A DNA stretch of 64,000 nucleotides from positions 544,001-608,000 of the forward strand of contig CBDCJO010000001.1 of the NCBI GenBank assembly GCA_965217865.1. Direction: 5' to 3'. The notes beneath the pieces were generated by a model. That model worked only from the letters and a program-made list of their open reading frames with translations. It was not told the origin of the DNA and did no database searches. The translations under genes were made by a program, and so were the position numbers. Source of the DNA: Candidatus Latescibacterota bacterium (GTDB lineage: Bacteria > Latescibacterota > UBA2968 > SICM01). Positions within the stretch are counted from its first letter, which is position 1. Each line of letters starts with the position of its first letter. This document shows positions 1 to 64,000 of this stretch, in pieces.

Positions 1-153
1 CGAGACGGCCAACCCGGCGGCGTCGTCCGCGGCCCGATTGATTCGAAGACCTGAAGAGAGACGCTCTATCCGTATTGACAATTCACGATTGTTGATGAGC
101 AAGTGCCGCCGGGTATTAATCGCTGCAATATTGTGATTAACCCGAAGTGGCAT
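1..153 (-). CDS. fliC: Flagellin, N-terminal part (runs off the window start; not in the ORF track)
   Basis: Manual translation from ATG at 153: [51 protein letters not shown], the canonical flagellin N-terminal motif; RBS AAGGAGG at 161-167. Confidence 0.95.
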
Positions 154-350
154 CTTAAAACCTCCTTGTTTTGGTCACCCCTACTTACACTCGGCATCCT
201 TACCGAATGCTTGTTCGTGGATCTTTAGAATTTACAAGGGCATAGATGACTCCTTTCATATAGGCTTTGCGACAGTCCAATCTCTTTCAATACTTAATAA
301 CTGCTTAATTTATCCTAAATGATATTGATTGATACTAAATGGTGTCATTT

Positions 351-378
351 ATATCGGCACCTTTTTTAAAACCCTTTA
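351..378 (-). promoter_or_regulatory. Sigma-28 (FliA/SigD) promoter of flagellin
   Basis: Minus strand TAAA-N16-GCCGATAT about 200 bp upstream of the flagellin ATG; matches the sigma-28 consensus. Confidence 0.85.
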
Positions 379-1045
379 GCATTATTTTTCCGGAATTTAG
401 CCCGTTAAACTCATCCGATGGTGTGATGCTCAATCCGCGGTCCTCGGCTGATCACCCGGGAGCCTATATCCTAAACCCCTCCGCACGATCCCCCTTCAGA
501 CACCGATTCATGGAGACACCCCCTGCTCCACCCGTGATCTCCAGAATCCCCCGGCTGCATTCCCTGTTTGTCTTCCGGGGTTTGATCCTTCAACCTCCGT
601 TCCCTTTTTGTCCTCGGATAGAAATGATTTCTGGTGTCCTGGCTTTTTGGAGCGGGTTTCCCGATTGCATAGGTCCTCGGCCTCTACCTAAATGAAAGAA
701 TTACAGGATCTTTTATTCAGCACGGATCTGATACCCTACGGCTTGAAACAATGATGGCACAGAGGGTAACGTTTTGGGCGACTTTGAAACTACGAACGTG
801 GAACTGACACCGCGTCAGAAGATTCTCTTCTCAGCGCCTGCAGACCCGCATCGCCACTTCCCACGCTATTTAAAGGCTTTGAAAGTGAGGAAGCCCATCC
901 ACAGTCCTGACGGTTCCCGTATCCCGCCAGCGTGTAACAACGGCTGCCCGCGCTCACAGAACCTCTCTCCACCAACAGCGCCTTCGGCGCCATCGGGAAA
1001 CCTCAAGCGTGACTTGCTGACCTCTGGGGTTATGGAGCTGCCGAT

Positions 1046-2248
1046 ATGAACAAGAGCGCTCCCGTGCGTCCCCCCAAAGGGACTCCCAGCCAGGTCGGCA
1101 TTCTTTCCCTGGGCCACGCCGTCACGGATGCCTATGCGGCGTTTCCGCCCCCCCTCTGGCCGATCCTTGTAGCCAAATTGGGTCTGTCGTTGAGCCTTGT
1201 TGGTCTTTCGACCGCCGTTTTGCACATCTCGACGTCGTTCTTCCAACTACTCTATGGCTACCTGGCCGATCGAACGCAGAGGCGTCTGTTCGTCGTGGCC
1301 GGTCCGGCGATCTCCGGCATATTTATGGGCATGATCGGACAAGCCCAATCCTACGCAGTGTTGCTGACCTTGCTGGTGCTCGCGGGTTGGGGGGTGGCCG
1401 CCTTTCATCCCCAAGCTACGGCGACCGTCGGGATGGGGGGGTTTGAGCGGAAGGGACTCGCCATTTCGATCTTTATGTCCGGGGGTAGCCTGGGTTATTC
1501 CGCGGGTCCCTTGATCGCCTCCTCTTTTGTGGTATGGCACGGCCTGCAAAATCTCTATCTTCTTATTCTACCTGGTGTTCTGATTTCCTGTGTCCTGTTT
1601 CGATTCGTGCCCTCCCCTCCTCCGCGACAGCCTGCAGTCGGCCTTTTTGTGGACTTCAGAAGATGGTTTCGGCCGTTAGCCGTCATCTACGCCATTTCCG
1701 CACTCCGGGCTTCGGCGGTCACCGGACTGATCACATTTCTCCCCCTCCTGCTTCAGTCCCGTGGGCATTCCCTGGTCGAGGGAGGAGGGGTCCTCAGCCT
1801 TTTCCTGCTATCCGGAGGCGTCGGAGGGTTTGTCGGGGGTGCCCTTTCCGATCGTGTCGACAGAAGAAGGCTCATCCTGTTCTCCCTTCTGGCAAGCCCC
1901 CCCCTTCTTCTGATGATGATCAACACGGGGAACATCGGGATTCCATTTTTGCTCCTGATGTCCCTTTCAAGTTGCATCCTCTTCCTCTGCCACTCGGTGA
2001 CCGTGATCCTCGCCCAGGAAATCCTTCCGAACAGGATCAACACGGTTTCAGCCCTGATGATGGGTGCGTCGTGGGGAACGGGAAGTCTATTGGCCGGAGC
2101 ATTCGGATTCTTCGCGGATGCTTACGGTCTACCAGCCACATTATCCGGGATCGCATCGATTCCCACCCTCGGGGGTATTTTGTGTCTTATCTTTTTCAAA
2201 ACCAGCGTGAGGGAATCAACCGATTCATTGACCACCAAGCGTGCGTGA
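1046..2248 (+). CDS. MFS transporter (Fsr-like)
   Basis: 400 aa, about 12 hydrophobic segments, motifs GYLADRTQRR, FHPQA and GALSDRVDRR. Confidence 0.9.
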   Translation: MNKSAPVRPPKGTPSQVGILSLGHAVTDAYAAFPPPLWPILVAKLGLSLSLVGLSTAVLHISTSFFQLLYGYLADRTQRRLFVVAGPAISGIFMGMIGQAQSYAVLLTLLVLAGWGVAAFHPQATATVGMGGFERKGLAISIFMSGGSLGYSAGPLIASSFVVWHGLQNLYLLILPGVLISCVLFRFVPSPPPRQPAVGLFVDFRRWFRPLAVIYAISALRASAVTGLITFLPLLLQSRGHSLVEGGGVLSLFLLSGGVGGFVGGALSDRVDRRRLILFSLLASPPLLLMMINTGNIGIPFLLLMSLSSCILFLCHSVTVILAQEILPNRINTVSALMMGASWGTGSLLAGAFGFFADAYGLPATLSGIASIPTLGGILCLIFFKTSVRESTDSLTTKRA

Positions 2249-2291
2249 GGAAATCTGGCCCGTCCCATTAATATTCTGAGGAAGAGACTCG

Positions 2292-2639
2292 ATGGCGTTT
2301 CAGATAACCTGGAGAAGATGGTTTAAAAAAGCCCAGCGGCGGATTCGGAGCACAAAAAAACTCCCTTTGCAGCGGGCATATCTGAAACAGCGCCGCTTGT
2401 GGGACTATGCCATCGCCGTATGCGGAGTCCTGACCGTGGTGGCGGCCATCTTAGAGCCATCCCTGGCCCTCTTGCCTGCTTTGACCACGGTATTTGCCAT
2501 CTACCAGTACCGGAAATGCAATCGAATCGCCGAGATGATCGGAGATGCGGAGGAACTTCACCGTTGGGTGGAAAAATTGCAGAAGGAAGAGGAGCGGTCG
2601 GAGAGGCTCCGGCAGAGGGGATCCGGAGGAAAAGCGTAA
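2292..2639 (+). CDS. Hypothetical small membrane protein
   Basis: 115 aa ORF with an upstream purine-rich RBS-like tract, two hydrophobic segments and a charged tail. Confidence 0.6.
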   Translation: MAFQITWRRWFKKAQRRIRSTKKLPLQRAYLKQRRLWDYAIAVCGVLTVVAAILEPSLALLPALTTVFAIYQYRKCNRIAEMIGDAEELHRWVEKLQKEEERSERLRQRGSGGKA

Positions 2640-2812
2640 ATACCTGTTTTTCAGGCCTTAATGATCTTATTATCCTTAACCTGAACCAGGACGAATCCTC
2701 AGACTATTTGTTTGACATCTGTATGGCTCCCGTGTTACCTTGTGTATGGTTAGGTAAACCACGATTTTATGCACCAGGATTCCACCCGCGAATATTGTTT
2801 TAAAAGGAGGAA

Positions 2813-3460
2813 GTGGCTGTGAAAGCATATGTTGCTGAGTTTATCGGTACCTTCGCTTTGGTTTTTCTGGGGTCCGCATCCGTTGCCCTCGCTCCCGCAT
2901 CCGTAGGCCCGATCATGCCCGCTCTGGGCCACGGCCTTGCCCTGGTCTCCATCGTATACACCTTCGGGCATATCAGTGGCGCGCACGTCAATCCGGCCGT
3001 GACTATCGGAGTCGCTATCGCAGGCGCGATCAAGCCGGCCACGGCAATCGTTTACATCGTTGTACAGATCGTCGGGGCCATCGTCGGCGCGTGGATCCTG
3101 AACAAAATCCTGAGCGGCCAGGCCGCCAATTTCGGCGCATTCAGCTTCACCACGGCCACATCCAAGGCCCTCCTCCTGGAGGCCATCCTCACATTCTTCC
3201 TGGTAAGCGTCGTACTCCAGGCGGCTGTCGCGGGCAAGGCCGGACCGGCCGCCGGGCTCGCCATCGGGTTGACCCTTGCGGTATGTATCGTGGCAGGGGG
3301 CTCGATCACAGGCGCCTCTCTGAACCCCGCCCGCACGCTCGGCCCGGCCATCGTCTCGGGGAATATGGGCCAGGTCTGGGTCTATATCGTCGGAACGATC
3401 CTGGGAGGATCCATAGCGGCGGTCGTGAATCGCTATGTCCTGGGGATCGATGCCAGTTGA
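2813..3460 (+). CDS. Aquaporin / MIP family channel
   Basis: Two NPA motifs (SGAHVNPAVT, GASLNPART), AEFIGTF start motif, RBS AGGAGG. Confidence 0.95.
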   Translation: MAVKAYVAEFIGTFALVFLGSASVALAPASVGPIMPALGHGLALVSIVYTFGHISGAHVNPAVTIGVAIAGAIKPATAIVYIVVQIVGAIVGAWILNKILSGQAANFGAFSFTTATSKALLLEAILTFFLVSVVLQAAVAGKAGPAAGLAIGLTLAVCIVAGGSITGASLNPARTLGPAIVSGNMGQVWVYIVGTILGGSIAAVVNRYVLGIDAS

Positions 3461-3484
3461 CCGTTTCCCGGCCAAGAGGATCCC

Positions 3485-4924
3485 ATGCCAACCGATCGTG
3501 AGGAATACCAAAATCCCCTGACCAGGCGGTATGCCAGTCGCGAGATGAGCGCCTGCTTTTCAGACCAGAAGAAGTTCAGCACCTGGCGAAGGCTCTGGGT
3601 TGCCCTGGCCGAGGCGGAGCAGGAACTCGGCCTCCCGATCACAGACGCGCAGATTGCCGAGCTTCGCCGCTTCCAGGACGATATCAACTTTGAGGCCGCG
3701 GACACCCGCGAACGGCAGATCCGGCACGATGTGATGGCTCACATTTACGCCTACGGGCTACAGTGCCCGAACGCCCGGTCCATCATCCACCTGGGCGCGA
3801 CCAGCGCTTACGTCCAGGACAACACGGACCTGATTCAGATGCGCGACGGCCTCCTGATCCTGAAGCGGAAGATCGTCAACCTGATCGCGGAGTACAGGTC
3901 CTTCGCCGTGGCTTACAAAGACCTCGTTACCCTCGGCTTCACCCACTTTCAGTCCGCCCAGCCGACAACGGTCGGAAAGCGGGCGACGCTCTGGCTGCAG
4001 GACTTCCTGATCGATTATCACGAGCTCGAACACCGCCTGGCAACGCTTCGTCTCCTCGGCTCCAAAGGCACCACCGGGACCCAGGCAAGCTTCGTGGAAC
4101 TTTTCGAAGGGGATGAAAAAAAGGTCGTGGAACTTGATCGGAAGGTGGCCGAAAAGATGGGGTTCGCCCGCACTTATTGTGTCACCGGGCAAACTGCACC
4201 CCGAAAGGTGGACTCCCAGTCAGCTGCTTTCCTGGTCGGCCTGGCGGAGTCCGCCCATAAATTCGGGGATGACATTCGCCTTCTGCAGCATCTCAGGGAG
4301 GTGGAGGAGCCGTTCGGGAAGGAGCAGGTGGGATCCTCTGCGATGGCCTACAAGCGCAATCCGATGCGATGCGAACGGATATGCTCCCTCGCACGGTACT
4401 TGGCCTCCCTATTCCAGAGTCTGGTTTGGACCGCATCTACCCAGTGGCTGGAGCGGACCCTGGATGACTCCGCGAACAAGCGTCTCGCCATACCCCAGAT
4501 GTTCCTGGCGGCCGACGGGATCCTGATCCTCCAGCTCAACGTCGTTCGAGGCCTGGTGGTTCACCCGAAGGTGATCAGCCAGCACCTGGACCGTGAACTT
4601 CCTTTCCTGGTCAGCGAGGCCATCTTGATGGAGGGTGTCAAGCGAGGGGGCGATCGACAAGCCCTGCACGAGCGAATCCGTCAGCACGCCATGGCCGCAG
4701 GGCAGGTCCTCGTGGACGAGGGAGGGGACAACGACCTTCTGGACCGGATCGCCGGTGACCCCGCTTTCGGGTTCACCCGGGAGGACCTGGACCGGACCAT
4801 CGAACCGTCCAGGTTCGCAGGTCGGGCGTCTTCGCAGGTGGTTGAATTCGTTCGGGATGAGGTCGATCCTGTCCTGGAGGCCGAGGCGGACCTCCTCGGG
4901 TCCGAGGCGGAGGTCCGGGTGTGA
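3485..4924 (+). CDS. purB: Adenylosuccinate lyase
   Basis: RHDVMAH, HLGATS, GFTHFQSAQPTT and the signature GSSAMAYKRNP. Confidence 0.96.
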   Translation: MPTDREEYQNPLTRRYASREMSACFSDQKKFSTWRRLWVALAEAEQELGLPITDAQIAELRRFQDDINFEAADTRERQIRHDVMAHIYAYGLQCPNARSIIHLGATSAYVQDNTDLIQMRDGLLILKRKIVNLIAEYRSFAVAYKDLVTLGFTHFQSAQPTTVGKRATLWLQDFLIDYHELEHRLATLRLLGSKGTTGTQASFVELFEGDEKKVVELDRKVAEKMGFARTYCVTGQTAPRKVDSQSAAFLVGLAESAHKFGDDIRLLQHLREVEEPFGKEQVGSSAMAYKRNPMRCERICSLARYLASLFQSLVWTASTQWLERTLDDSANKRLAIPQMFLAADGILILQLNVVRGLVVHPKVISQHLDRELPFLVSEAILMEGVKRGGDRQALHERIRQHAMAAGQVLVDEGGDNDLLDRIAGDPAFGFTREDLDRTIEPSRFAGRASSQVVEFVRDEVDPVLEAEADLLGSEAEVRV

Positions 4925-5595
4925 CCGAACCCGACCTCCCCTGTATCGGAACAGACGAGTCGGGGAAAGGAGACTACCTCGGACCTTTGGTGGTGGCCGG
5001 CGCCTGCCTGGATGAACCCGCGGCCAACGATCTGTCGGTCCGGGGAGTGATGGACTGCAAACGCCTGACGGACCGCAGGGTAAAGGAACTTTCAACGAAG
5101 ATCAGGGAAATTTGCGGACCGAAACGGTTTTCCGAAGTCGTGCTTCCCCCCGAGACCTACAACAGGCTTTATGAGGAGATGAAACGTGAAGGAAAAAATC
5201 TCAACACCCTCCTGGGTTGGGGACACGCTCGCGTTATTGAGAACATCCTAAACATGACCCCATGTCCCCTGATCGTTGCCGACCAGTTCGGGGACGAAAA
5301 CCTCATCCGCTCCCACCTCTCCAGCGCCTTCAATAATATCAAACCCAAACTCATCCAGCGCCCCCGGGCAGAAACCCATATCTCCGTGGCCGCGGCTTCC
5401 ATCCTCGCGCGGGATCGCTTTATCCGGTGGATGGAAGACGCATCTCATCGTCTCGGTGGCGCCTTGCCAAAGGGTGCATCTTCCGCTGTCACCGAGGCCG
5501 CGCAATCGATCGTGACCCGATATGGTCCTGATGAGCTCCGAAAAGTCGCCAAACTCCACTTCCGCACCACGCGAGAGGTCCTGAAGGCGACTTGA
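4921..5595 (+). CDS. rnhC: Ribonuclease HIII-type protein (catalytic domain only)
   Basis: IGTDESGKGDYLGPLVV, DCKRL, DQF, VAAASILARD, LPKGA, AKLHF; GTG start overlaps the purB stop. Confidence 0.8.
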   Translation: MTEPDLPCIGTDESGKGDYLGPLVVAGACLDEPAANDLSVRGVMDCKRLTDRRVKELSTKIREICGPKRFSEVVLPPETYNRLYEEMKREGKNLNTLLGWGHARVIENILNMTPCPLIVADQFGDENLIRSHLSSAFNNIKPKLIQRPRAETHISVAAASILARDRFIRWMEDASHRLGGALPKGASSAVTEAAQSIVTRYGPDELRKVAKLHFRTTREVLKAT

Positions 5596-5640
5596 TCCTT
5601 CAGCGTCCTTTTCGTCAGCTGGAGGGATTCCCGATTTCCT

Positions 5641-7524
5641 TCACGAAACCGGTCTGTTGAAGGCGACCCGCCTCAAAATTCCTTTCCCCTGTTCGATCTC
5701 GTAAGTGAAACCCGCCTCAAGGTTCTCCAGAGATTCCGTTGAACCTCCGGGCCACCTAATCGACAGACGATCCACCCGGTTCCGGCCCCCAAGCCCGAAC
5801 GTTAAGGTGGTCTCGCTCTGGCTGAGATAGGAGGAACCCGTGCGAACCATCGACTGCTGCTCCATGTCCCCGGCGATTGCGGTGACGATCGCCCCCAGGG
5901 CTTGCAGGTTGGGCGACGCCCCCTTCAGGTGCAGGCGAACGGCCTGCCCAACCGGCCCATCGTTCCGGGCGAGAAAGGCGGGACCACCGCAGGTGGTTAG
6001 GACCAGATCCAGGTCGCCGTCGCCGTCCAGGTCCCCTGCGGCCATACCCCGCGCGACCAGACCCATGTCAAAGGGGGATCCGGATCTGTCCGTCACCTCC
6101 CGGAAGACCCCTTCACCCGCATTCCAGAAAAGCTGCGGCCGCTGCGCGTAGGAGATATCCTTCTGAACGCTCTGGATTTCGGGTTCGATATGGCCGTTTG
6201 CCAACGCAAGGTCCGTAAATCCGTCGAGATCATAGTCTAAGAACAGAAGCCCGAATGTGAGCCTCGGAAGACTCGCCTGCGTAATTCGCCTCCCGCCCGC
6301 CTCATCGATGAAGACCCCCCCGCCCGCCTCGCGGTACATGGAGACAGGCTCACGGCTGAAGTTTCCAATCGCGATCGAGAGGACACGGTCGTTGTCCAAC
6401 GAGGCCACGTCCACCCCCATCCCTGCGCGGGCCCTTCCCACCTCATCATACGCGACGCCAGAGGCCAGTGCAACGTCCTCAAAGCTCCCGTCTCCCCGGT
6501 TCCGATACAAAAAGTTCGGCTGAGTATCGTTCGTGACGACGATGTCGGGATAACCGTCGCCGTTGAAGTCTGCGACCGCCAACCCCATCGACTTCCCCTC
6601 CGGGTTGTAAATTCCCGCCTTTTTTGTGATCTCCCCGAAGGTTCCATCACCCAAGTTGCGGTAGAGACGACACGTCGAGCCGTCATACTGCTGAGGTGTG
6701 GCATACGACTTGTTCACCCCATCGATCGTGGTGAAAAGGTCTGTCTCCGGGGACCACCGGACATAGTTGCAGACAAACAGGTCGATCCAGCCGTCAAGAT
6801 CTACGTCCACCCATGCCCCGCCCGTGGACCACTCCGGGTTTTCTCTTCCACCTTCCCCCTTCCATCGTCCTCCTCCCACCCCTGCCTTTCCCGTGACATC
6901 GCGGAATCGTGCCCCGTCATTCCGAAGAAGACGGTTGTCCCCCATCGCAGTCAGAAAAAGATCCGCATCCCCGTCTGCGTCATAATCCCCGGCCGCCGCA
7001 CCCATCCCATATATTGATAAGGAAAGGCCCGCCTCTTTCGTGACGTCCTCGAATGTCCCGTCTCCCCGGTTTCGATACAGCCGGGAAATCGGGGCCACAC
7101 CGTCCTTATCGTGTCCCGGCCAGGTATCGCTGTTCACCAGGAAGATATCCAGAGACCCGTCGCCATCATAGTCGAACAGCGCGCACCCGCTCCCCATGCT
7201 CTCCGGCATCCACTTTTCTCCGAACGCCCCTGTTTCGTGGAGAAAGTCGATCCCCGACGCACTCGTAATGTCGGAGAAGGTGATTGACGGCGGCTCCCCC
7301 CGAACCCCGGAAAGGGTATAGTCCGCTTGGGGTTTCGCGTAGGTGGAAGGATCTATTTTCGGCTCCGACTTTTCCGGGCCGCAAGAAACCGGGTAACAGA
7401 GTATAATAAGGCACAGGAGGAGAAAGTAGGATCGAGACCGCACCGGGGAAAAATTGAAGGCCTTGGAGGTATTAATTATCGCTTTTGATCGTTCCCTCAC
7501 CATCTTGCGTAGATCAATTTCCAT
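5641..7524 (-). CDS. CRTAC1/ASPIC-UnbV family FG-GAP repeat protein
   Basis: Repeated DxDxDG loops (DYDGDG, DYDADG, DVDLDG, DFNGDG, DLDGDG) and C-terminal SYLSQ...LTFGLG...IRWPGG; possible lipoprotein signal. True start may be downstream of 7524. Confidence 0.9.
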   Translation of the reverse strand: MEIDLRKMVRERSKAIINTSKAFNFSPVRSRSYFLLLCLIILCYPVSCGPEKSEPKIDPSTYAKPQADYTLSGVRGEPPSITFSDITSASGIDFLHETGAFGEKWMPESMGSGCALFDYDGDGSLDIFLVNSDTWPGHDKDGVAPISRLYRNRGDGTFEDVTKEAGLSLSIYGMGAAAGDYDADGDADLFLTAMGDNRLLRNDGARFRDVTGKAGVGGGRWKGEGGRENPEWSTGGAWVDVDLDGWIDLFVCNYVRWSPETDLFTTIDGVNKSYATPQQYDGSTCRLYRNLGDGTFGEITKKAGIYNPEGKSMGLAVADFNGDGYPDIVVTNDTQPNFLYRNRGDGSFEDVALASGVAYDEVGRARAGMGVDVASLDNDRVLSIAIGNFSREPVSMYREAGGGVFIDEAGGRRITQASLPRLTFGLLFLDYDLDGFTDLALANGHIEPEIQSVQKDISYAQRPQLFWNAGEGVFREVTDRSGSPFDMGLVARGMAAGDLDGDGDLDLVLTTCGGPAFLARNDGPVGQAVRLHLKGASPNLQALGAIVTAIAGDMEQQSMVRTGSSYLSQSETTLTFGLGGRNRVDRLSIRWPGGSTESLENLEAGFTYEIEQGKGILRRVAFNRPVS

Positions 7525-7527
7525 TTT

Positions 7528-10470
7528 TCATTTTCCGTTTTCTCCGTTCTCATATGTACCTAGACGACGTCCATCGGAAACCCATAGCGGCACCGGCCTC
7601 CGATAGAGCGGCTGTGTGGACCGCGTGTCTTCAGGATGTCTTAGCAGATAGGTCCTTGTGGCCTCTTTCGCAGATTCATCGATCTGATAGACGAGATAGG
7701 CCTTTTCAGCACCCTCAGCCTCCTTCGTCCTGCCCAGTGCCCGAAGCGCGAGCATCCTGTGATAATGGGCGACCCGGTGCTCGGGATCGATCTCAAGCAC
7801 ACGCCCCATAGCCTCCAGGGATTCGATAAACTTTCCGTCCAGGTAGAGGACCCGCCCAAGATTCGACCAGGCCGCCCGATCCTCGGGAAAGTCCTGAAGG
7901 ACCCGCCGGTAGGCATTGGCGGACCTTTCATATCGGCCGTCCTCCTGAAGCACGATCCCCCAGACCCAGGCATTCTGCGGATCGTTGGGTGACAAACCTT
8001 CGGCGATCTGGATCTGTTTGTAGGCCTCCAGGATATTTCCGTCTTTTACCGCGGTTCGGGCTAAGTTGCGGGGTCCGTCTGGCAGGTCCGGAGCCAGGGA
8101 GGCGACCCGTACGAAAGCCCACTGCGCCCATTTCGTCTCGTTCTGGAGGAGAAGCCCGATCCCGTAGTCGTTAAGTCTTGACCACGCCACCCCTGGCTTT
8201 ATCTCCGTTTCCACCGCTGCGATCCCCGCCCCTTTGGGAAGGACAGGAAGCACGACTTCGTCCTTTGCGATCTGGGTGATCGGAAGGTCCGGCACCCTTT
8301 CGAAGCCCGCAAACCCGACCCGATTGGCGTGGAAAGCGAACTCAGTGTACTTCCGATCGAACTTTCGCCAGAGGAGTCGGGCCCGCAACGTCAATTCATT
8401 GCTTGAGGGATTTTCCGGAACTCGGAACGAATATCGGGCGACATCAGCGGTCCCCGGTCCGATCACACGGACATAGACCGAAGTAAAGATGTCCTGGGCG
8501 TTGCGACGGTGGATCGCATTACCATAACGATCGACCAGGAGGGCCTTGTAGAAATGTGCTTCGGGGTCAACGTGACCGTCCGCTCGAACGAAACCGTTGA
8601 CCGCGATCGGACCGCCCTCGGAATCGACGACGGAAAATTCCAGCCAACCCTCGTTCGAATCATTCGTTCCGCCCGGGAAGGTGTGCCCGACACCCTGGTT
8701 CCGGACGACCACATCAACCGAGACTTCGTCTCCGGCTACAACCGCGGGACGGATCGCGTCCAGGGGACCGATGGGCGTCCCAGACTCCCCCCGACGGATC
8801 GCAAACAGATCCACCCGCAGTTTCTCATCCTGCAGGAACGATTCGATCCTCCCGATCGTTTCTTCGTCCCCACGCAAAAACGGGAGAGCGGTGTTAACAG
8901 CCAAAAAACGGTGAGACCTGACGAAGCCGTCCTTGGCCGCCACGTCCCCCCGAAAGACCTTTTCCAGAGGCATGTGACAGTCCTGGCAGATTCGCTTGTT
9001 CGATGGAAGATAGAAGGTTCGCGAAGCGTTGCGCGCCACTCCGCTGTCGTGCCAGTTGTCGAACTCATCCTGCCCTCGCACCCAGCGGTAGCCGTTCAGT
9101 CTGACATCTAGGCTTACTTTGTGGCAGGTTGCGCAGAACTCAGGGGACCGGAAGAACGGCTTGAGCATCTGGCCCTTGTGGACAGTGGGTTTTGCTTTGA
9201 GGGCTGCGTCATGGATTGCCTGACCCAGGGTGTTCTTCGAATCCGCGAAGAGATAGGGATCCTCCTGTTCATCCGCGATATTGTAACCCCCGTTTCCTGT
9301 CCGGTTGTGGATCTTATCGATGGCGTGACAACCCAGGCAGGTGAGACCGGCCTGAGCCTGTGCGCTTCGTCGGTCGATCGGTTCGGTCATCTTTCCGGCC
9401 AGCATCAACGCCGGGTCGTGACAGCCGGAACACCACTTGGACTTCACAGAGGCCTCCCGTCCTTTGAGTTCCTCGTAGTGGACGAGGTGGGCTTGAACTT
9501 CCGGATTGGAAGATCTCGAATTTTCACGCATGTCGTTGATCGTGGCCTCATAAAACGGATTGTTGAACGAAGCGAAGCGGTGGGCGGACCGGGACCACTG
9601 TTCCACGATGTCGGCGTGGCAGCGCGCGCAGGTCGCTGCGCCAATCTCTTCATTCACCACAAAGCCATATCGATCTAAGTCCGGGGAGAGCCGATCCGGC
9701 CGCGAGATGTCCCCTCGTGTGATGATCCGCGACGGCAGGAAGTCTCCCGTGGTCGTGGTCGCGGCTGACGGAAAGAACGGGCTGTCGGTCGGCACATAGT
9801 TTGCAGGGAGAAACCCGTCCCGAACGTAGGCGGTAAGGTCCCGGGCCCGGGCCCCGGGGCCCCTGTCTTTCCCCGCGGAAGCCGCAATCCGCGCTTCTTC
9901 GGTCAGGACCATCCCTCGGGGACTCATGCCGTGGCCGATGATCGCCAGGAAGGCAACTGCCAGGACAGCGGCGATCCCGTTCCGGATCGTGGTGCGTGAC
10001 GGTGCTGAGATCGATACCAGGCGGTGGTAGAGATAAACGGAAGGGACCAGACCCGCACAGACCACGTGAACCCAGAATGCCCACCGATTGTCACGGCTGT
10101 TGGCCGCGGTGAGGATAAACAGGCCGGTGACTGCAAGGACAAGGCCGCCGATGACCAGGGTTACCCCGGAGTTAATCGAGGTTGGGTGCCGCCTTCTCCA
10201 CACACCCGGCAGATGCCAGATGAGAAACACGACCGCGACCAGGACCATGGCCAGTCCCGCCCCGGTGTGCAGGAGAACCATCCCCTGAAAGAGCCTGGGG
10301 AGAGCCAGTTCCGTGAGGGCGAAATATCCGATGCCCGCCGCTCCGGCGACGCGATTCGCCAGGAGATAGAGCGTGTTTCCGAAGACGAAGACCCCAAGGG
10401 CAACGAGCAAAAGGAGGAGTCGTCGCTTTCCCCCTTTCAAACCGAATTGTTCATCTCGATCGTTCGGCAC
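7528..10470 (-). CDS. Membrane-anchored multiheme cytochrome c with C-terminal TPR repeats
   Basis: N-terminal TM bundle with His residues; five CxxCH motifs (CARCH, CSGCH, CLGCH, CATCH, CQDCH); TPR-like helices at the C-terminus. Confidence 0.85.
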   Translation of the reverse strand: MPNDRDEQFGLKGGKRRLLLLLVALGVFVFGNTLYLLANRVAGAAGIGYFALTELALPRLFQGMVLLHTGAGLAMVLVAVVFLIWHLPGVWRRRHPTSINSGVTLVIGGLVLAVTGLFILTAANSRDNRWAFWVHVVCAGLVPSVYLYHRLVSISAPSRTTIRNGIAAVLAVAFLAIIGHGMSPRGMVLTEEARIAASAGKDRGPGARARDLTAYVRDGFLPANYVPTDSPFFPSAATTTTGDFLPSRIITRGDISRPDRLSPDLDRYGFVVNEEIGAATCARCHADIVEQWSRSAHRFASFNNPFYEATINDMRENSRSSNPEVQAHLVHYEELKGREASVKSKWCSGCHDPALMLAGKMTEPIDRRSAQAQAGLTCLGCHAIDKIHNRTGNGGYNIADEQEDPYLFADSKNTLGQAIHDAALKAKPTVHKGQMLKPFFRSPEFCATCHKVSLDVRLNGYRWVRGQDEFDNWHDSGVARNASRTFYLPSNKRICQDCHMPLEKVFRGDVAAKDGFVRSHRFLAVNTALPFLRGDEETIGRIESFLQDEKLRVDLFAIRRGESGTPIGPLDAIRPAVVAGDEVSVDVVVRNQGVGHTFPGGTNDSNEGWLEFSVVDSEGGPIAVNGFVRADGHVDPEAHFYKALLVDRYGNAIHRRNAQDIFTSVYVRVIGPGTADVARYSFRVPENPSSNELTLRARLLWRKFDRKYTEFAFHANRVGFAGFERVPDLPITQIAKDEVVLPVLPKGAGIAAVETEIKPGVAWSRLNDYGIGLLLQNETKWAQWAFVRVASLAPDLPDGPRNLARTAVKDGNILEAYKQIQIAEGLSPNDPQNAWVWGIVLQEDGRYERSANAYRRVLQDFPEDRAAWSNLGRVLYLDGKFIESLEAMGRVLEIDPEHRVAHYHRMLALRALGRTKEAEGAEKAYLVYQIDESAKEATRTYLLRHPEDTRSTQPLYRRPVPLWVSDGRRLGTYENGENGK

Positions 10471-10697
10471 TGCAGGCTCTCCGATACCCGATGATTGGCG
10501 ATACGAGGTTTTGTGATATGACCCAAAAATAAACTACCAGAATCATATTGACCTGTCAAGCTTCCCCCGATCGGATATAAACGGTCCCCCGTGAATAATC
10601 GCTCCTCAACGGAAAGCGTTACCTATGATTCCCCTTGTCCTGTAACTGAGCGTTTATATATTTCAACGACAACATTTCAACGGCAACCGAGGCAATA

Positions 10698-11302
10698 GTA
10701 AACCACCCCGCCCAAAGGGCGGGGCATTAACCACTCCCATCCCCAAACAGATCCAACTGTAGGGGCCCTTTCTGCTCTTGACGATGATACCGAATATATT
10801 GCTCAATCACTTCAGAAGTCACCTTGTCGCCTACGGTGCGGGCAAAATAACCATCTTCCCAGAATTCTCCACCCCATAACTCCCGTTTCACCTCTGGATG
10901 TTCTCGGAAGACCCCGCTGCCCGAAATACTCTTCAAAATGCCCACTACCTTAGAAATCGAATACCGGGGAGGAAACGACAAGAAAATATGCACATGATCT
11001 TCGGCCACTTCCATCTCTTGGATGTCAAAACCAAAATCCTCTGCTATCCGATGAAACAGCTTGCCCACATACTCTCGAAGGTCACCTCGCAAAATCCATT
11101 TCCGATACTTCGGTGCCCATACCAGATGATACTGGCTATCATAGACTGCGTGACTGGTCCGTCGGAGTCCCATCGTATGCCTCCTGAGTCGATATGAGTC
11201 TCAGTGGTCTGCACACGATAAGACAGCCTTTTAGCTTGCCTTCGGCAAGCTAAACTTTTCCTCCCCTTCCAAAGGAAGGGGTATCCAAGTCCAAATACTT
11301 TC
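10698..11302 (-). mobile_element. IS200/IS605-family element (tnpA only), complete, 605 bp
   Basis: Subterminal hairpins (TTTAGCTTGCCGAAGGCAAGCTAAA; CCCCGCCC-TTT-GGGCGGGG). Ends defined by comparison with the copy at 33410: both follow TCAT and end in GGTTTAC. Confidence 0.9.
10727..11173 (-). CDS. tnpA: IS200-type Y1 (HUH) transposase
   Basis: YHLVWAPKYR, HUH motif DHVH, KSISG, LWGGEFW, catalytic YI. Confidence 0.95.
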   Translation of the reverse strand: MGLRRTSHAVYDSQYHLVWAPKYRKWILRGDLREYVGKLFHRIAEDFGFDIQEMEVAEDHVHIFLSFPPRYSISKVVGILKSISGSGVFREHPEVKRELWGGEFWEDGYFARTVGDKVTSEVIEQYIRYHRQEQKGPLQLDLFGDGSG

Positions 11303-12922
11303 ATGAAAGAACCGATAAAAAATCAATCATGGATTCTTCTTCTGGCTCTCTTCATCTGCGCAGACCAGGGCAATTCCGATGATCCAATGCCCGATGATCC
11401 ATCCCGGGCCATCCTTTTTTTCGGGAACAGCCTCACCGCGGGTTACGGCCTCGATAAAAAGGCGGCTTTCCCCGCCCTGATCCAGGAAAAAATAGACCGT
11501 ATGAGCTGGCCTTATATTGTTGTGAATGCGGGACTGAGCGGGGAAACATCCGCGGGGGGCCTCCGGCGAATCGATTGGATGCTCAAAAAACAGTTCGAAC
11601 TTATTGTGATCGAACTCGGGGGAAACGACGGCCTCCGGGGCGTCCCGCTGGAGGAGACCCGAAAAAACCTCAACGCCATCGTTGACCGAATTATCGAACG
11701 GGGCCCGCAGGTAAAAATCGTCATCGCAGGGATGCAACTCCCCCCCAACCTGGGTTCCGATTATACAGGTGCATTCAAGTCCATATATCCGAACCTTGCG
11801 AAAAAATACAATACGCCTTTAATCCCCTTCCTGTTAAAAGGAGTTGGGGGGGACCCGAATCTCAACCTGCCTGACGGGATCCATCCCAACGCCAAAGGGC
11901 ACAAAATCGTCGCGGAGACCGTATGGGCGACCCTCAAACCGATTTTGCAATCGATTCAAGAGGCACAAGCCGAGCCCCCGCCGGAAGGAATAAAGGCTGC
12001 GGTCGAACGCGTGGCCTTTGGTTCCTGCCTCCGCCAGGACAGGCCGCAGCCTGTCTGGAAGTCGGTCCTGGAAACCGCCCCTGATGTTTTTGTCTTCCTC
12101 GGGGATAATATCTATGCCAACACGACGGACCCGGAGGTGATGCGACGAAAATATGGGTTGTTGAACGGACAAGCGGGATTCAGGACCCTCAGGAATCGCT
12201 GTCGAATTCTCGCCACCTGGGACGATAACGATTACGGATCGAACGACGGCGGTGCAAACTATCCGATGAGAGGCCTTTCGCAACGGATATTCCTGGATTT
12301 CTGGAGATGGTCCGAGGGATGGTCACATCCGGGCGTCTATCAGTCCAGGATCCTCGGTCCGCCGGGTCAGGAAGTGCAGTTCATCCTTCTTGACACACGA
12401 TATTTCAGGTCAAACCTAGTAGGGGAATCCGGCCTATATCGTCCCAACGCCGAACCAGATGCGACCGTCCTTGGCGACCTTCAGTGGAAATGGCTCGAAG
12501 AGGAATTGCGCAAACCCGCCGAAGTACGGATAATCGCCTCGAGTATTCAGGTCATACCCACAGAGCACAGATGGGAAAAATGGGCCAATTTTCCCAGAGA
12601 ACGGGAAAGGCTTTTCGGGCTTATCGCATCAACGGGAGCCAACGGAGTCGTCTTTTTAAGCGGGGACAGGCACCTTGCGGAAATCTCCCGGCTGACGACG
12701 GGTGTTCCTTACACACTGTATGAAGTGACTTCAAGCCCGTTGAACCAGAAAGGAGGGGGAAGCAGCGCGGAGCCGAACCGCTTCAGGATAAGCCAGAGCA
12801 ATTATCGAGAGGGGAATTTCGGCTTGATCACCATCGACTGGGATCGTCGGGTTCTCAAGTTGGCCATCCTTAATGAAGGTGGAGCGGAAGTGTTTTCGCA
12901 GCGTGTGCCCCTGATACATTGA
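11303..12922 (+). CDS. SGNH/GDSL arylesterase (TesA-like) fused to an alkaline phosphatase D domain
   Basis: Signal-peptide-like start; GNSLTAGYG, NAGLSGETS, ELGGNDGLRG, DGIHPN; then AFGSC, LGDNIY, TWDDNDYG, LLDTRYFR, SGDRH. Confidence 0.88.
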   Translation: MKEPIKNQSWILLLALFICADQGNSDDPMPDDPSRAILFFGNSLTAGYGLDKKAAFPALIQEKIDRMSWPYIVVNAGLSGETSAGGLRRIDWMLKKQFELIVIELGGNDGLRGVPLEETRKNLNAIVDRIIERGPQVKIVIAGMQLPPNLGSDYTGAFKSIYPNLAKKYNTPLIPFLLKGVGGDPNLNLPDGIHPNAKGHKIVAETVWATLKPILQSIQEAQAEPPPEGIKAAVERVAFGSCLRQDRPQPVWKSVLETAPDVFVFLGDNIYANTTDPEVMRRKYGLLNGQAGFRTLRNRCRILATWDDNDYGSNDGGANYPMRGLSQRIFLDFWRWSEGWSHPGVYQSRILGPPGQEVQFILLDTRYFRSNLVGESGLYRPNAEPDATVLGDLQWKWLEEELRKPAEVRIIASSIQVIPTEHRWEKWANFPRERERLFGLIASTGANGVVFLSGDRHLAEISRLTTGVPYTLYEVTSSPLNQKGGGSSAEPNRFRISQSNYREGNFGLITIDWDRRVLKLAILNEGGAEVFSQRVPLIH

Positions 12923-13017
12923 ATATTGAAGATCGGAGAATTGAATATTTTAAAAACTCAGGACTTTCATGTGCCCTTTTGAATCTCGCATTTCAATATT
13001 CTTCAATCTTCAATTTC
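12918..13017. repeat. Inverted arrays of short (about 7-nt) AT-rich repeats between convergent genes; possible bidirectional terminator
   Basis: ATTGAAT-ATTGAAG...ATTGAATATT on the left and the complementary TTCAATATT-CTTCAAT-CTTCAAT on the right. Confidence 0.5.
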
Positions 13018-13026
13018 CCCTGACCC

Positions 13027-15576
13027 TCATTCTACATTCCTCAGAACCTCCAGGGGCGGACGACTTATCACCCCATGGATATTGAGCATCCCGAGCAGGA
13101 TCGTCAACCCGATCACAAGCGTAAAAATCAGAGCAAGGGGGACGAACGGGATCGCAAATGCGATATCAAACACAAACCTCGCCAGAATCCATCCCCCCGT
13201 AAGAGCCAGTCCCATCCCGGTCAATGTCGCAAGACCACCCAGTAAAAGATACTCGAGCAGTTGAATCTGGACGATCTGACGTTGGGAGGCCCCCAGAGTG
13301 CGGAGGAGGACCGCTTCGTGAATACGCTGATAGCGGTTCGCGATCACGCACGACGCAAGAATGATGAACCCCGTAAGCGTGCTGAACAGCGCCATAAACC
13401 GAATCACGGATCCCACCCTGGATAGGATCTCGTCCGCCGTCTTCAGAATCAAACCGAGGTCCAGTGAGGAGACATTGGAGAATCTCTGAACGAGCCTCCG
13501 TTGCAGCTTTGCGGATTCTGCCTGTGAACGCACCCGCGTGGTCAACACCGAAAATTGGGGGGCCGACTCCAGGACCCCCGCCGGAAATACCACAAAAAAA
13601 TTGGGCTGCACCCGCTGCCATTCGACGTTCCGGATGCTTCCCAAAGTCGTGACGATCGGGACCCCTTGAACGTCAAAGGTCACGGTGTCCCCCAGTGTCA
13701 CCCCCAGCCTCTGTGCGGTTCTTTCCTCCATCGAGATCGGCACCGGCCCGCCCCCACCGGTCACAGACCCTGTCCACTCCCCTGCGACGATCTCCTCAGA
13801 CTCAAAAAGATGATCCCGGTAGGTCGACCGGTATTCCCGCCTTAAAGCCCATCTGGATACCCTCGAAGACTTTCGCAGTGAATCCGCGCTCTCTCCTTTC
13901 ACCGAGGCGACCCGCATCGTCACCACCGGGGACCGGTGCAGAATCGGTAGATCGTAAGATCGAACAAGGTCCACCGTCTCATCAACCTGATCGGTCTGGA
14001 TATCGAACAGGACCAGGTTAGGCCGGCCTTCACCCCCGGCGAGGGAAATCTGTCGAATCAATGAAAACTGTGAAATATAGAGTATGGCGATCAAGGAGGT
14101 CCCCAATCCCAGGGAAAGCATCATAACCAGGGTCTGGTTGTTCGGCCGGTAGAGGTTTGCCAGGGCTTGCCGCCACACGTATCTCCACGATCTGGGGAAG
14201 AATCGCCTCACGAGCTTCATCAAGAGATAGGCGACCCCCGCAAGCAGCCCAAATGCCCCCCCAAGCCCGGCGATAAGCCCCAAACCCGCTTTCCAGTGAC
14301 CCGTCTGAACAGCCCCTAAAAGACCGACAAGGAGAATGATCATCAGAAGAATTCCGATTCGGAGGGGATCTCTCGCTTTACCGGACCCTTCATAGGCCGT
14401 CCGCAAGGCGGCCAGGGGTGAGGTTCTGCGGATCGAAACCAGGGGATGCATGGCAATCATGAGGCTCAACCCAAGGCCGATCGACAATCCCTGCAAAACG
14501 GCTTTCAACGAAGGATTTACGGAAACCTCCACGGAGGGGAAGAACCCGCCCAGAACATTCGGAAGGAGTTGTTGGACAAAAAGACCCATCAAGCCCCCTC
14601 CGAGAGAACCGATCAAACCCATGGACGCCGCCTGGATCAGATAGATCGTAAAGGCCTGACGGTTCCGGGCCCCAAGGCACTTAAGGACCGAGATCGTCAC
14701 CAGTTTTCCGCGGATATAAACGTGAATACTTGCCCCAATCCCCACACATCCCAGGAGCAGCGCGACGAACCCGGTCAGACTCAGGAAATGGTCAAGGTTA
14801 TCGAGCATACGGCCCCATCTCCTTTTGCGCCGGTCTACGGTTTCGTATCTTAAATCCTGTTCGGCCAGCTGTGGCTCAATCCTCTTTAAGAGCCCCGTCA
14901 GCATCTCATCCTCAACCTTAAACAACACGCGGTAAGTTGCCCGGCTCCCGTGTTGGATGAGATCCGTCCGATCGAGGAGGGAGAGCGGGATAAAGACAAC
15001 CGGGGCGACCATCATGCCGGCCGGTCCCTCGTCCGGGACCCGGTTCAACCGCCCTGCAATCCGGAAGGTCAGGTCCCCTAAACGCGCGGAGTCCCCCACC
15101 GCAACGCCGTACTGGAGCATCAACCCTTCGTCCAGAAGGGTCTCCCCTTTCCCTTGATATCGCTCCGCGGCTTCCCGAGGTTCTGTCAGGAGCCTTCCGT
15201 AATAAGGAAACGCATCCCCCACGGCCCGTACCTGAACCAGGCGCGTCCCCCCGCCTTTGGGGAAATAGATCATCGAAACAAACCGAACTTCTCGAGATTG
15301 AAGGCCGCCGATCGAATCGATCAGGGCTTCGGTCTTCGGATTAAACGGCCGCGATTGACTCAGGACCAGGTCCGCTCCGAGAAGGGTCTTGGACTGGGCG
15401 TTCACGGCATCCTCAAGGTTCTCCTTAAATGAACGTATCGCAACAAGAGCGGCAACACCCAGAAGGATTGACGATACGAAAAGAAGCAGCCGTCCCCGAT
15501 GGGATCTGCTGTCCCGCCAAGCCATTTTCCAGACCCAAGGGTCAAAAAGAGGAGCCATGGATTTAATCGAAGTCAT
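13027..15576 (-). CDS. ABC transporter permease, FtsX/MacB type (YbbP-like)
   Basis: 849 aa, two FtsX-like TM domains, LLGADL, LKCLGA, PNLVLFDIQ, LRTLGAS. Confidence 0.9.
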   Translation of the reverse strand: MTSIKSMAPLFDPWVWKMAWRDSRSHRGRLLLFVSSILLGVAALVAIRSFKENLEDAVNAQSKTLLGADLVLSQSRPFNPKTEALIDSIGGLQSREVRFVSMIYFPKGGGTRLVQVRAVGDAFPYYGRLLTEPREAAERYQGKGETLLDEGLMLQYGVAVGDSARLGDLTFRIAGRLNRVPDEGPAGMMVAPVVFIPLSLLDRTDLIQHGSRATYRVLFKVEDEMLTGLLKRIEPQLAEQDLRYETVDRRKRRWGRMLDNLDHFLSLTGFVALLLGCVGIGASIHVYIRGKLVTISVLKCLGARNRQAFTIYLIQAASMGLIGSLGGGLMGLFVQQLLPNVLGGFFPSVEVSVNPSLKAVLQGLSIGLGLSLMIAMHPLVSIRRTSPLAALRTAYEGSGKARDPLRIGILLMIILLVGLLGAVQTGHWKAGLGLIAGLGGAFGLLAGVAYLLMKLVRRFFPRSWRYVWRQALANLYRPNNQTLVMMLSLGLGTSLIAILYISQFSLIRQISLAGGEGRPNLVLFDIQTDQVDETVDLVRSYDLPILHRSPVVTMRVASVKGESADSLRKSSRVSRWALRREYRSTYRDHLFESEEIVAGEWTGSVTGGGGPVPISMEERTAQRLGVTLGDTVTFDVQGVPIVTTLGSIRNVEWQRVQPNFFVVFPAGVLESAPQFSVLTTRVRSQAESAKLQRRLVQRFSNVSSLDLGLILKTADEILSRVGSVIRFMALFSTLTGFIILASCVIANRYQRIHEAVLLRTLGASQRQIVQIQLLEYLLLGGLATLTGMGLALTGGWILARFVFDIAFAIPFVPLALIFTLVIGLTILLGMLNIHGVISRPPLEVLRNVE

Positions 15577-15642
15577 TGATCGGCAAACCTGTTTCGGGAG
15601 AAGGACGGGAAATTGTGAAGTGGAGGGGTTAAAGGATCGGGC

Positions 15643-16335
15643 TTACCAAGATGCGGGATCCCCATGGCCATCGGACAGGACCGCGCCTCCCTTCAGTTTG
15701 ATAACCCGCTGGCTGCGACCTGCAAGCTCCAGGTTGTGGGTGGCCATGATCAGGGTGGTTCGGGCTTCGCGGTTCAATTCAAACAACAGATCCACGACCC
15801 TCTGACTCGTATCGGCATCCAGATTACCCGTCGGCTCGTCGGCGAACAAGATCTTTGGCCGGTTGACAAACGCCCGAGCGATGGCCACCCGCTGCTGTTC
15901 TCCCCCGGAGAGTTGGGCGGGATAATGCTCCAGACGCTCCCCGATGCCCACTCGTTCCAGGAGGTTCTCGGCCACGGCCCTTGAATCGCTCTTCCCGCGA
16001 AGCTCCAATGGGACCAGGACATTCTCAAGAGTCGTCAGGGTTGGAATGAGGTTGAAATTCTGAAAAACGAAGCCTACGTATAGGTTTCGTAATCTTGCCC
16101 GCTCATCCTCATTCAGTCGATCCAGACACACCCCTTGAAGGGTCACCGAGCCGGAACTGGGGCGATCGAGCCCTGCGCACAAACCCAGAAGGGTTGTCTT
16201 GCCGCTTCCAGAGGGACCCACAATCGCACAGGATTCGCCTTCAGAGAGTGAAAGGGACACATCCCTCAGGACCGTCAGCGCATGGCTCCCGCTGAAATAG
16301 GACTTTGTCAATCCGTCAACTTGAAGGGCGTGCAT
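15643..16335 (-). CDS. ABC transporter ATP-binding protein (YbbA/LolD-like)
   Basis: Walker [17 protein letters not shown] signature, ADEPTGNLD. Confidence 0.95.
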
Positions 16336-16380
16336 GGGCTATAGTTTCCAATTAATTGACATCCGATGTTGGATAACCAC

Positions 16381-17262
16381 CTATCTCCCCAGTTGCGTCA
16401 ACAACCTGTCCGGATAGTCCGTTAACATTCCATCAACCCCAAGATTCATCATGCGTCGTATATCGTCCAGGTCATTCATCGTCCACACGTAAACCTTCAC
16501 CTTATGTCGGTGGGAACTGCGAATAAAGTCCGGCGTGATCACGTGCAGTGGGCCGAGATACTCGGGGACCAGCATGGCTTCTGCGGGAGGCCGGTAAACA
16601 GCGCCCAGGTACAACCGGTTCAGGATGTAAAAGGTCAGTGCTTCAGTGAAACTGGCTGCTGAGGCTGTTTCTGGGCAGAGGCGCCTGAACTCGCTAATTA
16701 TCCCTGCATCCCCCGAAGCGACGATCACACCATCCGTCATACCGAAGCGGTGGATCGTCTGGCATAGCGATGGGCCGATAGCGGGGTCGGAGGATTTGAT
16801 CTCAATGTTAACGTGAACTTCCGGGAATGCCGAAAAGACTTCCGCAAGCGTGGGAACCCGAATCCCCCGACCTCGGTACGGAAAGCTTCTCCCCCCGTCA
16901 TCGCTCCATCGGTAGCCCGCATCCAGTTTCTTGAGTTCCGCCAGGGTAAATTCCTCAACCCTTCCTGTTCCGTCCGTGGTTCGATCCACCGTCCGATCGT
17001 GAAGGATGACAAGGGCCCCATCCGCGGTGCTTCGCAAATCCATATCGAGGACATCCACACCCCGATCCAGGGATCTTTTAAAGGCAAAAAGCGTGTTTTC
17101 CGGCCAGGCGCCAAGGCCGCCGCGATGCGCAAAAGTGAGGACCCTCTGGTTGGAGTGAAAAGGATGGGAAGGAACAGGCTGGACGAGGTTCCCACGAATG
17201 CCGAAGACCAGCCCCAATGACACGATAATTCCGGCAGTGACTATAAAAATAAGCTTTCGCAC
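16381..17262 (-). CDS. Glycerophosphodiester phosphodiesterase
   Basis: AHRG, PENT, DMD, HD, NIEIK, VWTMN, GVDGMLTDYP; N-terminal TM/signal segment. Confidence 0.93.
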   Translation of the reverse strand: MRKLIFIVTAGIIVSLGLVFGIRGNLVQPVPSHPFHSNQRVLTFAHRGGLGAWPENTLFAFKRSLDRGVDVLDMDLRSTADGALVILHDRTVDRTTDGTGRVEEFTLAELKKLDAGYRWSDDGGRSFPYRGRGIRVPTLAEVFSAFPEVHVNIEIKSSDPAIGPSLCQTIHRFGMTDGVIVASGDAGIISEFRRLCPETASAASFTEALTFYILNRLYLGAVYRPPAEAMLVPEYLGPLHVITPDFIRSSHRHKVKVYVWTMNDLDDIRRMMNLGVDGMLTDYPDRLLTQLGR

Positions 17263-17558
17263 AGCACCGACATCGTGAAGATTAAACCCGAGATGATTGG
17301 TTCCTCTGGATGTGTGCAGATTTTATCGTCCTATCGCAGACCTCGCTTCGCTCGCGCGAACCCAGCTCGCTTATCGGGGGGAGGACGGAGGAACCTGTCA
17401 AGGGAAGGAAGGCACCTTGTTTCTTCCAGAAGGGAGAAATTTACCCTTGCGAGAGTTAAAAAACCGGGCTACATTCTCAACATCCTGGAAACACAGGTGA
17501 TCCGGTTGATCGGTTCTCATCGCAATAACCTGCTTTGCAAGTTTGCGGAGGTCTGCCA

Positions 17559-17816
17559 TTGAAGGTCGAAGTCCGCATGTTCGCTTACTTCGACAAATAC
17601 CTGCCCCCCCATGCCGATGGGCGAAAAGCCACGGTGGAACTCCCCGAATCCGCCAACGTGGAAACCCTCGTTTCGCATCTCGGAATCGCAGAGGATGAGA
17701 TGGAGGGGGATTACATGCCCTACGTCGTCATCATCAACGGCGAACACACGGCATGCGATGCCCCCCTGAATGACGGCGATCAAGTCAGCCTTTTCCCCCC
17801 CTTACCCGGGGGTTGA
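17559..17816 (+). CDS. MoaD/ThiS family sulfur carrier (beta-grasp)
   Basis: TTG start after GGAGG; ends LNDGDQVSLFPPLPGG with C-terminal GG. Confidence 0.88.
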   Translation: MKVEVRMFAYFDKYLPPHADGRKATVELPESANVETLVSHLGIAEDEMEGDYMPYVVIINGEHTACDAPLNDGDQVSLFPPLPGG

Positions 17817-17875
17817 ATCCCTTGACACCCGGCCTGCGATCCGATAAATTTTGAATTCCTCAATTCGCAGCTCGC

Positions 17876-18817
17876 ATGAACCTGTTGGAAAAGGAGCGCA
17901 CCATGCAAGACTCGATTTATCGACACGCAAAGGTGGGACTCGTTCATTTCATGGCCTATAAACAGACCATGGGCGGTGAGGGTCCTATCATAGAGACCCT
18001 CTCGGGATTGGCGACAGACCCTTATTTCGAAGTCGTCGAGATAACCACGATCGCGGACGAAGCCGTCCGCACGCAAGCGAGGGATCTGCTTGAATCAGCC
18101 CACGTTGAGGTTGCCTTCGGGGGGCAGCCGATCCTCCTGAGAAATAAGCTCAATCTCAACGACGAAGACGCCGTGGGCCGAAAAGCCGCTGTAGACGCGA
18201 TGATTGCCGCACTGGAGGAAGCTGAGTTTATCGGAGCACCCGGAATCGGACTTTTGAGCGGAGTCGATCCCGGGGAGTCCGGACGGGAAAAGGGTGTAGA
18301 CCTTCTGGTGGACTCCCTTGGACAGATCTGCGCGGATGCATCGGGCCGAAATATGCGGGTGGTGTTGGAGACGTTCGATCGCCTCCCTTACGGAAAGAAC
18401 TGCCTTGTCGGACCCAATTCGCTGGCCGTAGAGGTATCGGAGCGAGTCCGGGCGGACCATCCGAACTTCGGTTTGATGCTGGACCTGAGCCACCTCCCGC
18501 TGCAGGGGGAGACTCCGAGGGATGCCCTGCCCCTGGCCAAAGACCATCTCGTCCACGCGCACATCGGAAACTGCGTAATGCGGAACCCGGACCACCCTGC
18601 CTATGGAGACAATCATCCGAGGTTCGGTTGCCGGGACGGCGAAAACGACATCCCTGAACTCGTGGAATTCTTAAGAATCCTTAAGGACATCGGCTATCTG
18701 AATCCTGACGACAGGAAAATCCTGAGCTTCGAAGTGGCCCCCATGGATGGCGAAAGCTCAGAAGTCGTCATCGCCAACTCCAAACGGACCTTGAACGCGG
18801 CATGGGCCCGGGTGTAG
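17876..18817 (+). CDS. Sugar phosphate isomerase/epimerase (xylose-isomerase-like TIM barrel)
   Basis: Metal-ligand motifs VLETFD, LDLSH, HAHIGN, SFEV. Confidence 0.85.
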   Translation: MNLLEKERTMQDSIYRHAKVGLVHFMAYKQTMGGEGPIIETLSGLATDPYFEVVEITTIADEAVRTQARDLLESAHVEVAFGGQPILLRNKLNLNDEDAVGRKAAVDAMIAALEEAEFIGAPGIGLLSGVDPGESGREKGVDLLVDSLGQICADASGRNMRVVLETFDRLPYGKNCLVGPNSLAVEVSERVRADHPNFGLMLDLSHLPLQGETPRDALPLAKDHLVHAHIGNCVMRNPDHPAYGDNHPRFGCRDGENDIPELVEFLRILKDIGYLNPDDRKILSFEVAPMDGESSEVVIANSKRTLNAAWARV

Positions 18818-18907
18818 GACAGAATAAGACGGATTGAAAAGTTTGGGATAGGAGAAGGAGGAAAGTGAGGGGGAAGTAGGGAGGTCGGTGGAACTTGGCA
18901 TTAGTCG

Positions 18908-18940
18908 AATCCGGGCACCAGCCGTGCCCGGATTTTTATT
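18908..18940 (+). terminator. Intrinsic terminator
   Basis: AATCCGGGCAC-loop-GTGCCCGGATT followed by a T-rich tract. Confidence 0.8.
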
Positions 18941-18978
18941 TACCTTGAGGATATTCAGCTTCAACCTGGCGATCATGC

Positions 18979-20529
18979 CTAATCCGCATTCACGACGGCT
19001 TTCTCCGTTTGCGAATGTAAAAAGGCATTGTGATCGTAATCGAGGGCTCCTTTCGGGAGCCACTCCCAGAAAGGCCCCAAGTCCACCCGAATCTTATCCA
19101 GGAAAAACCGAGGGAGTTGGGTTGTTTCCTGTTCGAAAAAGTCTCGGAACGGCTTATCGACATCCAGCCGGCGACGGATTTCAGAATAATATTTGATCCG
19201 GCCGACACCCTGGTTGGATCTCGCTCGTAAAACGTTCATCCATCTCCAATTTGTGGGTTGCATTCCTTTGTATCGACGTACGATCGATCGCCACGAAAAA
19301 GTGTACTTGTTTATATCAATCATGTGTTCAAAGAACTGTGACCAGGTATAGTTCTTGGGCTTGACGTTCATCGCCTCCTGCGTGTTCAGAAAATGAAACG
19401 GAAAGGGGAGAACCCGATTTTCCCGTTGATATTCGAGGTTAAGCGGGGCGGACTCCCCGAAAGCGGAAAGTAAACAAAAGGCAGGATAGGCCCCGGGTGC
19501 AAGGTCTACGAATAGCTTGGTTGCTTCAAACGGTTCCGGTCCGTCGTCGACATCCAGCCCGTGGACAAAGTTCGCTTGAAGATACGGGATGTAGCTCATC
19601 ACCATATTGATATGATCCGAGACCAGACGTACTTTTTCCATCCCGACCCTTTTTCCGGTCTTCGATTTATTCCCCATGTCAAACCAGGACTCGATCCCCG
19701 GCATCATGACTTTGAAGCCGATTTTCTTGAGCCGCTTCAAACGGGCCTCTGAAAGCAGGGAGAGGCTGCTTTCCCCGTAATAATCGATGCTGCCCGGAGG
19801 AACGGCTTCCTCGATCGCGTCGATGCATTCATCGAACCGGACGCCGAAGTTTGGATCGTGCCAGCTAACGCGTGGGTGTTCGAACTTTGTCAAAAGAAAG
19901 CGCAGATCCTCTTTGATCACGTCGAATTCGAGCTGCTGGTAGGGAATGACCGAATCCGTACAGAAGCTGCAGGTATAGGGACAACCCAAGCTGCCGATCA
20001 TCGGGACCATCTTAAGCATGGGCGCTTTTTTCAAAGTCGGTTCGATAAAATTCCAGCGCTCTTTTACGCCCGGAAGCTCGAGGGGCTGCTTCTCCGCAGA
20101 TACTTGGAGCCCGAACGGCCGGTGTGGAGAACAATCCTCCAGGACATCCCGGATAACGGTTTTATCGGTGAATCCGAAGACATAGTCGAAATATTTTGAG
20201 GCATCACCCGGAAAACCCCGGGCGTGGGGGCCGCCGATTGCCGTAACCGCACCTCGCGATTGGAACAGATTGCTCAGGGCATAGGCCAGCTGCGCCGTAT
20301 GGGAATACGCGCCGATAAAGACAAGATCGACGTCGTCAGGAATTTCATTGATCAGGTCCTCAAACCCCGTAAAACACACAAACCTGACATCGTGGCCATC
20401 TTGTTCGCACCACGCGCCGATTACCTGGGGCATGATGCTCGTGAGGTTTGGATGCATGACCCGAGCCCACAATGTGGTGGCGGGGGCTTTCGTAACCAGG
20501 TCGATAATTCCGACACGCAGCTTTTTCAT
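18979..20529 (-). CDS. B12-binding radical SAM protein
   Basis: N-terminal B12-binding region (IGGPHA), CxxxCxxC motif GCPYTCSFC, GIES. Confidence 0.88.
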   Translation of the reverse strand: MKKLRVGIIDLVTKAPATTLWARVMHPNLTSIMPQVIGAWCEQDGHDVRFVCFTGFEDLINEIPDDVDLVFIGAYSHTAQLAYALSNLFQSRGAVTAIGGPHARGFPGDASKYFDYVFGFTDKTVIRDVLEDCSPHRPFGLQVSAEKQPLELPGVKERWNFIEPTLKKAPMLKMVPMIGSLGCPYTCSFCTDSVIPYQQLEFDVIKEDLRFLLTKFEHPRVSWHDPNFGVRFDECIDAIEEAVPPGSIDYYGESSLSLLSEARLKRLKKIGFKVMMPGIESWFDMGNKSKTGKRVGMEKVRLVSDHINMVMSYIPYLQANFVHGLDVDDGPEPFEATKLFVDLAPGAYPAFCLLSAFGESAPLNLEYQRENRVLPFPFHFLNTQEAMNVKPKNYTWSQFFEHMIDINKYTFSWRSIVRRYKGMQPTNWRWMNVLRARSNQGVGRIKYYSEIRRRLDVDKPFRDFFEQETTQLPRFFLDKIRVDLGPFWEWLPKGALDYDHNAFLHSQTEKAVVNAD

Positions 20530-20733
20530 TCTACCTCACACGATAAAGTGTTAGCTTACACCCCCGTCTCGATCTGGAAAGACCGTTTACTGAGGTCGAT
20601 CTCCTCAGAACAGATGTTGCAGGATTATTTAATCAGGATCGGGCCTCTTTGGCGGAAGTTTCTGGCAGGGAATATGGCTTCCGACAACGGAGAGTTCTCT
20701 GAATGCTGAGCATAGGATATGCAAACAGCAGAG

Positions 20734-20765
20734 AAAAACTCCGGGGGGGACAATCCACCGGAGTC
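20734..20765 (-). terminator. Intrinsic terminator downstream of rpsU and the putative ncRNA
   Basis: Minus strand ACTCCGG...CCGGAGT followed by TTTTT. Confidence 0.75.
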
Positions 20766-20769
20766 ACGC

Positions 20770-20920
20770 GAGGGGTGTGCTATGCGGCGGGAAGGTGAGA
20801 TCTAAATACGTTGCGTTATCCTGTGGTGCTTGAGGGTTAACGCCAACCAATGGGAGCGCCCCCACGACAAACGCGCTTGAATAGCCTAACACCACTCCCT
20901 CCCGCGAACGAACGCTTTGA
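20770..20920 (-). ncRNA. Putative structured ncRNA (rod-shaped with central bubble, 6S-like)
   Basis: ORF-free region; nested minus-strand pairings GCGGGAGG/CCTTCCCGC, GCGTTTGTC/GATAACGC, GTGG/CCAC; terminator directly downstream. Family identity not verified. Confidence 0.35.
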
Positions 20921-21000
20921 TTAATCCAGTAAGGTCTGATCAGAAAAGTCGCATCTCAGGTTAGACCACGCAAACCTTTACCGTTTTTCTCTCTCGAGAA

Positions 21001-21201
21001 TTACTTCTGAAATCGCTGAGATTTCTGCCGCCTGCGTGTAGAGCGCTGTTGTTTCATCTTGCGGACTTCGGCCTGAGTCATGAAATAGCGTTTGCGCTTC
21101 ATCTCCGTGAGAAGGCCGGACCTTTTTACCTTCGTACTGAACCTTCTCAGAACCTTCTCGATGGGTTCTTCGCTTCGCATTTTGATTCCAATATGTCCCA
21201 C
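21001..21201 (-). CDS. rpsU: 30S ribosomal protein S21
   Basis: 66 aa, very basic, EPIEKVLRRF...SGLLTEMKRKRYF. Confidence 0.92.
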   Translation of the reverse strand: MGHIGIKMRSEEPIEKVLRRFSTKVKRSGLLTEMKRKRYFMTQAEVRKMKQQRSTRRRQKSQRFQK

Positions 21202-21223
21202 AATCCCCTCCTCGCCATTAGGA

Positions 21224-22978
21224 TTACTCTGTAATGATATCTTTGAACGTCTTCCCCGACGGAATCATGGGCAGGACGTGTTCCTGATGGGGAACGATCA
21301 CATCCAAAACATAGGCCGTCTTGGACGAGAGCATCTCCCCTATCCCGTCGGCAAGTTCCTCTTTTTTGACCATCCTGCGGGCCGGGATGCGAAATCCCTC
21401 ACAGATCGAAACCAGATCGGGATAGATGCCCTCCCTCGACGGATCACCGATGAAGGTGTGGCCCCTGTTGCTCGCGTAAAACCGGTCCTCCCACTGTACG
21501 ACCATTCCGAGGTGCTGGTTGTTGATGACACACACCTTCACGGGGATGTCGTCCGCGTAGGCCGAGGCCAGTTCCTGTACGTTCATGATGAAACTTCCGT
21601 CGCCGTCGATGTCGATCACCTCGCGATCCGGACACGCCAATTTCGCCCCGATGGCCGACGGAAGTCCAAAGCCCATCGCCCCGAGTCCGCCTGAGGTGAT
21701 CCACCGTCTGGGGTCTACAAACTTGTAGTACTGCGCAGCCCACATCTGATGCTGCCCGACGCCCGTGGTAATAATCGCCTCCCCGTCCGTCATCTCGTAG
21801 AGCAACTGAATCGCATACTGAGGCATGATCGCTCCGTCGATCTCCTTGTAACTGAAAGGATACCGCTCCCGCTGTTCATCAAGCTCCGCGTGCCAGGCGC
21901 TGTAATCTCCACCCTCAACAATCTGGTTGAGGATTTCGAGCGCGGGCTTCAGGTCCCCCAGTATCGGGATGTGAGCGGGTTTATTCTTGTTCAGTTCCGA
22001 GGCATCGATATCGATATGCACGATCTTCGCATTTTTCGCGAATTCGGACAGCAACCCCGTTACGCGGTCATCAAACCTCACCCCCAAGGCTAGGAGAAGA
22101 TCTGCACGGTCGAGCGCATAATTGGCGTAGACCGAACCGTGCATTCCGACCATCTGCAGGGAGAGGGGATGGGTCTCGGGAAAAACACCCAGACCCATCA
22201 GGGTGGTCGTAATCGGAATGTTCGTCTTCGTGGCGAGTTCGGTTATCTCGCGATGCGCGTCCGAGGCGACGACTCCCCCGCCGGCGTAGATGACCGGTTT
22301 TTTCGCCTCTTTGATGGCCTCCGCGACCATCTCGATCTGCTCGCGGTTCGCCCTCACGTGCGGATTGTACCCGCGGAAGCTTATCTCGTCCGGGTAGTCC
22401 GGTACGATTTCACTCTGCTGAATGTCCTTCGGGATATCCACAAGCACCGGCCCGGGACGACCTGTGCGTGCGATGTAGAACGCCTCTTTCACGACGCGTG
22501 GGATATCCTCCACTTTATCGACCAGGTAGTTGTGTTTTGTGATCTGCCGGGTGATCTCGACCGTCGGGGTTTCCTGGAAAGCGTCCTTCCCGATCACCTT
22601 TGTACCCACCTGACCCGTGATGCACACGATCGGGACGGAATCCATCTTCGCATCCGCGATCCCCGTCACCAGATTGGTCGCACCGGGGCCGGATGTGGCG
22701 ACACACACGCCGACCTTTCCGGATGCCTTGGCATAACCCTCAGCGGAAAACACCTCCCCCTGCTCGTGTCGGGCAAGGATGACCCGGATATTCGAACGGG
22801 TTAGGGCTTGGTGGATCTCCATGCTGGCCCCGCCCGGGTATCCGAAAATGACCTCGACCCCTTCCCGGACCAGCGCTCCGACCAGGATATCGGCCCCGCG
22901 TTGCTTCTTCTGGGATTTTGGTTGTCCTTCACTCAGAAGGCCAGGGTCAGGTTGTCGGGCCGTTTTCGCCGTGGGCAT
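21224..22978 (-). CDS. ilvB: Acetolactate synthase large subunit, biosynthetic type
   Basis: [39 protein letters not shown]...NN, MVVQWE. Confidence 0.96.
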
Positions 22979-23029
22979 CCTTCATCGTCTCCTTGTGGTA
23001 AAAAGAAGGATTTTTTTAAGCATCTATTA

Positions 23030-23058
23030 ATATTACGGTTTTATCCACTTGAAGTCAA
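23030..23058 (-). promoter_or_regulatory. Sigma-70-like promoter for ilvB-rpsU
   Basis: TTGACT-N17-TAATAT on the minus strand. Confidence 0.55.
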
Positions 23059-23137
23059 CGACTATTTCGAACAAAAACGGGCCCCCGGTTCAGGCCTTCT
23101 CCCCCGCGGAAAAAGGAATTCAATGCCCTTCATCATC

Positions 23138-23166
23138 TTGACATTCCCATACAAATCGCTTATTAT
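23138..23166 (+). promoter_or_regulatory. Sigma-70-like promoter for recD2
   Basis: TTGACA-N17-TATTAT. Confidence 0.7.
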
Positions 23167-23253
23167 TAAGCGGTTCCGCTTATACCTAAAACCCCGCCTT
23201 TCCTCTTCGCCCAGGCATGATCTCTTTCCCTGCTCCCCTCTCTGATTACACGC

Positions 23254-25437
23254 GTGAATACTGAAGACCGCATCATGAATTCTGAAGACCACACGGAAAG
23301 GCTCCAAGGCGTCATAGAGCGGATCACCTACCGGGTCGAGGACACGGGCTACACCGTTGCCCGATTCCGCCCGAAAGGAAAAGGGGGGGGTATCGTCACA
23401 ATCGTAGGTAACCTGGCCTCGGTAAACCCCGGCGAGAGCCTGATCCTGGATGGGGAGTGGTCCAAACACGCCCAGTACGGTCGGCAGTTCAAAGTCGTCA
23501 CCAGTCGGACAGTCTATCCCACGACGCTGGAAGGGATCCGAAAGTACCTGGGGTCCGGCCTGATCAAAGGTGTGGGACCGGTCACCGCGGGCAGAATCGT
23601 CGATTACTTCGGAGAAGAAACCCTGGAAATCATCGAGAAGACACCTTCGCGGCTGACCAAGGTGGAAGGGCTTGGTCGCAAACGCGTCGAGATAATCCAG
23701 AGGGCATGGGAAGCCCAGCGGGAAATCAAAGAAGTCATGCTTTTCCTCCAGTCCCACGAGGTGAGCACGGGCCACGCGACGAAGATCTGGAAACACTACG
23801 GCAATTCCGCCATCTCCCTGGTGCGGGAGAACCCCTACCGCCTCGCAGACGATATATGGGGCTTCGGGTTCCTGACGGCGGACCGTATCGCACAGAAACT
23901 AGGCGTGGAGGCGCGCTCCGAGAAACGGATCCGGGCTGGGATTCGGTACGTGTTGGGCATGGCTGCGGATAACGATGGGCACGTCTTTCTCCCCCTTGTG
24001 GAACTCACACGCAGGTGTTCCGAGGACCTCGATGTGGATGCCGACCTGGTTTCCCCCTGCCTTGAGACCCTCGAAGCCGAGGACGGGGTGATCGTCGAAG
24101 AGGATCGCATCTACATCCCCCCTCTTCGCCACGCGGAGCAGGGGGTGGCCACGCGCGTCCATCAGCTCACATCCATCGCCAGGATCGAGACCGGTGATCT
24201 GAATGCCGAGATCGCAGCGGTTGAACGGAAGACCTCCATATCTTTCGCCGCGGGTCAGAAGGATGCTCTGAAGAAGTCCCTTTCCCACGGACTGCTGGTC
24301 ATCACCGGTGGTCCTGGCACGGGCAAGACCACGACGATCATCGGAATACTCTCCCTTTTCGAGCGAAGGAACAAACGGACCGCACTGGCCGCACCCACGG
24401 GTCGCGCCGCCCGGCGAATGACCGAAGCCACAGGCCGCGAAGCGAGAACGATCCATCGGCTTCTGAAATTCAACCCCCAGAGGATGTCTTTCGAACACGA
24501 CGCCCACCATCCGCTCGAGGTAGACGCCCTGATCGTCGACGAGGTGTCGATGATCGATGTCGTACTTCTGAACAGCCTCCTTCGCGCGGTACCGCTGACA
24601 GCGACCGTCGTCCTAGTGGGAGATGTGGACCAGCTCCCTTCTGTCGGTCCGGGAAACTGTCTCCGGGACCTGATCGGATCAGAGAGCGTCCCGGTCGTCG
24701 TCCTGAACGAGATCTTCAGGCAGGCTCAACAGAGCCGGATCGTCACGAATGCGCATAGGATCAACATCGGGGAGCTCCCTGAGATGCAACCCCAGAAAGA
24801 CGCCGATTTCTTCTTCATCGAAGAGGAGGATCCCGCTCGCATCGCCGAGACGATCAAGGGCCTTTGCACGGTCCGCCTTCCCAAGACATACGGTCTGGAT
24901 CCGATCCAGGATATCCAGGTACTCTCCCCGATGTACCGCGGGGAAACCGGGGCCACACATCTTAACGCCCTTCTCCAGGGATCCCTCAATCCCTTCGGTC
25001 CTTCCGTTCAGCGAGGGGATACCGCATTCCGGGTCGGGGACAAAGTGATGCAGGTCCGTAACGACTACACCCAGGATGTGTTCAACGGAGATCTCGGCGT
25101 GGTCTCAAAAATCGACCTCGAAGAAGGGTCACTCGAGGCCGCGTTTCCGCACCGCATCGAATACGACGTGTCGGACCTGGATAAGCTGGTGCTTGCGTAT
25201 GCCATCAGCTGTCACAAAAGCCAGGGGTCCGAATACAAGGCGGTGGTGATGCCCATAACAACACAGCACTATACCATGCTACAACGCAACCTCCTGTACA
25301 CCGCCGTTACCCGCGCCCGGATGCTCGTGGTCCTGGTCGGCACACGGAAGGCCCTGGCCATCGCGGTCAAAAACAACAGCGTCGACGCACGCTACACATC
25401 ATTGGTCGAAAAAATCCGGGAGAGGAACCCCGAATAG
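23254..25437 (+). CDS. recD2: RecD2 ATP-dependent DNA helicase
   Basis: N-terminal YGRQF and HhH motif IKGVGP, ENPYRL, GGPGTGKT, APTGRAA, DEVSM, GDVDQLPSVGPG, HKSQGSE. Confidence 0.95.
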   Translation: MNTEDRIMNSEDHTERLQGVIERITYRVEDTGYTVARFRPKGKGGGIVTIVGNLASVNPGESLILDGEWSKHAQYGRQFKVVTSRTVYPTTLEGIRKYLGSGLIKGVGPVTAGRIVDYFGEETLEIIEKTPSRLTKVEGLGRKRVEIIQRAWEAQREIKEVMLFLQSHEVSTGHATKIWKHYGNSAISLVRENPYRLADDIWGFGFLTADRIAQKLGVEARSEKRIRAGIRYVLGMAADNDGHVFLPLVELTRRCSEDLDVDADLVSPCLETLEAEDGVIVEEDRIYIPPLRHAEQGVATRVHQLTSIARIETGDLNAEIAAVERKTSISFAAGQKDALKKSLSHGLLVITGGPGTGKTTTIIGILSLFERRNKRTALAAPTGRAARRMTEATGREARTIHRLLKFNPQRMSFEHDAHHPLEVDALIVDEVSMIDVVLLNSLLRAVPLTATVVLVGDVDQLPSVGPGNCLRDLIGSESVPVVVLNEIFRQAQQSRIVTNAHRINIGELPEMQPQKDADFFFIEEEDPARIAETIKGLCTVRLPKTYGLDPIQDIQVLSPMYRGETGATHLNALLQGSLNPFGPSVQRGDTAFRVGDKVMQVRNDYTQDVFNGDLGVVSKIDLEEGSLEAAFPHRIEYDVSDLDKLVLAYAISCHKSQGSEYKAVVMPITTQHYTMLQRNLLYTAVTRARMLVVLVGTRKALAIAVKNNSVDARYTSLVEKIRERNPE

Positions 25438-25510
25438 GTGAACGTTCCCCCTTGCTTCCCTGCAGGTAGATGGAAAACGAAATTCCTCTCCGATGACACC
25501 ATCCCCGAAT

Positions 25511-25537
25511 AAAAAAGGGCGGCCTATGGCCGCCCTT
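25511..25537 (-). terminator. Intrinsic terminator (possibly bidirectional)
   Basis: AAGGGCGGCC-loop-GGCCGCCCTT hairpin with an A-run on the left, between convergent genes. Confidence 0.8.
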
Positions 25538-25565
25538 GAACGTGTTGATCGCCGGGGTGATCCGG

Positions 25566-27422
25566 CTATGGGGCTCTCTGCGGAAGGACACCATCATCCG
25601 GGACATAGGAATCGAGGATCCCCTGGATTTCCCCCTGGAATTTTTCCAGGGACCCCTGGACTTGATGGCGGAACTCCTCCCGGACCGTATGATAATATTC
25701 CTGCGCGGCCATCCGGAGGACCTCTGCGTTGTGATGCAGCGTCCTCCTGCGATCGTCCTGAAAATCCTCGAACCGGGCGTGTATGGCCTGCATGAAACGG
25801 CTGGCGTACGCCCCCACGTTTCGTTGAAAGGCCTCGCGGGTGCCCTCGCGAAAACGCTCCAGGTGCTCCAGCGCCTCGGAGAAAAACGACTTCATCTCGT
25901 CCACGTGAAGCGCCTGTTGGGTGGTCAGGATCAGATGATGGCCCTGAACGGCGAGGCGTATCGCATCCGGAAAACTCTTCGGATGACTCCGAAGGGTCCG
26001 GAACATGAACTTCCAGTACTCCAATCGGTAATGTCCGGCGAGGCCCTGCCGCCAGAGCGACCTGAACAAGGCCTTGATCTCCGTCCCGGTGATCGGCATC
26101 TTGCTGATCGGGAACCGCGTCCGATTATCGAAAAAGGTCGAACAGCGTTCAAAAAAGATTTTGGGACTGTTCAGGGTCTCGACAGCGGTTCGGTGTCGAT
26201 CCAGAAGCTCTTTTGGATCCATAACCGGCACATAGCTCAACTCCCGGTTGAAAATCCCGGAATCGCCCGTATATTTGGCCCCCTGGACCAGACGCCCAGC
26301 ACGGCCGAAACGCTTATAATCCGGCGTGTCGCGCAGGACGCCCAGGATCCCCACCATAGCAACCGGAATCCCGGCCTCCCGAATAAACGCGATCGTTCGA
26401 TCGGCGATGTCGTCCGGGTCCGTATCGAGTCCCATGATGAACCCGGCCTGGACTTCAAACCCCGTCCGTTGCAAAATCCGGACCTTGTCCAGGAGCGGAG
26501 CCCCCCCCTGCAGGTTCTTCTGCGCCCCCATAAACTTCAAACTCTCCTCCACCGGGGATTCGATGCCGGCGAACACCTTGTCGAACCCCGCCTGGTACAT
26601 CGCCTCCAGGAGATCGGGATCATCGCTCAACCGGATGCTGGCCTGCGTGTGAAACTGAAACGGGTAGTCCCGCTCCCTCTGCCAGGGAATGACCTCCTCC
26701 TCCATTGCCGCGCGAATCTTATCCCGGTTTCCGACAAAGTTGTCGTCCACGGCCATGACCGCCCCGCGCCAACCCTCGTGGTAGAGGGCATCCAGCTCCT
26801 CAATGATCCTGCTCTTTCCCTTGACCCGGGTATCCTTCCCGTATAGGGATGGAATATTGCAAAATGTGCAACTTTCCGGACAGCCCCGGGTCATCTGGAT
26901 GACCATGTTGCTGTAGTCGTGCAGGTCGATCAGATCCCATCGGGGTAAAGGCGTCAGGGCTAGATCTCGAAACTTTCCCCTTCGATCAATAGTTTCCCGC
27001 TCCGTCGAACCCGGATCGGAAATCATCCGCTCCACGACATCCAGGAACCCGTTCTCCGCCTCACCCAGATAGAATACCCCGTTGCCCTCAATCTCATCGT
27101 AATACTGGGTGGGCAGGGGTCCCCCGTTAAGTACAGGCACGCCGTAAGCGTTGCATCTCGCCATGATCTCTTCGAGGGATTGCCAGTGAATGATCATCGA
27201 CGAAGTGATCACGATATCTGCCCATTCGAGATCCTCGTCCCGAAGCGGGGTCACATTGATATCCACCAATCGGAGCGTGTAGCTTTCAGGGGGCATCATG
27301 CCCGCGATCGTCAGCAAACCCAGAGGCGGAAAGGCAGACTTCTTACTGACCATTTTAAGGGCTTCGTCGAAACTCCAGAATGTAATTGGGTTTTTCGGAC
27401 AGGTCAGCAGGGCATTTGGCAT
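25566..27422 (-). CDS. B12-binding radical SAM protein with DUF4070 (HpnP-like family) and extra helical C-terminus
   Basis: TFWSF...PPLGLLT, GEAE, RGCPESCTFC, DDNFVG, GFIMGLDTD. Confidence 0.88.
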   Translation of the reverse strand: MPNALLTCPKNPITFWSFDEALKMVSKKSAFPPLGLLTIAGMMPPESYTLRLVDINVTPLRDEDLEWADIVITSSMIIHWQSLEEIMARCNAYGVPVLNGGPLPTQYYDEIEGNGVFYLGEAENGFLDVVERMISDPGSTERETIDRRGKFRDLALTPLPRWDLIDLHDYSNMVIQMTRGCPESCTFCNIPSLYGKDTRVKGKSRIIEELDALYHEGWRGAVMAVDDNFVGNRDKIRAAMEEEVIPWQRERDYPFQFHTQASIRLSDDPDLLEAMYQAGFDKVFAGIESPVEESLKFMGAQKNLQGGAPLLDKVRILQRTGFEVQAGFIMGLDTDPDDIADRTIAFIREAGIPVAMVGILGVLRDTPDYKRFGRAGRLVQGAKYTGDSGIFNRELSYVPVMDPKELLDRHRTAVETLNSPKIFFERCSTFFDNRTRFPISKMPITGTEIKALFRSLWRQGLAGHYRLEYWKFMFRTLRSHPKSFPDAIRLAVQGHHLILTTQQALHVDEMKSFFSEALEHLERFREGTREAFQRNVGAYASRFMQAIHARFEDFQDDRRRTLHHNAEVLRMAAQEYYHTVREEFRHQVQGSLEKFQGEIQGILDSYVPDDGVLPQRAP

Positions 27423-27603
27423 GTCATTCTCCCGTTACCGGCTTGAACTTCGACATTCCGGAGGCCTTCTGAAACGCCGGAATGAAAAGGAGAAAGGCGC
27501 GTTGGGAAAGAGGATGGAAAGATGGTTCACACAGACGCGTGCAAATGTAGCATAAGCATAACCAGAACGGGAACTTGAGTCAAGGAAATTTCGAAAAGGT
27601 TCA

Positions 27604-29328
27604 TTAAAACAGGTGGTTCATGCGGATATGAACCATACCCCCACCCAGACCCTCGTCCTGTCCGAACCCGACATCCACCCCAACGACCCCCGCCCGGGAA
27701 TCCGTGCGCAGGCCTGCGCCGTAACCCGTACGGTAGAGCGTCATCCCCCTGACCTCCGGGCCGAACGCCAACCGGTCTGAAATCACCCCCGAATCCAGAA
27801 AGAGAAACACCCGAGATCGCCTCCCGATCAGGAATCGGTGTTCAACCCCGCCCCACAGAGCCCTGACCCCAGCGAACTGCTCCTCCCGATAGCCCCTCAG
27901 GGAAGACGCACCGCCGAGCCGCAGTTTTTCACTCAGGGGAGCAACGGCTTCTCCGGTGTGGATCCCCCGAAAATGAGCCATCACCGCGATGGTCTGACCC
28001 TTGAAAATCGGGAAAAATCGCTCCGCGTCCCCCTCAAGGCTCCAGCGGTTGACCCTCCTGTTTGTCCCCGGGAACGATGCGCGGCCGAAAGACCCGGCGG
28101 CTTTGATGAAGCTCCCTTTCCTAGGGTTGTTGGGGTGGTCCCGGGTCTCATACGAAAGCCCCATCATGCTCCGCCACGTCCGACTCCGGGGAGCAAGCCC
28201 CAGACCCAAAGAGTCGGGGGAGACCTGATCCCATCCGGATTCAACCTCCAGCCCAAACGCACCTGTCAGCGGAATACGGACGCCGAATCCGACCCCGGCC
28301 GAGACATAGCCCGGCCGCTGAAGCAACTCAAACCGGAACCTTCCCGCAAGGGGCGTCGAACCGATCCAAGGCTCATCGTAATGAAAGATCAGGTCGGATG
28401 CCGAGGGCCCCCTCCGGTCCCATCGGATTGAAGCGCGACGACCCGTCCCCGCCAGGTTTCGAAATGACAGGTCCACCCGGCCCGCCATGTAGCCTCCCCC
28501 GCTTTCCGCGCCCGGCACGTACCCGACGACCCCATCGATCTGGTTGGCTCTCCCCTCCTCGACCTCGAGGGACAGGTGGACCGAATCGTTTTCAGGTTTG
28601 TGCATCAGCTTCACATCGCCGACCCGATCGAAGAGGCCGGACCGGATCAATCGACTCCGTCCGCGATCGACCCGGCTCTGGTCATAGAGCTCCCCGACAC
28701 TGAGGCCCATCATTCGCCAAAGAACATCCGACCGCGTGGACCTGGCTCCGGACACCTTCAACCCGCCGACTTGAACGGACGGACCCTGTTCGATCCTCAG
28801 CGAGAGATCGACCACCCCGTTCGAATCGGGGACCCCGATTGTCGGGTAAACGGCACAGAAAGGATAACCTCTGTTCTCGTAGCTGCGGAGGATATTTTCG
28901 ATATCCGCTTCAAACCGGTCCGGCCGGAACACCGCTCCCAACTTCGTTTCAAACCCGTCAAGGACATCGGGAGACACCGACGCCGCAAGATGGATGCGGC
29001 GGACTCGAATCCGGGGTCCCTCCCGAAGCGGAAAGACCACCTCGCAGCGACCATTTCCTTGAGTGACTACGGGAAAATCCACCTCTGCGAGGTACCGTCC
29101 GGCCCTCCGGCAATGGTCCAAAATCCGTTCCACATCCCGATGAAGGAAGAGACTATCCAGGACCGCTCCCGGCCTGGTTTCCAGGCTGTTTTGGAGATCG
29201 GTAACCGAAAGATCCCGTCCCCCCTCGATCCGAACCGAAGTGATCACTGGAGACTCTGCGAATACCGGGGGTACTGCGTGAAAAAGCAGAAGGGGCCAGA
29301 AAGTCAAGCATATATGGAATGGTCTCAT
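27604..29328 (-). CDS. BamA/TamA (Omp85) family outer membrane protein with POTRA domains
   Basis: Signal peptide from ATG 29328, POTRA motifs (YENRGYPF, SGLFDRV), LRGY lid motif, GYGAGLR, terminal Phe. Confidence 0.9.
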   Translation of the reverse strand: MRPFHICLTFWPLLLFHAVPPVFAESPVITSVRIEGGRDLSVTDLQNSLETRPGAVLDSLFLHRDVERILDHCRRAGRYLAEVDFPVVTQGNGRCEVVFPLREGPRIRVRRIHLAASVSPDVLDGFETKLGAVFRPDRFEADIENILRSYENRGYPFCAVYPTIGVPDSNGVVDLSLRIEQGPSVQVGGLKVSGARSTRSDVLWRMMGLSVGELYDQSRVDRGRSRLIRSGLFDRVGDVKLMHKPENDSVHLSLEVEEGRANQIDGVVGYVPGAESGGGYMAGRVDLSFRNLAGTGRRASIRWDRRGPSASDLIFHYDEPWIGSTPLAGRFRFELLQRPGYVSAGVGFGVRIPLTGAFGLEVESGWDQVSPDSLGLGLAPRSRTWRSMMGLSYETRDHPNNPRKGSFIKAAGSFGRASFPGTNRRVNRWSLEGDAERFFPIFKGQTIAVMAHFRGIHTGEAVAPLSEKLRLGGASSLRGYREEQFAGVRALWGGVEHRFLIGRRSRVFLFLDSGVISDRLAFGPEVRGMTLYRTGYGAGLRTDSRAGVVGVDVGFGQDEGLGGGMVHIRMNHLF

Positions 29329-29329
29329 A

Positions 29330-29890
29330 GAGCAGAGTATAGCCGAACCCCGGGTTATTCGCAAATTTTTTTCACAATAACTCTCTCTCACAGGAGGCTC
29401 AGGATGGGAAGATATTCGAAACAGGCCTGGAAAGGCAAGCATCTTTTTATGGGTATCGATCTTCATCGCAAAAGTTGGCACGTGACAATTCGTTCCGAAG
29501 ACGGTTTGGTCCTTTTTTCCAACAACATTGGTGGCCGTTGGGAGGACCTGGAGCGATTGTTGTCCCGGTTCTCCGACGCGGGACAGATCTCGGTCGTCTA
29601 CGAGGCAGGGTATTTTGGGTTTTGGGTATATGATCGTCTGATCGACTATGGGGTAGATGCGCGGGTTACGCCGCCTCATATGATTTCTCAACGCTCTGGT
29701 AGTCGGGTGAAAAATGATCGTCTGGATAGCGGGAAGTTAGCCGGGTTCCTACAGTCTGGCCATTTGGAGGCCGTATATGTTCCGACTTTGGAAGAGCGAG
29801 CGCACCGGCAAGTGTCCAGACGTCGTCGTCAGTCCATCGGCAATCGGGTTCGGGTTCAAAACCGGATCAAAGCAGAGCTTCGGGTGAATG
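29330..29890 (+). pseudogene. IS110-family transposase 5' fragment with short left end
   Basis: ATG 29404 after AGGAGG; MGIDLHRK, YEAG, KNDRLDS (DEDD RuvC-like motifs); breaks after RIKAELRVNG. Confidence 0.85.
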
Positions 29891-30360
29891 GAACGACACG
29901 ATGGTGTCCGCCGCCTGGGCGGCGAGGGTGGCCTGCCGGAGGTCGAGCCGGGCGGAGAAGCTGTCGCGCCCGTGGGAGGCCATGCCATACCTGTTGCGGA
30001 GTTCGCACAAGCCCTGGATGGTCTGGAGCAGACCCCGGATCGTCTTTTCCACCGATTCGCGCGCCTTCGCCGGGTCGGGATGGTTACGCGGCAACAGGGC
30101 CAGGCGGTTGGTCGTCTCCTTCAAGAGCTTCGGTGCATCCCAGTTGGGGTCCGCCGGCTGGCCGATATCGGCGAGCACCGTCTTGCAGACGGATTCGACC
30201 AGCGTCTTGGAAAGATCGAAGGCGAAGTCCGGCACGCTCTCCAACGCACTCTCGATGGCATGGATCTGCTGATCGATAGCCTCGGCGAGCGGACCGTCGA
30301 GTACCGCCGCGCGAGCGCCGACCATCTGAAAGCGAGCGCGAGCTGAACGGGATCTCGACC
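29890..30360 (-). pseudogene. Abortive-infection C-terminal (Abi_C-like) domain fragment
   Basis: DLSKTLVESVCKTVL...GLCELRNRYGMASHGRD...ATLAAQAADTIVSF; both ends fused to IS pieces. Confidence 0.75.
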
Positions 30361-30986
30361 GGCGTGGTTTACCGGCACCCCTGTTCGTCACGACCGACGG
30401 AGCCGGTGGGCTTATCCAGACCATCGACCAGATGTGGCCGAAGAGTCTGCGCGGGACGCTGCTGGGTGCATCGGATGCGCAACTTTGCAGCCAAGGTGCC
30501 CGATGCGCGCTGGCATGAGATCAAGCCGTATCTGGTGATGATTCGTGACGCCCCGGATCTTCAGGCCGGCCAAAGTGCGGTGCGAGAGTTTCTGGAGAAG
30601 TTCAGCAAGGAGTTCCCCGGTCTGTGCAAGTGTCTCACGGAGGACCTCGAAGCTCTCCTCGCACACCTCCAGCTTCCCTGGCGACTCCGGAAGTTCGCCC
30701 GCACCACCAACCTGATCGAACGCAGCTTTGTCGAGGAACGCCGCCGAACCAAAACATTGCCGCGATTCTTCTCCGAAAAGAGTTGCCTGAAGCTCGTCTA
30801 TGCTGTTCTCATCCGTGCCGCTGCCAGGTGGCAGAATATCAACATCACGTCCACCGAACTGCTCCAGCTCCAGCTGCTCTATGAGGAACGACAGATCGCA
30901 CCACCGGCTGAAATGGTAGCCGTTGCGGAACCTCACTGGACCTCCAGTTGAAGGTTTGCATTTTGCAGGACGCTTAAGACTTGACC
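30361..30986 (+). pseudogene. IS256-family transposase 3' fragment with right end
   Basis: VTTDGAGGL, frameshift, RCWVHRMRN, RTTNLIERSF; probable terminal sequence TTTTGCAG...GACTTGACC. Confidence 0.85.
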
Positions 30987-32440
30987 CAATCCTGTCCAGA
31001 CGTTGAACACTTTTCATAGAATTGGATAGCCTTTTCGTATATTTCTTCGCGGTGCTTTGCCAAACTGTGTGTATCGTCGCCAAAGACGATTAGCGTACAG
31101 TTGCCGCCAGAGTCATTAATGAGTTTCTCGACGTGCTGCATTTCGCTTGTGGTCGCGACGGTATCAAGCGCGCCATGAAACAGCAGGATTGGCCTCTTTA
31201 TATGGGTAGCATGTGTCAATACGGATCGCTCAACTAATGCTTTCTCGCGTTCCCTTGGACTGCTTGGAAGGATTCTATCATGATGGAGGCGCAAGACTCG
31301 AAGACTTGTGCAAGTACACGTGGAGATCCCACCTACGAATGGTGAAGATGCATCTGCCAGGGCAAGGAGACTTAGAAACCCGCCATAGCTATTACCGAAC
31401 AGAGCGATTCTCCTGCCTGTACTAAAGTGTTGCTGCCAGTAGATTCCACAGTCTAATACATCCTGAACGTCTGCGACCCCGGCGACCCCGGTGTTCGCTC
31501 GATCGAGGTCCTCGCCGAAGCCGGTAGAGCCCCTATAAGCCACGCGCACAATCTCGAATCCCTGGCGAAGCAGCCCTAAAGCCCATGAGTCATTTCTATC
31601 GAGACTGCCTCCAGGCCCACCATGCACATACAGAACAGCGAGCTCTCGTGGAGACGGCGGAACCAACCGCTGTACTGGAAGAGCTAAACCATCCGAAGCA
31701 GGAACCGTAAATTCCTCAAGCCTAAAACTCGGTACGGGTTCGGTATGCTCAGCTACGACAGTGCATCCTTCAGATTCTTTCCAGCGGTAGACCTTATGGT
31801 CTGTTCCAAGAAAACAGACGGTATCGTTGTCGGCTCTGAAGGCGATTTGATACCAAGTCAGGTTCTTCGCCACGCTAACCCCGGAATCCAATCTGATGCG
31901 TGAATCTACGCGGCCTACGGGAAACTGCACCCAAACAAGCTCATCGGGTTTGACGCAGAGAAGCCTGTTCGTCGAGTTTGAAAATGCACCTTCTTTCACA
32001 GGCCCATCTTCATAGATCCACCCGGAACCTCGGCCCGTAAGATCTACAACGTGAACGGTCCCTTCTTTCTCGTCGGACACGTGAAGTGCAAACCAGCTTT
32101 CGTCACGTGACCAGGGGAATCGACCAAATCGGTGACCATTTGACTCGGGCAGGAGCGAGGATATTCTTTGACGTTGAAGATCAAATAAATGCACTTTCTT
32201 AGGCTTGTTAAGCTCCTCCAGGTTTTGCCGATGAAATGCAATCAGGTCACCGGATGGGGACCAATTTGGAAACCTGTCCACACTGTCCTTCGATGCGGTC
32301 AATCTATCAAGTTTGCCGCTATCCAATGTGAGGTGAAAAATGTCAGGTGGCCGTTTATTCAATTGCTCGGTACTGTGCTTTTCGTAGGCAGAAAACACGA
32401 GGCTTGTGCCGTTTGGCGACCACTGGCTGAACCCCGCAGG
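30974..32440 (-). CDS. S9 (prolyl oligopeptidase-like) peptidase with TolB-like propeller; 5' end replaced
   Basis: PNWSPSG repeat, HGGPG, YRGSTGFG, nucleophile GNSYGG, HGALD, terminal His; lower GC. The annotated N-terminus is antisense DUF4011 sequence. Confidence 0.8.
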   Translation of the reverse strand, partial: PAGFSQWSPNGTSLVFSAYEKHSTEQLNKRPPDIFHLTLDSGKLDRLTASKDSVDRFPNWSPSGDLIAFHRQNLEELNKPKKVHLFDLQRQRISSLLPESNGHRFGRFPWSRDESWFALHVSDEKEGTVHVVDLTGRGSGWIYEDGPVKEGAFSNSTNRLLCVKPDELVWVQFPVGRVDSRIRLDSGVSVAKNLTWYQIAFRADNDTVCFLGTDHKVYRWKESEGCTVVAEHTEPVPSFRLEEFTVPASDGLALPVQRLVPPSPRELAVLYVHGGPGGSLDRNDSWALGLLRQGFEIVRVAYRGSTGFGEDLDRANTGVAGVADVQDVLDCGIYWQQHFSTGRRIALFGNSYGGFLSLLALADASSPFVGGISTCTCTSLRVLRLHHDRILPSSPREREKALVERSVLTHATHIKRPILLFHGALDTVATTSEMQHVEKLINDSGGNCTLIVFGDDTHSLAKHREEIYEKAIQFYEKCSTSGQDWVKS

Positions 32441-32825
32441 CGTCCGGTCGGGACGACGAAACCGGCTCGCTCGATGTCGATCAGGAGGTTCCGGAAGAAC
32501 TGCTTTCACTCATGGCTGAGGCCGAGGACGATCCCGACTGGTTGGCGAAGCGTCACCTCGACAACAAGCTCCAAACGCCATACGACACGAGCCGCCTCGA
32601 CATCCTCCTCAGGAACACCTACCGCCACGCCCACCTCTCTCTTGAAGAACAGGGCGTCAACATCCTCTACCTGGCCCTGGGAACGCTCAACTGGTATGAA
32701 TCGAAGTCGAGCGACATCCAGCTGATGGCGCCCCTGGTTATGGTCCCGGTAGAGCTGTCGCGGGAAAGCGCACGGGCTCGCTTCAAGGTGCGTTGGACGG
32801 GCGAGGAGATCGACGGGAACTCGGA
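32440..32825 (+). pseudogene. DUF4011 helicase (Hhe-like defence protein) internal fragment
   Basis: LQTP...LEEQGVNILYLALGTLNWYE...APLVMVPVEL, typical of DUF4011. Confidence 0.8.
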
Positions 32826-32838
32826 TACGGTCAACCGC

Positions 32839-33387
32839 CTACGGTATCGGCGAAGAATGCGTCTCGCCATCCCGGCCTCTTATCTCTCCTAATTGTTCGA
32901 GTGCATCCCGGTGCAGCTTTCGCAAGTTCGAGGCTATCTCCGCGATTTTCCCCGTCGTCACGTGCACCTCAACGACGATGCTGTCCCTTCTGGGTGTCTG
33001 CTGCACCATCTCCCACGCTTCCCATCGGCCTCCATTTGTTAGCACTGCGTAACGGGCGCCGATTTCCGTTGCGTATCCAGACGCCTGCCTTCGATCCGTG
33101 TCCTTCGGCCCTGAATCTGGAGGCTTGGCCTCCACAACGGCAAGGAATGCACCTGTCGACGACACGAGAACGTAGTCCACCTTGTTCCCGTTGGCACGAT
33201 GCTCTAGCCGGACCCGCGCCGGGTCTTTGACGTCCCAACCCAATGCGTTCAACACCCCGTCGATAACCAGCGCCCTCGTCGCCGTCTCATTCCCGTGGAG
33301 GTACTCGTAATGCTCGGTCAGAACCTTCCGAGCTTCCTTGATGCTCTCCTCAAGCAGGGTCCCCTTGCCATCCTCCAGCTCAGCCAA
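32839..33387 (-). CDS. Stand-alone HsdR_N-like PD-(D/E)XK endonuclease
   Basis: NETATR...LGWD...VDYVL...VVEAK...QASGYA...LTNGGRW; RBS AGGGAG; 182 aa. Confidence 0.8.
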   Translation of the reverse strand: MAELEDGKGTLLEESIKEARKVLTEHYEYLHGNETATRALVIDGVLNALGWDVKDPARVRLEHRANGNKVDYVLVSSTGAFLAVVEAKPPDSGPKDTDRRQASGYATEIGARYAVLTNGGRWEAWEMVQQTPRRDSIVVEVHVTTGKIAEIASNLRKLHRDALEQLGEIRGRDGETHSSPIP

Positions 33388-33409
33388 TGCTCACTCCCTA
33401 ACCCTTCAT

Positions 33410-33726
33410 GAAAGTATTTGAACTTGGATACCCCTTCCTTTGGAAGGGGAGAAGAAGTTTAGCTTGCCGAAGGCAAGCTAAAAGGGTGTCTTATCGTGTT
33501 CAGACCACTGAGACACAAATCGACTCAGGAGGCATACGATGGGACTCCGACGGACCAGTCACGCAGTCTATGATAGCCAGTATCCTCTGGTATGGGCACC
33601 GAAGTACCGGAAATGGATTCTGCGAGGTGACCTTCGAGCGTATGTGGGCAAGCTGTTTCATCGGATAGCAGAAGATTTTGGGGGTGGGAGTGGTTAATGC
33701 CCCGCCCTTTGGGCGGGGTGGTTTAC
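33410..33726 (+). mobile_element. Internally deleted, non-autonomous derivative of the IS200 at 10698-11302 (317 bp)
   Basis: Near-identical left end and first ~47 tnpA codons, then a jump to the right-end hairpin at a TTTGG microhomology; same TCAT target and GGTTTAC end. Confidence 0.92.
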
Positions 33727-33758
33727 TCGCACGCGCGTCCCTGTAGTCGCCCGACGGT

Positions 33759-34196
33759 CTACTTGCCACGACGTTCCCATGCCCGGCCCAAGGCCCGAAT
33801 ACTTTCCCAGATCGATCTCCATGAGCTAGGCTGGGTGTCTCTCCTGGGCACTTCGCCTGTTTCCGTTTGGTAGTAGCTGTTGCGTCTGGTCCAGGCCTTT
33901 TGCCGCACCAGCGCGATTTCAGCTTCCGAAAAGCCGCGCGCCCACCGGACGATTCCTTCATCGATCCAGTAGTGTGACCTGCACGAAAAACTCCAGTTCC
34001 CGATGGACGGCTCCAGGGAGATCGTTCTCCCGTCATAGGTGAGCCTCCACTCGACGGGGCCAAGAGGGGTCACCACCTCCTCCCCGCACCCGCACGCACA
34101 CCGGTGGACCACCGTGCCGAAACGCATCGACACATACAGAACACCGTCATCCAGCTGTTCCGGTATGTGATCCACGAATTCGTTGCGCAATCTCAT
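33759..34196 (-). CDS. DUF6527 family Cys/His-rich protein
   Basis: FVDHIPEQLDDGVLYVS, HRCACGCG, PSIGNWSFSCRSHYWI; start overlaps the ThiF stop. Confidence 0.85.
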   Translation of the reverse strand: MRLRNEFVDHIPEQLDDGVLYVSMRFGTVVHRCACGCGEEVVTPLGPVEWRLTYDGRTISLEPSIGNWSFSCRSHYWIDEGIVRWARGFSEAEIALVRQKAWTRRNSYYQTETGEVPRRDTQPSSWRSIWESIRALGRAWERRGK

Positions 34197-35383
34197 TGGC
34201 TATCGTCAGCCTGCCCCAGCATCCTGTTGCTCATGTGATTTCCGTCGATCGTGTAAGTGCTCCTGTCCTCTTTGCCAAGGTCCATGTAAAACCCCCGGTG
34301 CTTCTTCCACCGGATTACCGCGAGGGCCGCATTCAGCGCGTTCAGTTCCACGATCTGCACGTTCCTCTCGTACTCGCCGACGTCCCGCAATCCGCCCTCA
34401 CCGCGTCGTACCGCCGAGCTCTTCGGCGTCTCACAGAAGCTCGTTCTCACGACCCCTACCAGCTTGTCGTCCGTCTTCTCGATGCCCATTCCCACGTCGA
34501 CGAACGGCACTCCCATCCGGTCCAGTGTCGGCAGCAGCCACTGCCTAGTTTCGTTGTCGTCGACGGCGACAAACACGAAATCGAGGTCGCCAAGCACATT
34601 GACGTTATCGGCCTCCACATCGAATTCGTGCGCGACGACGCCGCTCCTTATCTTCGCGTACCGTTCGCTGTACAGTTGAGCCTTGGTCGGTCTCTTCTCG
34701 AGCTCCTCGGCTGTCGTCGGACCGGGCGCGCGGAACGCGTTGTGCTGCTCGAACCGGTCGCCGTCGAACAGATGGATCTCCGCGACGCGTGTCTTGCTGA
34801 CGTAATCCAGAATGTACGATCCCGTACCTCCGAGCCCGATTATGCCGATCCTGTCTCCGGACAGTCTCTCGTTCAACCGGGTTATCCCAGCGCGGCTCGA
34901 CGCAGTTTCCATGAACACGAAAGGGTCGTTCGGGTCTGCCGACAGCACCAGTTTCCCCGCGCAGGCTATCGCTCCGGGGTCTATTCGTTTTGCACACCGT
35001 CCAATCACCTGCGCGTAGTGCGTCAGCTTGTGATGGTAATCCTCGTACTTCCCCGCCACCGGCCTTGCCGAGAAGTAATGGTCGACCCATAGGCCTTCGG
35101 CGAGCTCTTGGCGTTGGCTGCTGTTCCGCAGAGCCTCGATCGGCGCACCGCGGTCGTCGCAGGGGTACTCGCCCGCAAAGTACATCGTGTGATCTGGCGG
35201 CGGCCCCGTTTCCGAACCGTCGACGGCTAGGGGACAGACGAGCTGACCGTACTTCACGGTTCGCTCGCTTGTAACGTACGGGACGCGATGCAGCACCAAA
35301 TGCCCGGAGCGGACCTCTATCTCGTAGCCGTCCTCGACGAGTCGCTTAAGGTCCTCCCTACGACTGATCAGTTCTTGTGACAT
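34193..35383 (-). CDS. ThiF/E1-family adenylyltransferase with N-terminal DUF6791 (E2-like) domain
   Basis: N-terminal VPYV...FAGEYPC...YHHKLTHY; ThiF motifs GLGGTGS, DGD...HNAFRAPG, FVAVD, FVDVGMG, LNALNAALAVIRWKK. Confidence 0.88.
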   Translation of the reverse strand: MSQELISRREDLKRLVEDGYEIEVRSGHLVLHRVPYVTSERTVKYGQLVCPLAVDGSETGPPPDHTMYFAGEYPCDDRGAPIEALRNSSQRQELAEGLWVDHYFSARPVAGKYEDYHHKLTHYAQVIGRCAKRIDPGAIACAGKLVLSADPNDPFVFMETASSRAGITRLNERLSGDRIGIIGLGGTGSYILDYVSKTRVAEIHLFDGDRFEQHNAFRAPGPTTAEELEKRPTKAQLYSERYAKIRSGVVAHEFDVEADNVNVLGDLDFVFVAVDDNETRQWLLPTLDRMGVPFVDVGMGIEKTDDKLVGVVRTSFCETPKSSAVRRGEGGLRDVGEYERNVQIVELNALNAALAVIRWKKHRGFYMDLGKEDRSTYTIDGNHMSNRMLGQADDSQ

Positions 35384-35630
35384 TGATAATCGTTCCGTCC
35401 CGCACCTTCAGCCTTTGCCCCTCGTCTAGCTCTCCTTCGGGTATTCGGCTGCCGGCCTCCCGGAACGTGATCGTGAACACGATCTGCGGGCCCCTGGCCG
35501 GATCGTCGAATGCAAGGTCCACTAGCTCGTCGAACGACAGTTCGTCACGCTCGACCTGCCTTTGCCGCCCATTGACCGTTATCAAGAACGTCTTGTCGTC
35601 CAATCGGTCTAGTTGGTTTTCCTTACTCAC
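35358..35630 (-). CDS. Multiubiquitin-domain (Ubl) protein
   Basis: ITVNGRQ...LSFDELVDLAF...LKVRDGTIINVTRTDQS; GTG start after GGAGGAG. Confidence 0.85.
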   Translation of the reverse strand: MSKENQLDRLDDKTFLITVNGRQRQVERDELSFDELVDLAFDDPARGPQIVFTITFREAGSRIPEGELDEGQRLKVRDGTIINVTRTDQS

Positions 35631-35644
35631 GAGATTCTCCTCCT

Positions 35645-35945
35645 ATGCTCAGTCGTGTCCTTAGAGATAGTTTGAAAACGTTCGATGCCTGGCTTCATAA
35701 AACTCACGACCTCGTCCGGCTCGACAAATTTTGTTTCTCCGCCACAGAATTTCTGGAAGAGTTTGTGTGTGTCCGGGGTCTTTCCCACCAGCGCGAGAAT
35801 CTTGATACCCGGAAGATCTGGCTTAGACACGCGTTTTCGCTATCGGTCGATGCCGGATAATGTAGATGTCCGAGGGCGGCTTCTCGACAGCAGGATTCTC
35901 TTTGGCGAATGCCCCAACGCCGAGTTCTTCGATGTTCGGTTCCAT
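35645..35945 (-). pseudogene. Degraded multiubiquitin-domain (Ubl) gene
   Basis: ATG 35945 after GGAGGAGG; reconstructed MEPNIEE...YIIRIDR*RKRVSKPDLPGIKILALVGKTPDTHKLFQKF...PGIERFQTISKDTTE, with one frameshift, one in-frame TAG and a damaged end. Confidence 0.7.
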
Positions 35946-36109
35946 TAGATTAACCTCCTCCTAGTTGCCCAGGATCACAACTTAAGAGGGTGGCGTCCGA
36001 CAGACCAGAACACGAAGCCTTGGTCAGGTAGTACAGATTTCTGAGAATCTGAATCAAACATCGTACATCTCCTTTGAGAAAGGGCTGAAAGTTTGCGCTT
36101 TGTTTCCGA

Positions 36110-36190
36110 GACATTAACCCTTATATTATAACCTACCGAATTATGGAGAAGAGCCCTAATAATATAACCCAATTAATTATATTGTCAAGG
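36110..36190. promoter_or_regulatory. Divergent promoter region with candidate XRE operators
   Basis: AT-rich; minus-strand TTGACA (36183-36188) with TATATT/TATTAT 16-18 bp away; related motifs ATTAACCC, TATAACC and ATATAACCC repeated. Confidence 0.55.
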
Positions 36191-36203
36191 GGAAAAATTG
36201 GCC

Positions 36204-36533
36204 ATGTCAGAATTTGGAGAGAGGCTGAGGAGAGCAAGGCAGAATAAGGGGATGCTGCAGGAAGACTTAGCACAGGCAATGGGGCTAACTCAGGCATCGA
36301 TTTCCCAGTTCGAGAAGGGACAAAGGACACCCACCCCGGAAAATATCCGTAAATTAGCTCAAATACTGGGGGTGAAGGAGGAGGACCTAGCAGGCAAAGA
36401 TAAGGGGAATTTCGAAAGGGCATTGTTAATGCGAAATATGCGAGATTTGTCCCCTGGATCTCTCAGTAGGATCAACGAGTATGTGGAGCTGATAAAGGAG
36501 AGTGAAAGAGCAAGAAGACGGAGAAAGAGATGA
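36204..36533 (+). CDS. XRE-family HTH regulator (CapH/ImmR-like)
   Basis: FGERLRRAR...QEDLA...ISQFEKGQRTP...LAQILGV. Confidence 0.92.
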   Translation: MSEFGERLRRARQNKGMLQEDLAQAMGLTQASISQFEKGQRTPTPENIRKLAQILGVKEEDLAGKDKGNFERALLMRNMRDLSPGSLSRINEYVELIKESERARRRRKR

Positions 36534-37405
36534 TTTTGAGACGTACAATAGCGGCCTACGCCTCTCAGCTACGTGAAAACATGGGAATCGGTGAAAACGC
36601 CGCCATTGGACACCTCGTTCATCATATCAAAGAAGCGGGATATGAGTATCTTGAGGAATCCTTTGGTGATGAATTTTCAGGATTTTCGCAATCCCTTGGT
36701 GGAGGCAAGTATCTTATAGGATTCAATCGTGAGCACCTCTGGAGCATCAAATTTCAAAGATTCACTTTGTCTCACGAATTAGGGCACCTTACTATCCCGG
36801 AGCACCGCAGGATATTGGACAACACAGGCTTGCATCGGTCCAAGAGTGAGTTTCAATCCCAAGATCCGATTGAGCGGGAGGCGGATTACTTCGCCATATG
36901 CTTTCTGACTCCGAGGAAGTCCTTTCAAGATGCTATGAAACACAAGGAATACACAAAAGACACCATCTTTGGGCTCTCCGAAAAGTTTGGGATATCGGCC
37001 TATGCTACTATCCTTCGGTTCATAGAACTGACAGACCAGTCTTGCACTTTGATCGTGAGTAACAGCACTGGAATGATTGAATACGAAAGACGGTCCAACC
37101 GGATGAAGGAATCCTGCCAACAGAACTTTTTGGCTGGAAAGAAAATTAAGGAGACAACTCTTACTTTTGACTATATCAAGGGCCGGAAAGGGGAGAACAG
37201 CTGTACCGTCTCTCTTCGGGAATGGTTTGAGGATCTGCCTGAAGAGATTGAAATCGATGCGACCGAATCTGTAATCGACCTGGGATATAACAACAAGTAT
37301 CTGACCTTGTTGACTCCACATGTTACGGATGTGGACGAATATAGTAGGGACTGGGAATCACCAAGATCATTCCCAAAACACGGAGGTCGACCTAGTACCT
37401 ATTGA
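36530..37405 (+). CDS. ImmA/IrrE-family metallopeptidase (CapP-like)
   Basis: RFTLSHELGH (HExxH), EREADYFA, HTH-like segment LSEKFGISAYA, C-terminal extension; coupled to the XRE gene (ATGA overlap). Confidence 0.92.
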   Translation: MILRRTIAAYASQLRENMGIGENAAIGHLVHHIKEAGYEYLEESFGDEFSGFSQSLGGGKYLIGFNREHLWSIKFQRFTLSHELGHLTIPEHRRILDNTGLHRSKSEFQSQDPIEREADYFAICFLTPRKSFQDAMKHKEYTKDTIFGLSEKFGISAYATILRFIELTDQSCTLIVSNSTGMIEYERRSNRMKESCQQNFLAGKKIKETTLTFDYIKGRKGENSCTVSLREWFEDLPEEIEIDATESVIDLGYNNKYLTLLTPHVTDVDEYSRDWESPRSFPKHGGRPSTY

Positions 37406-38618
37406 CATTTAAAACGAGCGTGCCGAATGTTTGTTATCTCCCCGATCCGTTCGCTGTGGGAGGAGGATCGGCATGCCCAACAGGAAGTACATCGTCCGTC
37501 CAAGTTGCGATGAGCGGAAGCACTTGCAGGATCTGGTAAGCAAAGGCCGGACACAGGCCTACCGGATCCGACACGCACACATTCTGATGAAGGCCGACGC
37601 GGATGGCCCTTGCTGGGGCGACGAAGCCATCGCCCAAGCGTTTTCGTGCCACAGACGCACCGCGGAAGGCATTCGCAAGCGCTTTGTGGTCCAAGGGCTC
37701 GACGCAGCCCTTGAGCGGAAGAAGCGGGAACGACCGCCCATCGAACCGATTCTGGACGGCGAAAAGGAAGCTCGCTTGATCGCCCTGGCCTGCAGCCAGC
37801 CGCCGAAAGGTCGTAGCCGCTGGACGCTGGAGTTGCTCGCTGACAAGCTGGTTGAACTCAACATCGTCGAGAGCATCTCCTATCGGACCGTGCAACGGGC
37901 GCTCAAAAAAACGAACTCAAGCCCCATCTGAAAACGTGCTGGGTGATTCCGCCCAGGGAAAACGCCGCATTCGTAGCTTGCATGGAGAATCTTCTGGATC
38001 TGTATCACCGGCCCTATGATCCGGAAAGGCCGCTTTTGGCCATGGACGAACACCCCGTGCAGTTGACCGGAGAGACACGCATCCCGGTCCCGGAAAAACC
38101 GGGGCATCCCCGACGTCACGACTATGAGTATGAGCGTAACGGCACAGCCGCGAATTTCTTGTTCCTCGAGCCCCTGACCGGACGTCGGAAGGTCCACGTC
38201 CGGGAACGCAGGACCGCCGTAGACTGGGCTTACGAGATCCAGGAACTGCTTGAGGTGGACTACCCGGATGCGCAAGTCGTGGTGCTGGTCTGCGACAACC
38301 TCAGCACTCACACCATCGCATCTCTCTACAAGGCCTTCCCACCCGAAAAGGCCCGTTCTCTAGCCAAACGCCTCGAATTGCACTACACGCCCAAGCACGG
38401 TAGCTGGCTCAATATCGCCGAGATCGAACTGAGCGTCCTTGCCAGACAATGCCTGCACAGCCGCATTCCTGACCTGCAGACCCTCACCAACGAAGTGGAG
38501 GCCTGGAAATGTGATCGAAACGAGAAACACAGAACCCTTGATTGGCAGTTCACGACCACCGACGCCCGCATCAAACTGAAGAAGCTATATCCCAAGTTTT
38601 AGGTGTCATGGTGTACTA
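37393..38618 (+). mobile_element. IS630-family element, complete; transposase 37473-38602 split by a probable programmed -1 frameshift
   Basis: Ends CTAGTACCTATTGACA / TGTCATGGTGTACTAG; A7 slippery site at 37905-37911; MDE, DNLSTH, YTPKHGSWLNIAEIE. Confidence 0.93.
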
Positions 38619-38783
38619 GGTAGAGGGAGGAACCCCGGACAGGCGATTTCACAAAGTCAGTCACTAAACACTTTCGGATTAGCAGATAAGGGCTTGAAGG
38701 TATGGGGGGTGTCGTTGGAAACCCGGCAATGATTGAGGTTTCAGAACACAGAGCACTTATAGAGGGGAGAGGTCATCGCGTAC

Positions 38784-39011
38784 TTGTTGCCTGATGTCAT
38801 CAATTCCGCAGGTCTGGCTCTTGATATTGTCGCCGTTATCCTTTTGTTTTTCTATGGCTTGCCGGCGGAAGTTAGGAAGGAACAGATGATGACCTGGGGC
38901 GAGGATGCTGAGCAGGTGAGGAAGTGGAACCGCAACAAGAAAATTTCCCGCTTGGCACTCGCTCTTCTTGTTTTCGGCTTTTTGCTTCAACTCGTTAGTA
39001 ACTGGATGTGA
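38784..39011 (+). CDS. Small two-TM hypothetical protein
   Basis: 75 aa, two hydrophobic helices (GLALDIVAVILLFFYGLP; LALALLVFGFLLQLV). Confidence 0.6.
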   Translation: MLPDVINSAGLALDIVAVILLFFYGLPAEVRKEQMMTWGEDAEQVRKWNRNKKISRLALALLVFGFLLQLVSNWM

Positions 39012-39053
39012 GACTTATGGGAATTGTATACATAAGTTAACCTCAATTCGCAA

Positions 39054-39625
39054 TTATTTTTCCTTTCGGTAAGGCCGCGTCCCACCGTTGGGAGAGCAAA
39101 GCGTTCTTATCACGATCTTCCAGACAATACGCATACGCTGCCGGGAGTACATCCGTACGTCATTCGCCAACCGTTCCGGCGACGACCGTGCGCGTTCCCA
39201 AACGTCCCGGATGTAAGCCAGCGCTTGGTTGCCCGTAGTCGTGTCCGGGAACTCGCGAGGAAAATCGGAGCGTTCCAACTCCGTCCGAAGCGATTCATTG
39301 ATGCAATCCAGCGGCACGATCCAACCGCCGAGGGAGCCTCGAAGACGCCCCCCGACCCGCTGGACGATCCGATCGAGCGGGACACGTCCGCTGTCGCTCG
39401 ACTGCACGGTGAGATTCTGTATTGCCTGTTCAAAATAATACCGGTCCTCGTCCGTTATTATCTGTTCGCGGCACTCGCGAAGAAGCTGTGCAAGATCCTC
39501 CGCATCGAGCCGGGAGCCCGACGCCAAGAGTCTACGGAGCGGAGTGGCTTCTGGAATCGCCGAGCCGAGAACCATCCCTTCCTGCTCAAGCACGGACAGG
39601 AGGTTAGATGACAGTTGCGCCACGG
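39054..39625 (-). pseudogene. Internal fragment of a large unidentified protein
   Basis: Protein-like open frame with no start and a late frameshift; family not recognised. Confidence 0.4.
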
Positions 39626-39765
39626 GCTCCGGGGACCGCTGTTCGAGAATGCGGTCGTGGTGGAGGTCCTCAAGCGTCGTTTCAATCGGGAGCACCGATC
39701 CAATCTGTCCTTTTTTCGCGACACCCGGGGGTTGGAGTGTGACCTCCTGTATGCGAACGGCGAGC
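39626..39765 (+). pseudogene. DUF4143 (AAA ATPase C-terminal nuclease-like domain) fragment
   Basis: Manual translation LRGPLFENAVVVEVLKRRFNREHRSNLSFFRDTRGLECDLL. Confidence 0.75.
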
Positions 39766-39781
39766 GAGGGGAGGGTGCCTG

Positions 39782-40285
39782 ATGGACGTCTTCGCTTTCC
39801 GAGAAGAGCTTGTATCCGAATACGAACGCTTTTCTCGAAGCTTCACCAGAATCCGCGCGGCAGACATCCTCCAGGCCGTCGACGAGGCTTACGCGGGCGG
39901 CCGTTTTTGGCCCGCCCCGCTCATCCAGTTGAACCCGAACTTCGTGCCGGGAGGGTCCATCGACGACCTTGTGTCACACGGCACCCTCGACCCGGAATGC
40001 GGAAAGATCTTCCGGATCAAGAAACCAACCGACACCTTCGGCAAACAACTCGTACTGCACCAGCATCAGACCGAAGCCATCGACATCGCGCGGCGAGGCG
40101 AGAGCCATGTGCTGACGACGGGTACAGGTTCCGGCAAGTCGCTCAGTTATTTCATCCCCATCATCGACGACGTGTTGCGGCGCAAGAAGTCCGGTGACCC
40201 CTGTCCGGGCATCTCTGCAATCGTCGTGTATCCAATGAACCCTCTGTGCAACAGCCAACTCGACAGATCCACTCGAAACCCTTGA
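39782..40285 (+). pseudogene. DEAD/DEAH-box helicase N-terminal fragment (defence-island type)
   Basis: LHQHQTEAI, TTGTGSGKS, VYPMNPLCNSQ, then truncated. Confidence 0.85.
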
Positions 40286-40344
40286 TCGAGCGCTGCTATC
40301 GCGAGTTCCTGCTCTGCACCGCGGCGCGCGCCAACTCGAGGCTT

Positions 40345-40905
40345 TCGCGGAGGTGCTCTCCGTGGTCGACGTCGACCAGTTCTACGGCATTGAGCTTGGT
40401 GAGTTCCCCACCCGCATCGCGGAAACAGCGATGTGGATGATGGACCACATCATGAACAACAGGCTCAGCCTGGAGTTCGGTCAGACCTATGCGCGCATCT
40501 CTCTGGAGAAGTCACCTCATATCGTCCATGGCGATGCGCTGGATACCGACTGGTCGGACTTGCTGCCGCCGGAGAAGTGTTCCTTCGTGTTTGGCAATCC
40601 ACCCTTTCGTTGGCGCGAAATATCAGTTGGCTGAACAACGCGCACAAGTGCGCCGCATCGCAGCATTGGGGAAGTCTGGCGGCACGCTGGACTATGTGAC
40701 CGCGTGGTTCATCAAGGCAGGTGGGTATCTCCGGAAAGGCCGCACGCGTATCGGTTTCGTCGCCACCAATTCGATCACTCAAGGCGAACAGGTTGGGCAA
40801 CTCTGGCCGATCCTGTTCGACCGTTGCAAGTTGGAGATCGCCTTCGCGCACCGCACCTTTGCCTGGGGATCGGACGCACGTGGCAAGGCACACGTGCATG
40901 TCGTG
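40345..40905 (+). pseudogene. MmeI-like type IIL restriction-modification enzyme, methyltransferase fragment
   Basis: QFYGIE, AETAMWMMDH, GNPPF (frameshift) VGAK, LDYVTAWF, FVATNSITQGEQV, FAHRTFAW, AHVHVV. Confidence 0.88.
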
Positions 40906-40906
40906 A

Positions 40907-41652
40907 AATGCCGGGTCAGCAAATTCTTATAGGCCGGCTCGACTTTCTCGCTGTTCTGAAATTCATGCCACTCCGCTACGACCTTGCCTTCCGGAAAGTC
41001 CATGAATCCAGGGGCTACACCCATCAGTATCTCCCAGGGCTACTTCTTCGGGTGTCGATCGAAGAACGGCAGGCAGTTCGCTTGGGGGGACATAAGGACG
41101 TCGGGCGTTGTCAGAGGCTGCGATGCTCGAACACCAAGCCGGCATTAAATAAATCACGGTAAAGCATAATAGAAACCGGAAGATACCTGGGAGATTCCCG
41201 GCATTCATCATCGGACTACGGCCTCCTTCCTCAGAACGGAACCGCTTGGCTGAGACACTAAAAAGATCCACGTGCCAACCCTCAGAGGAGGATAAAACTC
41301 TAATAAGATGCGATTATTCAGGTATCTCTCTGTTCCGGGACAGATAGTTCCACCGCTATCTCTTCCCCATACGCTCACTTTGTACCCGACCAGATCAATT
41401 CTCGTCGTGTCAATATGAGAAAACAACCTACATCCAGAGCCAGCCCAGCCATGAAATCGTACGCGCATGGTATCGGAGACCCTCAAGGGAGATGCAACCG
41501 TCAGGCTGTCAACATGGATTTGATAAAACCGACCATCAGGGTCCGGTTTATCCGAGTTAAAAGGGTTAAGGCCGCAGGACACCATCAGAAAGGTCAATGA
41601 GACAAGGACCAGGATTTTTCGTCGCATTACCGATGCTCCTTTCTCCCTCCCT
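40907..41652. repeat. Diverged direct repeat of 57099-57920 (lipoprotein gene plus downstream DNA)
   Basis: Collinear near-identity from AATGCCGGGTCAGCAAATTC to CGATGCTCCTTT, with indels in the gene core. Confidence 0.9.
41208..41627 (-). CDS. Putative lipoprotein, copy 1
   Basis: MRRKILVLVSLTFLMVSC lipobox, RBS AAAGGAG, beta-rich body with a Cys pair. Confidence 0.75.
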   Translation of the reverse strand: MRRKILVLVSLTFLMVSCGLNPFNSDKPDPDGRFYQIHVDSLTVASPLRVSDTMRVRFHGWAGSGCRLFSHIDTTRIDLVGYKVSVWGRDSGGTICPGTERYLNNRILLEFYPPLRVGTWIFLVSQPSGSVLRKEAVVR

Positions 41653-41662
41653 CGGGATGGGT

Positions 41663-41809
41663 GGGGAGATGCGGTGGTCCTCGACCAAGCGGACCTGCTA
41701 GACGAGTTCCAACCCGCTCCCCTCACCGAAGCAAGGGGAGATCCGGGAATAAGGGTCGAAACCTTTGAAATGTTACTGTTTCAATCCGCTCCCCTCACCG
41801 AAGCAAGGG
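41663..41809. CRISPR. Orphan CRISPR array A, left part (37-nt repeat)
   Basis: Repeat GTTTCAATCCGCTCCCCTCACCGAAGCAAGGGGAGAT: 3' stub at 41663-41670, variant full copy at 41706-41742, 32-nt 5' part at 41778-41809; two unique 35-nt spacers. Confidence 0.88.
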
Positions 41810-41819
41810 CCGCTTTCTA

Positions 41820-41927
41820 GTGCTCAACGCCTTGCGGCATCTGATAGGTAATCACCCGGCTCCAGGGCGCTCTCGATATCGGCCTGGGGAAGTGCTCAAC
41901 GCCTTGCGGCATCTGATAGGTAATCAC
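41820..41927. CRISPR. Orphan CRISPR mini-array B (36-nt repeat, different family)
   Basis: Two exact copies of GTGCTCAACGCCTTGCGGCATCTGATAGGTAATCAC (41820-41855, 41892-41927) around a 36-nt spacer; resembles Myxococcus/Leptospira type I repeats from memory. Confidence 0.85.
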
Positions 41928-41969
41928 GGTTTTCTTTGCGGCCTTTCGAGCGCGTTGCGTGGGGTCAAG

Positions 41970-42870
41970 CGCCGTCAACCCGGTAGGCGCATCGAGTGGG
42001 TCAGTCGTACCAGCATCGCGATCCAGACAATGGACCTCAAGGACCGCCATTGGCCACGCGGCGGCCAGTGCAAACGCGAGGTAGTACGGCTCATTGAGGC
42101 GAACGACAAGCACGAACCCGAATCCGGTTGAATGCTGCTCGACTGGGTGGCCACTCGCTTCCTGCAAGGCTGCTGCAAGATGAGCAAGCGTCCTTTCCCG
42201 CGTTGTACTGTCAACATCTTGAGCGGAATTAAGAGCCGGTATCGAATCATCGGTTCCGATCCGGACTCGTTGCATAGGGACCTTCTCCCACGCGAAGAGT
42301 TCTTGGTCAGGTAACACTCTGCTCGCAAGGAGCGCTTGCCGGATAGGGCTTAATCCTGGAAGGATCTTAACCTGTAGTGGAAAAGGGCCGCTGTCTTCGC
42401 TTGAAAGGTCATAGATCCACGGGTGGATTCGGATGAGCGATTCGCCATGGCTATCTTCGAGGGTGACGATTATCTCGGACATCGCGGGAAACTGATTGCG
42501 GTCCGCAATGCTGACGATTCGCCGTTTGTCTCCACCGCTCGGCGAAGCCAACCCCAAGCGATGGTGAGAATGCCAGTCACCGAAATAGCGCAGTCCCCAA
42601 TCGGCTGCAAGCCTTTCACTGAGCCCTCTCAGATATTCAACGTCAAGCCGAAAGTGTGCGTGATCACGTTGCGCCTTCGGTCCAGCCTTCGTCGCAAGGT
42701 AGATTGTTGGCAGATCGTGCCACCGACCGAATAGATCCCCTCCCGTCTCGACACTCGACAGACCAAGCCGAAGCTTCAGATGCGATTGCGCACAGTTCAG
42801 ATTCCCACGTCACAAGGAAGCCTCGCGGGGTCTGGGGTTGTGAGCGCCGCTTTATCAGCCGGGTCAGGCG
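41970..42870 (-). pseudogene. JAB/MPN metallopeptidase-domain gene, frameshifted and 5'-truncated
   Basis: Removing a 7-bp tandem duplication (42747-42760) restores ...VETGGDLFG...YFGDWHSHHRLGLASPSGGD..., the JAMM E...HxH...S..D motif. Confidence 0.8.
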
Positions 42871-42962
42871 CCGGAGCAAGGGGAGATTTCGGATGGCCAT
42901 ATCTGATAGGGTTGAGTATTTGAAAGTTTCAATCCGCTCCCCTCACCGAAGCAAGGGGAGAT
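42871..42962. CRISPR. Orphan CRISPR array A, right part
   Basis: 3' part of repeat A (CCGGAGCAAGGGGAGAT, 42871-42887), 38-nt spacer, perfect repeat A at 42926-42962. Confidence 0.85.
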
Positions 42963-42984
42963 TTCATCAGCCCCCAGCTGATCT

Positions 42985-44873
42985 GGGCGCACGTCCGGGA
43001 CACCGTCGCCGTCAGGGTCCCCAAGCTCCTCACCGTTGGTGGCCCCGTCTCCGTCGGAGTCCAGTATCTTTTGTCTGAGATCGCCCGAAAAAACGGGGGC
43101 AAGGTCGAAGCAAGATCCTGGTTGCCTGTAGGGTTGAGAAGGGATACATATTTTGGGATATCCCTGACCTCACAGGAGGAGTAAAGATGGAGCAACTGTC
43201 CTCAAACAGTGACCCGGTCAAGAAGCGCAGGAGCTTGTCCCCGGAACAGAAGTATGAGATTTTCCTTGAAGCCAGCCGGGGAGATGTTCCCATTGCACAG
43301 GTGCTGCGGAAATGGGGCATTCATTCCTCGGATCTAAAGCGTATTCGTGAGTCGGTCAAGTCCGGGGCCCTCAAGGAGTTCAAGGGTCGCCGGAGCCGCA
43401 AGCCGATGGTATCGGCTGAGGAGGTGGAGCAGCTGCGCAAAGAGCGGGCACGCCTGGAGCAAACGATCATTGAGCAATCTGTGGAACTTTCCCTGCTAAA
43501 AAAAAGTGTGAATGGGATCTGACAGGCCCGATCAAGGGCCACCGGGTGCAAGCTGAGGTCAAACGCGAGATCCTCTTAATGGTCCATCGGGCCAAGGAGA
43601 AAGGGGTGAAACTCACCCGTTCTTGCGAGATCCTACAGCTTCCCCTCCAGCGGTATTGTGCCTGGAGCCGGCGAGATCGAGAAGAGAAGCTGGATGGGGT
43701 GTCGGACCCGCTTTTGGATGGGAAGCCCGGGCCCGCCCCTGATGAGGCCCCACACGGATTGCTGAGGGAGGAGAAAGAGCAAATCCCGGCCCTCTTAAGG
43801 GATGAGACCTATGCCGATCTGCCTCCCCATCAGCTGGCGGTGGTAGCCTCAGAGAAGGGGGTAGTGCAGGCCTCGGCCTCCAGCTTCTACCGACAGGCCA
43901 GGAAAGAACGTCTGGCACGCAGGAAACAGGTGAGGACGCCGGTCAAGCAGAGCAAGCCCCAGGTCAAACCTGAAGGTCCTAATCAGGTCTGGAGCTGGGA
44001 CCTGACCTACATCCCATTTTTCGGTTTGTTCCTGTATTTTACCGCCATTCTCGACGTGTATTCCAGGAAGATCGTAGGATGGAAGCTCTCCTTCAACGCG
44101 ACCGTGGAGCAGGTCAAACAGGCCTGGGATCAAGCCCTTGCCAACGAAGGACTGCTGGACCTGGACACTGGGCCCATAAGCTTGACAGCCCTCTCAGATC
44201 ACGGATCTCAGATGAAGGCCAAATCGATGGCCCAATTCTTCAAGGACCTGGGCATCTCGCAGCTGTTTGCCCGATATCAAACACCCACGGACAACGCCTG
44301 GATCGAAGCCTTTTTCCGGACATTCAAATACGACTGGCTGCGCTTCCAGGACATCTTCACATTCCATCAACTGGAAGGCCTGATTGATTCCTTCATTCAC
44401 AGCTACAACGCCGAACGCTATCACGGGGCAATACAGTATGTCACGCCTCTTCAGAGGCATAAAGGCCAGCATCAAAAGATTCTTCACCACCGACAAGGTC
44501 GAAAGGAGGAGGCTCGGCAGCGCCGCATAGAAATCAATCGGCAAAGAACATCCCAGACCATCCACAAGGCTGCCTGAATCTTGCTTGGACCTTTATCTGC
44601 TTTTCTCTTGTTATCTCAGAATAGATACACCAGGGCGGCCAGACCGGCGTTCCAGTTGACCGTGGCCGACGCCCCCATGCCGTTCAGAAAACCGCTTTCG
44701 ACCACCGATCCGAAGATGTTGCGGGCTCCACCTCCGGCCGGGTTGACGTGGTAGTTGGCACAGCTGGAAACGCTGCCGTTCGGGATCTGAGAAGGACGGC
44801 CGGGCCTGGAAAAAGCGTCGGACGTGAGTGCCATGAACAGCAGCGCAAATGAAATTGGAACCAGACGTTTCAT
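42985..44873 (-). pseudogene. Secreted temptin-like protein interrupted by IS3
   Basis: Signal peptide, IPNG...CANYH...GGGARNIFG...LAAL | DSDGDGATNGEELGDP rejoins in frame when the IS and one CCA copy are removed. Confidence 0.7.
43064..44629 (+). mobile_element. IS3-family element, complete, copy 1 (orfA 43187-43522, orfB to 44577)
   Basis: IRs GTATCTTTTGTCTGAGAT / ATCTCAGAATAGATACA; A8G slippery site near 43498; WSWDLTY, LDVYSR, SDHGSQ, DNAWIEAFF; target duplication CCA. Confidence 0.93.
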
Positions 44874-45683
44874 TTTGAACTCCCCGAAGTTACTTGTCAC
44901 GAGTAGGCGGGATCGATGGGCTGCGTACGGGCTGTCGCGAACGCATTTCGATCTCTGTCCGTTGTACCGGAGTGGATTTGGCGTGTGCGTCTGTTGGAAA
45001 TCCGTATTCGATCAAGGCCGCTTCCCCGGTTCGAACTTGGGCGGGAGATGACGCGATACCGGCCCGGCCTTCTTCAGCAGCCGTCTTCGACCAATCTCTC
45101 TTCAAGGGAAACCAGACAAACACGATAAACCATATATGAGAATTGGCGTATCCGGTCAACTCTTGAATCCCGTGTAGCCAATGAATCCGTTTCAAAGTCC
45201 GCTATGTGTTTCTGGGGCCGGTGCCCGGACCCATCGGGTCCGGCTTCCAGTGTGAATACGTACCGAAGAACGTTCCGAAACATCGATGCCTCTGGCCAAG
45301 GGTATGAAGAGCATATAACAAATCAGGGGAAAGGTCAAGTCCTAAGCGCCTGATCTTCGCCGACGACTTTGGAAAAAAGCCTTCCTTAAAGGAGATTCAA
45401 CCAATGGACCGCGAAATGCCTACTCTAACCTGTTCCGAAGTTCCCAACAATTTCGTCCAGGTCATAGGCTGTCACCTATCGACCTCTCGAGGATCGAAGG
45501 GGCCAACCAAGACATGGACGCCTGGAGGGTGCGGGAATCAGTCGACTTTTTGTCACTGGCCTCAGGTCGGCGTGACGGCGAAGCCGGGGCGATTTCTGGA
45601 GTTTTTGGAGATCCTGAAAAGGCCGGGGCGAAGCTCAATGTCTCGAATCTGGCCGTCATCCAACGGGCCGCGACCGCTTCTGA

Positions 45684-45737
45684 TCGCTTGGATCTGAAGC
45701 TTCCCTGGTTGACAGCTTCCGGCCAAACGGCTATATT
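45684..45737 (+). repeat. 54-bp promoter-like module repeated at 48871-48924
   Basis: TCGCTYGGATCTGAAGCYTCCCTGG-TTGACR-N17-TATATT in both copies. Confidence 0.8.
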
Positions 45738-45810
45738 ACTGTATTCTGGAGGAGGGGGAGAGGGGATTCGATCGAAATTTGAGGAACAACCCCAGCAAAG
45801 TAGATTGCCC

Positions 45811-45862
45811 ATGCACCGGAGCCCACGATGCGGTGCCAGGACGAGAAGCGGGATGCCGTGCG
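45811..45862 (+). pseudogene. HGGxSTG-family protein start (stub)
   Basis: MHRSPRCGARTRSGMPC matches the RCGA(R/K)TRxGxPC opening of this phage/ICE family. Confidence 0.6.
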
Positions 45863-45964
45863 CAAGCTACGAATGCGGCGTTTTCCTTGGGCGGAATCAC
45901 CCAGCACGTTTTCAGATGGGGCTTGAGTTCGTTTTTTTGAGCGCCCGTTGCACGGTCCGATAGG
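45862..45964 (-). repeat. About 100-bp inverted internal copy of the IS630 at ~37879-37981
   Basis: Reverse complement matches the IS630 frameshift region with about one mismatch; no IS ends included. Confidence 0.9.
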
Positions 45965-45996
45965 CGCAGACCCCGGCCAGCCGAGCAACATCCTTC

Positions 45997-46666
45997 TCAA
46001 TGGTTTCGATTGTAGTAAATTATGGCCCCTTCGATCTCCTCGCGACCTACGGAAGGCCAATAGGGATCGACAATACAAAAGTCAGCATATGCCGATTGCC
46101 ATAGTAGAAAGTTGCTTATTCGATTGTCACCACCTGTTCGGATCACCAAATCCACATCGGGCAATCCCGCGGTGTACAGGTTTTCTGCAATCGTGTCCTC
46201 GGTAATCTGTTCTGGTGGAAATCCCTGGGCGGTTAGCTTCCTGACTACATCCAGAAGCTCGGCCTTACTCCCATAGTTGAAGACGAAATTCAAAATATTC
46301 GGGCCCGTTATCTTGGGTCAGTTTGACTGCATTATCGAGGACACGAAGGGTTGCGTTTGACAGATTTTGCCTGCTCCCACTGTGCACGATTCGGACGTTT
46401 TTTGAGTGCAGTTCCTCGGCGAATTTGGGTCCCAGGGTCCTGATGAAAAACATCAGTTTATCGACTTCATTCTCGGGTCGACTCCAATTCTCGCTTGACC
46501 ATCCGTAAACTGATACGACTTCAACACCAAGATCATAGCAAATATCGAGGACTTCCCGAATGTGTTCGAGGCCGGCTCTGTGTCCGTCACTTCGGGATAA
46601 TCCGCGTTCAGCGGCCCAACGGCCATTTCCGTCCATGATGAAACCGATGTGCTTTGGAGTTACCAC
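45997..46666 (-). pseudogene. uppS: Undecaprenyl diphosphate synthase-like cis-prenyltransferase, frameshifted
   Basis: HIGFIMDGNGRWA, SSENWSRP; frameshift near 46290; NYGS, DLVIRTGG, RISNFLLWQSAY. Confidence 0.85.
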
Positions 46667-46721
46667 TTCAGACTCACTCAGTTGGAGGGGTCCAATGTCG
46701 GCAGACGAAACAAGGCGGGGC

Positions 46722-47219
46722 TCAGAGTGTGCGGAAATAATCGACGCCAGGAAGACTAATATTGAAACCTACTCTCTCATACGCTTTTCGAGCAGGCAGG
46801 TGCGAAGGATCTCCTCCTGTGCAGACTTTGACGTATTTTATCCCTTCGGTTCGCAAGCGTTGGAACACTTCCTCGTACATCATTTGAGCGATCCCTTGCC
46901 TTTGAAAATCAGGATGGACCGCGTTGTTTCCAATCTCCGCCATGCCTGGATGGGGTGCGTTAGGGTAGAAACTGACAAATCCTGCAATAACAGCACCGCT
47001 CTGTGCCACAAGGATAGTGCCTGGGGTATCTGGCTGGCAGGCCCTCAGAATCTGATCAGTCTTCCCTTTTTGCCAATCGGGATGCATTAAGGCAAACAAC
47101 TCTTCGCCTAGGATCTGCTTAAACGATGCGAAGATGGGTGCCCATGCCGAAAGAGCGATATCTACGAGGCGGTCACTGTCTTCTGAATGCAGTTCACGAA
47201 TCACTATATTCGGTTTCAT
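46722..47219 (-). CDS. GNAT-family N-acetyltransferase
   Basis: Acetyl-CoA motif AVHPDFQRQGIA, PARKAYERVGF. Confidence 0.92.
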   Translation of the reverse strand: MKPNIVIRELHSEDSDRLVDIALSAWAPIFASFKQILGEELFALMHPDWQKGKTDQILRACQPDTPGTILVAQSGAVIAGFVSFYPNAPHPGMAEIGNNAVHPDFQRQGIAQMMYEEVFQRLRTEGIKYVKVCTGGDPSHLPARKAYERVGFNISLPGVDYFRTL

Positions 47220-47240
47220 CTTCTAAAACCAGACTTGCTA

Positions 47241-47729
47241 TTACGAGGCTGAATTCGCCTCTTGCTTTTTATAAGCCGTAATACCGTAGAGCAGGCCAAA
47301 CATCAAACCTGCAATGAGTCCCGCGCTTGTACCATAAAACAGCATCTTTGTACTGTAAGAAAAGAAAATCGAACTCAACAGCGTCCCAGCGACCGCTCCC
47401 CAGGTTGACTTCTCAATCCAGAAATCTGCTCTGCTGAATTGAATCGTATTCTGAGTAATCGTCCTTGCATACCGCGATAAAGAAACTAGAACCAAGCCTG
47501 AGACGAGAAGCTTGAGAAAGTGACTCCAATATAAGCTATTCCATTCTCCTGTCGTGTTGGTCCACTCAGGTAGTGACGTCGGCAAAGTGATATCAATATG
47601 ATCAAATGCGCTCTGGCTTACGTAACTGTAATGGATATCGTGCATCATCGCGAAGTCTCCGATCGTCAAAACTAAGAACAAAAAGCAACTCAACAGTGCC
47701 ACTTTTATCAGAATGCTGGGGTTACTCAT
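47241..47729 (-). CDS. Hypothetical membrane protein
   Basis: About four hydrophobic segments; likely ATG at 47729 after AAGGAG. Confidence 0.6.
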   Translation of the reverse strand: MSNPSILIKVALLSCFLFLVLTIGDFAMMHDIHYSYVSQSAFDHIDITLPTSLPEWTNTTGEWNSLYWSHFLKLLVSGLVLVSLSRYARTITQNTIQFSRADFWIEKSTWGAVAGTLLSSIFFSYSTKMLFYGTSAGLIAGLMFGLLYGITAYKKQEANSAS

Positions 47730-47772
47730 ATCGACATCTCCTTGTTGATGGTGTCCCTGAAGTAGAGGCAGC

Positions 47773-48702
47773 TCAGTTCCATGCGAGCTCATCTAATAGG
47801 ACTTTTACTCTTTCTTCGCTTCCATGAATGAACAGGGGCCCTATAATTCCTCTCCCGTGCAATGCATATATGAGGGTGTCGATCTCAATCATCTGGTGTT
47901 CGGGAGTCTTGCACATTGGCCACTTCTCAAGAAATTCCTTAACTGGATCTGGGCTTCCAGTAAAAATATTCTGATTTTGGTACAACTGTCGCCATCTTTG
48001 CCAGGTGAATTCATGGTTACATTCGGTGCATCTAAGCCTTTCAATCCTTCTTTTAAGACGTTTGGTGTAGATAGACCATTTTTTCTCATAACCGCAATAA
48101 GGGCACCTGAACAAACCCGATATGTGGTTGCCCTGGTTTTTGCAGCTTGGGCACTGAAGTTCCCCGGAGGTTTGTGAAGCACTTTCCTGAGACCTGCTTA
48201 CGGTTTGTTTGGCAGTGGGGAGACGGTGGATTATTTTGCTACAGTGAGGGCAAGGTAGTCTGATGCGATTCTTTATTGAATGCCTGTATCGCTGCCAGGA
48301 CCATGTTTTGGTGCATTCCTGGCAGGAAAGAATACCCTGTTCGTGAGTCCAAACCAGGTGTGCGACGCATTCAAAGCACCTGGGCACCCTCCTCAGAGCT
48401 TCTCTGCACTCAAACCAGGATATGGGTAGGTTACACTCGGGGCATGCGAAAGTGGAGGGGCGTTCACTCTTTTGTTTTTGCTTCAGATTCCGATAAAACT
48501 GGGCTCGGTAGACAATCTCACCGCATTTGGGGCAAGGAACCTCGCCTGACACCGCGCGCACGACAGTCAGGACATCCTGACAGCGTGTATACAACCCCCA
48601 GCCGACTTCAAGCAAAAGCTCGTCGTCGTACACCCCTAACTTTGAAAGATTGTAGAGGCGACGAATCCGCCACCGTCTTACTCGAGGTGTCCATTCTTCC
48701 AT
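47773..48702 (-). CDS. Multi-zinc-ribbon hypothetical protein
   Basis: Eight CxxC motifs (CPKC, CPEC, CFEC, CQEC, CPHC, CPSC, CPYC, CTEC) with repeated Trp-containing basic segments. Confidence 0.7.
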   Translation of the reverse strand: MEEWTPRVRRWRIRRLYNLSKLGVYDDELLLEVGWGLYTRCQDVLTVVRAVSGEVPCPKCGEIVYRAQFYRNLKQKQKSERPSTFACPECNLPISWFECREALRRVPRCFECVAHLVWTHEQGILSCQECTKTWSWQRYRHSIKNRIRLPCPHCSKIIHRLPTAKQTVSRSQESASQTSGELQCPSCKNQGNHISGLFRCPYCGYEKKWSIYTKRLKRRIERLRCTECNHEFTWQRWRQLYQNQNIFTGSPDPVKEFLEKWPMCKTPEHQMIEIDTLIYALHGRGIIGPLFIHGSEERVKVLLDELAWN

Positions 48703-48935
48703 AAAAAAGCAACTCGTCAGGAAATCTTGATGAGGTTTTTACACGGAAAAAAGTGGGGTGGGAGGATATAATCTGGGCCAATTTCGGCTTATCAAACGAC
48801 AATTTCCCCATTGGAAACGACCACCTGATTGTCCGCGAGCAGAGTTGCATGTGGAATTATGTAGTCCACGTCGCTCGGATCTGAAGCCTCCCTGGTTGAC
48901 GGCTTCCGGCCAAACGGCTATATTCTTCCAGGGCG

Positions 48936-49211
48936 TTACTGGAGTCGCTCACGGTCGAACGTCCAGGCTACGTCTGCCGCGAGGTTACCGTTGAACTCGC
49001 ATGGGTTCTGGAACGCGCCTACGGCTACTCCCGTGACCAGATCGCGACAATATTGGAAGAACTGGCGGCGACCGAGGGTCTCGTAGTCGAGGCAGCCGAC
49101 GATGTGGCCCGTGCGGCCTTCCGCTACCGCGCGGGCGGCGCAGGGTTTTTCGACCTGATGATCCTGGCCGCTGCCGAACGATCGGGAGCCTACCCCCTGT
49201 ACACCTTCGAC
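48936..49211 (+). pseudogene. PIN-domain (VapC-like) toxin fragment
   Basis: VELAWVLERAYGYSR...GAGFFDLMILAAAERSGAYPLYTFD. Confidence 0.8.
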
Positions 49212-49335
49212 GGTCCCGGTGCGGCAGGATGTGATCGTGAAGAAGCTGCCCGATCCTCCGGTAGGTTCGCAGGGTCTCCTGCTCAACGGCCCGTTTTGCC
49301 CGGTCCATACCTTCCTGAAGCAGATGCAGGACCTC
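49212..49335 (-). pseudogene. DUF1016 N-terminal-like fragment
   Basis: RAKRAVEQETLRTYRRIGQLL resembles the YhcG/DUF1016 N-terminal helix. Confidence 0.45.
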
Positions 49336-49344
49336 ATTCCGCAG

Positions 49345-49905
49345 GTGGGCCGGGATGCTCCGTCTCGATTTCGCCGTAGGCTTCCTTCTCTGTCTTGGCT
49401 TTTTCCAACGCCTGGAGCTGATCTTCGGTCAGGATCAAATGCTCCTGGGCGGCTTGGGCTTCCAGGGCTTTGAGGCGTTTCTGAAACGTCTCCAGGTCAT
49501 GGCGTAACCATACACTCCGTACGCCGCCGGGTGAGATGAAGAGGCCTTCTTTCTTCAGCTCATTCGAAGTGCGCAGTTGCCCATAGGCTGGTTTGGCCAG
49601 GGCAAAGGCCACGACCGCTTCTTCGGTCTGCGGCTCCACGCGATTCTTGACCAGGGGCTTTTTACGACTCATCTCCTGCAGAGCCATCTCGCCGCCCTGG
49701 TCATACAGCTCTTTAAATCGATAAAAGCTGTCGCGGGAGTAGCCCATGACTTTGCAGGCCTGCGAGACGTTGCCCAACAACTCGGCCAGCTCCAGCAAAC
49801 CCACTTTGTTTTTGATGATCTTTTCGTCCGTCGTCATCTGACATCTCTCCTCATTAAAAGATACTACGTTGAAGATAAGTGTCAGATCAAATCTTGACTA
49901 TTTCA
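49345..49905 (-). pseudogene. IS481-family element, left end plus 5' part of transposase
   Basis: Terminal TGAAATAGTCAAGATTTGATCTGACAC; [28 protein letters not shown]...EIETEHPG, then truncated. Confidence 0.9.
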
Positions 49906-50128
49906 AAATGGGCCACTTTTAGGGTCCCGGTCACAGCGGTACTGAAGACAACAGACCCAGCCTGATATTGCTCGCGAGACTCCGGCTGATCTCGAACGCT
50001 ATTCAAGATAAGAGCACGTTCACCTTTGTCCTCGGATTTCATGAATGCTAAGTCAGCGAGGAATAATGAACCGCGGTCAGTAGAATCAACAGACACTACA
50101 TCTATCTCTTCTGTGTGTGAAAGAATCG

Positions 50129-50662
50129 CTAAAAGGATGCTGTTTCAATTTCTTCCATAGAAAAAAGCGCACACAGCTCTATTCCAGACTGAATTAGTTT
50201 CTCTCTACCCCCAGATTGTCGATCAATCACACATAACGCATGAATAACTTCAATCCCATCAAGTCTAAGTTTATTCACAGCATCTAGAATTGCGCCTCCG
50301 CTAGACACAACATCTTCAACTAATACCACCCTGCGATCGTTGAGATCCGGTCCTTCTGCATATTTGCAGGTACCGTACTTCTTGGCTTTCTTTCGAATAA
50401 ACGCTGCTGGAAGGCTCGTAACATGACTCAGTGCTGTGACTATGGGTATTCCACCCATTTCTAGACCCGCAAGTATTTCAGACCCATCCGGAATAAAGCT
50501 CGCCATTTCTACTGCGATCGACTCTAAGATTACCGGGTCAGACTCGAACAAATATTTGTCAAAGTAGGTGTCGGATATCGCGCCAGACCTTAGCTCAAAT
50601 CTTCCAGTTAATTTGGAGACCTGCCTTATTCTTGACGCTAGTTTTGCTTTTTCCCCAATCAT
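50129..50662 (-). CDS. pyrE: Orotate phosphoribosyltransferase-like protein
   Basis: GRFELRSG, YFDKY, GLEMGGIP, IRKKAKKYGT, PRPP motif VEDVVSSGG. Confidence 0.85.
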   Translation of the reverse strand: MIGEKAKLASRIRQVSKLTGRFELRSGAISDTYFDKYLFESDPVILESIAVEMASFIPDGSEILAGLEMGGIPIVTALSHVTSLPAAFIRKKAKKYGTCKYAEGPDLNDRRVVLVEDVVSSGGAILDAVNKLRLDGIEVIHALCVIDRQSGGREKLIQSGIELCALFSMEEIETASF

Positions 50663-50719
50663 TATACAGCCTCCCAGTTAGTATCACTACCACTCAACGA
50701 AAGCTTAGATTGCAGTTCA

Positions 50720-51660
50720 TTACACAAAATTAACTTCTTGAGTCAACGAGTTGTAAACGAACAGGCTTTTTGTGTTTACGCACTGGTTGTTGAAATACTC
50801 CTCTGAACAACCTACGGTGAACAGCTCCAACTGATCCAAACTCAGCCCAACCTCACTAGCAAACTTCATAATCGTAGAGCCGGTACCTGTATAATCATCA
50901 ACAAACAATACGGTTTTGCTCCACAACATCGCGGGCTCAATGTCGTCGACCTCTTTATCCAAAACTAGCACGTTACGCAATTGTTCTTTCCCTATTGCAA
51001 CAGCGAGAGAAACCCCACCCATTGCACGTGTTGCAATGTAATCGAAGTCTCTCTTTTGCACCATCTGAACAATCTGAAGAAGAGAACGTATGTGCGTAAC
51101 ACTCGGTACTACATCTATATAACTAGGCCCCTCGCCTCCTCCCGAGTACTTATATACCCCTTTGTTAACTACAAGAAGCTGACCAAAATGCTTAAATTCT
51201 TGATCATCAACTTTCGTGTATTCAGGATGACTTGCCTCATAGTTGCTGATCAATTCCTGAGTGAAATCAGCACAAGCATACCCTTCCGCCTTTGCCTTCA
51301 ATCCGTGCATTTTTGGATGGTCCCGCAAGAACCCGATGTGTTTGTGTTCTTTGAGGCCTTGAAGAACGGCATGAATGAAGCCGACCACACCTTTATCTGA
51401 GGAAATACAGCCCACATTCCCAGGGTATGATTCATCTGTACGAACCAAATAAACTCCCTTTGCTAGCACATCCACCATTGAGCAACTCCCCAAGCACCAT
51501 CAGATTTTTAGCATGATCTGCGGTCCATTGAAGTTCAATAAACCTTTCGGAGCCTTGAGTACTCATAATTTTCTCAAGTATTGCTGTGATTATTTCAAGG
51601 TCTACACGATACTCGACCCCCCACTTTGCGGGTGCGATCAAATTCGACAGCAGCCGTACT
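50720..51660 (-). pseudogene. Low-GC protein with C-terminal PRTase domain; frameshifted and 5'-truncated
   Basis: PRPP motif LFVDDYTGTGST; the frame continues upstream across a G-run near 51490 to the IS1380 fragment. Confidence 0.6.
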
Positions 51661-52092
51661 ATTGCACTAGTCCTAAAATAAGCGAATAGGCTTGTTGAGC
51701 GGTGTGTTATACAAGATTTCGGAGCATTTCAGACTTGTGACTTGGTGGAGATGATGTCTGGGCTGTTTTTGTGATTGTTTCGGCATGCGATTGTCTAATT
51801 AACTGAGTTTGCGGACGTGTTTTAGCCGGGGTGGACGGACTTGTCCCTGTGATGTTACGACGACAGGTGCTGACATGGCAGTCAGGCCGGTTTGAGCCAT
51901 CTGATTCTGTTCCAGGCCGGGAAGAAGTCAGTCATCCACCGGTTGTAGCCCAAGACACGATAGATGATCTGTCTTCCCCGGGTCACGATCTGGCAAGGGA
52001 TCCAGATCAGATTCTGGAGGAAGGCGCGAAACTCCATTCTCAGAAGTTGATCGCGACGCTCACGCTTTCGGATCATCAACGCGAACCAGGCT
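51661..52092 (-). repeat. 432-bp inverted copy of the IS1380 3' end (61928-62359)
   Basis: Identical by eye to the reverse complement of 61928-62359, including ACTAGT and 5 bp of flank. Confidence 0.93.
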
Positions 52093-52117
52093 CTTGCCCG
52101 ATGGGCTTTCTTCAGAC

Positions 52118-52303
52118 TCATCTCCGCTGCTGTTTTGCACCCACCTCGTCCATTTCCGACAGCCTGAAGCGCAACAACCGTCCCACCCGGCGAGCTGGAA
52201 AGCCTTTCGCGTCGACCCAGCGGTAAATGGACTCCTTGGTCACCTGTAGATGCGCGGCGACCTCAGCGATACTGACCCAGCCTTCTTCAGTTGCCATCTT
52301 CAC
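52118..52303 (-). CDS. Excisionase-like HTH_17 DNA-binding protein (C-terminus probably damaged)
   Basis: WVSIAEVAAHLQVTKESIYRW...PARRVGRLLRFRLSE. Confidence 0.85.
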   Translation of the reverse strand: MKMATEEGWVSIAEVAAHLQVTKESIYRWVDAKGFPARRVGRLLRFRLSEMDEVGAKQQRR

Positions 52304-52431
52304 CGGACTCCTGCTTGAAGAAAGCCCATTAGAGATAATAAAAATATATGAAAATTAGCTTCCGTAGGTCAATCGAAAACCTTGCCATGACCAGGATGAG
52401 CCGCTGCGGTGATGGAGGGGGGTGTTGGCCG

Positions 52432-52730
52432 CTACTCCGGCCAGCAGCCGGACACGATCCGGCGCCGTTTGATGTGAATCACCTCGACCGTGTAGACCCA
52501 GGCGAGCTCGCGGGCGCCGTTCACCGTGGCGGGCACCAGCACCCGCCGGTAGAGGCTGGAACCGCCCGGGCGGAAGCCCTCCAGGCGGTCGATGGCGAGC
52601 ATGCGGGATTCGGGGGTCGTCGAAGGAGAGCAGCTCCCCGTACACGGCGCCCCAAGCGCCCACTGTGGGCGTTTCACGCGCGGGTCCGGAGGGCCCCCCC
52701 CCCATGGGCGGACAGACGCGCCTGTGTGGC
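52432..52730 (-). pseudogene. Gamma-glutamylcyclotransferase-like fragment
   Basis: VYGELLSFDD (frameshift) IDRLEGFRPGGSSLYRRVLV...AWVY. Confidence 0.7.
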
Positions 52731-52749
52731 CACGTCGGCGAGCGGGTCG

Positions 52750-53192
52750 GTAGGCGTGTAGTAGAAGTGGACGTTTGGGTGTTTCGGCAACCAGCGGTCG
52801 ATCTTGGGCTTGTGGGTGTTCAGGTTGTCCAGGATGACGTGAATTTCCTGATCCGGGTAAGTCCGCGATGAGTTCGTTCATAAAGCTCAGAAACTGCCGT
52901 CGTCTGCGTCGCTTGAAGTGACCGGTTTTGACCAGATCGGTCGCCACGTTCAGGGCGGCGAACAAGGTGGTCGTACCGTTGCGTTTATACTCGTGGTTGA
53001 AGCCCGTCAGGGCTTTGCCATTAGGGCAGTTTGAGCCATCCCTAGGCGCGTTCCAGCGCCTGGATTGCGGGCTTCTCGTCTACGCAGACAACGACGGCGT
53101 TCTCGGGCGGATCCAGATACAGGCCCACGATTGGCGGCGGCCTTTGGGACGAACTCGGGGTCCGTGCTGATACAAAAGCTCCGGCGTCTGGC
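52750..53192 (-). pseudogene. IS630-family transposase internal fragment (different element)
   Basis: STDPEF, VGLYLDPPENAVVVCVDEK, YKRNGTTTLFAAL, HVILDNLNTHK, HFYYTPT, with frameshifts and a stop. Confidence 0.85.
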
Positions 53193-53630
53193 CAGAGAGT
53201 CCAGAGCGCTGCACACTGCGGTCATGGCTCCTGGATAGTCGTTTTGGCCGTGCCGTTCGTAGGCAGTACGCAGCGACTGCCTGACTTCCTCGCCGAAATC
53301 ATCGGATGCCTCCTCGACCTGAAACTCAGATGGTCGCAGTTGTCCATCCAGGACGGTCCAGCCAAACCGTTGTGCGCATTCCAATACCTTGTCGCCGAGG
53401 TCTGGATTCATTTCCAAAAGGGCAGCGATGAGTTTCCGAATCGCCTCAGTGGGTTCGTTCGCCTTCTCGATCAGGTCGCCAACGGCATCGAGTAGTTCGC
53501 CCTTGGAAGCTCCCCCCCTCTCATGGATAGACCGCTGCTGCAGATGGGAAAGCTTCTCTACTGGGAGCCCGGACGTTGCGACAAGACCCTTGACAGCTCT
53601 TGGATGTCAACTCATTTTCAAGGCTTTCAA
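53193..53630 (-). pseudogene. Hypothetical protein 5' part, truncated
   Basis: Protein-like frame ending ...NDYPGAMTAVCSALDSL, fused to the IS630 fragment. Confidence 0.45.
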
Positions 53631-54443
53631 CTGACGTGCAAGAAGACCTTTGCCACCAGGTTTCTGGAGAACGAGTAAATACAGATGAAAACCACCGTCG
53701 ATGGTCTCTCCTTCTTCGCAGACCCTTCGGTGCAACCCCAGCAGCTTGTCCGAGAAACGCTCAACAGAGAAATCGGGGATCTCCCATGGGATACACTTCA
53801 GATAGTATACAAGTGCGCCGACATCGGTGTACTGTGTGACCGGATAGACTTCGGCTGCATGTACTACTCCGAACCCCGCTTTCTCAGAGGCTGACCGCGC
53901 ACCACTTAGATTGCCAAGCTCATTTGGCTGCGGCAGCGGTACTCCAAGCAATTGATGGATCTCCAAGTTTGTCTTATTTCCCACCTGCTCCGTGATGAGC
54001 GCTCCACCAGGCTTCAGAACTCTATATTCCTCTACGAACGTGCACATCCCGTGACGGTTCAAGAGAAGATCGAACCTCTCATTTTCGAAAGGCAATTCAC
54101 CTGGATCTGACACCTCGTAGACTTCAACTCCGAGTGGTTCCAGGCGCTTCCGAGCCACAGGGATATTAGGTGGATAGCCCTCCGTCGCACATGCGTGTCC
54201 TTCGAACGCGCAGTTCTCCAGAATCTTTCCAAAACGCTCCCCGCCTCCTGTTTCCTGATCCAAAACGACACGACTTGCTCGCAGCGCGTCTGCTGCAATT
54301 GAGGCATAGTTCCAGAAGTCAAAACCAATGTTTAACCTTCGTCCTTTTATATAAGAAAAATCCCATCCCTCAAACGGCTGCTCGTATTCACTACGAAGCC
54401 AAGCCAGGATCTCCTCGTCCCTTCTTTCTTCGGCTTTATTCAC
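53607..54443 (-). CDS. Class I SAM-dependent methyltransferase
   Basis: GTG start at 54443; FEGWDFSY, VLDQETGGGE, LPFENERFDLLLNRH, RVLKPGG, IPWEIPDFSVE. Confidence 0.88.
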   Translation of the reverse strand: MNKAEERRDEEILAWLRSEYEQPFEGWDFSYIKGRRLNIGFDFWNYASIAADALRASRVVLDQETGGGERFGKILENCAFEGHACATEGYPPNIPVARKRLEPLGVEVYEVSDPGELPFENERFDLLLNRHGMCTFVEEYRVLKPGGALITEQVGNKTNLEIHQLLGVPLPQPNELGNLSGARSASEKAGFGVVHAAEVYPVTQYTDVGALVYYLKCIPWEIPDFSVERFSDKLLGLHRRVCEEGETIDGGFHLYLLVLQKPGGKGLLARQLKALKMS

Positions 54444-54493
54444 TTTCACCTTTCCAATCGGTGCCAACGGCTCGAAATGTGGCTCTTGCTGAT

Positions 54494-56059
54494 TGTATCT
54501 ATTCTGAGATAACAAGAGAAAAGTAGATAAAGGTCCAAGCAAGATTCAGGCAGCCTTGTGGATGGTCTGGGATGTTCTTTGCCGATTGATTTCTATGCGG
54601 CGCTGCCGAGCCTCCTCCTTTCGACCTTGTCGGTGGTGAAGAATCTTTTGATGCTGGCCTTTATGCCTCTGAAGAGGCGTGACATACTGTATTGCCCCGT
54701 GATAGCGTTCGGCGTTGTAGCTGTGAATGAAGGAATCAATCAGGCCTTCCAGTTGATGGAATGTGAAGATGTCCTGGAAGCGCAGCCAGTCGTATTTGAA
54801 TGTCCGGAAAAAGGCTTCGATCCAGGCGTTGTCCGTGGGTGTTTGATATCGGGCAAACAGCTGCGAGATGCCCAGGTCCTTGAAGAATTGGGCCATCGAT
54901 TTGGCCTTCATCTGAGATCCGTGATCTGAGAGGGCTGTCAAGCTTATGGGCCCAGTGTCCAGGTCCAGCAGTCCTTCGTTGGCAAGGGCTTGATCCCAGG
55001 CCTGTTTGACCTGCTCCACGGTCGCGTTGAAGGAGAGCTTCCATCCTACGATCTTCCTGGAATACACGTCGAGAATGGCGGTAAAATACAGGAACAAACC
55101 GAAAAATGGGATGTAGGTCAGGTCCCAGCTCCAGACCTGATTAGGACCTTCAGGTTTGACCTGGGGCTTGCTCTGCTTGACCGGCGTCCTCACCTGTTTC
55201 CTGCGTGCCAGACGTTCTTTCCTGGCCTGTCGGTAGAAGCTGGAGGCCGAGGCCTGCACTACCCCCTTCTCTGAGGCTACCACCGCCAGCTGATGGGGAG
55301 GCAGATCGGCATAGGTCTCATCCCTTAAGAGGGCCGGGATTTGCTCTTTCTCCTCCCTCAGCAATCCGTGTGGGGCCTCATCAGGAGCGGGCCCGGGCTT
55401 CCCATCCAAAAGCGGGTCCGACACCCCATCCAGCTTCTCTTCTCGATCTCGCCGGCTCCAGGCACAATACCGCTGGAGGGGAAGCTGTAGGATCTCGCAA
55501 GAACGGGTGAGTTTCACCCCTTTCTCCTTGGCCCGATGGACCATTAAGAGGATCTCGCGTTTGACCTCAGCTTGCACCCGGTGGCCCTTGATCGGGCCTG
55601 TCAGATCCCATTCACACTTTTTTTTAGCAGGGAAAGTTCCACAGATTGCTCAATGATCGTTTGCTCCAGGCGTGCCCGCTCTTTGCGCAGCTGCTCCACC
55701 TCCTCAGCCGATACCATCGGCTTGCGGCTCCGGCGACCCTTGAACTCCTTGAGGGCCCCGGACTTGACCGACTCACGAATACGCTTTAGATCCGAGGAAT
55801 GAATGCCCCATTTCCGCAGCACCTGTGCAATGGGAACATCTCCCCGGCTGGCTTCAAGGAAAATCTCATACTTCTGTTCCGGGGACAAGCTCCTGCGCTT
55901 CTTGACCGGGTCACTGTTTGAGGACAGTTGCTCCATCTTTACTCCTCCTGTGAGGTCAGGGATATCCCAAAATATGTATCCCTTCTCAACCCTACAGGCA
56001 ACCAGGATCTTGCTTCGACCTTGCCCCCGTTTTTTCGGGCGATCTCAGACAAAAGATAC
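54494..56059 (-). mobile_element. IS3-family element, complete, copy 2 (inverted relative to copy 1)
   Basis: Same length and identical proteins to 43064-44629; two SNPs noticed; target duplication TGAT (54490-54493, 56060-56063). Confidence 0.93.
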
Positions 56060-56159
56060 TGATCACAAACCATGAGGCGAAGGTTATAACGGCCTCAATT
56101 CATTCAAGTGCTTGTTGCACAGCCCTCCGTACGACTCTCCTCTTGTCGTTAGCAACAGT

Positions 56160-56303
56160 CTATACTGCCGCCAGGGCGTCGGGGGTGCCGATTTTACCCA
56201 AGGCATACACCGCCTGAGCGCGCGGGCCCTTTCGGTCATCCTTCAGACTGGACGCAAGGAAAGGCACTGCTCTTTCCTCACGAAAAGCTGCAAAGGCGTG
56301 AGT
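56160..56303 (-). pseudogene. HEAT-repeat (PBS-lyase-like) fragment
   Basis: ERAVPFLASSLKDD...RAQAVYALGKIGTPDA. Confidence 0.6.
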
Positions 56304-56520
56304 GGCGATGGCGGAGAGAGACCGGTAGCGGCGTCCCTCGAACGCGAAGCCGTCATCGAGCACCTGGACCACGAGGTCGCGGCCCTGGAAGGCGCGCACC
56401 AGAAGCGTCCCCGGCAGGGGCAGCCACCGGTCCCGCGAGGGCGACAGGCGATCCGCTTGCGCAGGAACGCCTTGTGGTACGAGCGGGTCTCCTCCCCGAA
56501 GACCTTGATGTACTTCTCTC
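56303..56520 (-). pseudogene. DUF2924 fragment (serine-recombinase ICE module gene)
   Basis: VFGEETRSYHKAFLRKRIA and LPGTLLVRAFQG...GFAFEGRRYRSLSAIA. Confidence 0.8.
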
Positions 56521-57399
56521 CAAGGGGATGCTTGCCGGAGGAATTTCCGAAACGTCGAAACCGGCCGTCCGGATGCAACCAAGCTGTTAAATAAGGCCGA
56601 CTGAAAAAACAGAGAATCAGAGAATCCGGAGGAGGTATCTCTGCTCAGCGGGCGCACCCCCCACGGTTGCGCTCGAACATCTGAGGGAGCGCTTCGAAAC
56701 AGAGAACCGGCAGCGAGGGGAGGAGGTGGCCCAAGTGTTTGTGAATACGGCAGAAACGACAAGACCCCGAAGGGTTGCCCCACGGGGTCTTGCGTTAACG
56801 GACGACCGCCGAAGTTGGCGGATGGGAATATGGCTCCCCATATGATCCTCTCCCCGGAACCATTCTCTGTTCATCAGTCGTAACTTGCTGTATTGAAAGG
56901 AGCTATCGCAATTACGCCCGCGCCGCAGACGCGGAAGACAGCGTCAAGACGACTTCCGCCCTTCAGGTCAAAACAGCCACTTCTCCGACATGGGATCAGG
57001 ATATCCGGGTCGTCGTTACCCACGCTGTTCAGAGGGAGAGGGGATTCGATCGAAAACAGGGTTAAAGTTCGGGAATGACTTGCTCAGGCGTTCGGGGGAA
57101 TGCCGGGTCAGCAAATTCTTATAGGCCGGCTCGACTTTCTCGCTGTTCTGAAATTCATGCCACTCCGCTAGGATCTTGCCTTCTGGAAAGTCCTTGAATC
57201 CAGGGGCTACACCCATCAGTATCTCCCTGGGCTACTTCTTCGGGTGTCGATTGAAGAACGGCAGGCACTTCGCTCGGGGGGACATAGGGACGTCGGGCGT
57301 TGTCAGAGGCAGCGATGTCCGAACACCATGCCAGCATGGAATAAAGCACGGCAAAGCATAATAGAAACCGGAAGACAACTGGGAGATTCCCGGCATTCA

Positions 57400-57897
57400 T
57401 CATCGGACTACGGCCTCCTTTCTCAGAACAGAACCGTCTGGCTGAGACACTAAAAAGATCCACGTACCAACCCTCAGAGGTGGATAAAACTCTAAGATGT
57501 GGTCCCGATTCCATTCAGGATTCAGGTATCTCACTATTCCGGGACATGGTCCTGCATGGAGATTGTGTTTTCCCCATAGGCTCACTTTGTACCCGACCAG
57601 ATCAATTCTCGTCGTGTCAATATGAGAAAACATCCCACATCCAGAGCCCTCCCCGCCATAAAATCGTACGTGCATGGTATCAGAGACCGCCAACGGGGAT
57701 GTAGTTTTCACCAGTAAGGTTCGGAATGTACCTCGTAGGGGATCAAAGACCCTCAAGGGGGATCCAACCGACACGCTGTCAACATGGATTTGATAAATCC
57801 GATAAGCAGGGTCCGGTTTATCCGAGTTAAAAGGGTTAAGGCCGCAGGACACCATCAGAAAGGTCAATGAGACAAGGACCGGGATTTTTCGTCGCAT
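57400..57897 (-). CDS. Putative lipoprotein, copy 2
   Basis: MRRKIPVLVSLTFLMVSC lipobox; paralog of 41208-41627 with insertions. Confidence 0.75.
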   Translation of the reverse strand: MRRKIPVLVSLTFLMVSCGLNPFNSDKPDPAYRIYQIHVDSVSVGSPLRVFDPLRGTFRTLLVKTTSPLAVSDTMHVRFYGGEGSGCGMFSHIDTTRIDLVGYKVSLWGKHNLHAGPCPGIVRYLNPEWNRDHILEFYPPLRVGTWIFLVSQPDGSVLRKEAVVR

Positions 57898-58009
57898 GAC
57901 CGATGCTCCTTTCCCCTCCCTTTCATGGATATCTGAACCATCCAAAACGCCGCCACGCCGGAAACACCCCTCTGCTGATTTTCTTAACGGCGGGCCGATT
58001 CAAGGCTAA

Positions 58010-58120
58010 CTCTAACATCTGCCGCTTGAACTCTGGCGGATACGGCGGATGTGTCCTCGGCATCGTGGCATCCTCCTTTCTGCCAAGTAATAAGGTATCC
58101 ACGAAACCGGGTCAAGTCCA
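58010..58120 (-). pseudogene. IS3-family left end plus orfA stub
   Basis: TGGACTTGACCCGGTTTCGTGGATACC end, RBS, MPRTHPPYPPEFKRQMLEL. Confidence 0.7.
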
Positions 58121-58985
58121 ATCCAAAAAAAAGCCTCCGAGCTCCTGGGGATCCCCCTGAGCCAGCTCGACGAAGACGACAGCGGTTGATACAGGCCGCA
58201 GAGGAGCTCTCCCGCAAAGTTGGGGTGGCGCCTGCCTGTGATACGCTGTCGGTGTCTCGGGCAAGTCTGTATCGTTGGCGGCAGGCCCCCACCACACGGG
58301 TAAAGCGCAGGTCGCATCGGGCCCTGGCCCCTCCCGAACAGCAGGCTGTCTTGGATCTGTTGCACTGCGAACGGTTTATGGATAAAGCCCCTCCTCAGGT
58401 CTGGGCCGAGTTGCTGGATGAAGGCCTGTATTTCTGCTCACTCAGCACGATGTATCGCATCCTGAAGGCACACGAGGAAGTCCGGGAACGCCGAAACCAG
58501 CTCGGACATCCGAACCATCCAGCGCCTCGCCTGGTGGCAACGGCGCCTAACCAGGTGTGGTCTTGGGATATCACGAAGCTGCTGGGGCCTGTCAAGTGGA
58601 CGTTCTACTATCTCTACGTGCTCCTGGACATCTACAGCCGCTATGTCGTCGGCTGGATGGTCGCGCGCCTGGAAAAAGAGGCGCTGGCCAGGCGCCTCAT
58701 CGAGGAGAGTTGTAAAAAACAAGACGTTGTGCCGGGCCAATTGACCCTACACGCTGACCGGGGCGCTTCGATGACCAGCAAACCCGTGGCACTCCTGCTG
58801 GCCGATCTGGGGCTGACCAAATCGCACTCACGACCGCACGTGTCGAACGACAACCCCTACTCCGAGGCGCAGTTCAAGACCTTGAAGTATCGCCCGGACT
58901 TCCCGGAACGCTTCGGGGGGCTTGCACACGCCCGTTCATTTTGCCATGAGTTCTTCACCTGTTACAACACAGGGCATCGCCACTT
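58121..58985 (+). pseudogene. IS3-family orfB transposase fragment (third IS3 type)
   Basis: PNQVWSWDITKL, LDIYSRYVVGW, HADRG, SRPHVSNDNPYSEAQFKTLKY; both ends missing. Confidence 0.88.
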
Positions 58986-59039
58986 TCTGGTCTCTTTGAT
59001 GATGGGATCCGGCGTCACCATGCTCGAAGCTTCGGTGTA

Positions 59040-59735
59040 GTCCCGCAGGTTGCGTGGTACCGCGGTCCGTTCATGCCGCTGTTTCAGACCGACTTCCGCA
59101 ACGGCGTCGCAGCGCTCAACCGCTTGCTCAACCATGCCGCGCGCATCCGTGTGCGCACCCTGGCACGTCTCGGTCCGATGCACTTACCTCTCGAAGACGA
59201 CGCTGTTGGTTCATACCAGGCCGAACTTGAGATTTCTGGCGCGCGCCAAATCTACGTCGGCGATGACCACGTGTGGCTTTGGTACCGCGGAACAGGAGTC
59301 GGGCCATACCCATGCTTCAGTGCACTACAGGCGCTGGAGCGAGTGTGCGACCAACTGATCAAGAGCGACCTACCGTGGTTTCGATACTACTCAATGGCTG
59401 CGAGAGCCTCGCGATGGTCGGCCTCGTCGTCGGACTCCTCGTCCGGCATCTTGAGAGCGCAGGCCATCTACTGGACCCCTACCTAACTGAACCGGTGATC
59501 TGGCACCAAGAGTTCGGGCGAGTCGTAAAAGAAAGCGGCGGATTCGCGGCGGGCTCCGAAGAACTCGTGGCGCCAGAGCGCCGAAACTGGTCTCTACGCG
59601 AGGCAGCTAGGTTCATGGCCGTACGAGCCAATGCCGAACGCGCCGTGGAGCTACGCGCGCTCGGTGAGAACCTCGTTGCAAACGCGCGTCGCCACATCGA
59701 GTCGACACGCGACGACGAACCACAGGAAGCGGAGG
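59040..59735 (+). pseudogene. Internal fragment of a large putative STAND/Avs-like protein
   Basis: GDDHVWLWYRGTGVGPYPCFSALQALERVCD, frameshift, GCESLAMVGLVVGLLVRH; family call from memory only. Confidence 0.4.
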
Positions 59736-59739
59736 CGAC

Positions 59740-60351
59740 ACTGCGGTCGAGCATGCGTGCGATCAAAGTCCGGGTTTTCCCGGTGCCGGGGCCCGCCTCT
59801 ATCAGATGCGGACCAGACTCCGCTTCGGCTGCGACCCTTTGCGACGCATCCGGCGCAGGCACCTCGAGAGACGGCGTGGTGTAGACTTGCAATTCGGGTA
59901 CGAGAAGCGCCCGCGCAAGTTGCTGGTGCACCAATCCGATCTGAACACCAAGACGCTTCGCGATATCCGCCGCAGAGATTCCTTCTTCGGAAAACAATCG
60001 CCGTGCTTCACTGCTTGGCAGAAGGAACTCTCGCGCAAAGACATTGGCCTGGCATTCCCTGCGTTCGCGCGGCCCATAACCCTCTACTCGTTGAATGCCC
60101 AGCGGGATCCGTTCCTCGGGCATCGTAACGTCGATGTCGGATACGCTACAGGCGCCCGTTGTGCTGTCCAGAAAGTGATGACCGAACTCGTGCGCCTGGT
60201 AGAAGGCCGCTTCTTCCGCGCTGACGCCTTTCTTGTAGAAAATCCCAGACACCAATGAGTCGAGGACAGCTTCGGCTTCGCTCAAGACCGGATCGTCATC
60301 TGGAACGGGTTGACGCACGATGCCTGTTATTGCGGTCGCCCCGTCAAGCAA
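59740..60351 (-). pseudogene. ImmA/IrrE peptidase-UvrD helicase fusion, N-terminal fragment
   Basis: AHEFGHH (HExxH), ECQANVFAREFLLP, HTH-like segment, then DASQ...IEAGPGTGKTRTLIAR (UvrD motif I) and truncation. Confidence 0.82.
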
Positions 60352-60415
60352 CTCACGTGATCGGATTTGGAGATACTGTCAAGTTAAGTGTAATTGGGTG
60401 ATAATCCCCGGATGA

Positions 60416-60515
60416 CTAGTACTTAGCTGCGCAAGTTTATGCGTGCAAATCCGCCCTTAACATCCTGTTTTTGCAAGGAAATCAGATTACGAGAATTTCC
60501 GCAGGTTGGTACTAG
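60416..60515. mobile_element. About 100-bp MITE-like element bounded by CTAG
   Basis: Imperfect terminal IRs CTAGTACTTAGCTGCGCAA / TTCCGCAGGTTGGTACTAG, no ORF. Confidence 0.6.
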
Positions 60516-60516
60516 T

Positions 60517-62348
60517 CCCTATACAAGCGTGAATTTTTCTTGGTTTTAGTAGAAAAAAGTTGAAAATGCCCCAGTTTTCAGGCCTATAGTTGTAGTGTGA
60601 AAGACAAAAAGAGGCCATCAAAAGGGGCATTTCAGATGAGAGAATATAGGAAGATTCTTCGGAACAGGGAAGCACGAATTGTCCGTCGTTTGCGTCGGAA
60701 GCAGTGGTGCAGTCAGGTCAAGCCTATGATGTCTGGGGGAAACATCCACTACGAGATAAGTGGGAAGGCCGAGGCGATCACGTGTGGGGGGATCGGCGCG
60801 TTTCACCACATGGTCCGCAGGGTTGGGCTGGTGAAAGAGATTGACCGTCATCTTCATCTTTTGAAAGTGCATTTGCCCTGTCACGAATCAGACCACGTTC
60901 TGAACATCGCCTACAATGCGCTGGTTGGTGGTCAACGCCTTGAAGACATTGAGCTGCGCCGGCAGGATGCCACGTTCCTGAACGCTTTGGGCGCTCAGCG
61001 TCTCCCGGATCCGGCCACAGCAGGCGACTTTACACGTCGTTTCCGGCCATCGGATATCGAGACGTTGATGGATTGCATCAACCGGGTGCGCACCCGGATC
61101 TGGAAAAAGCGCGCCAGGGGCGAACTCAAAGAAGCCCTCATCGACATCGACGGCACCCTGGCCACCACCCTCGGAGAACGCAAGCAGGGCATGGCCCTGT
61201 CATACAACGGTATCTGGGGATACCATCCTCTCGTGGTCTCTCTGGCGAACACCAGGGAGGTGTTGTTTCTTGTGAATCGACCCGGCAATGTGCCCAGCCA
61301 CGACGGTGCCGTAAAGTGGATCGATCGCGCCATCGCGCTGGTCGCCCCTTTCGCCAAACGCATCTGCCTGCGCGGAGACACCGGCTTCTCACTCACCCGG
61401 CACTTCGATCGTTGGTCGGAAAAGGTCGACTTCGTCTTCGGCATGGATGCTTACCGGGGATTGGTCAAGATCGCCAAATCCCTGTCACAGAGCGATTGGG
61501 AGCCCTTTGAACGACAACCCAAATACCAGGTCAAAACCTCCCAGAGACAGAAACGCGAGAACGTGAAAGCCCGGATCATCCGGGAGCGCGGCTTCAAAAA
61601 CATCCGACTTGCCAGTGAACGTGTTGCCGGGGTTTCGTATCGTCCTGCTCGATGCAGGAAGACCTGTCGACTCGTGATCCTCGAAAAGAACCTGAGCGTC
61701 GAACGCGGCGAAAACGCCCTGTTCGATGACAAGCGCTGTTTCTTCTACATTACCACCCGAAAAGATCTTACGGCCGCGGAAATCGTGAGGCTGGCCAATC
61801 GACGGTGCGATCAGGAAAACGTGATTGAACAACTCAAGAACGGGGTCAACGCCATGCGGATGCCCGTCGACAACCTGATGAGCAACTGGGCTTACATGGT
61901 CATGACCGCCCTGGCGTGGAACCTCAAAGCCTGGTTCGCGTTGATGATCCGAAAGCGTGAGCGTCGCGATCAACTTCTGAGAATGGAGTTTCGCGCCTTC
62001 CTCCAGAATCTGATCTGGATCCCTTGCCAGATCGTGACCCGGGGAAGACAGATCATCTATCGTGTCTTGGGCTACAACCGGTGGATGACTGACTTCTTCC
62101 CGGCCTGGAACAGAATCAGATGGCTCAAACCGGCCTGACTGCCATGTCAGCACCTGTCGTCGTAACATCACAGGGACAAGTCCGTCCACCCCGGCTAAAA
62201 CACGTCCGCAAACTCAGTTAATTAGACAATCGCATGCCGAAACAATCACAAAAACAGCCCAGACATCATCTCCACCAAGTCACAAGTCTGAAATGCTCCG
62301 AAATCTTGTATAACACACCGCTCAACAAGCCTATTCGCTTATTTTAGG
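60517..62348 (+). mobile_element. IS1380-family element, complete (transposase ~60636-62138)
   Basis: IDIDGT, GYHPL, LRGDTGF, RCDQENVIEQLK, NWAYM; IRs CCTATACAAGCG / CGCTTATTTTAGG; flanked by ACTAGT on both sides. Confidence 0.92.
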
Positions 62349-62650
62349 ACTAGTGCAATTTTTCCCCTTGTATGAAAAAGGTTGTCCCGGTCGCCTTTTC
62401 GATTCCCGAGTCACGATCCACGGATTTTTGAGGCCGCGGGCCCTCCCAAAACGGGTCGATTCCGGACTGAGTCGAAGGTCATCGTTTCGCCCAAAAGCAA
62501 TGGTTCAGAACCTGATAATGACCTTTGACAATCCAATGTGTCAAGAATACACGCCTTCAAAAATTAAACATTGCATAAGTTGAGTATTAATATTACATTG
62601 AAATCTCCACAAGATTCGACCTTAAACTTAAATACCTATTATTAAAGGAG

Positions 62651-63385
62651 TTGTCGATGTCCAACGACCTGATTGGCCTAAAAAAACGAATCCACGCAGG
62701 CGAGAAGATCTACGGCGTGGGCATGCCCGCGAACATCAAACGGGACCGGTTCGATGCCATCCTGGATAAGGGTCCCTACGACTTTGTCAACGTCGACAGC
62801 CAGCATTCGCCTTTCAACGAGGAACGACTGGTCGAGTTCTGTGCTATGGCGGAAGAGCGCGACGTCTTCGTCCAGTTTCGGATCAAACATACCCGGCACG
62901 CGTACCTGATCGGCAACAACCTGGACCTGGGACCTTGCGGAATCGAAGTCCCCCAGACCGAGCTCGAATCGACCGCCGAGGAGGCGGTCCAGGCCTTCTA
63001 TTATCCGCCCGAAGGCGGTAGAAGCCTCGGGGGAGCGGCGCGTCGGGGAGCGAAAGAACGTCAAGACTGGTTCGAGTATATCGAGTGGTGGAACCGGTTT
63101 GGCGTGCTCTGGTTGCAAATCGAATCGATCGAATCCGCGACCCACGTGCGACAGCTCGCGAAGCAGGGAGTGGACTGCTTCTCATTCGGACCGGCCGACC
63201 TGTCCATAAACATGAGATCCCATCCCCAGCATCCATTTAAGAGCCTGGACGACTGCGTCAGTTACGTGGTCAGGGCCCTGGAGGGAACGACCGTGGCCGT
63301 CTGCTTCAGAAACTATAACCCGGACCTACGCGAGAAGTACGCCGACATGGGCGTAAGGGTTTTTCTTGAACTTCCTCAAGTCTGA
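62651..63385 (+). CDS. HpcH/HpaI aldolase family protein
   Basis: YDFVNVDSQHSP, LDLGPCGIEVP, YYPPEGGRS, LQIES, FGPADLS. Confidence 0.88.
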   Translation: MSMSNDLIGLKKRIHAGEKIYGVGMPANIKRDRFDAILDKGPYDFVNVDSQHSPFNEERLVEFCAMAEERDVFVQFRIKHTRHAYLIGNNLDLGPCGIEVPQTELESTAEEAVQAFYYPPEGGRSLGGAARRGAKERQDWFEYIEWWNRFGVLWLQIESIESATHVRQLAKQGVDCFSFGPADLSINMRSHPQHPFKSLDDCVSYVVRALEGTTVAVCFRNYNPDLREKYADMGVRVFLELPQV

Positions 63386-63414
63386 AAGGAAAGGATGGGG
63401 TGTGTAAGAGTTGC

Positions 63415-64000
63415 GACCCAGGGCGATGCCCTGGGTTAAGGGACAACGCTCCGTTGCGCTGAAAGAAGGCCATGACTTTAGTCTCGGCTTTTCGATATGG
63501 AGATCTTCCTGGTTTTTTTGTGAAACCGAAGTTCTGTGAGACGATGCATCAGCGGGCCAACGGTCCGCGATCCGGATCAATACCACACATACCGTAGATG
63601 AATCAGGATGGTGGACAGGGATTGGGGGATGTGAAATTATCGCGGCCCTTCAGGCCGCATGACGCTATTTCTTCGCAGGACCCAGGGCGATGCCCTGGGT
63701 TGAGGAATAACGCGCTGTTGGCGCTGAAAGAAGGCCCTGACATTAATCTCAGCTTTTCGATATGGAGATTTTCCTGGTTTTTTTGTGAAACCGAAGTTCT
63801 GTGAGACGACGCATCAGCGGGCCAACGGTCCGCGATCCGGATCAATACCACACATACCGTTCATCGTAGGCCACTCGATACTGTCCCAAGAATGAATCAG
63901 GATGCGGGACAGGGATTAGGCGATGTGAAATTATCGCGGCCCTTCAGGCCGCATGACGCTATTTCTTCGCAGGACCCAGGGCGATGCCCTGGGTTGAGGA
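63415..64000. repeat. Tandem 264/294-bp repeat with REP-like hairpins (continues past the window end)
   Basis: Units start at 63415, 63679 and 63973, each with ACCCAGGGC-GAT-GCCCTGGGT; further hairpins such as GCGGCC-CTTCA-GGCCGC. Confidence 0.9.

What the first reader, a model, noticed from the sequence alone, without database searches (positions are those of the whole stretch)
29330..62360. 33-kb patchwork of more than 30 short mobilome and defence fragments joined end to end
Seen: consecutive 50-900 bp pieces of IS110, Abi_C, IS256, DUF4011, DUF4143, DEAD helicase, MmeI, two CRISPR arrays, JAB, HGGxSTG, IS630 (two types), PIN, DUF1016, IS481, IS1380, excisionase, GGCT, HEAT, DUF2924, IS3 (two types) and IrrE-UvrD, in mixed orientation. 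Most joints are gene-interior to gene-interior with no IS end or target duplication, while the preceding 29 kb is intact. Inference: either repeated island integration with heavy deletion, or a locus that captures DNA scraps by end joining, possibly acting as an antisense or guide memory of mobile DNA. The second idea is speculative.
Basis: partly seen in the sequence, partly recalled or inferred. Interest (0 to 1): 0.75.

Follow-up and report, generated by a model that had tools for sequence, protein, structure and literature searches.

The report
Eroded stack of serine-recombinase islands
This real patchwork of broken genes is one piece of a junkyard covering about a quarter of this bacterium's genome, marked by 37 copies of the attachment site of a mobile element family that sits at asparagine tRNA genes; the elements likely piled up one behind another and were then likely whittled down by many deletions, rather than forming a memory of captured DNA.

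Summary
The patchwork is real: contigs from two studies bridge several joints base for base. It is less fragmented than described, since about 44% is whole IS or whole genes, and it is not unique, since such zones fill about 26% of the genome. The genome holds 37 such cores. One follows tRNA-Asn directly, and one element splits a gene that is whole in two relatives. Relatives of the recombinase in other phyla also sit behind tRNA-Asn. The joints fit erosion by deletion: scraps collinear with the intact element, mostly 0-2 nt microhomology, more broken pieces more diverged, and no IS split by a foreign scrap. Ku and LigD are present; no Argonaute was found. Capture by end joining is not excluded: 30 of 54 scraps are lone. 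The scan noted smaller tRNA-Asn serine-recombinase arrays on other DNA before. Verdict: new variant of tandem island accretion plus decay, unusual mainly in scale.

The parts
56518..57031 (-). attP-type junction of the DUF2924/large-serine-recombinase element: left arm (about 56838-57031), 7-nt core GGAGCCA (56831-56837), right arm (56518-56830)
   Evidence: 41 copies of >=150 nt, all in repeat-rich zones; right arm follows tRNA-Asn at G000 C1:620054; 37 core+right-arm copies; homologous arm behind tRNA-Asn in other phyla
56304..56518 (-). two DUF2924 scraps, collinear with the intact element behind the right arm, separated from it and from each other by deletions of about 310 and about 160 nt
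45054..45861 (-). second junction relic: right-arm extension (45062-45286) and left-arm extension (45512-45861) in the same orientation, with the core region missing
48871..48924 (-). third junction relic (54 nt of the left-arm extension), same orientation
29371..29891 (+). IS110 5' part, broken in the transposase; 94% to two longer copies; marks the left edge, which is a rearrangement breakpoint
   Evidence: the neighbour gene of the BamA-like gene in G001/G002 lies at G000 C2:3472-3473 kb beside another zone
29892..30347 (-). Abi_C scrap
30348..30986 (+). IS256 right part with its native end
30987..32822 (.). S9 peptidase lacking its 5' end (minus strand) joined to an internal DUF4011 scrap (plus strand, about 32480-32822)
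   Evidence: joint bridged by X1 and X3
32839..33387 (-). HSDR_N-like gene; a 69-nt interior piece is present at 100% as a lone scrap at G000 C2:3212815
33402..33729 (+). IS200 with an internal deletion of about 280 nt (5-nt overlap), shared by five copies
33759..37405 (.). largely intact cargo: multi-ubiquitin, DUF6791-ThiF and DUF6527 genes (minus) with divergent capH-capP (plus); type II Bub-like operon
37391..38620 (+). whole IS630
39612..40906 (+). DUF4143, DEAD-helicase and MmeI scraps joined interior to interior
   Evidence: two joints bridged by X3
40907..41652 (.). non-coding repeat of about 0.9 kb, second copy at 57047-57964 (about 90%), about eight matches elsewhere in the zones; role unknown
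41706..42965 (.). remains of two CRISPR repeat types (2-3 repeats each) around an unassigned gene piece
43061..44629 (+). whole IS3 with a CCAG target duplication, inside a scrap of a repeated gene
45862..45964 (-). 103-nt internal IS630 scrap, flush with the element left-arm extension
45997..48702 (-). near-whole cargo: frameshifted prenyltransferase, GNAT, membrane protein, zinc-ribbon protein
   Evidence: frameshifts absent in other strains' contigs
48925..49900 (.). PIN scrap, a 140-nt scrap of a gene found longer at G000 C2:4067 kb, and an IS481-like 5' part
50129..51493 (-). two PRTase-like genes, apparently whole
51661..54486 (-). IS1380 right part, excisionase-type HTH, GGCT scrap, internal IS630 scrap, unassigned scrap, methyltransferase part
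54494..56061 (-). whole IS3; absent from contigs of runs X2, X3 and X10, so inserted after the scrap joints formed
58005..60351 (.). left end of one IS3 flush with the interior of another, unassigned pieces, IrrE-UvrD 5' part
60511..62354 (+). whole IS1380 at the right edge

Best explanation
The region holds one attachment junction and two junction relics of an element family that carries DUF2924 and a large serine recombinase; it is most likely a heavily eroded, displaced piece of a stack of such elements that likely accreted behind tRNA-Asn. Shown: 37 copies of the core with its right arm, one directly behind tRNA-Asn; a complete 11-kb element splitting a gene that is whole in relatives; three whole recombinase genes and many scraps of it; internal deletions with short microhomology. 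Inferred step 1: each new circle recombined at the restored tRNA end (or at a look-alike GA-core site) and pushed older elements along, leaving attP-like junctions every 12-46 kb. Inferred step 2: the cargo (defence genes, IS) was mostly dispensable, so IS insertions and repeated deletions, many longer than an IS and probably sealed by Ku/LigD end joining, brought distant gene interiors together. Inferred step 3: inversions through IS copies or through the att sites moved pieces such as this one around the chromosome. The patchwork itself most likely has no function beyond the few cargo operons that survive.
For: Att identity. In other phyla DUF2924 lies just upstream of the recombinase in 68 of 70 loci, and tRNA-Asn lies within 3 kb upstream on the same strand in 20 of 62. 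Five left-arm-only junctions at three unrelated sites (cas1 three times, a response-regulator gene, an unassigned site) switch at the same base. The 37 cores run in long same-orientation stretches (10 changes, shuffle p=0.004). Left and right arm distances are uncorrelated over 29 junctions (r=0.05, p=0.25). Deletion: window scraps 56304-56830 are collinear with the intact element. 38 collinear deletion joints peak at 1-2 nt overlap. Substitutions to the nearest whole IS copy rise from 0.7 per kb (whole) to 7.8 (one end) to 17.8 (internal). Two-copy duplicates under 500 nt differ by about 35 per kb, longer ones by about 15. Collinear partners occur for 12 of 54 scraps against 5.5 by chance. 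0 of 62 one-end IS pieces share their outer flank with a whole copy. Of 24 split IS alignments none is interrupted by a foreign scrap without target duplication. The left edge is a rearrangement breakpoint.
Against: 30 of 54 low-copy scraps have no partner from the same donor region; median identity is 98.8% and 12 are at 99% or more. No relative with the same islands whole and in order was found, so the deletion history of most window joints is not shown. No clear age gradient runs away from tRNA-Asn, and the tRNA-proximal unit is itself broken. The first quarter of the right arm is also uncorrelated with the rest of that arm, so the linkage break is not pinned to the core. The two contigs meet at an unresolved 6-7-kb repeat and contamination is 9.3%, so long-range order is uncertain. 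In two IS families internal pieces are no more diverged than one-end pieces. Zones were drawn by eye from repeat cover. The role of Ku/LigD is inferred from presence and joint type only.
Confidence: 0.7

Rival explanations
1. Part of the mosaic was made by capture: broken island and IS DNA was ligated by Ku/LigD into mixed chains, either at chromosome breaks with large losses or onto attP-bearing circles that the recombinase then integrated.
For: Ku and a 774-aa ligase ORF are adjacent. 113 joints link two different sources, mostly with 0-2 nt overlap, 23 with 1-5 unmatched bases. 30 of 54 scraps are lone. The donor lies in the zones for 58 of 62 matches, as expected if extrachromosomal island DNA is the source.
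Against: No IS is split by a scrap although IS make up 12% of zone DNA. Small pieces are older than large ones. There is no excess of shuffled partners (15 against 15.6 by chance). Random erosion at one joint per 0.7 kb would give many pieces under 200 nt anyway (inference).
Confidence: 0.15
2. The junction copies were spread mostly by duplication, gene conversion or integration of attP circles through shared IS sequence at many places, not by serial site-specific accretion.
For: Copies lie in about ten separate zones. 19 duplicates of 3 kb or more exist. G007 and G036 also show scattered arm copies. The three cas1 junctions are copies of one event.
Against: Long same-orientation runs; arms recombined freely; most copies have their own flanks; precise secondary-site integration is shown.
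Confidence: 0.1
3. The locus is a guide or antisense memory of mobile DNA.
For: The content is rich in mobile and defence sequence; one whole cas1 is in the genome.
Against: No Piwi match in a 96%-complete genome. No repeat separates the scraps. Joints are the same in samples of two studies, while the only change seen in the contigs is an IS3 insertion. IS families with many scraps still have recent near-identical whole copies. Transcription was not tested.
Confidence: 0.03
4. The mosaic is a misassembly of repeats from a mixed community.
For: Contamination 9.3%, a repeat-rich genome, and a contig break at a repeat.
Against: Independent contigs bridge joints with 0 differences.
Confidence: 0.02

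Closest known systems
Dehalococcoides ssrA genomic islands (McMurdie et al. 2011, PMC3146451; passages read)
   Same: Tandem islands behind a tDNA, a large serine recombinase next to attL, many units without an integration module, accretion.
   Different: The target is tRNA-Asn, not ssrA; the module is DUF2924 plus recombinase; ssrA repeats lie within 100 kb, whereas here 37 cores mark zones of about 1.7 Mb and the cargo is shredded.
Tandem islands in tRNA genes, Islander (Hudson et al., PMC4383910; passages read)
   Same: Integration restores the tRNA 3' end; tandem arrays.
   Different: That paper says serine recombinases are not known to target tRNA genes and lists 4 tandems of three or more in 2168 genomes; here the shared tRNA piece is only 7 nt.
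Tycheposon-built islands of Prochlorococcus (bioRxiv 10.1101/2020.12.28.424599; passages read)
   Same: New elements push older ones away from the tRNA, and degenerate remains pile up.
   Different: Those are mostly tyrosine recombinases (910 of 937); no replication module was looked for here.
Accretion and deletion of ICESt1-related elements (Pavlovic et al. 2004; seen only as a title cited in PMC3146451)
   Same: The two-step logic of site-specific accretion followed by deletion.
   Different: Recalled: tyrosine integrase, a few elements; no conjugation genes were tested here.
Large serine recombinases with relaxed targets (Durrant et al., PMC10083194; passages read)
   Same: A dinucleotide crossover and use of several attB sites.
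   Different: The main text has no mention of tRNA or DUF2924; its supplements were not read and may list this family.

Membership tests
Tandem accretion array of site-specific integrative elements | element end placed at, and restoring, the 3' end of a tRNA gene | tested here: met
   right arm directly behind tRNA-Asn at C1:620054; same in 20 of 62 foreign loci
Tandem accretion array of site-specific integrative elements | repeated att junctions in direct orientation | tested here: met
   runs of 10 and 7 co-oriented cores, p=0.004; order across the contig break is uncertain
Tandem accretion array of site-specific integrative elements | integrase on board next to the att end | tested here: met
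   three whole recombinase genes behind DUF2924, scraps behind many other arms; none whole inside the window
Tandem accretion array of site-specific integrative elements | precise empty site in relatives | tested here: inconclusive
   met for the secondary site in the response-regulator gene; not shown for tRNA-Asn (G001 has IS-like DNA behind it, G002 gave no tRNA-Asn match)
Tandem accretion array of site-specific integrative elements | excision as a circle and re-integration | not testable with these tools
   only contigs were available, no raw or long reads
Large serine integrase | Resolvase + Recombinase + zinc-ribbon domains | tested here: met
   two copies scanned
Large serine integrase | crossover at a fixed central dinucleotide | tested here: met
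   three unrelated sites switch at the same base after GA; inferred from sequence, activity untested
Islander-type tRNA island | tyrosine integrase and displaced tRNA fragment | tested here: not met
   the linked enzyme is a serine recombinase; only 7 nt are shared with the tRNA
Dehalococcoides ssrA islands | target is ssrA | tested here: not met
   target is tRNA-Asn
Dehalococcoides ssrA islands | six-gene dsi module | tested here: inconclusive
   Pfam on neighbours of two recombinases shows no second resolvase, ParB or Mom hit at E<=1e-5; not searched gene by gene
Integron | IntI integrase and attC hairpins between single-gene cassettes | not tested
   units are 12-46 kb and multi-gene; IntI and attC were not searched
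End-joining capture locus | Ku and LigD present; joints with 0-4 nt microhomology or filler | tested here: met
End-joining capture locus | foreign piece inserted between two halves of a recipient | tested here: not met
   0 of 24 split IS alignments; capture with large flanking loss would escape this test
Guide memory (CRISPR, Argonaute) | repeat-separated spacers or an Argonaute, with polar growth | tested here: not met
Guide memory (CRISPR, Argonaute) | small RNAs from the locus | not testable with these tools
   no RNA run holds more than 0.09 of the words and none was laid

The most novel reading that the evidence does not exclude
A serine-recombinase element and host end joining act together as a DNA scrap collector: Ku/LigD ligates fragments of broken mobile DNA onto attP-bearing circles, and the recombinase lands these mosaics at tRNA-Asn and look-alike sites, building a megabase archive of mobilome pieces and new gene fusions.
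Probability: 0.1. Interest if true: 0.82.

Novelty: new variant of a known kind. Interest (0 to 1): 0.5.

Why it matters
It shows how far island accretion can go: at least 37 attachment junctions mark zones of about 1.7 Mb, a quarter of one genome, against 4 tandems of three or more in 2168 genomes in Islander. It also gives the tRNA-Asn-targeting DUF2924 recombinase family a precise, testable attP, a GA crossover and natural secondary sites (one inside cas1), which is useful for integrase biology and tools. The hundreds of dated joints are a natural record of end-joining deletions. The patchwork itself is probably decay, not a new memory system.

Tried and rejected
tRNA scan of the window: none. 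Rfam: only three weak hits below the cut-off. Piwi and AEP-TOTE (IS-excision-enhancer-type) searches in the own genome: no match; the genome is 96% complete. The att unit was not found in the two family relatives; both are fragmented. An 18-nt core scan of metagenome contigs gave 8 chance matches with no further likeness. The IS3 skip at 43060-44630 in X1 and X7 was dropped as evidence of polymorphism, because an uninterrupted paralogue exists in the same genome. The Atlas look-up gave no lineage. The first genome-wide microhomology count mixed tandem repeats and unlisted IS ends and was not used. The exact count on IS rulers gave values for only 12 of 21 joints (11 non-negative, mean 1.5 against 0.68 expected, p=0.02). 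No age gradient from tRNA-Asn was seen. The right-edge neighbour of the aldolase gene in relatives was uninformative. Mageeney et al. 2020 was not held.
Full report
Setting. The window is G000:C1:544001-608000 of a 6.43-Mb, two-contig genome, 96% complete and 9.3% contaminated, with no genus-mate among the genomes searched. The nearest named homologue of its BamA-like protein is from Candidatus Handelsmanbacteria at 58%. No habitat is claimed.

The observation. From 29.3 to 62.4 kb, half of the DNA matches elsewhere in the genome, against 4% before it. About 14.4 of 33.0 kb is whole IS or whole genes, including a Bub-like operon with capH-capP. Contigs from studies P1 and P2 bridge about eight interior joints with no differences and match 2.3-kb stretches exactly; both tables were cut. 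Runs X2, X3 and X10 lack the IS3 at 54494-56061, so that IS is younger than the joints, and these runs are probably not the source sample.

Not a single locus. Repeat-rich zones, drawn by eye, cover 1.67-1.69 Mb, about 26% of the genome. With ten IS families as rulers, 145 of 229 pieces in the zones are broken, against 42 of 132 outside (split alignments inflate both).

The organising element. Window 56528-57031 has 41 copies of 150 nt or more, all in the zones. Read on the minus strand it is a left arm, the core GGAGCCA and a right arm. At C1:620054, 12 kb beyond the window, the right arm directly follows tRNA-Asn(GTT), whose gene ends in that core. There are 37 core-plus-right-arm copies, 29 with the standard left arm, and 53 loci with either arm. 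In the fullest copies the right arm is followed by DUF2924 and a roughly 500-aa recombinase with Resolvase, Recombinase and zinc-ribbon domains. Three copies are whole, and C-terminal scraps follow many other arms. At C2:811.4-822.3 kb an element bounded by the two arms splits a receiver-GGDEF gene that is whole in G001 and G002. Left-arm-only junctions there, in cas1 (three copies of one event) and at C2:115.6 kb all switch at the same base after GA; two other left-arm-only junctions keep more of the core. Among the 80 best recombinase relatives kept of 573, from many phyla (the scan covered 17 of 64 parts), DUF2924 lies just upstream in 68 of 70 loci with enough DNA, tRNA-Asn lies within 3 kb upstream in 20 of 62 and tRNA-Met in 3, and the right arm is 70-75% conserved in the closest ones. 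So the unit is an att site, and left-arm/right-arm junctions are what serial integration at attL leaves (inference from established att logic). The cores form long same-orientation runs (p=0.004) spaced 12-46 kb in the first run. Left and right arms vary independently (r=0.05), although the first quarter of the right arm is too uniform to pin the break to the core. The window holds one whole junction and two relics, all in one orientation. Its left edge is a rearrangement breakpoint: the gene next to the BamA-like gene in both family relatives lies 3.5 Mb away in G000, beside another zone. The arm was found in 10 of 80 other genomes of the class, mostly once, at least 8 times in G007 and 7 in G036; only 9 candidates per genome were scored. 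DUF2924 was found in 4 of 40.

How the joints formed. Where the parent is known, deletion is visible: right arm, DUF2924 start and DUF2924 middle follow each other in the window in parent order, with gaps of about 310 and 160 nt. Genome-wide, 38 collinear deletion joints peak at 1-2 nt overlap, and 113 joints between different sources mostly show 0-2 nt, 23 of them with 1-5 unmatched bases; some may be ends of IS families not in my library. This is not homologous recombination and fits end joining; Ku and an ATP-dependent ligase are adjacent genes. Four tests favour erosion in place over capture. First, none of 24 split IS alignments is interrupted by a foreign scrap: 15 are one MITE family, 5 are multiple deletions, 3 are whole IS and 1 is a 232-nt insert with an 8-nt duplication. 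Second, 0 of 62 one-end IS pieces carry the flank of a whole copy. Third, divergence rises with breakage: 0.7, 7.8 and 17.8 substitutions per kb, and short duplicates are twice as diverged as long ones. Fourth, collinear partners are enriched (12 of 54 against 5.5, 95th percentile 9) and shuffled ones are not. Against this, 30 of 54 scraps are lone, some at 100%, such as the 69-nt and 106-nt pieces of two window genes. At 12-18 substitutions per kb, perfect identity over such lengths is common, so they do not require capture, but they allow it. Donors are island genes in 58 of 62 matches, which excludes capture of random chromosome DNA.

Memory idea. No Piwi match, no repeat between scraps, no new scrap in the contigs of the seven runs laid (contigs drop rare variants), and IS families with many scraps remain active. 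Transcription is untested.

Known kin and novelty. It works like the Dehalococcoides ssrA island arrays (PMC3146451, passages) and tycheposon-built islands (bioRxiv 2020.12.28.424599, passages), but it is a member of neither. Islander (PMC4383910, passages) states that serine recombinases are not known at tRNA genes and counts 4 tandems of three or more. The 2025 TIGER/Islander note (PMC12424338, whole text) includes serine integrases but does not cross them with tRNA targets. Searches for DUF2924 with recombinase (three Wolbachia papers, listing only), serine recombinase with tRNA-Asn (two papers, listing only) and related terms showed no description of this family or of an array this size. 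Subscription papers, Mageeney et al. 2020 and the supplements of PMC10083194 were not seen and may cover it. Earlier AI notes of this scan describe smaller tRNA-Asn serine-recombinase arrays and DUF2924 modules on other DNA and a similar junkyard verdict; I read them after reaching this reading, and they are not independent support.

Verdict. Real, explained mainly by accretion plus deletion (0.7). New variant of a known kind, notable for its scale and for the precisely mapped att sites. Interest 0.5.

Noticed in passing
window 33759-37405: Type II Bub-like bacterial ubiquitination operon (multi-ubiquitin, DUF6791-ThiF, DUF6527) with divergent capH-capP survives largely intact; the DNA upstream of the 90-aa ubiquitin-like ORF holds a broken second ubiquitin-like piece (PMC11601596 passages).
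   Followed up: partly
G000 C2:252261, 376985, 3312903: The element's left arm is joined to the interior of cas1 at the GA crossover, so the recombinase apparently once integrated into cas1; the matching attL was not found.
   Followed up: partly
G000 C2:574612: Left arm plus full core followed by unrelated terminator-like DNA; may be the original attR of the tRNA-Asn site. Not confirmed in relatives.
   Followed up: partly
G000 C2:1831-1834 kb and 1882-1885 kb: Two copies of a second DUF2924-recombinase family (48% identical), one just behind tmRNA.
   Followed up: no
window 40907-41652 and 57047-57964: Non-coding repeat of about 0.9 kb with about eight matches elsewhere in the zones; no Pfam or Rfam match.
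   Followed up: no
window 63411-64000: Tandem REP-like units of about 265 nt with up to 57 matches genome-wide; weak Acido-Lenti-1 hit.
   Followed up: no
G000 genome-wide: 86 whole near-identical copies of one 1534-nt IS (0.5 substitutions per kb): a very recent burst.
   Followed up: no
L132 (G013) and L134 (G007): In two class relatives the homologous right arm follows a tRNA with CAT anticodon, so the family has switched tRNA targets.
   Followed up: partly
L025:8304-9749: A reverse-transcriptase gene inside the complete 11-kb element.
   Followed up: no

Follow-up and report, generated by a model that had tools for sequence, protein, structure and literature searches.

The locus raises three questions: which ubiquitin-like conjugation system it encodes, how a tag ending in Ser rather than Gly could be conjugated, and how the operon came to stand behind a predicted damage-responsive switch. 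The window, that is, the whole stretch of DNA that was analysed, comprises 64,000 nt from a Candidatus Latescibacterota bacterium (assembly GCA_965217865.1, contig CBDCJO010000001.1, positions 544,001-608,000, forward strand). The following features make up the operon and its regulators:

35358-35630, minus strand: bubA, a single beta-grasp Ubl of 90 aa ending in TDQS (Multi_ubiq, E 7.6e-14)
34193-35383, minus strand: bubBD, 396 aa, a fusion of DUF6791 (E2-like) and ThiF (E1), by domain matches
33759-34196, minus strand: bubE, 145 aa, a DUF6527 serine protease (Pfam, E 6e-26)
36118-36190, minus strand: AT-rich promoter/operator with TTGACA-16-TATATT at 36188-36161, directed at the operon
36198-36533, plus strand: capH-like XRE HTH repressor (best match PADLOC capH, E 7.2e-17; HTH_3)
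36530-37405, plus strand: capP-like zinc metallopeptidase of the ImmA/IrrE family (PADLOC capP, E 1.4e-39; Pfam Peptidase_M78)

A Type II Bub operon

An intact Type II Bub operon, made up of bubA, bubBD and bubE, occupies the locus; the class was already described as 6E.2/DUF6527 by Ye et al. (bioRxiv 10.1101/2024.11.21.623953), who define it by a Ubl, an E2-E1 fusion and DUF6527, typically without JAB. All three components lie here in a single operon, and no JAB domain was found in the 9 window proteins scanned, which is unremarkable because Type II Bub typically has none; nor was a Prok-E2_E domain matched in the window proteins scanned. BubBD scores above the cut-off of NCBIfam PRK06153.1-4. 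The gene coordinates and domain matches bear out the preliminary description in its overlapping Ubl, DUF6791-ThiF and DUF6527 genes (26 nt shared by bubA and bubBD, 4 nt by bubBD and bubE), in the absence of JAB, in the divergence from an XRE gene and an HExxH peptidase gene, and in the assignment to a Bub-class conjugation operon. Its statement that no mechanism had been solved is outdated, since Tyr/Ser oxyester chemistry has been published for Type II (Ye et al.). The three bub genes are under purifying selection (dN/dS of 0.06-0.39 against 6 relatives).

The Type II Bub of E. coli ZDHYS365 shares with this locus the gene order and content, the lack of JAB, the E1 Tyr, the E2 Ser/His, the adenylation Arg, the Ser-His pair and four Cys of BubE and a TDxS terminus. 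It differs in that the Ubl here is single-domain, without Ubl3 filament domains, Arg stands at a position called invariant Lys, the cassette is joined to a Type I relic and a short HsdR-N-like gene is linked to it. Type I Bub (BubAB, BubCD and BubE of Citrobacter RHBSTW-00271) shares the oxyester logic and the BubE family and is the source class of the relic, but there a JAB-E1 fusion frees the Gly-ended Ubl from its fusion with E2, whereas intact BubAB and JAB-E1 fusions are absent here and only a broken Ubl half is left. Bil Type I/II and Type II CBASS Cap2 have bacterial E1/E2 conjugation in common with this operon, and Cap2 also the E2-E1 fusion (PADLOC E1-E2 matches are weak and confined to the ThiF part); in contrast, these systems work through Cys thioesters, include a JAB peptidase and have demonstrated antiphage activity, while this locus has neither CD-NTase nor JAB, and the separate E1, E2, JAB and Ubl genes of Bil are replaced by an E2-E1 fusion without JAB.

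The account that we prefer, and hold to be quite probable as a whole, is a Type II Bub operon that tags by oxyesters, has its tag removed by BubE, replaced a Type I operon and is induced by damage through a CapH/CapP-like switch. DNA damage would lead CapP to cleave CapH and thus induce the bub operon, whose transcription would cross the 300-bp relic into bubA. By analogy with the published E. coli ortholog, BubBD is predicted to adenylate the Ser-ended BubA, which would pass via Tyr338 and then Ser105 oxyesters to target proteins, and BubE would likely take it off again. The oxyester chemistry, the protease activity of BubE and the ssDNA-stimulated cleavage of CapH by CapP are carried over from the papers on orthologs. 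At the locus itself, the gene content, family matches, residue conservation, purifying selection, junction at 35649, relic and promoter/operator motifs are observed; we infer that a C-terminal Ser is activated and that transcripts cross the relic, as well as the order of events and any stress or anti-phage role.

The CapH/CapP-like switch and the role of the operon

The likelier start of capH is an ATG at 36204, as orthologs in two other genomes (G018 and G014) open with the same MSEFGE. The capP-like protein contains H82-E83-x-x-H86 and E115, is covered by the capP profile over residues 33-262 and has CapP (7T5T, E 1.7e-8) as its sole PDB match; together with the PADLOC matches, which had been proposed as a check, this upholds the earlier comparison with CapH/CapP. 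The pair resembles the CapH+CapP systems of Lau et al. (bioRxiv 10.1101/2022.04.27.489752) and Calloji et al. (bioRxiv 10.64898/2026.05.16.725639) in having an HTH repressor and an HExxH peptidase of CapP length, both matching the profiles, beside an operon promoter. It differs in the missing Cys of the cysteine switch, which is found in just 134 of 408 CBASS CapP. In those systems, ssDNA stimulates the cleavage of CapH by CapP. CapH+CapP also adjoin 168 of 544 Bub operons (Ye et al.), a neighbourhood that this locus shares with them.

The 88 bp upstream of capH (36110-36197) have a GC content of 31% and contain direct and inverted repeats, in agreement with the AT-rich region with repeated motifs first described. 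The sigma-70 match at 36188-36161 (11/12 positions) is overlapped by a 14-nt inverted repeat, and a 27-nt direct repeat (36118/36154; 21/27 identical) was equalled in 1 of 500 block shuffles. In G018 and G014, this core is likewise kept ahead of the capH ortholog, and CapH may bind at these motifs. An Rfam search of 32000-39000 gave no match.

A defence role, as first proposed for this locus, is unproven because Ye et al. found no phage protection by any Bub operon that they tested; they raised instead a global stress role. The same chemistry could therefore serve a general DNA-damage or stress response rather than an anti-phage one, a reading compatible with the preferred account and to which we give a substantial chance, somewhat below even. 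The results and the suggestion of Ye et al. favour it, but the neighbours are defence-like (a DUF4011 fragment and the HsdR-N-like gene) and CapH/CapP are known from immune operons (bioRxiv 10.1101/2022.04.27.489752; bioRxiv 10.64898/2026.05.16.725639). A tblastn search against a phage collection gave no match.

Type I relic and probable cassette swap

The surroundings of the operon contain three further features:

35649-35947, minus strand: relic, the 5' half of a Type I bubA(B) (78% nt identity over 283 bp to the Ubl of reference locus G029)
33410-33727, no strand assigned: internally deleted 318-bp element, presumably of the IS200 family, inserted after TTCAT
32839-33387, minus strand: short HsdR-N-like (PD-(D/E)XK type) nuclease-domain gene (HSDR_N_2, E 3.3e-7)

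The relic lies between promoter and bubA, a feature that the preliminary description omits: this stretch is not wholly intergenic, as 35627-35947 carries a broken second Multi_ubiq gene. The relic has a strong RBS, an ATG at 35947 and two lesions, an inserted base near 35860 and a nonsense codon at 35840-35842, and is truncated within the Glu codon immediately 5' of the cleavage-site Gly. The Ubl of G029 heads a Prok-E2_E / JAB-E1 / DUF6527 operon, and a fused BubAB protein (P0271) is also related to the relic. The G029 Type I bubA ceases to match at 35649, and the nucleotide likeness of the cassette to 8 close relatives ends at or before the same position; of a leader of about 220 bp common to three of them (L001, L002 and L005), the window retains only the last 21 bp. 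The GC content is 56-60% in the cassette and 46-51% in the relic, capH and capP.

Contigs from other studies' runs span the join, while others exit at 35649 into the native leader; a contig from another study has the same join with 11 substitutions over 1189 bp, and independent contigs of three studies carry both lesions. An assembly error at the relic was rejected on these grounds. The locus is thus a chimera of a Type II cassette and a Type I relic. Behind the CapH/CapP-like switch, the cassette has probably taken the place of a Type I Bub operon, a direction that rests on a single Type I reference locus; this swap is also the most likely source of the switch, which would not be the native regulator of the cassette. 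CapP-like genes occur at 17 of 63 Type II loci having at least 2.5 kb of upstream sequence. The close relative L004 carries an unrelated ImmA/IrrE-type gene 2.6-3.3 kb upstream, and regulators of this kind are hence not alien to the cassette lineage.

The first frame of the relic ends after 40 codons, leaving about 195 untranslated nt before bubA, and hence polarity is possible. The join could be accidental, the cassette having landed in a dying Type I operon, where it would be poorly expressed or outside CapH/CapP control. The decay of the relic, the loss of the native leader, the IS elements on both sides (37431 onward; 33410-33727) and the unrelated cargo headed by the capH/capP orthologs in G018 and G014 all point this way. 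We nevertheless consider it unlikely: the promoter and operator motifs, like capH and capP, are undamaged and conserved, the minus strand shows no terminator-like site from the promoter to bubA, bubA keeps its own RBS, the other study's contig has the same join, and the Type II loci with CapP-like genes argue against it as well.

Downstream, the HsdR-N-like gene lies directly 3' of bubE in 7 of the 8 close relatives, and in G133 and G153, with a dN/dS of 0.17-0.54; it travels with the cassette lineage. A DUF4011 fragment is also among the neighbours. The 318-bp element is missing at the same site in L001, and 2 contigs of run X7 have the empty site; its ends have 36 (left) and 33 (right) matches in the genome, where longer copies carry a TnpA-like ORF. 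A terminator-like site (33482-33458) lies inside it, and this hairpin could stop read-through.

Catalytic residues of BubBD and BubE

Type II Bub chemistry proceeds through Tyr and Ser oxyesters, and DUF6527 is a Ser-His protease (Ye et al., bioRxiv 10.1101/2024.11.21.623953). In the E. coli BubBD, the product is lost on mutation of S106, R219 or Y342 and kept on mutation of K108; ATP-dependent conjugation by Type II was seen only for this ortholog, in vitro, as a putative BubA-BubA product, BubE protease activity was assayed only on a Type I BubE, and the E2-like nature of DUF6791 rests on structure prediction. Motifs were matched by eye to these residues, with ZDHYS365 numbering (Table S2, Fig S5); the E. 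coli locus compared here (L027) is from another strain. The corresponding residues are the E2 Ser S105 with its His H65, R107, R218 and the E1 crossover-loop Y338 (E. coli Y342). Among 150 diverse relatives, H65 and R218 are conserved in 150, S105 in 148 (the other 2 have Cys) and Y338 in 149 (one gap). Q343, N348 and D296 are near-invariant too and are candidates for contacts with the Ser90 hydroxyl of BubA. Two residues after the E2 Ser, Lys is found in 129/150 and Arg in 6/150, so that Lys varies in this sample; Arg107 is probably tolerated here, because the E. coli K108 mutant keeps the product. An AlphaFold2 model of BubBD (pLDDT 91.6) has a low-confidence flexible loop (329-333) adjoining Y338. 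A profile comparison of BubBD with one Prok-E2_E protein gave no match.

The preliminary description had proposed a new chemistry, with the FAGEYPC Cys or the DUF6527 Cys cluster as thioester carrier. Cys is the most frequent residue at position 75 (98/150), E. coli BubBD has it there as well, and Cys does replace the E2 Ser in those two relatives; however, C75 is absent from 52/150, too low a conservation for a catalyst beside the near-invariant S105, H65 and Y338, and Tyr and Ser mutants kill conjugation in the E. coli ortholog. In BubE, the S64-H75 dyad and C33/C35/C37/C72 are kept in 98-99 of 99 relatives, and these cysteines form a predicted C4 zinc site beside the dyad, BubE activity depending on Ser and His (Ye et al.). 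Both Cys candidates were rejected, and thioester chemistry is very improbable. Still less credible is a single multi-domain BubA made up of the 90-aa Ubl and the Ubl pieces upstream of it, broken up by an assembly error or read through recoding: both parts match Multi_ubiq, their frames abut (4-nt overlap, 35627-35630) and multi-domain BubA is common (Ye et al.), but the lesions recur in the independent contigs, the upstream pieces match Type I BubA, and 8 close loci have the 90-aa form by itself, served by an RBS of its own; 108 of the 120 homologs listed by a length-limited search are also of this length.

The C-terminal serine of BubA

The TDQS terminus first noted is general rather than local: the last residue is Ser in 104/104 relatives and in 120/120 of the homologs listed, and BubA aligns to PDB 9CD2, which ends in TDKS, the terminus of the conjugation-active E. 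coli BubA (bioRxiv 10.1101/2024.11.21.623953). A local oddity, a truncation and a frameshift were accordingly rejected as explanations of TDQS, and this end is normal for Type II BubA. It is unlikely that Ser is kept merely through the 26-nt overlap with bubBD, because across 95 distinct gene ends the BubBD positions within the overlap vary (S/N/D/A at position 7, R/H/L/P at position 8) and the Ubl Ser is constant; divergent bubA copies with only a 4-nt overlap also end in Ser. All the terminal Ser codons are TCN, so codon-family switching lends no extra support. The preprint of Ye et al. makes no remark on the Ser terminus of the Type II tag.

Implications

The Bub system itself adds little, since hundreds of such operons have been catalogued and their chemistry published. 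As a probable base-precise exchange between two ubiquitin-like operons behind a promoter predicted to respond to damage, the locus offers a concrete case of defence-island modularity. From a Ser-ended tag it follows that the E1 pocket and the protease are adapted to a terminus other than Gly, and the nuclease-domain gene that travels with the cassette is a candidate for a partner of the Bub pathway. A bolder extension, which we think has a slim chance of being right, is that a four-gene mobile Type II cassette passes from one distant bacterial group to another and inserts behind CapH/CapP promoters already present there, with the nuclease as its cognate effector or conjugation target and a Ser-activating conjugation. 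If true, the nuclease as effector or target would provide the first handle on Bub function, and Type II Bub would be a conjugation system built for the activation of a C-terminal Ser.

Gene set and predicted conjugation chemistry

The five genes placed by the preliminary description were found at the same positions, with agreeing Pfam domains:

33759-34196, minus strand: DUF6527 gene (bubE)
34193-35383, minus strand: DUF6791 + ThiF gene (bubBD)
35358-35630, minus strand: Multi_ubiq gene (bubA)
36198-36533, plus strand: HTH_3 gene (capH-like; top PADLOC match capH)
36530-37405, plus strand: Peptidase_M78 gene (capP-like; top PADLOC match capP)

The operon is an intact, ordinary Type II Bub, an already known kind of system that has been defined by BubA, BubBD (E2-E1) and BubE (DUF6527), with JAB typically absent (Ye et al., bioRxiv 10.1101/2024.11.21.623953). 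This assignment follows from catalytic-residue conservation, low dN/dS and a confident BubBD model. Of 2023 representative BubBD matches, the best 150 (P0121-P0270) were aligned with the window protein: H65 and R218 were present in 150/150, Y338 in 149/150 (one gap) and S105 in 148/150, the remaining two having Cys; position 107 is Lys in 129/150 and Arg in six, as in the window. In BubE, S64, H75 and C72 are kept in 98/99 relatives (one not covered) and C33, C35 and C37 in 99/99. dN/dS against six relatives is 0.06-0.15 for bubA, 0.08-0.19 for bubBD and 0.13-0.39 for bubE, and the BubBD structure model (pLDDT 91.6) is confident except around the Tyr loop.

It had been proposed that a cysteine, in FAGEYPC or in DUF6527, carries the Ubl, and that no mechanism was known for this class. 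The data leave this Cys chemistry unsupported: C75 of FAGEYPC is retained in only 98 of these 150 relatives, versus 148-150 for H65, S105, R218 and Y338. Ye et al. describe Tyr and Ser oxyesters for Bub, show that BubE is a protease acting through Ser and His whose cysteines form a predicted C4 zinc site, and report that in the E. coli Type II system a putative BubA-BubA conjugate is lost in S106, R219 and Y342 mutants and kept in a K108 mutant. By analogy, BubBD would adenylate BubA at Ser90 and carry it on Tyr338 and Ser105 before its attachment to target proteins, which BubE would reverse. The two BubBD proteins with Cys for the E2 catalytic Ser are natural candidates for a thioester version.

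The serine-ended Ubl

The non-Gly end (TDQS) of the Ubl is real, but usual for its relatives. Its sole PDB match, BubA of E. coli ZDHYS365 (9CD2; the same sequence appears in Table S2 of Ye et al.), ends in TDKS, and a C-terminal Ser was found in 120/120 close homologs listed, of 303 found. The sample was extended to 111 loci picked by likeness to the window BubBD: 10 from one search (L011 dropped as spurious), four from annotated records, the 80 that ranked highest among 426 metagenome matches, eight viral-contig loci and nine genomes of the window's phylum. Frames ending ≤90 nt from the bubBD start were scanned with a profile seeded by five Ser-ended Ubls; an upstream Ubl was detected in 104/111, Ser-ended in 104/104, and the seven loci where it was undetected are all partial or short.

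In 103/104 loci bubA overlaps the bubBD start by 26 nt. The overlap alone fails to explain the serine, because the BubBD residues inside it vary among loci and divergent bubA copies with a 4-nt overlap are Ser-ended too. Within this fixed overlap, the same bases encode the last strand of the Ubl in one frame and the first residues of BubBD in another; the word "overlap" is absent from the Ye et al. supplements and the main text of Gong et al. (bioRxiv 10.1101/2024.11.21.623966). The phrase "C-terminal serine" does not occur in the Ye et al. preprint and supplements (the journal version may discuss it), the sole use of "serine" found in Gong et al. concerns BubE, the consulted part of Iyer et al. 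2006 (PMC1779556) has nothing on the Ubl terminus, and a literature search on the Ser-ended tag found nothing relevant.

Genome G000 carries three near-identical divergent Type II Bub-like operons (C2:183167-185028, L156; C2:~2458000; C2:~3539000), each with an 82-aa Multi_ubiq Ubl (ending PEHVS in two copies), a 393-aa ThiF fusion without a DUF6791 match, DUF6527, a co-directional Peptidase_M78 gene upstream and overlaps of 4 nt, not 26. Near C2:526000 the genome also has an isolated fragment of DUF6527.

A decayed Type I gene and the cassette junction

A second Multi_ubiq gene, overlooked by the preliminary description, lies in pieces between promoter and bubA. Over 35649-35931 this relic is 78% identical to a Ubl in G029, which heads Prok-E2_E, JAB-ThiF and DUF6527 genes and so belongs to a Type I Bub; a 247-aa Ubl-E2 fusion, 69% identical to the G029 Ubl, also exists. 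The relic has one extra base and one nonsense codon, and is cut in the Glu codon immediately before the Gly, the cleavage point of Type I precursors. In G029 itself (L021:6831-7566) BubA and BubB occupy separate overlapping frames, with the frameshift at a T run just past the TEG motif, either a natural split or an assembly slip.

Starting at 35649, where the relic is cut, the sequence is 76-95% identical (nt) to that of eight close Type II cassettes, whose records are labelled Marinacidobacterales, Alphaproteobacteria, Azotimanducaceae, Gemmatimonadetes, Vicinamibacteria, Poriferihabitaceae, Foliamicus and Bacteroidota. Close relatives L001, L002 and L005 have a leader of ~220 bp in common, and 21 bp of it are left in the window. 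tblastn with the window capH and capP matched none of seven close cassettes with 5 kb upstream; an unrelated Peptidase_M78 gene is present farther upstream in L004. Public assemblies confirm the join and the relic structure: a contig of run X2 covers 35478-35897 with zero differences, one of X7 (another study) covers 35617-36805 with 11 substitutions and no gaps, both lesions recur in X4, X5 and X10, and other contigs of X4, X7 and X8 diverge at 35649 into an L001-like leader. DUF6791 is patchy in the phylum (10/168 genomes; 0/2 in the same family). In the simplest history, a Type II cassette gained by horizontal transfer would have replaced a CapH/CapP-driven Type I Bub, after which the orphaned Type I bubA decayed.

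Predicted regulation by CapH/CapP

The likeness of the two regulators to CapH and CapP was borne out by the PADLOC matches and by CapP 7T5T, the sole solved structure matched by the peptidase. A predicted sigma-70 promoter (11/12; 36188-36161) directed toward the bub operon overlaps a 14-nt inverted repeat, with a 27-nt direct repeat (equalled in 1/500 block shuffles) flanking it, and the core of this stretch is kept 5' of two capH orthologs. CapP cleavage of CapH is stimulated by ssDNA and frees the promoter (Lau et al.; Calloji et al.), and CapH and CapP adjoin 168/544 Bub operons in Ye et al. By analogy, DNA damage would lead CapP to cut CapH, and transcription would run through the relic into bubA-bubBD-bubE.

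Among 40 related genomes, the nearest orthologs (66-72% aa) are in G018 and G014, with other cargo behind them. In G018 (L022:7740-10689) two tandem pairs of 76-aa and 125-aa proteins precede a 490-aa ThiF fusion; without Pfam matches, the former (ending KPTPVA) looks Ubl-like by eye and the latter E2-like, possibly making another non-Gly (Ala-ended) conjugation system. In G014 (L023:8074-9962) the pair is followed by a 130-aa gene that lacks annotation and by genes with a caspase domain and a TIR domain.

Flanking genes and biological role

An HSDR_N_2 gene (165-182 aa) lies 3' of bubE in 7/8 close relatives and in genomes G133 and G153. It follows bubE in 7/72 loci with enough downstream DNA and in none beyond the close lineage, and the link is therefore confined to one lineage. 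It may be either a partner or a passenger of the operon; its dN/dS (0.17-0.54) indicates weaker constraint than on bubA and bubBD. In the window, a 318-bp deleted element with a hairpin, which we take to be of the IS200 family, lies between this gene and bubE. Convergent with the HSDR_N_2 gene, a DUF4011 fragment of a truncated defence helicase (32512-32892) matches the N-terminal region of Hhe, ProA and PDC-S37. Frames that are presumably transposase-like lie on both sides (37431-38602 and 29700-30951), and the ends of the 37431 element are found again elsewhere in the genome.

Phage protection by Bub was not found by Ye et al., as repeated in a 2026 paper (PMC13373217), and a literature search yielded no later paper on Bub function. 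Three features set this locus slightly above a routine Type II Bub: the invariant Ser end of the tag, a probable operon swap that is precise to the base, and a nuclease gene linked to the cassette.
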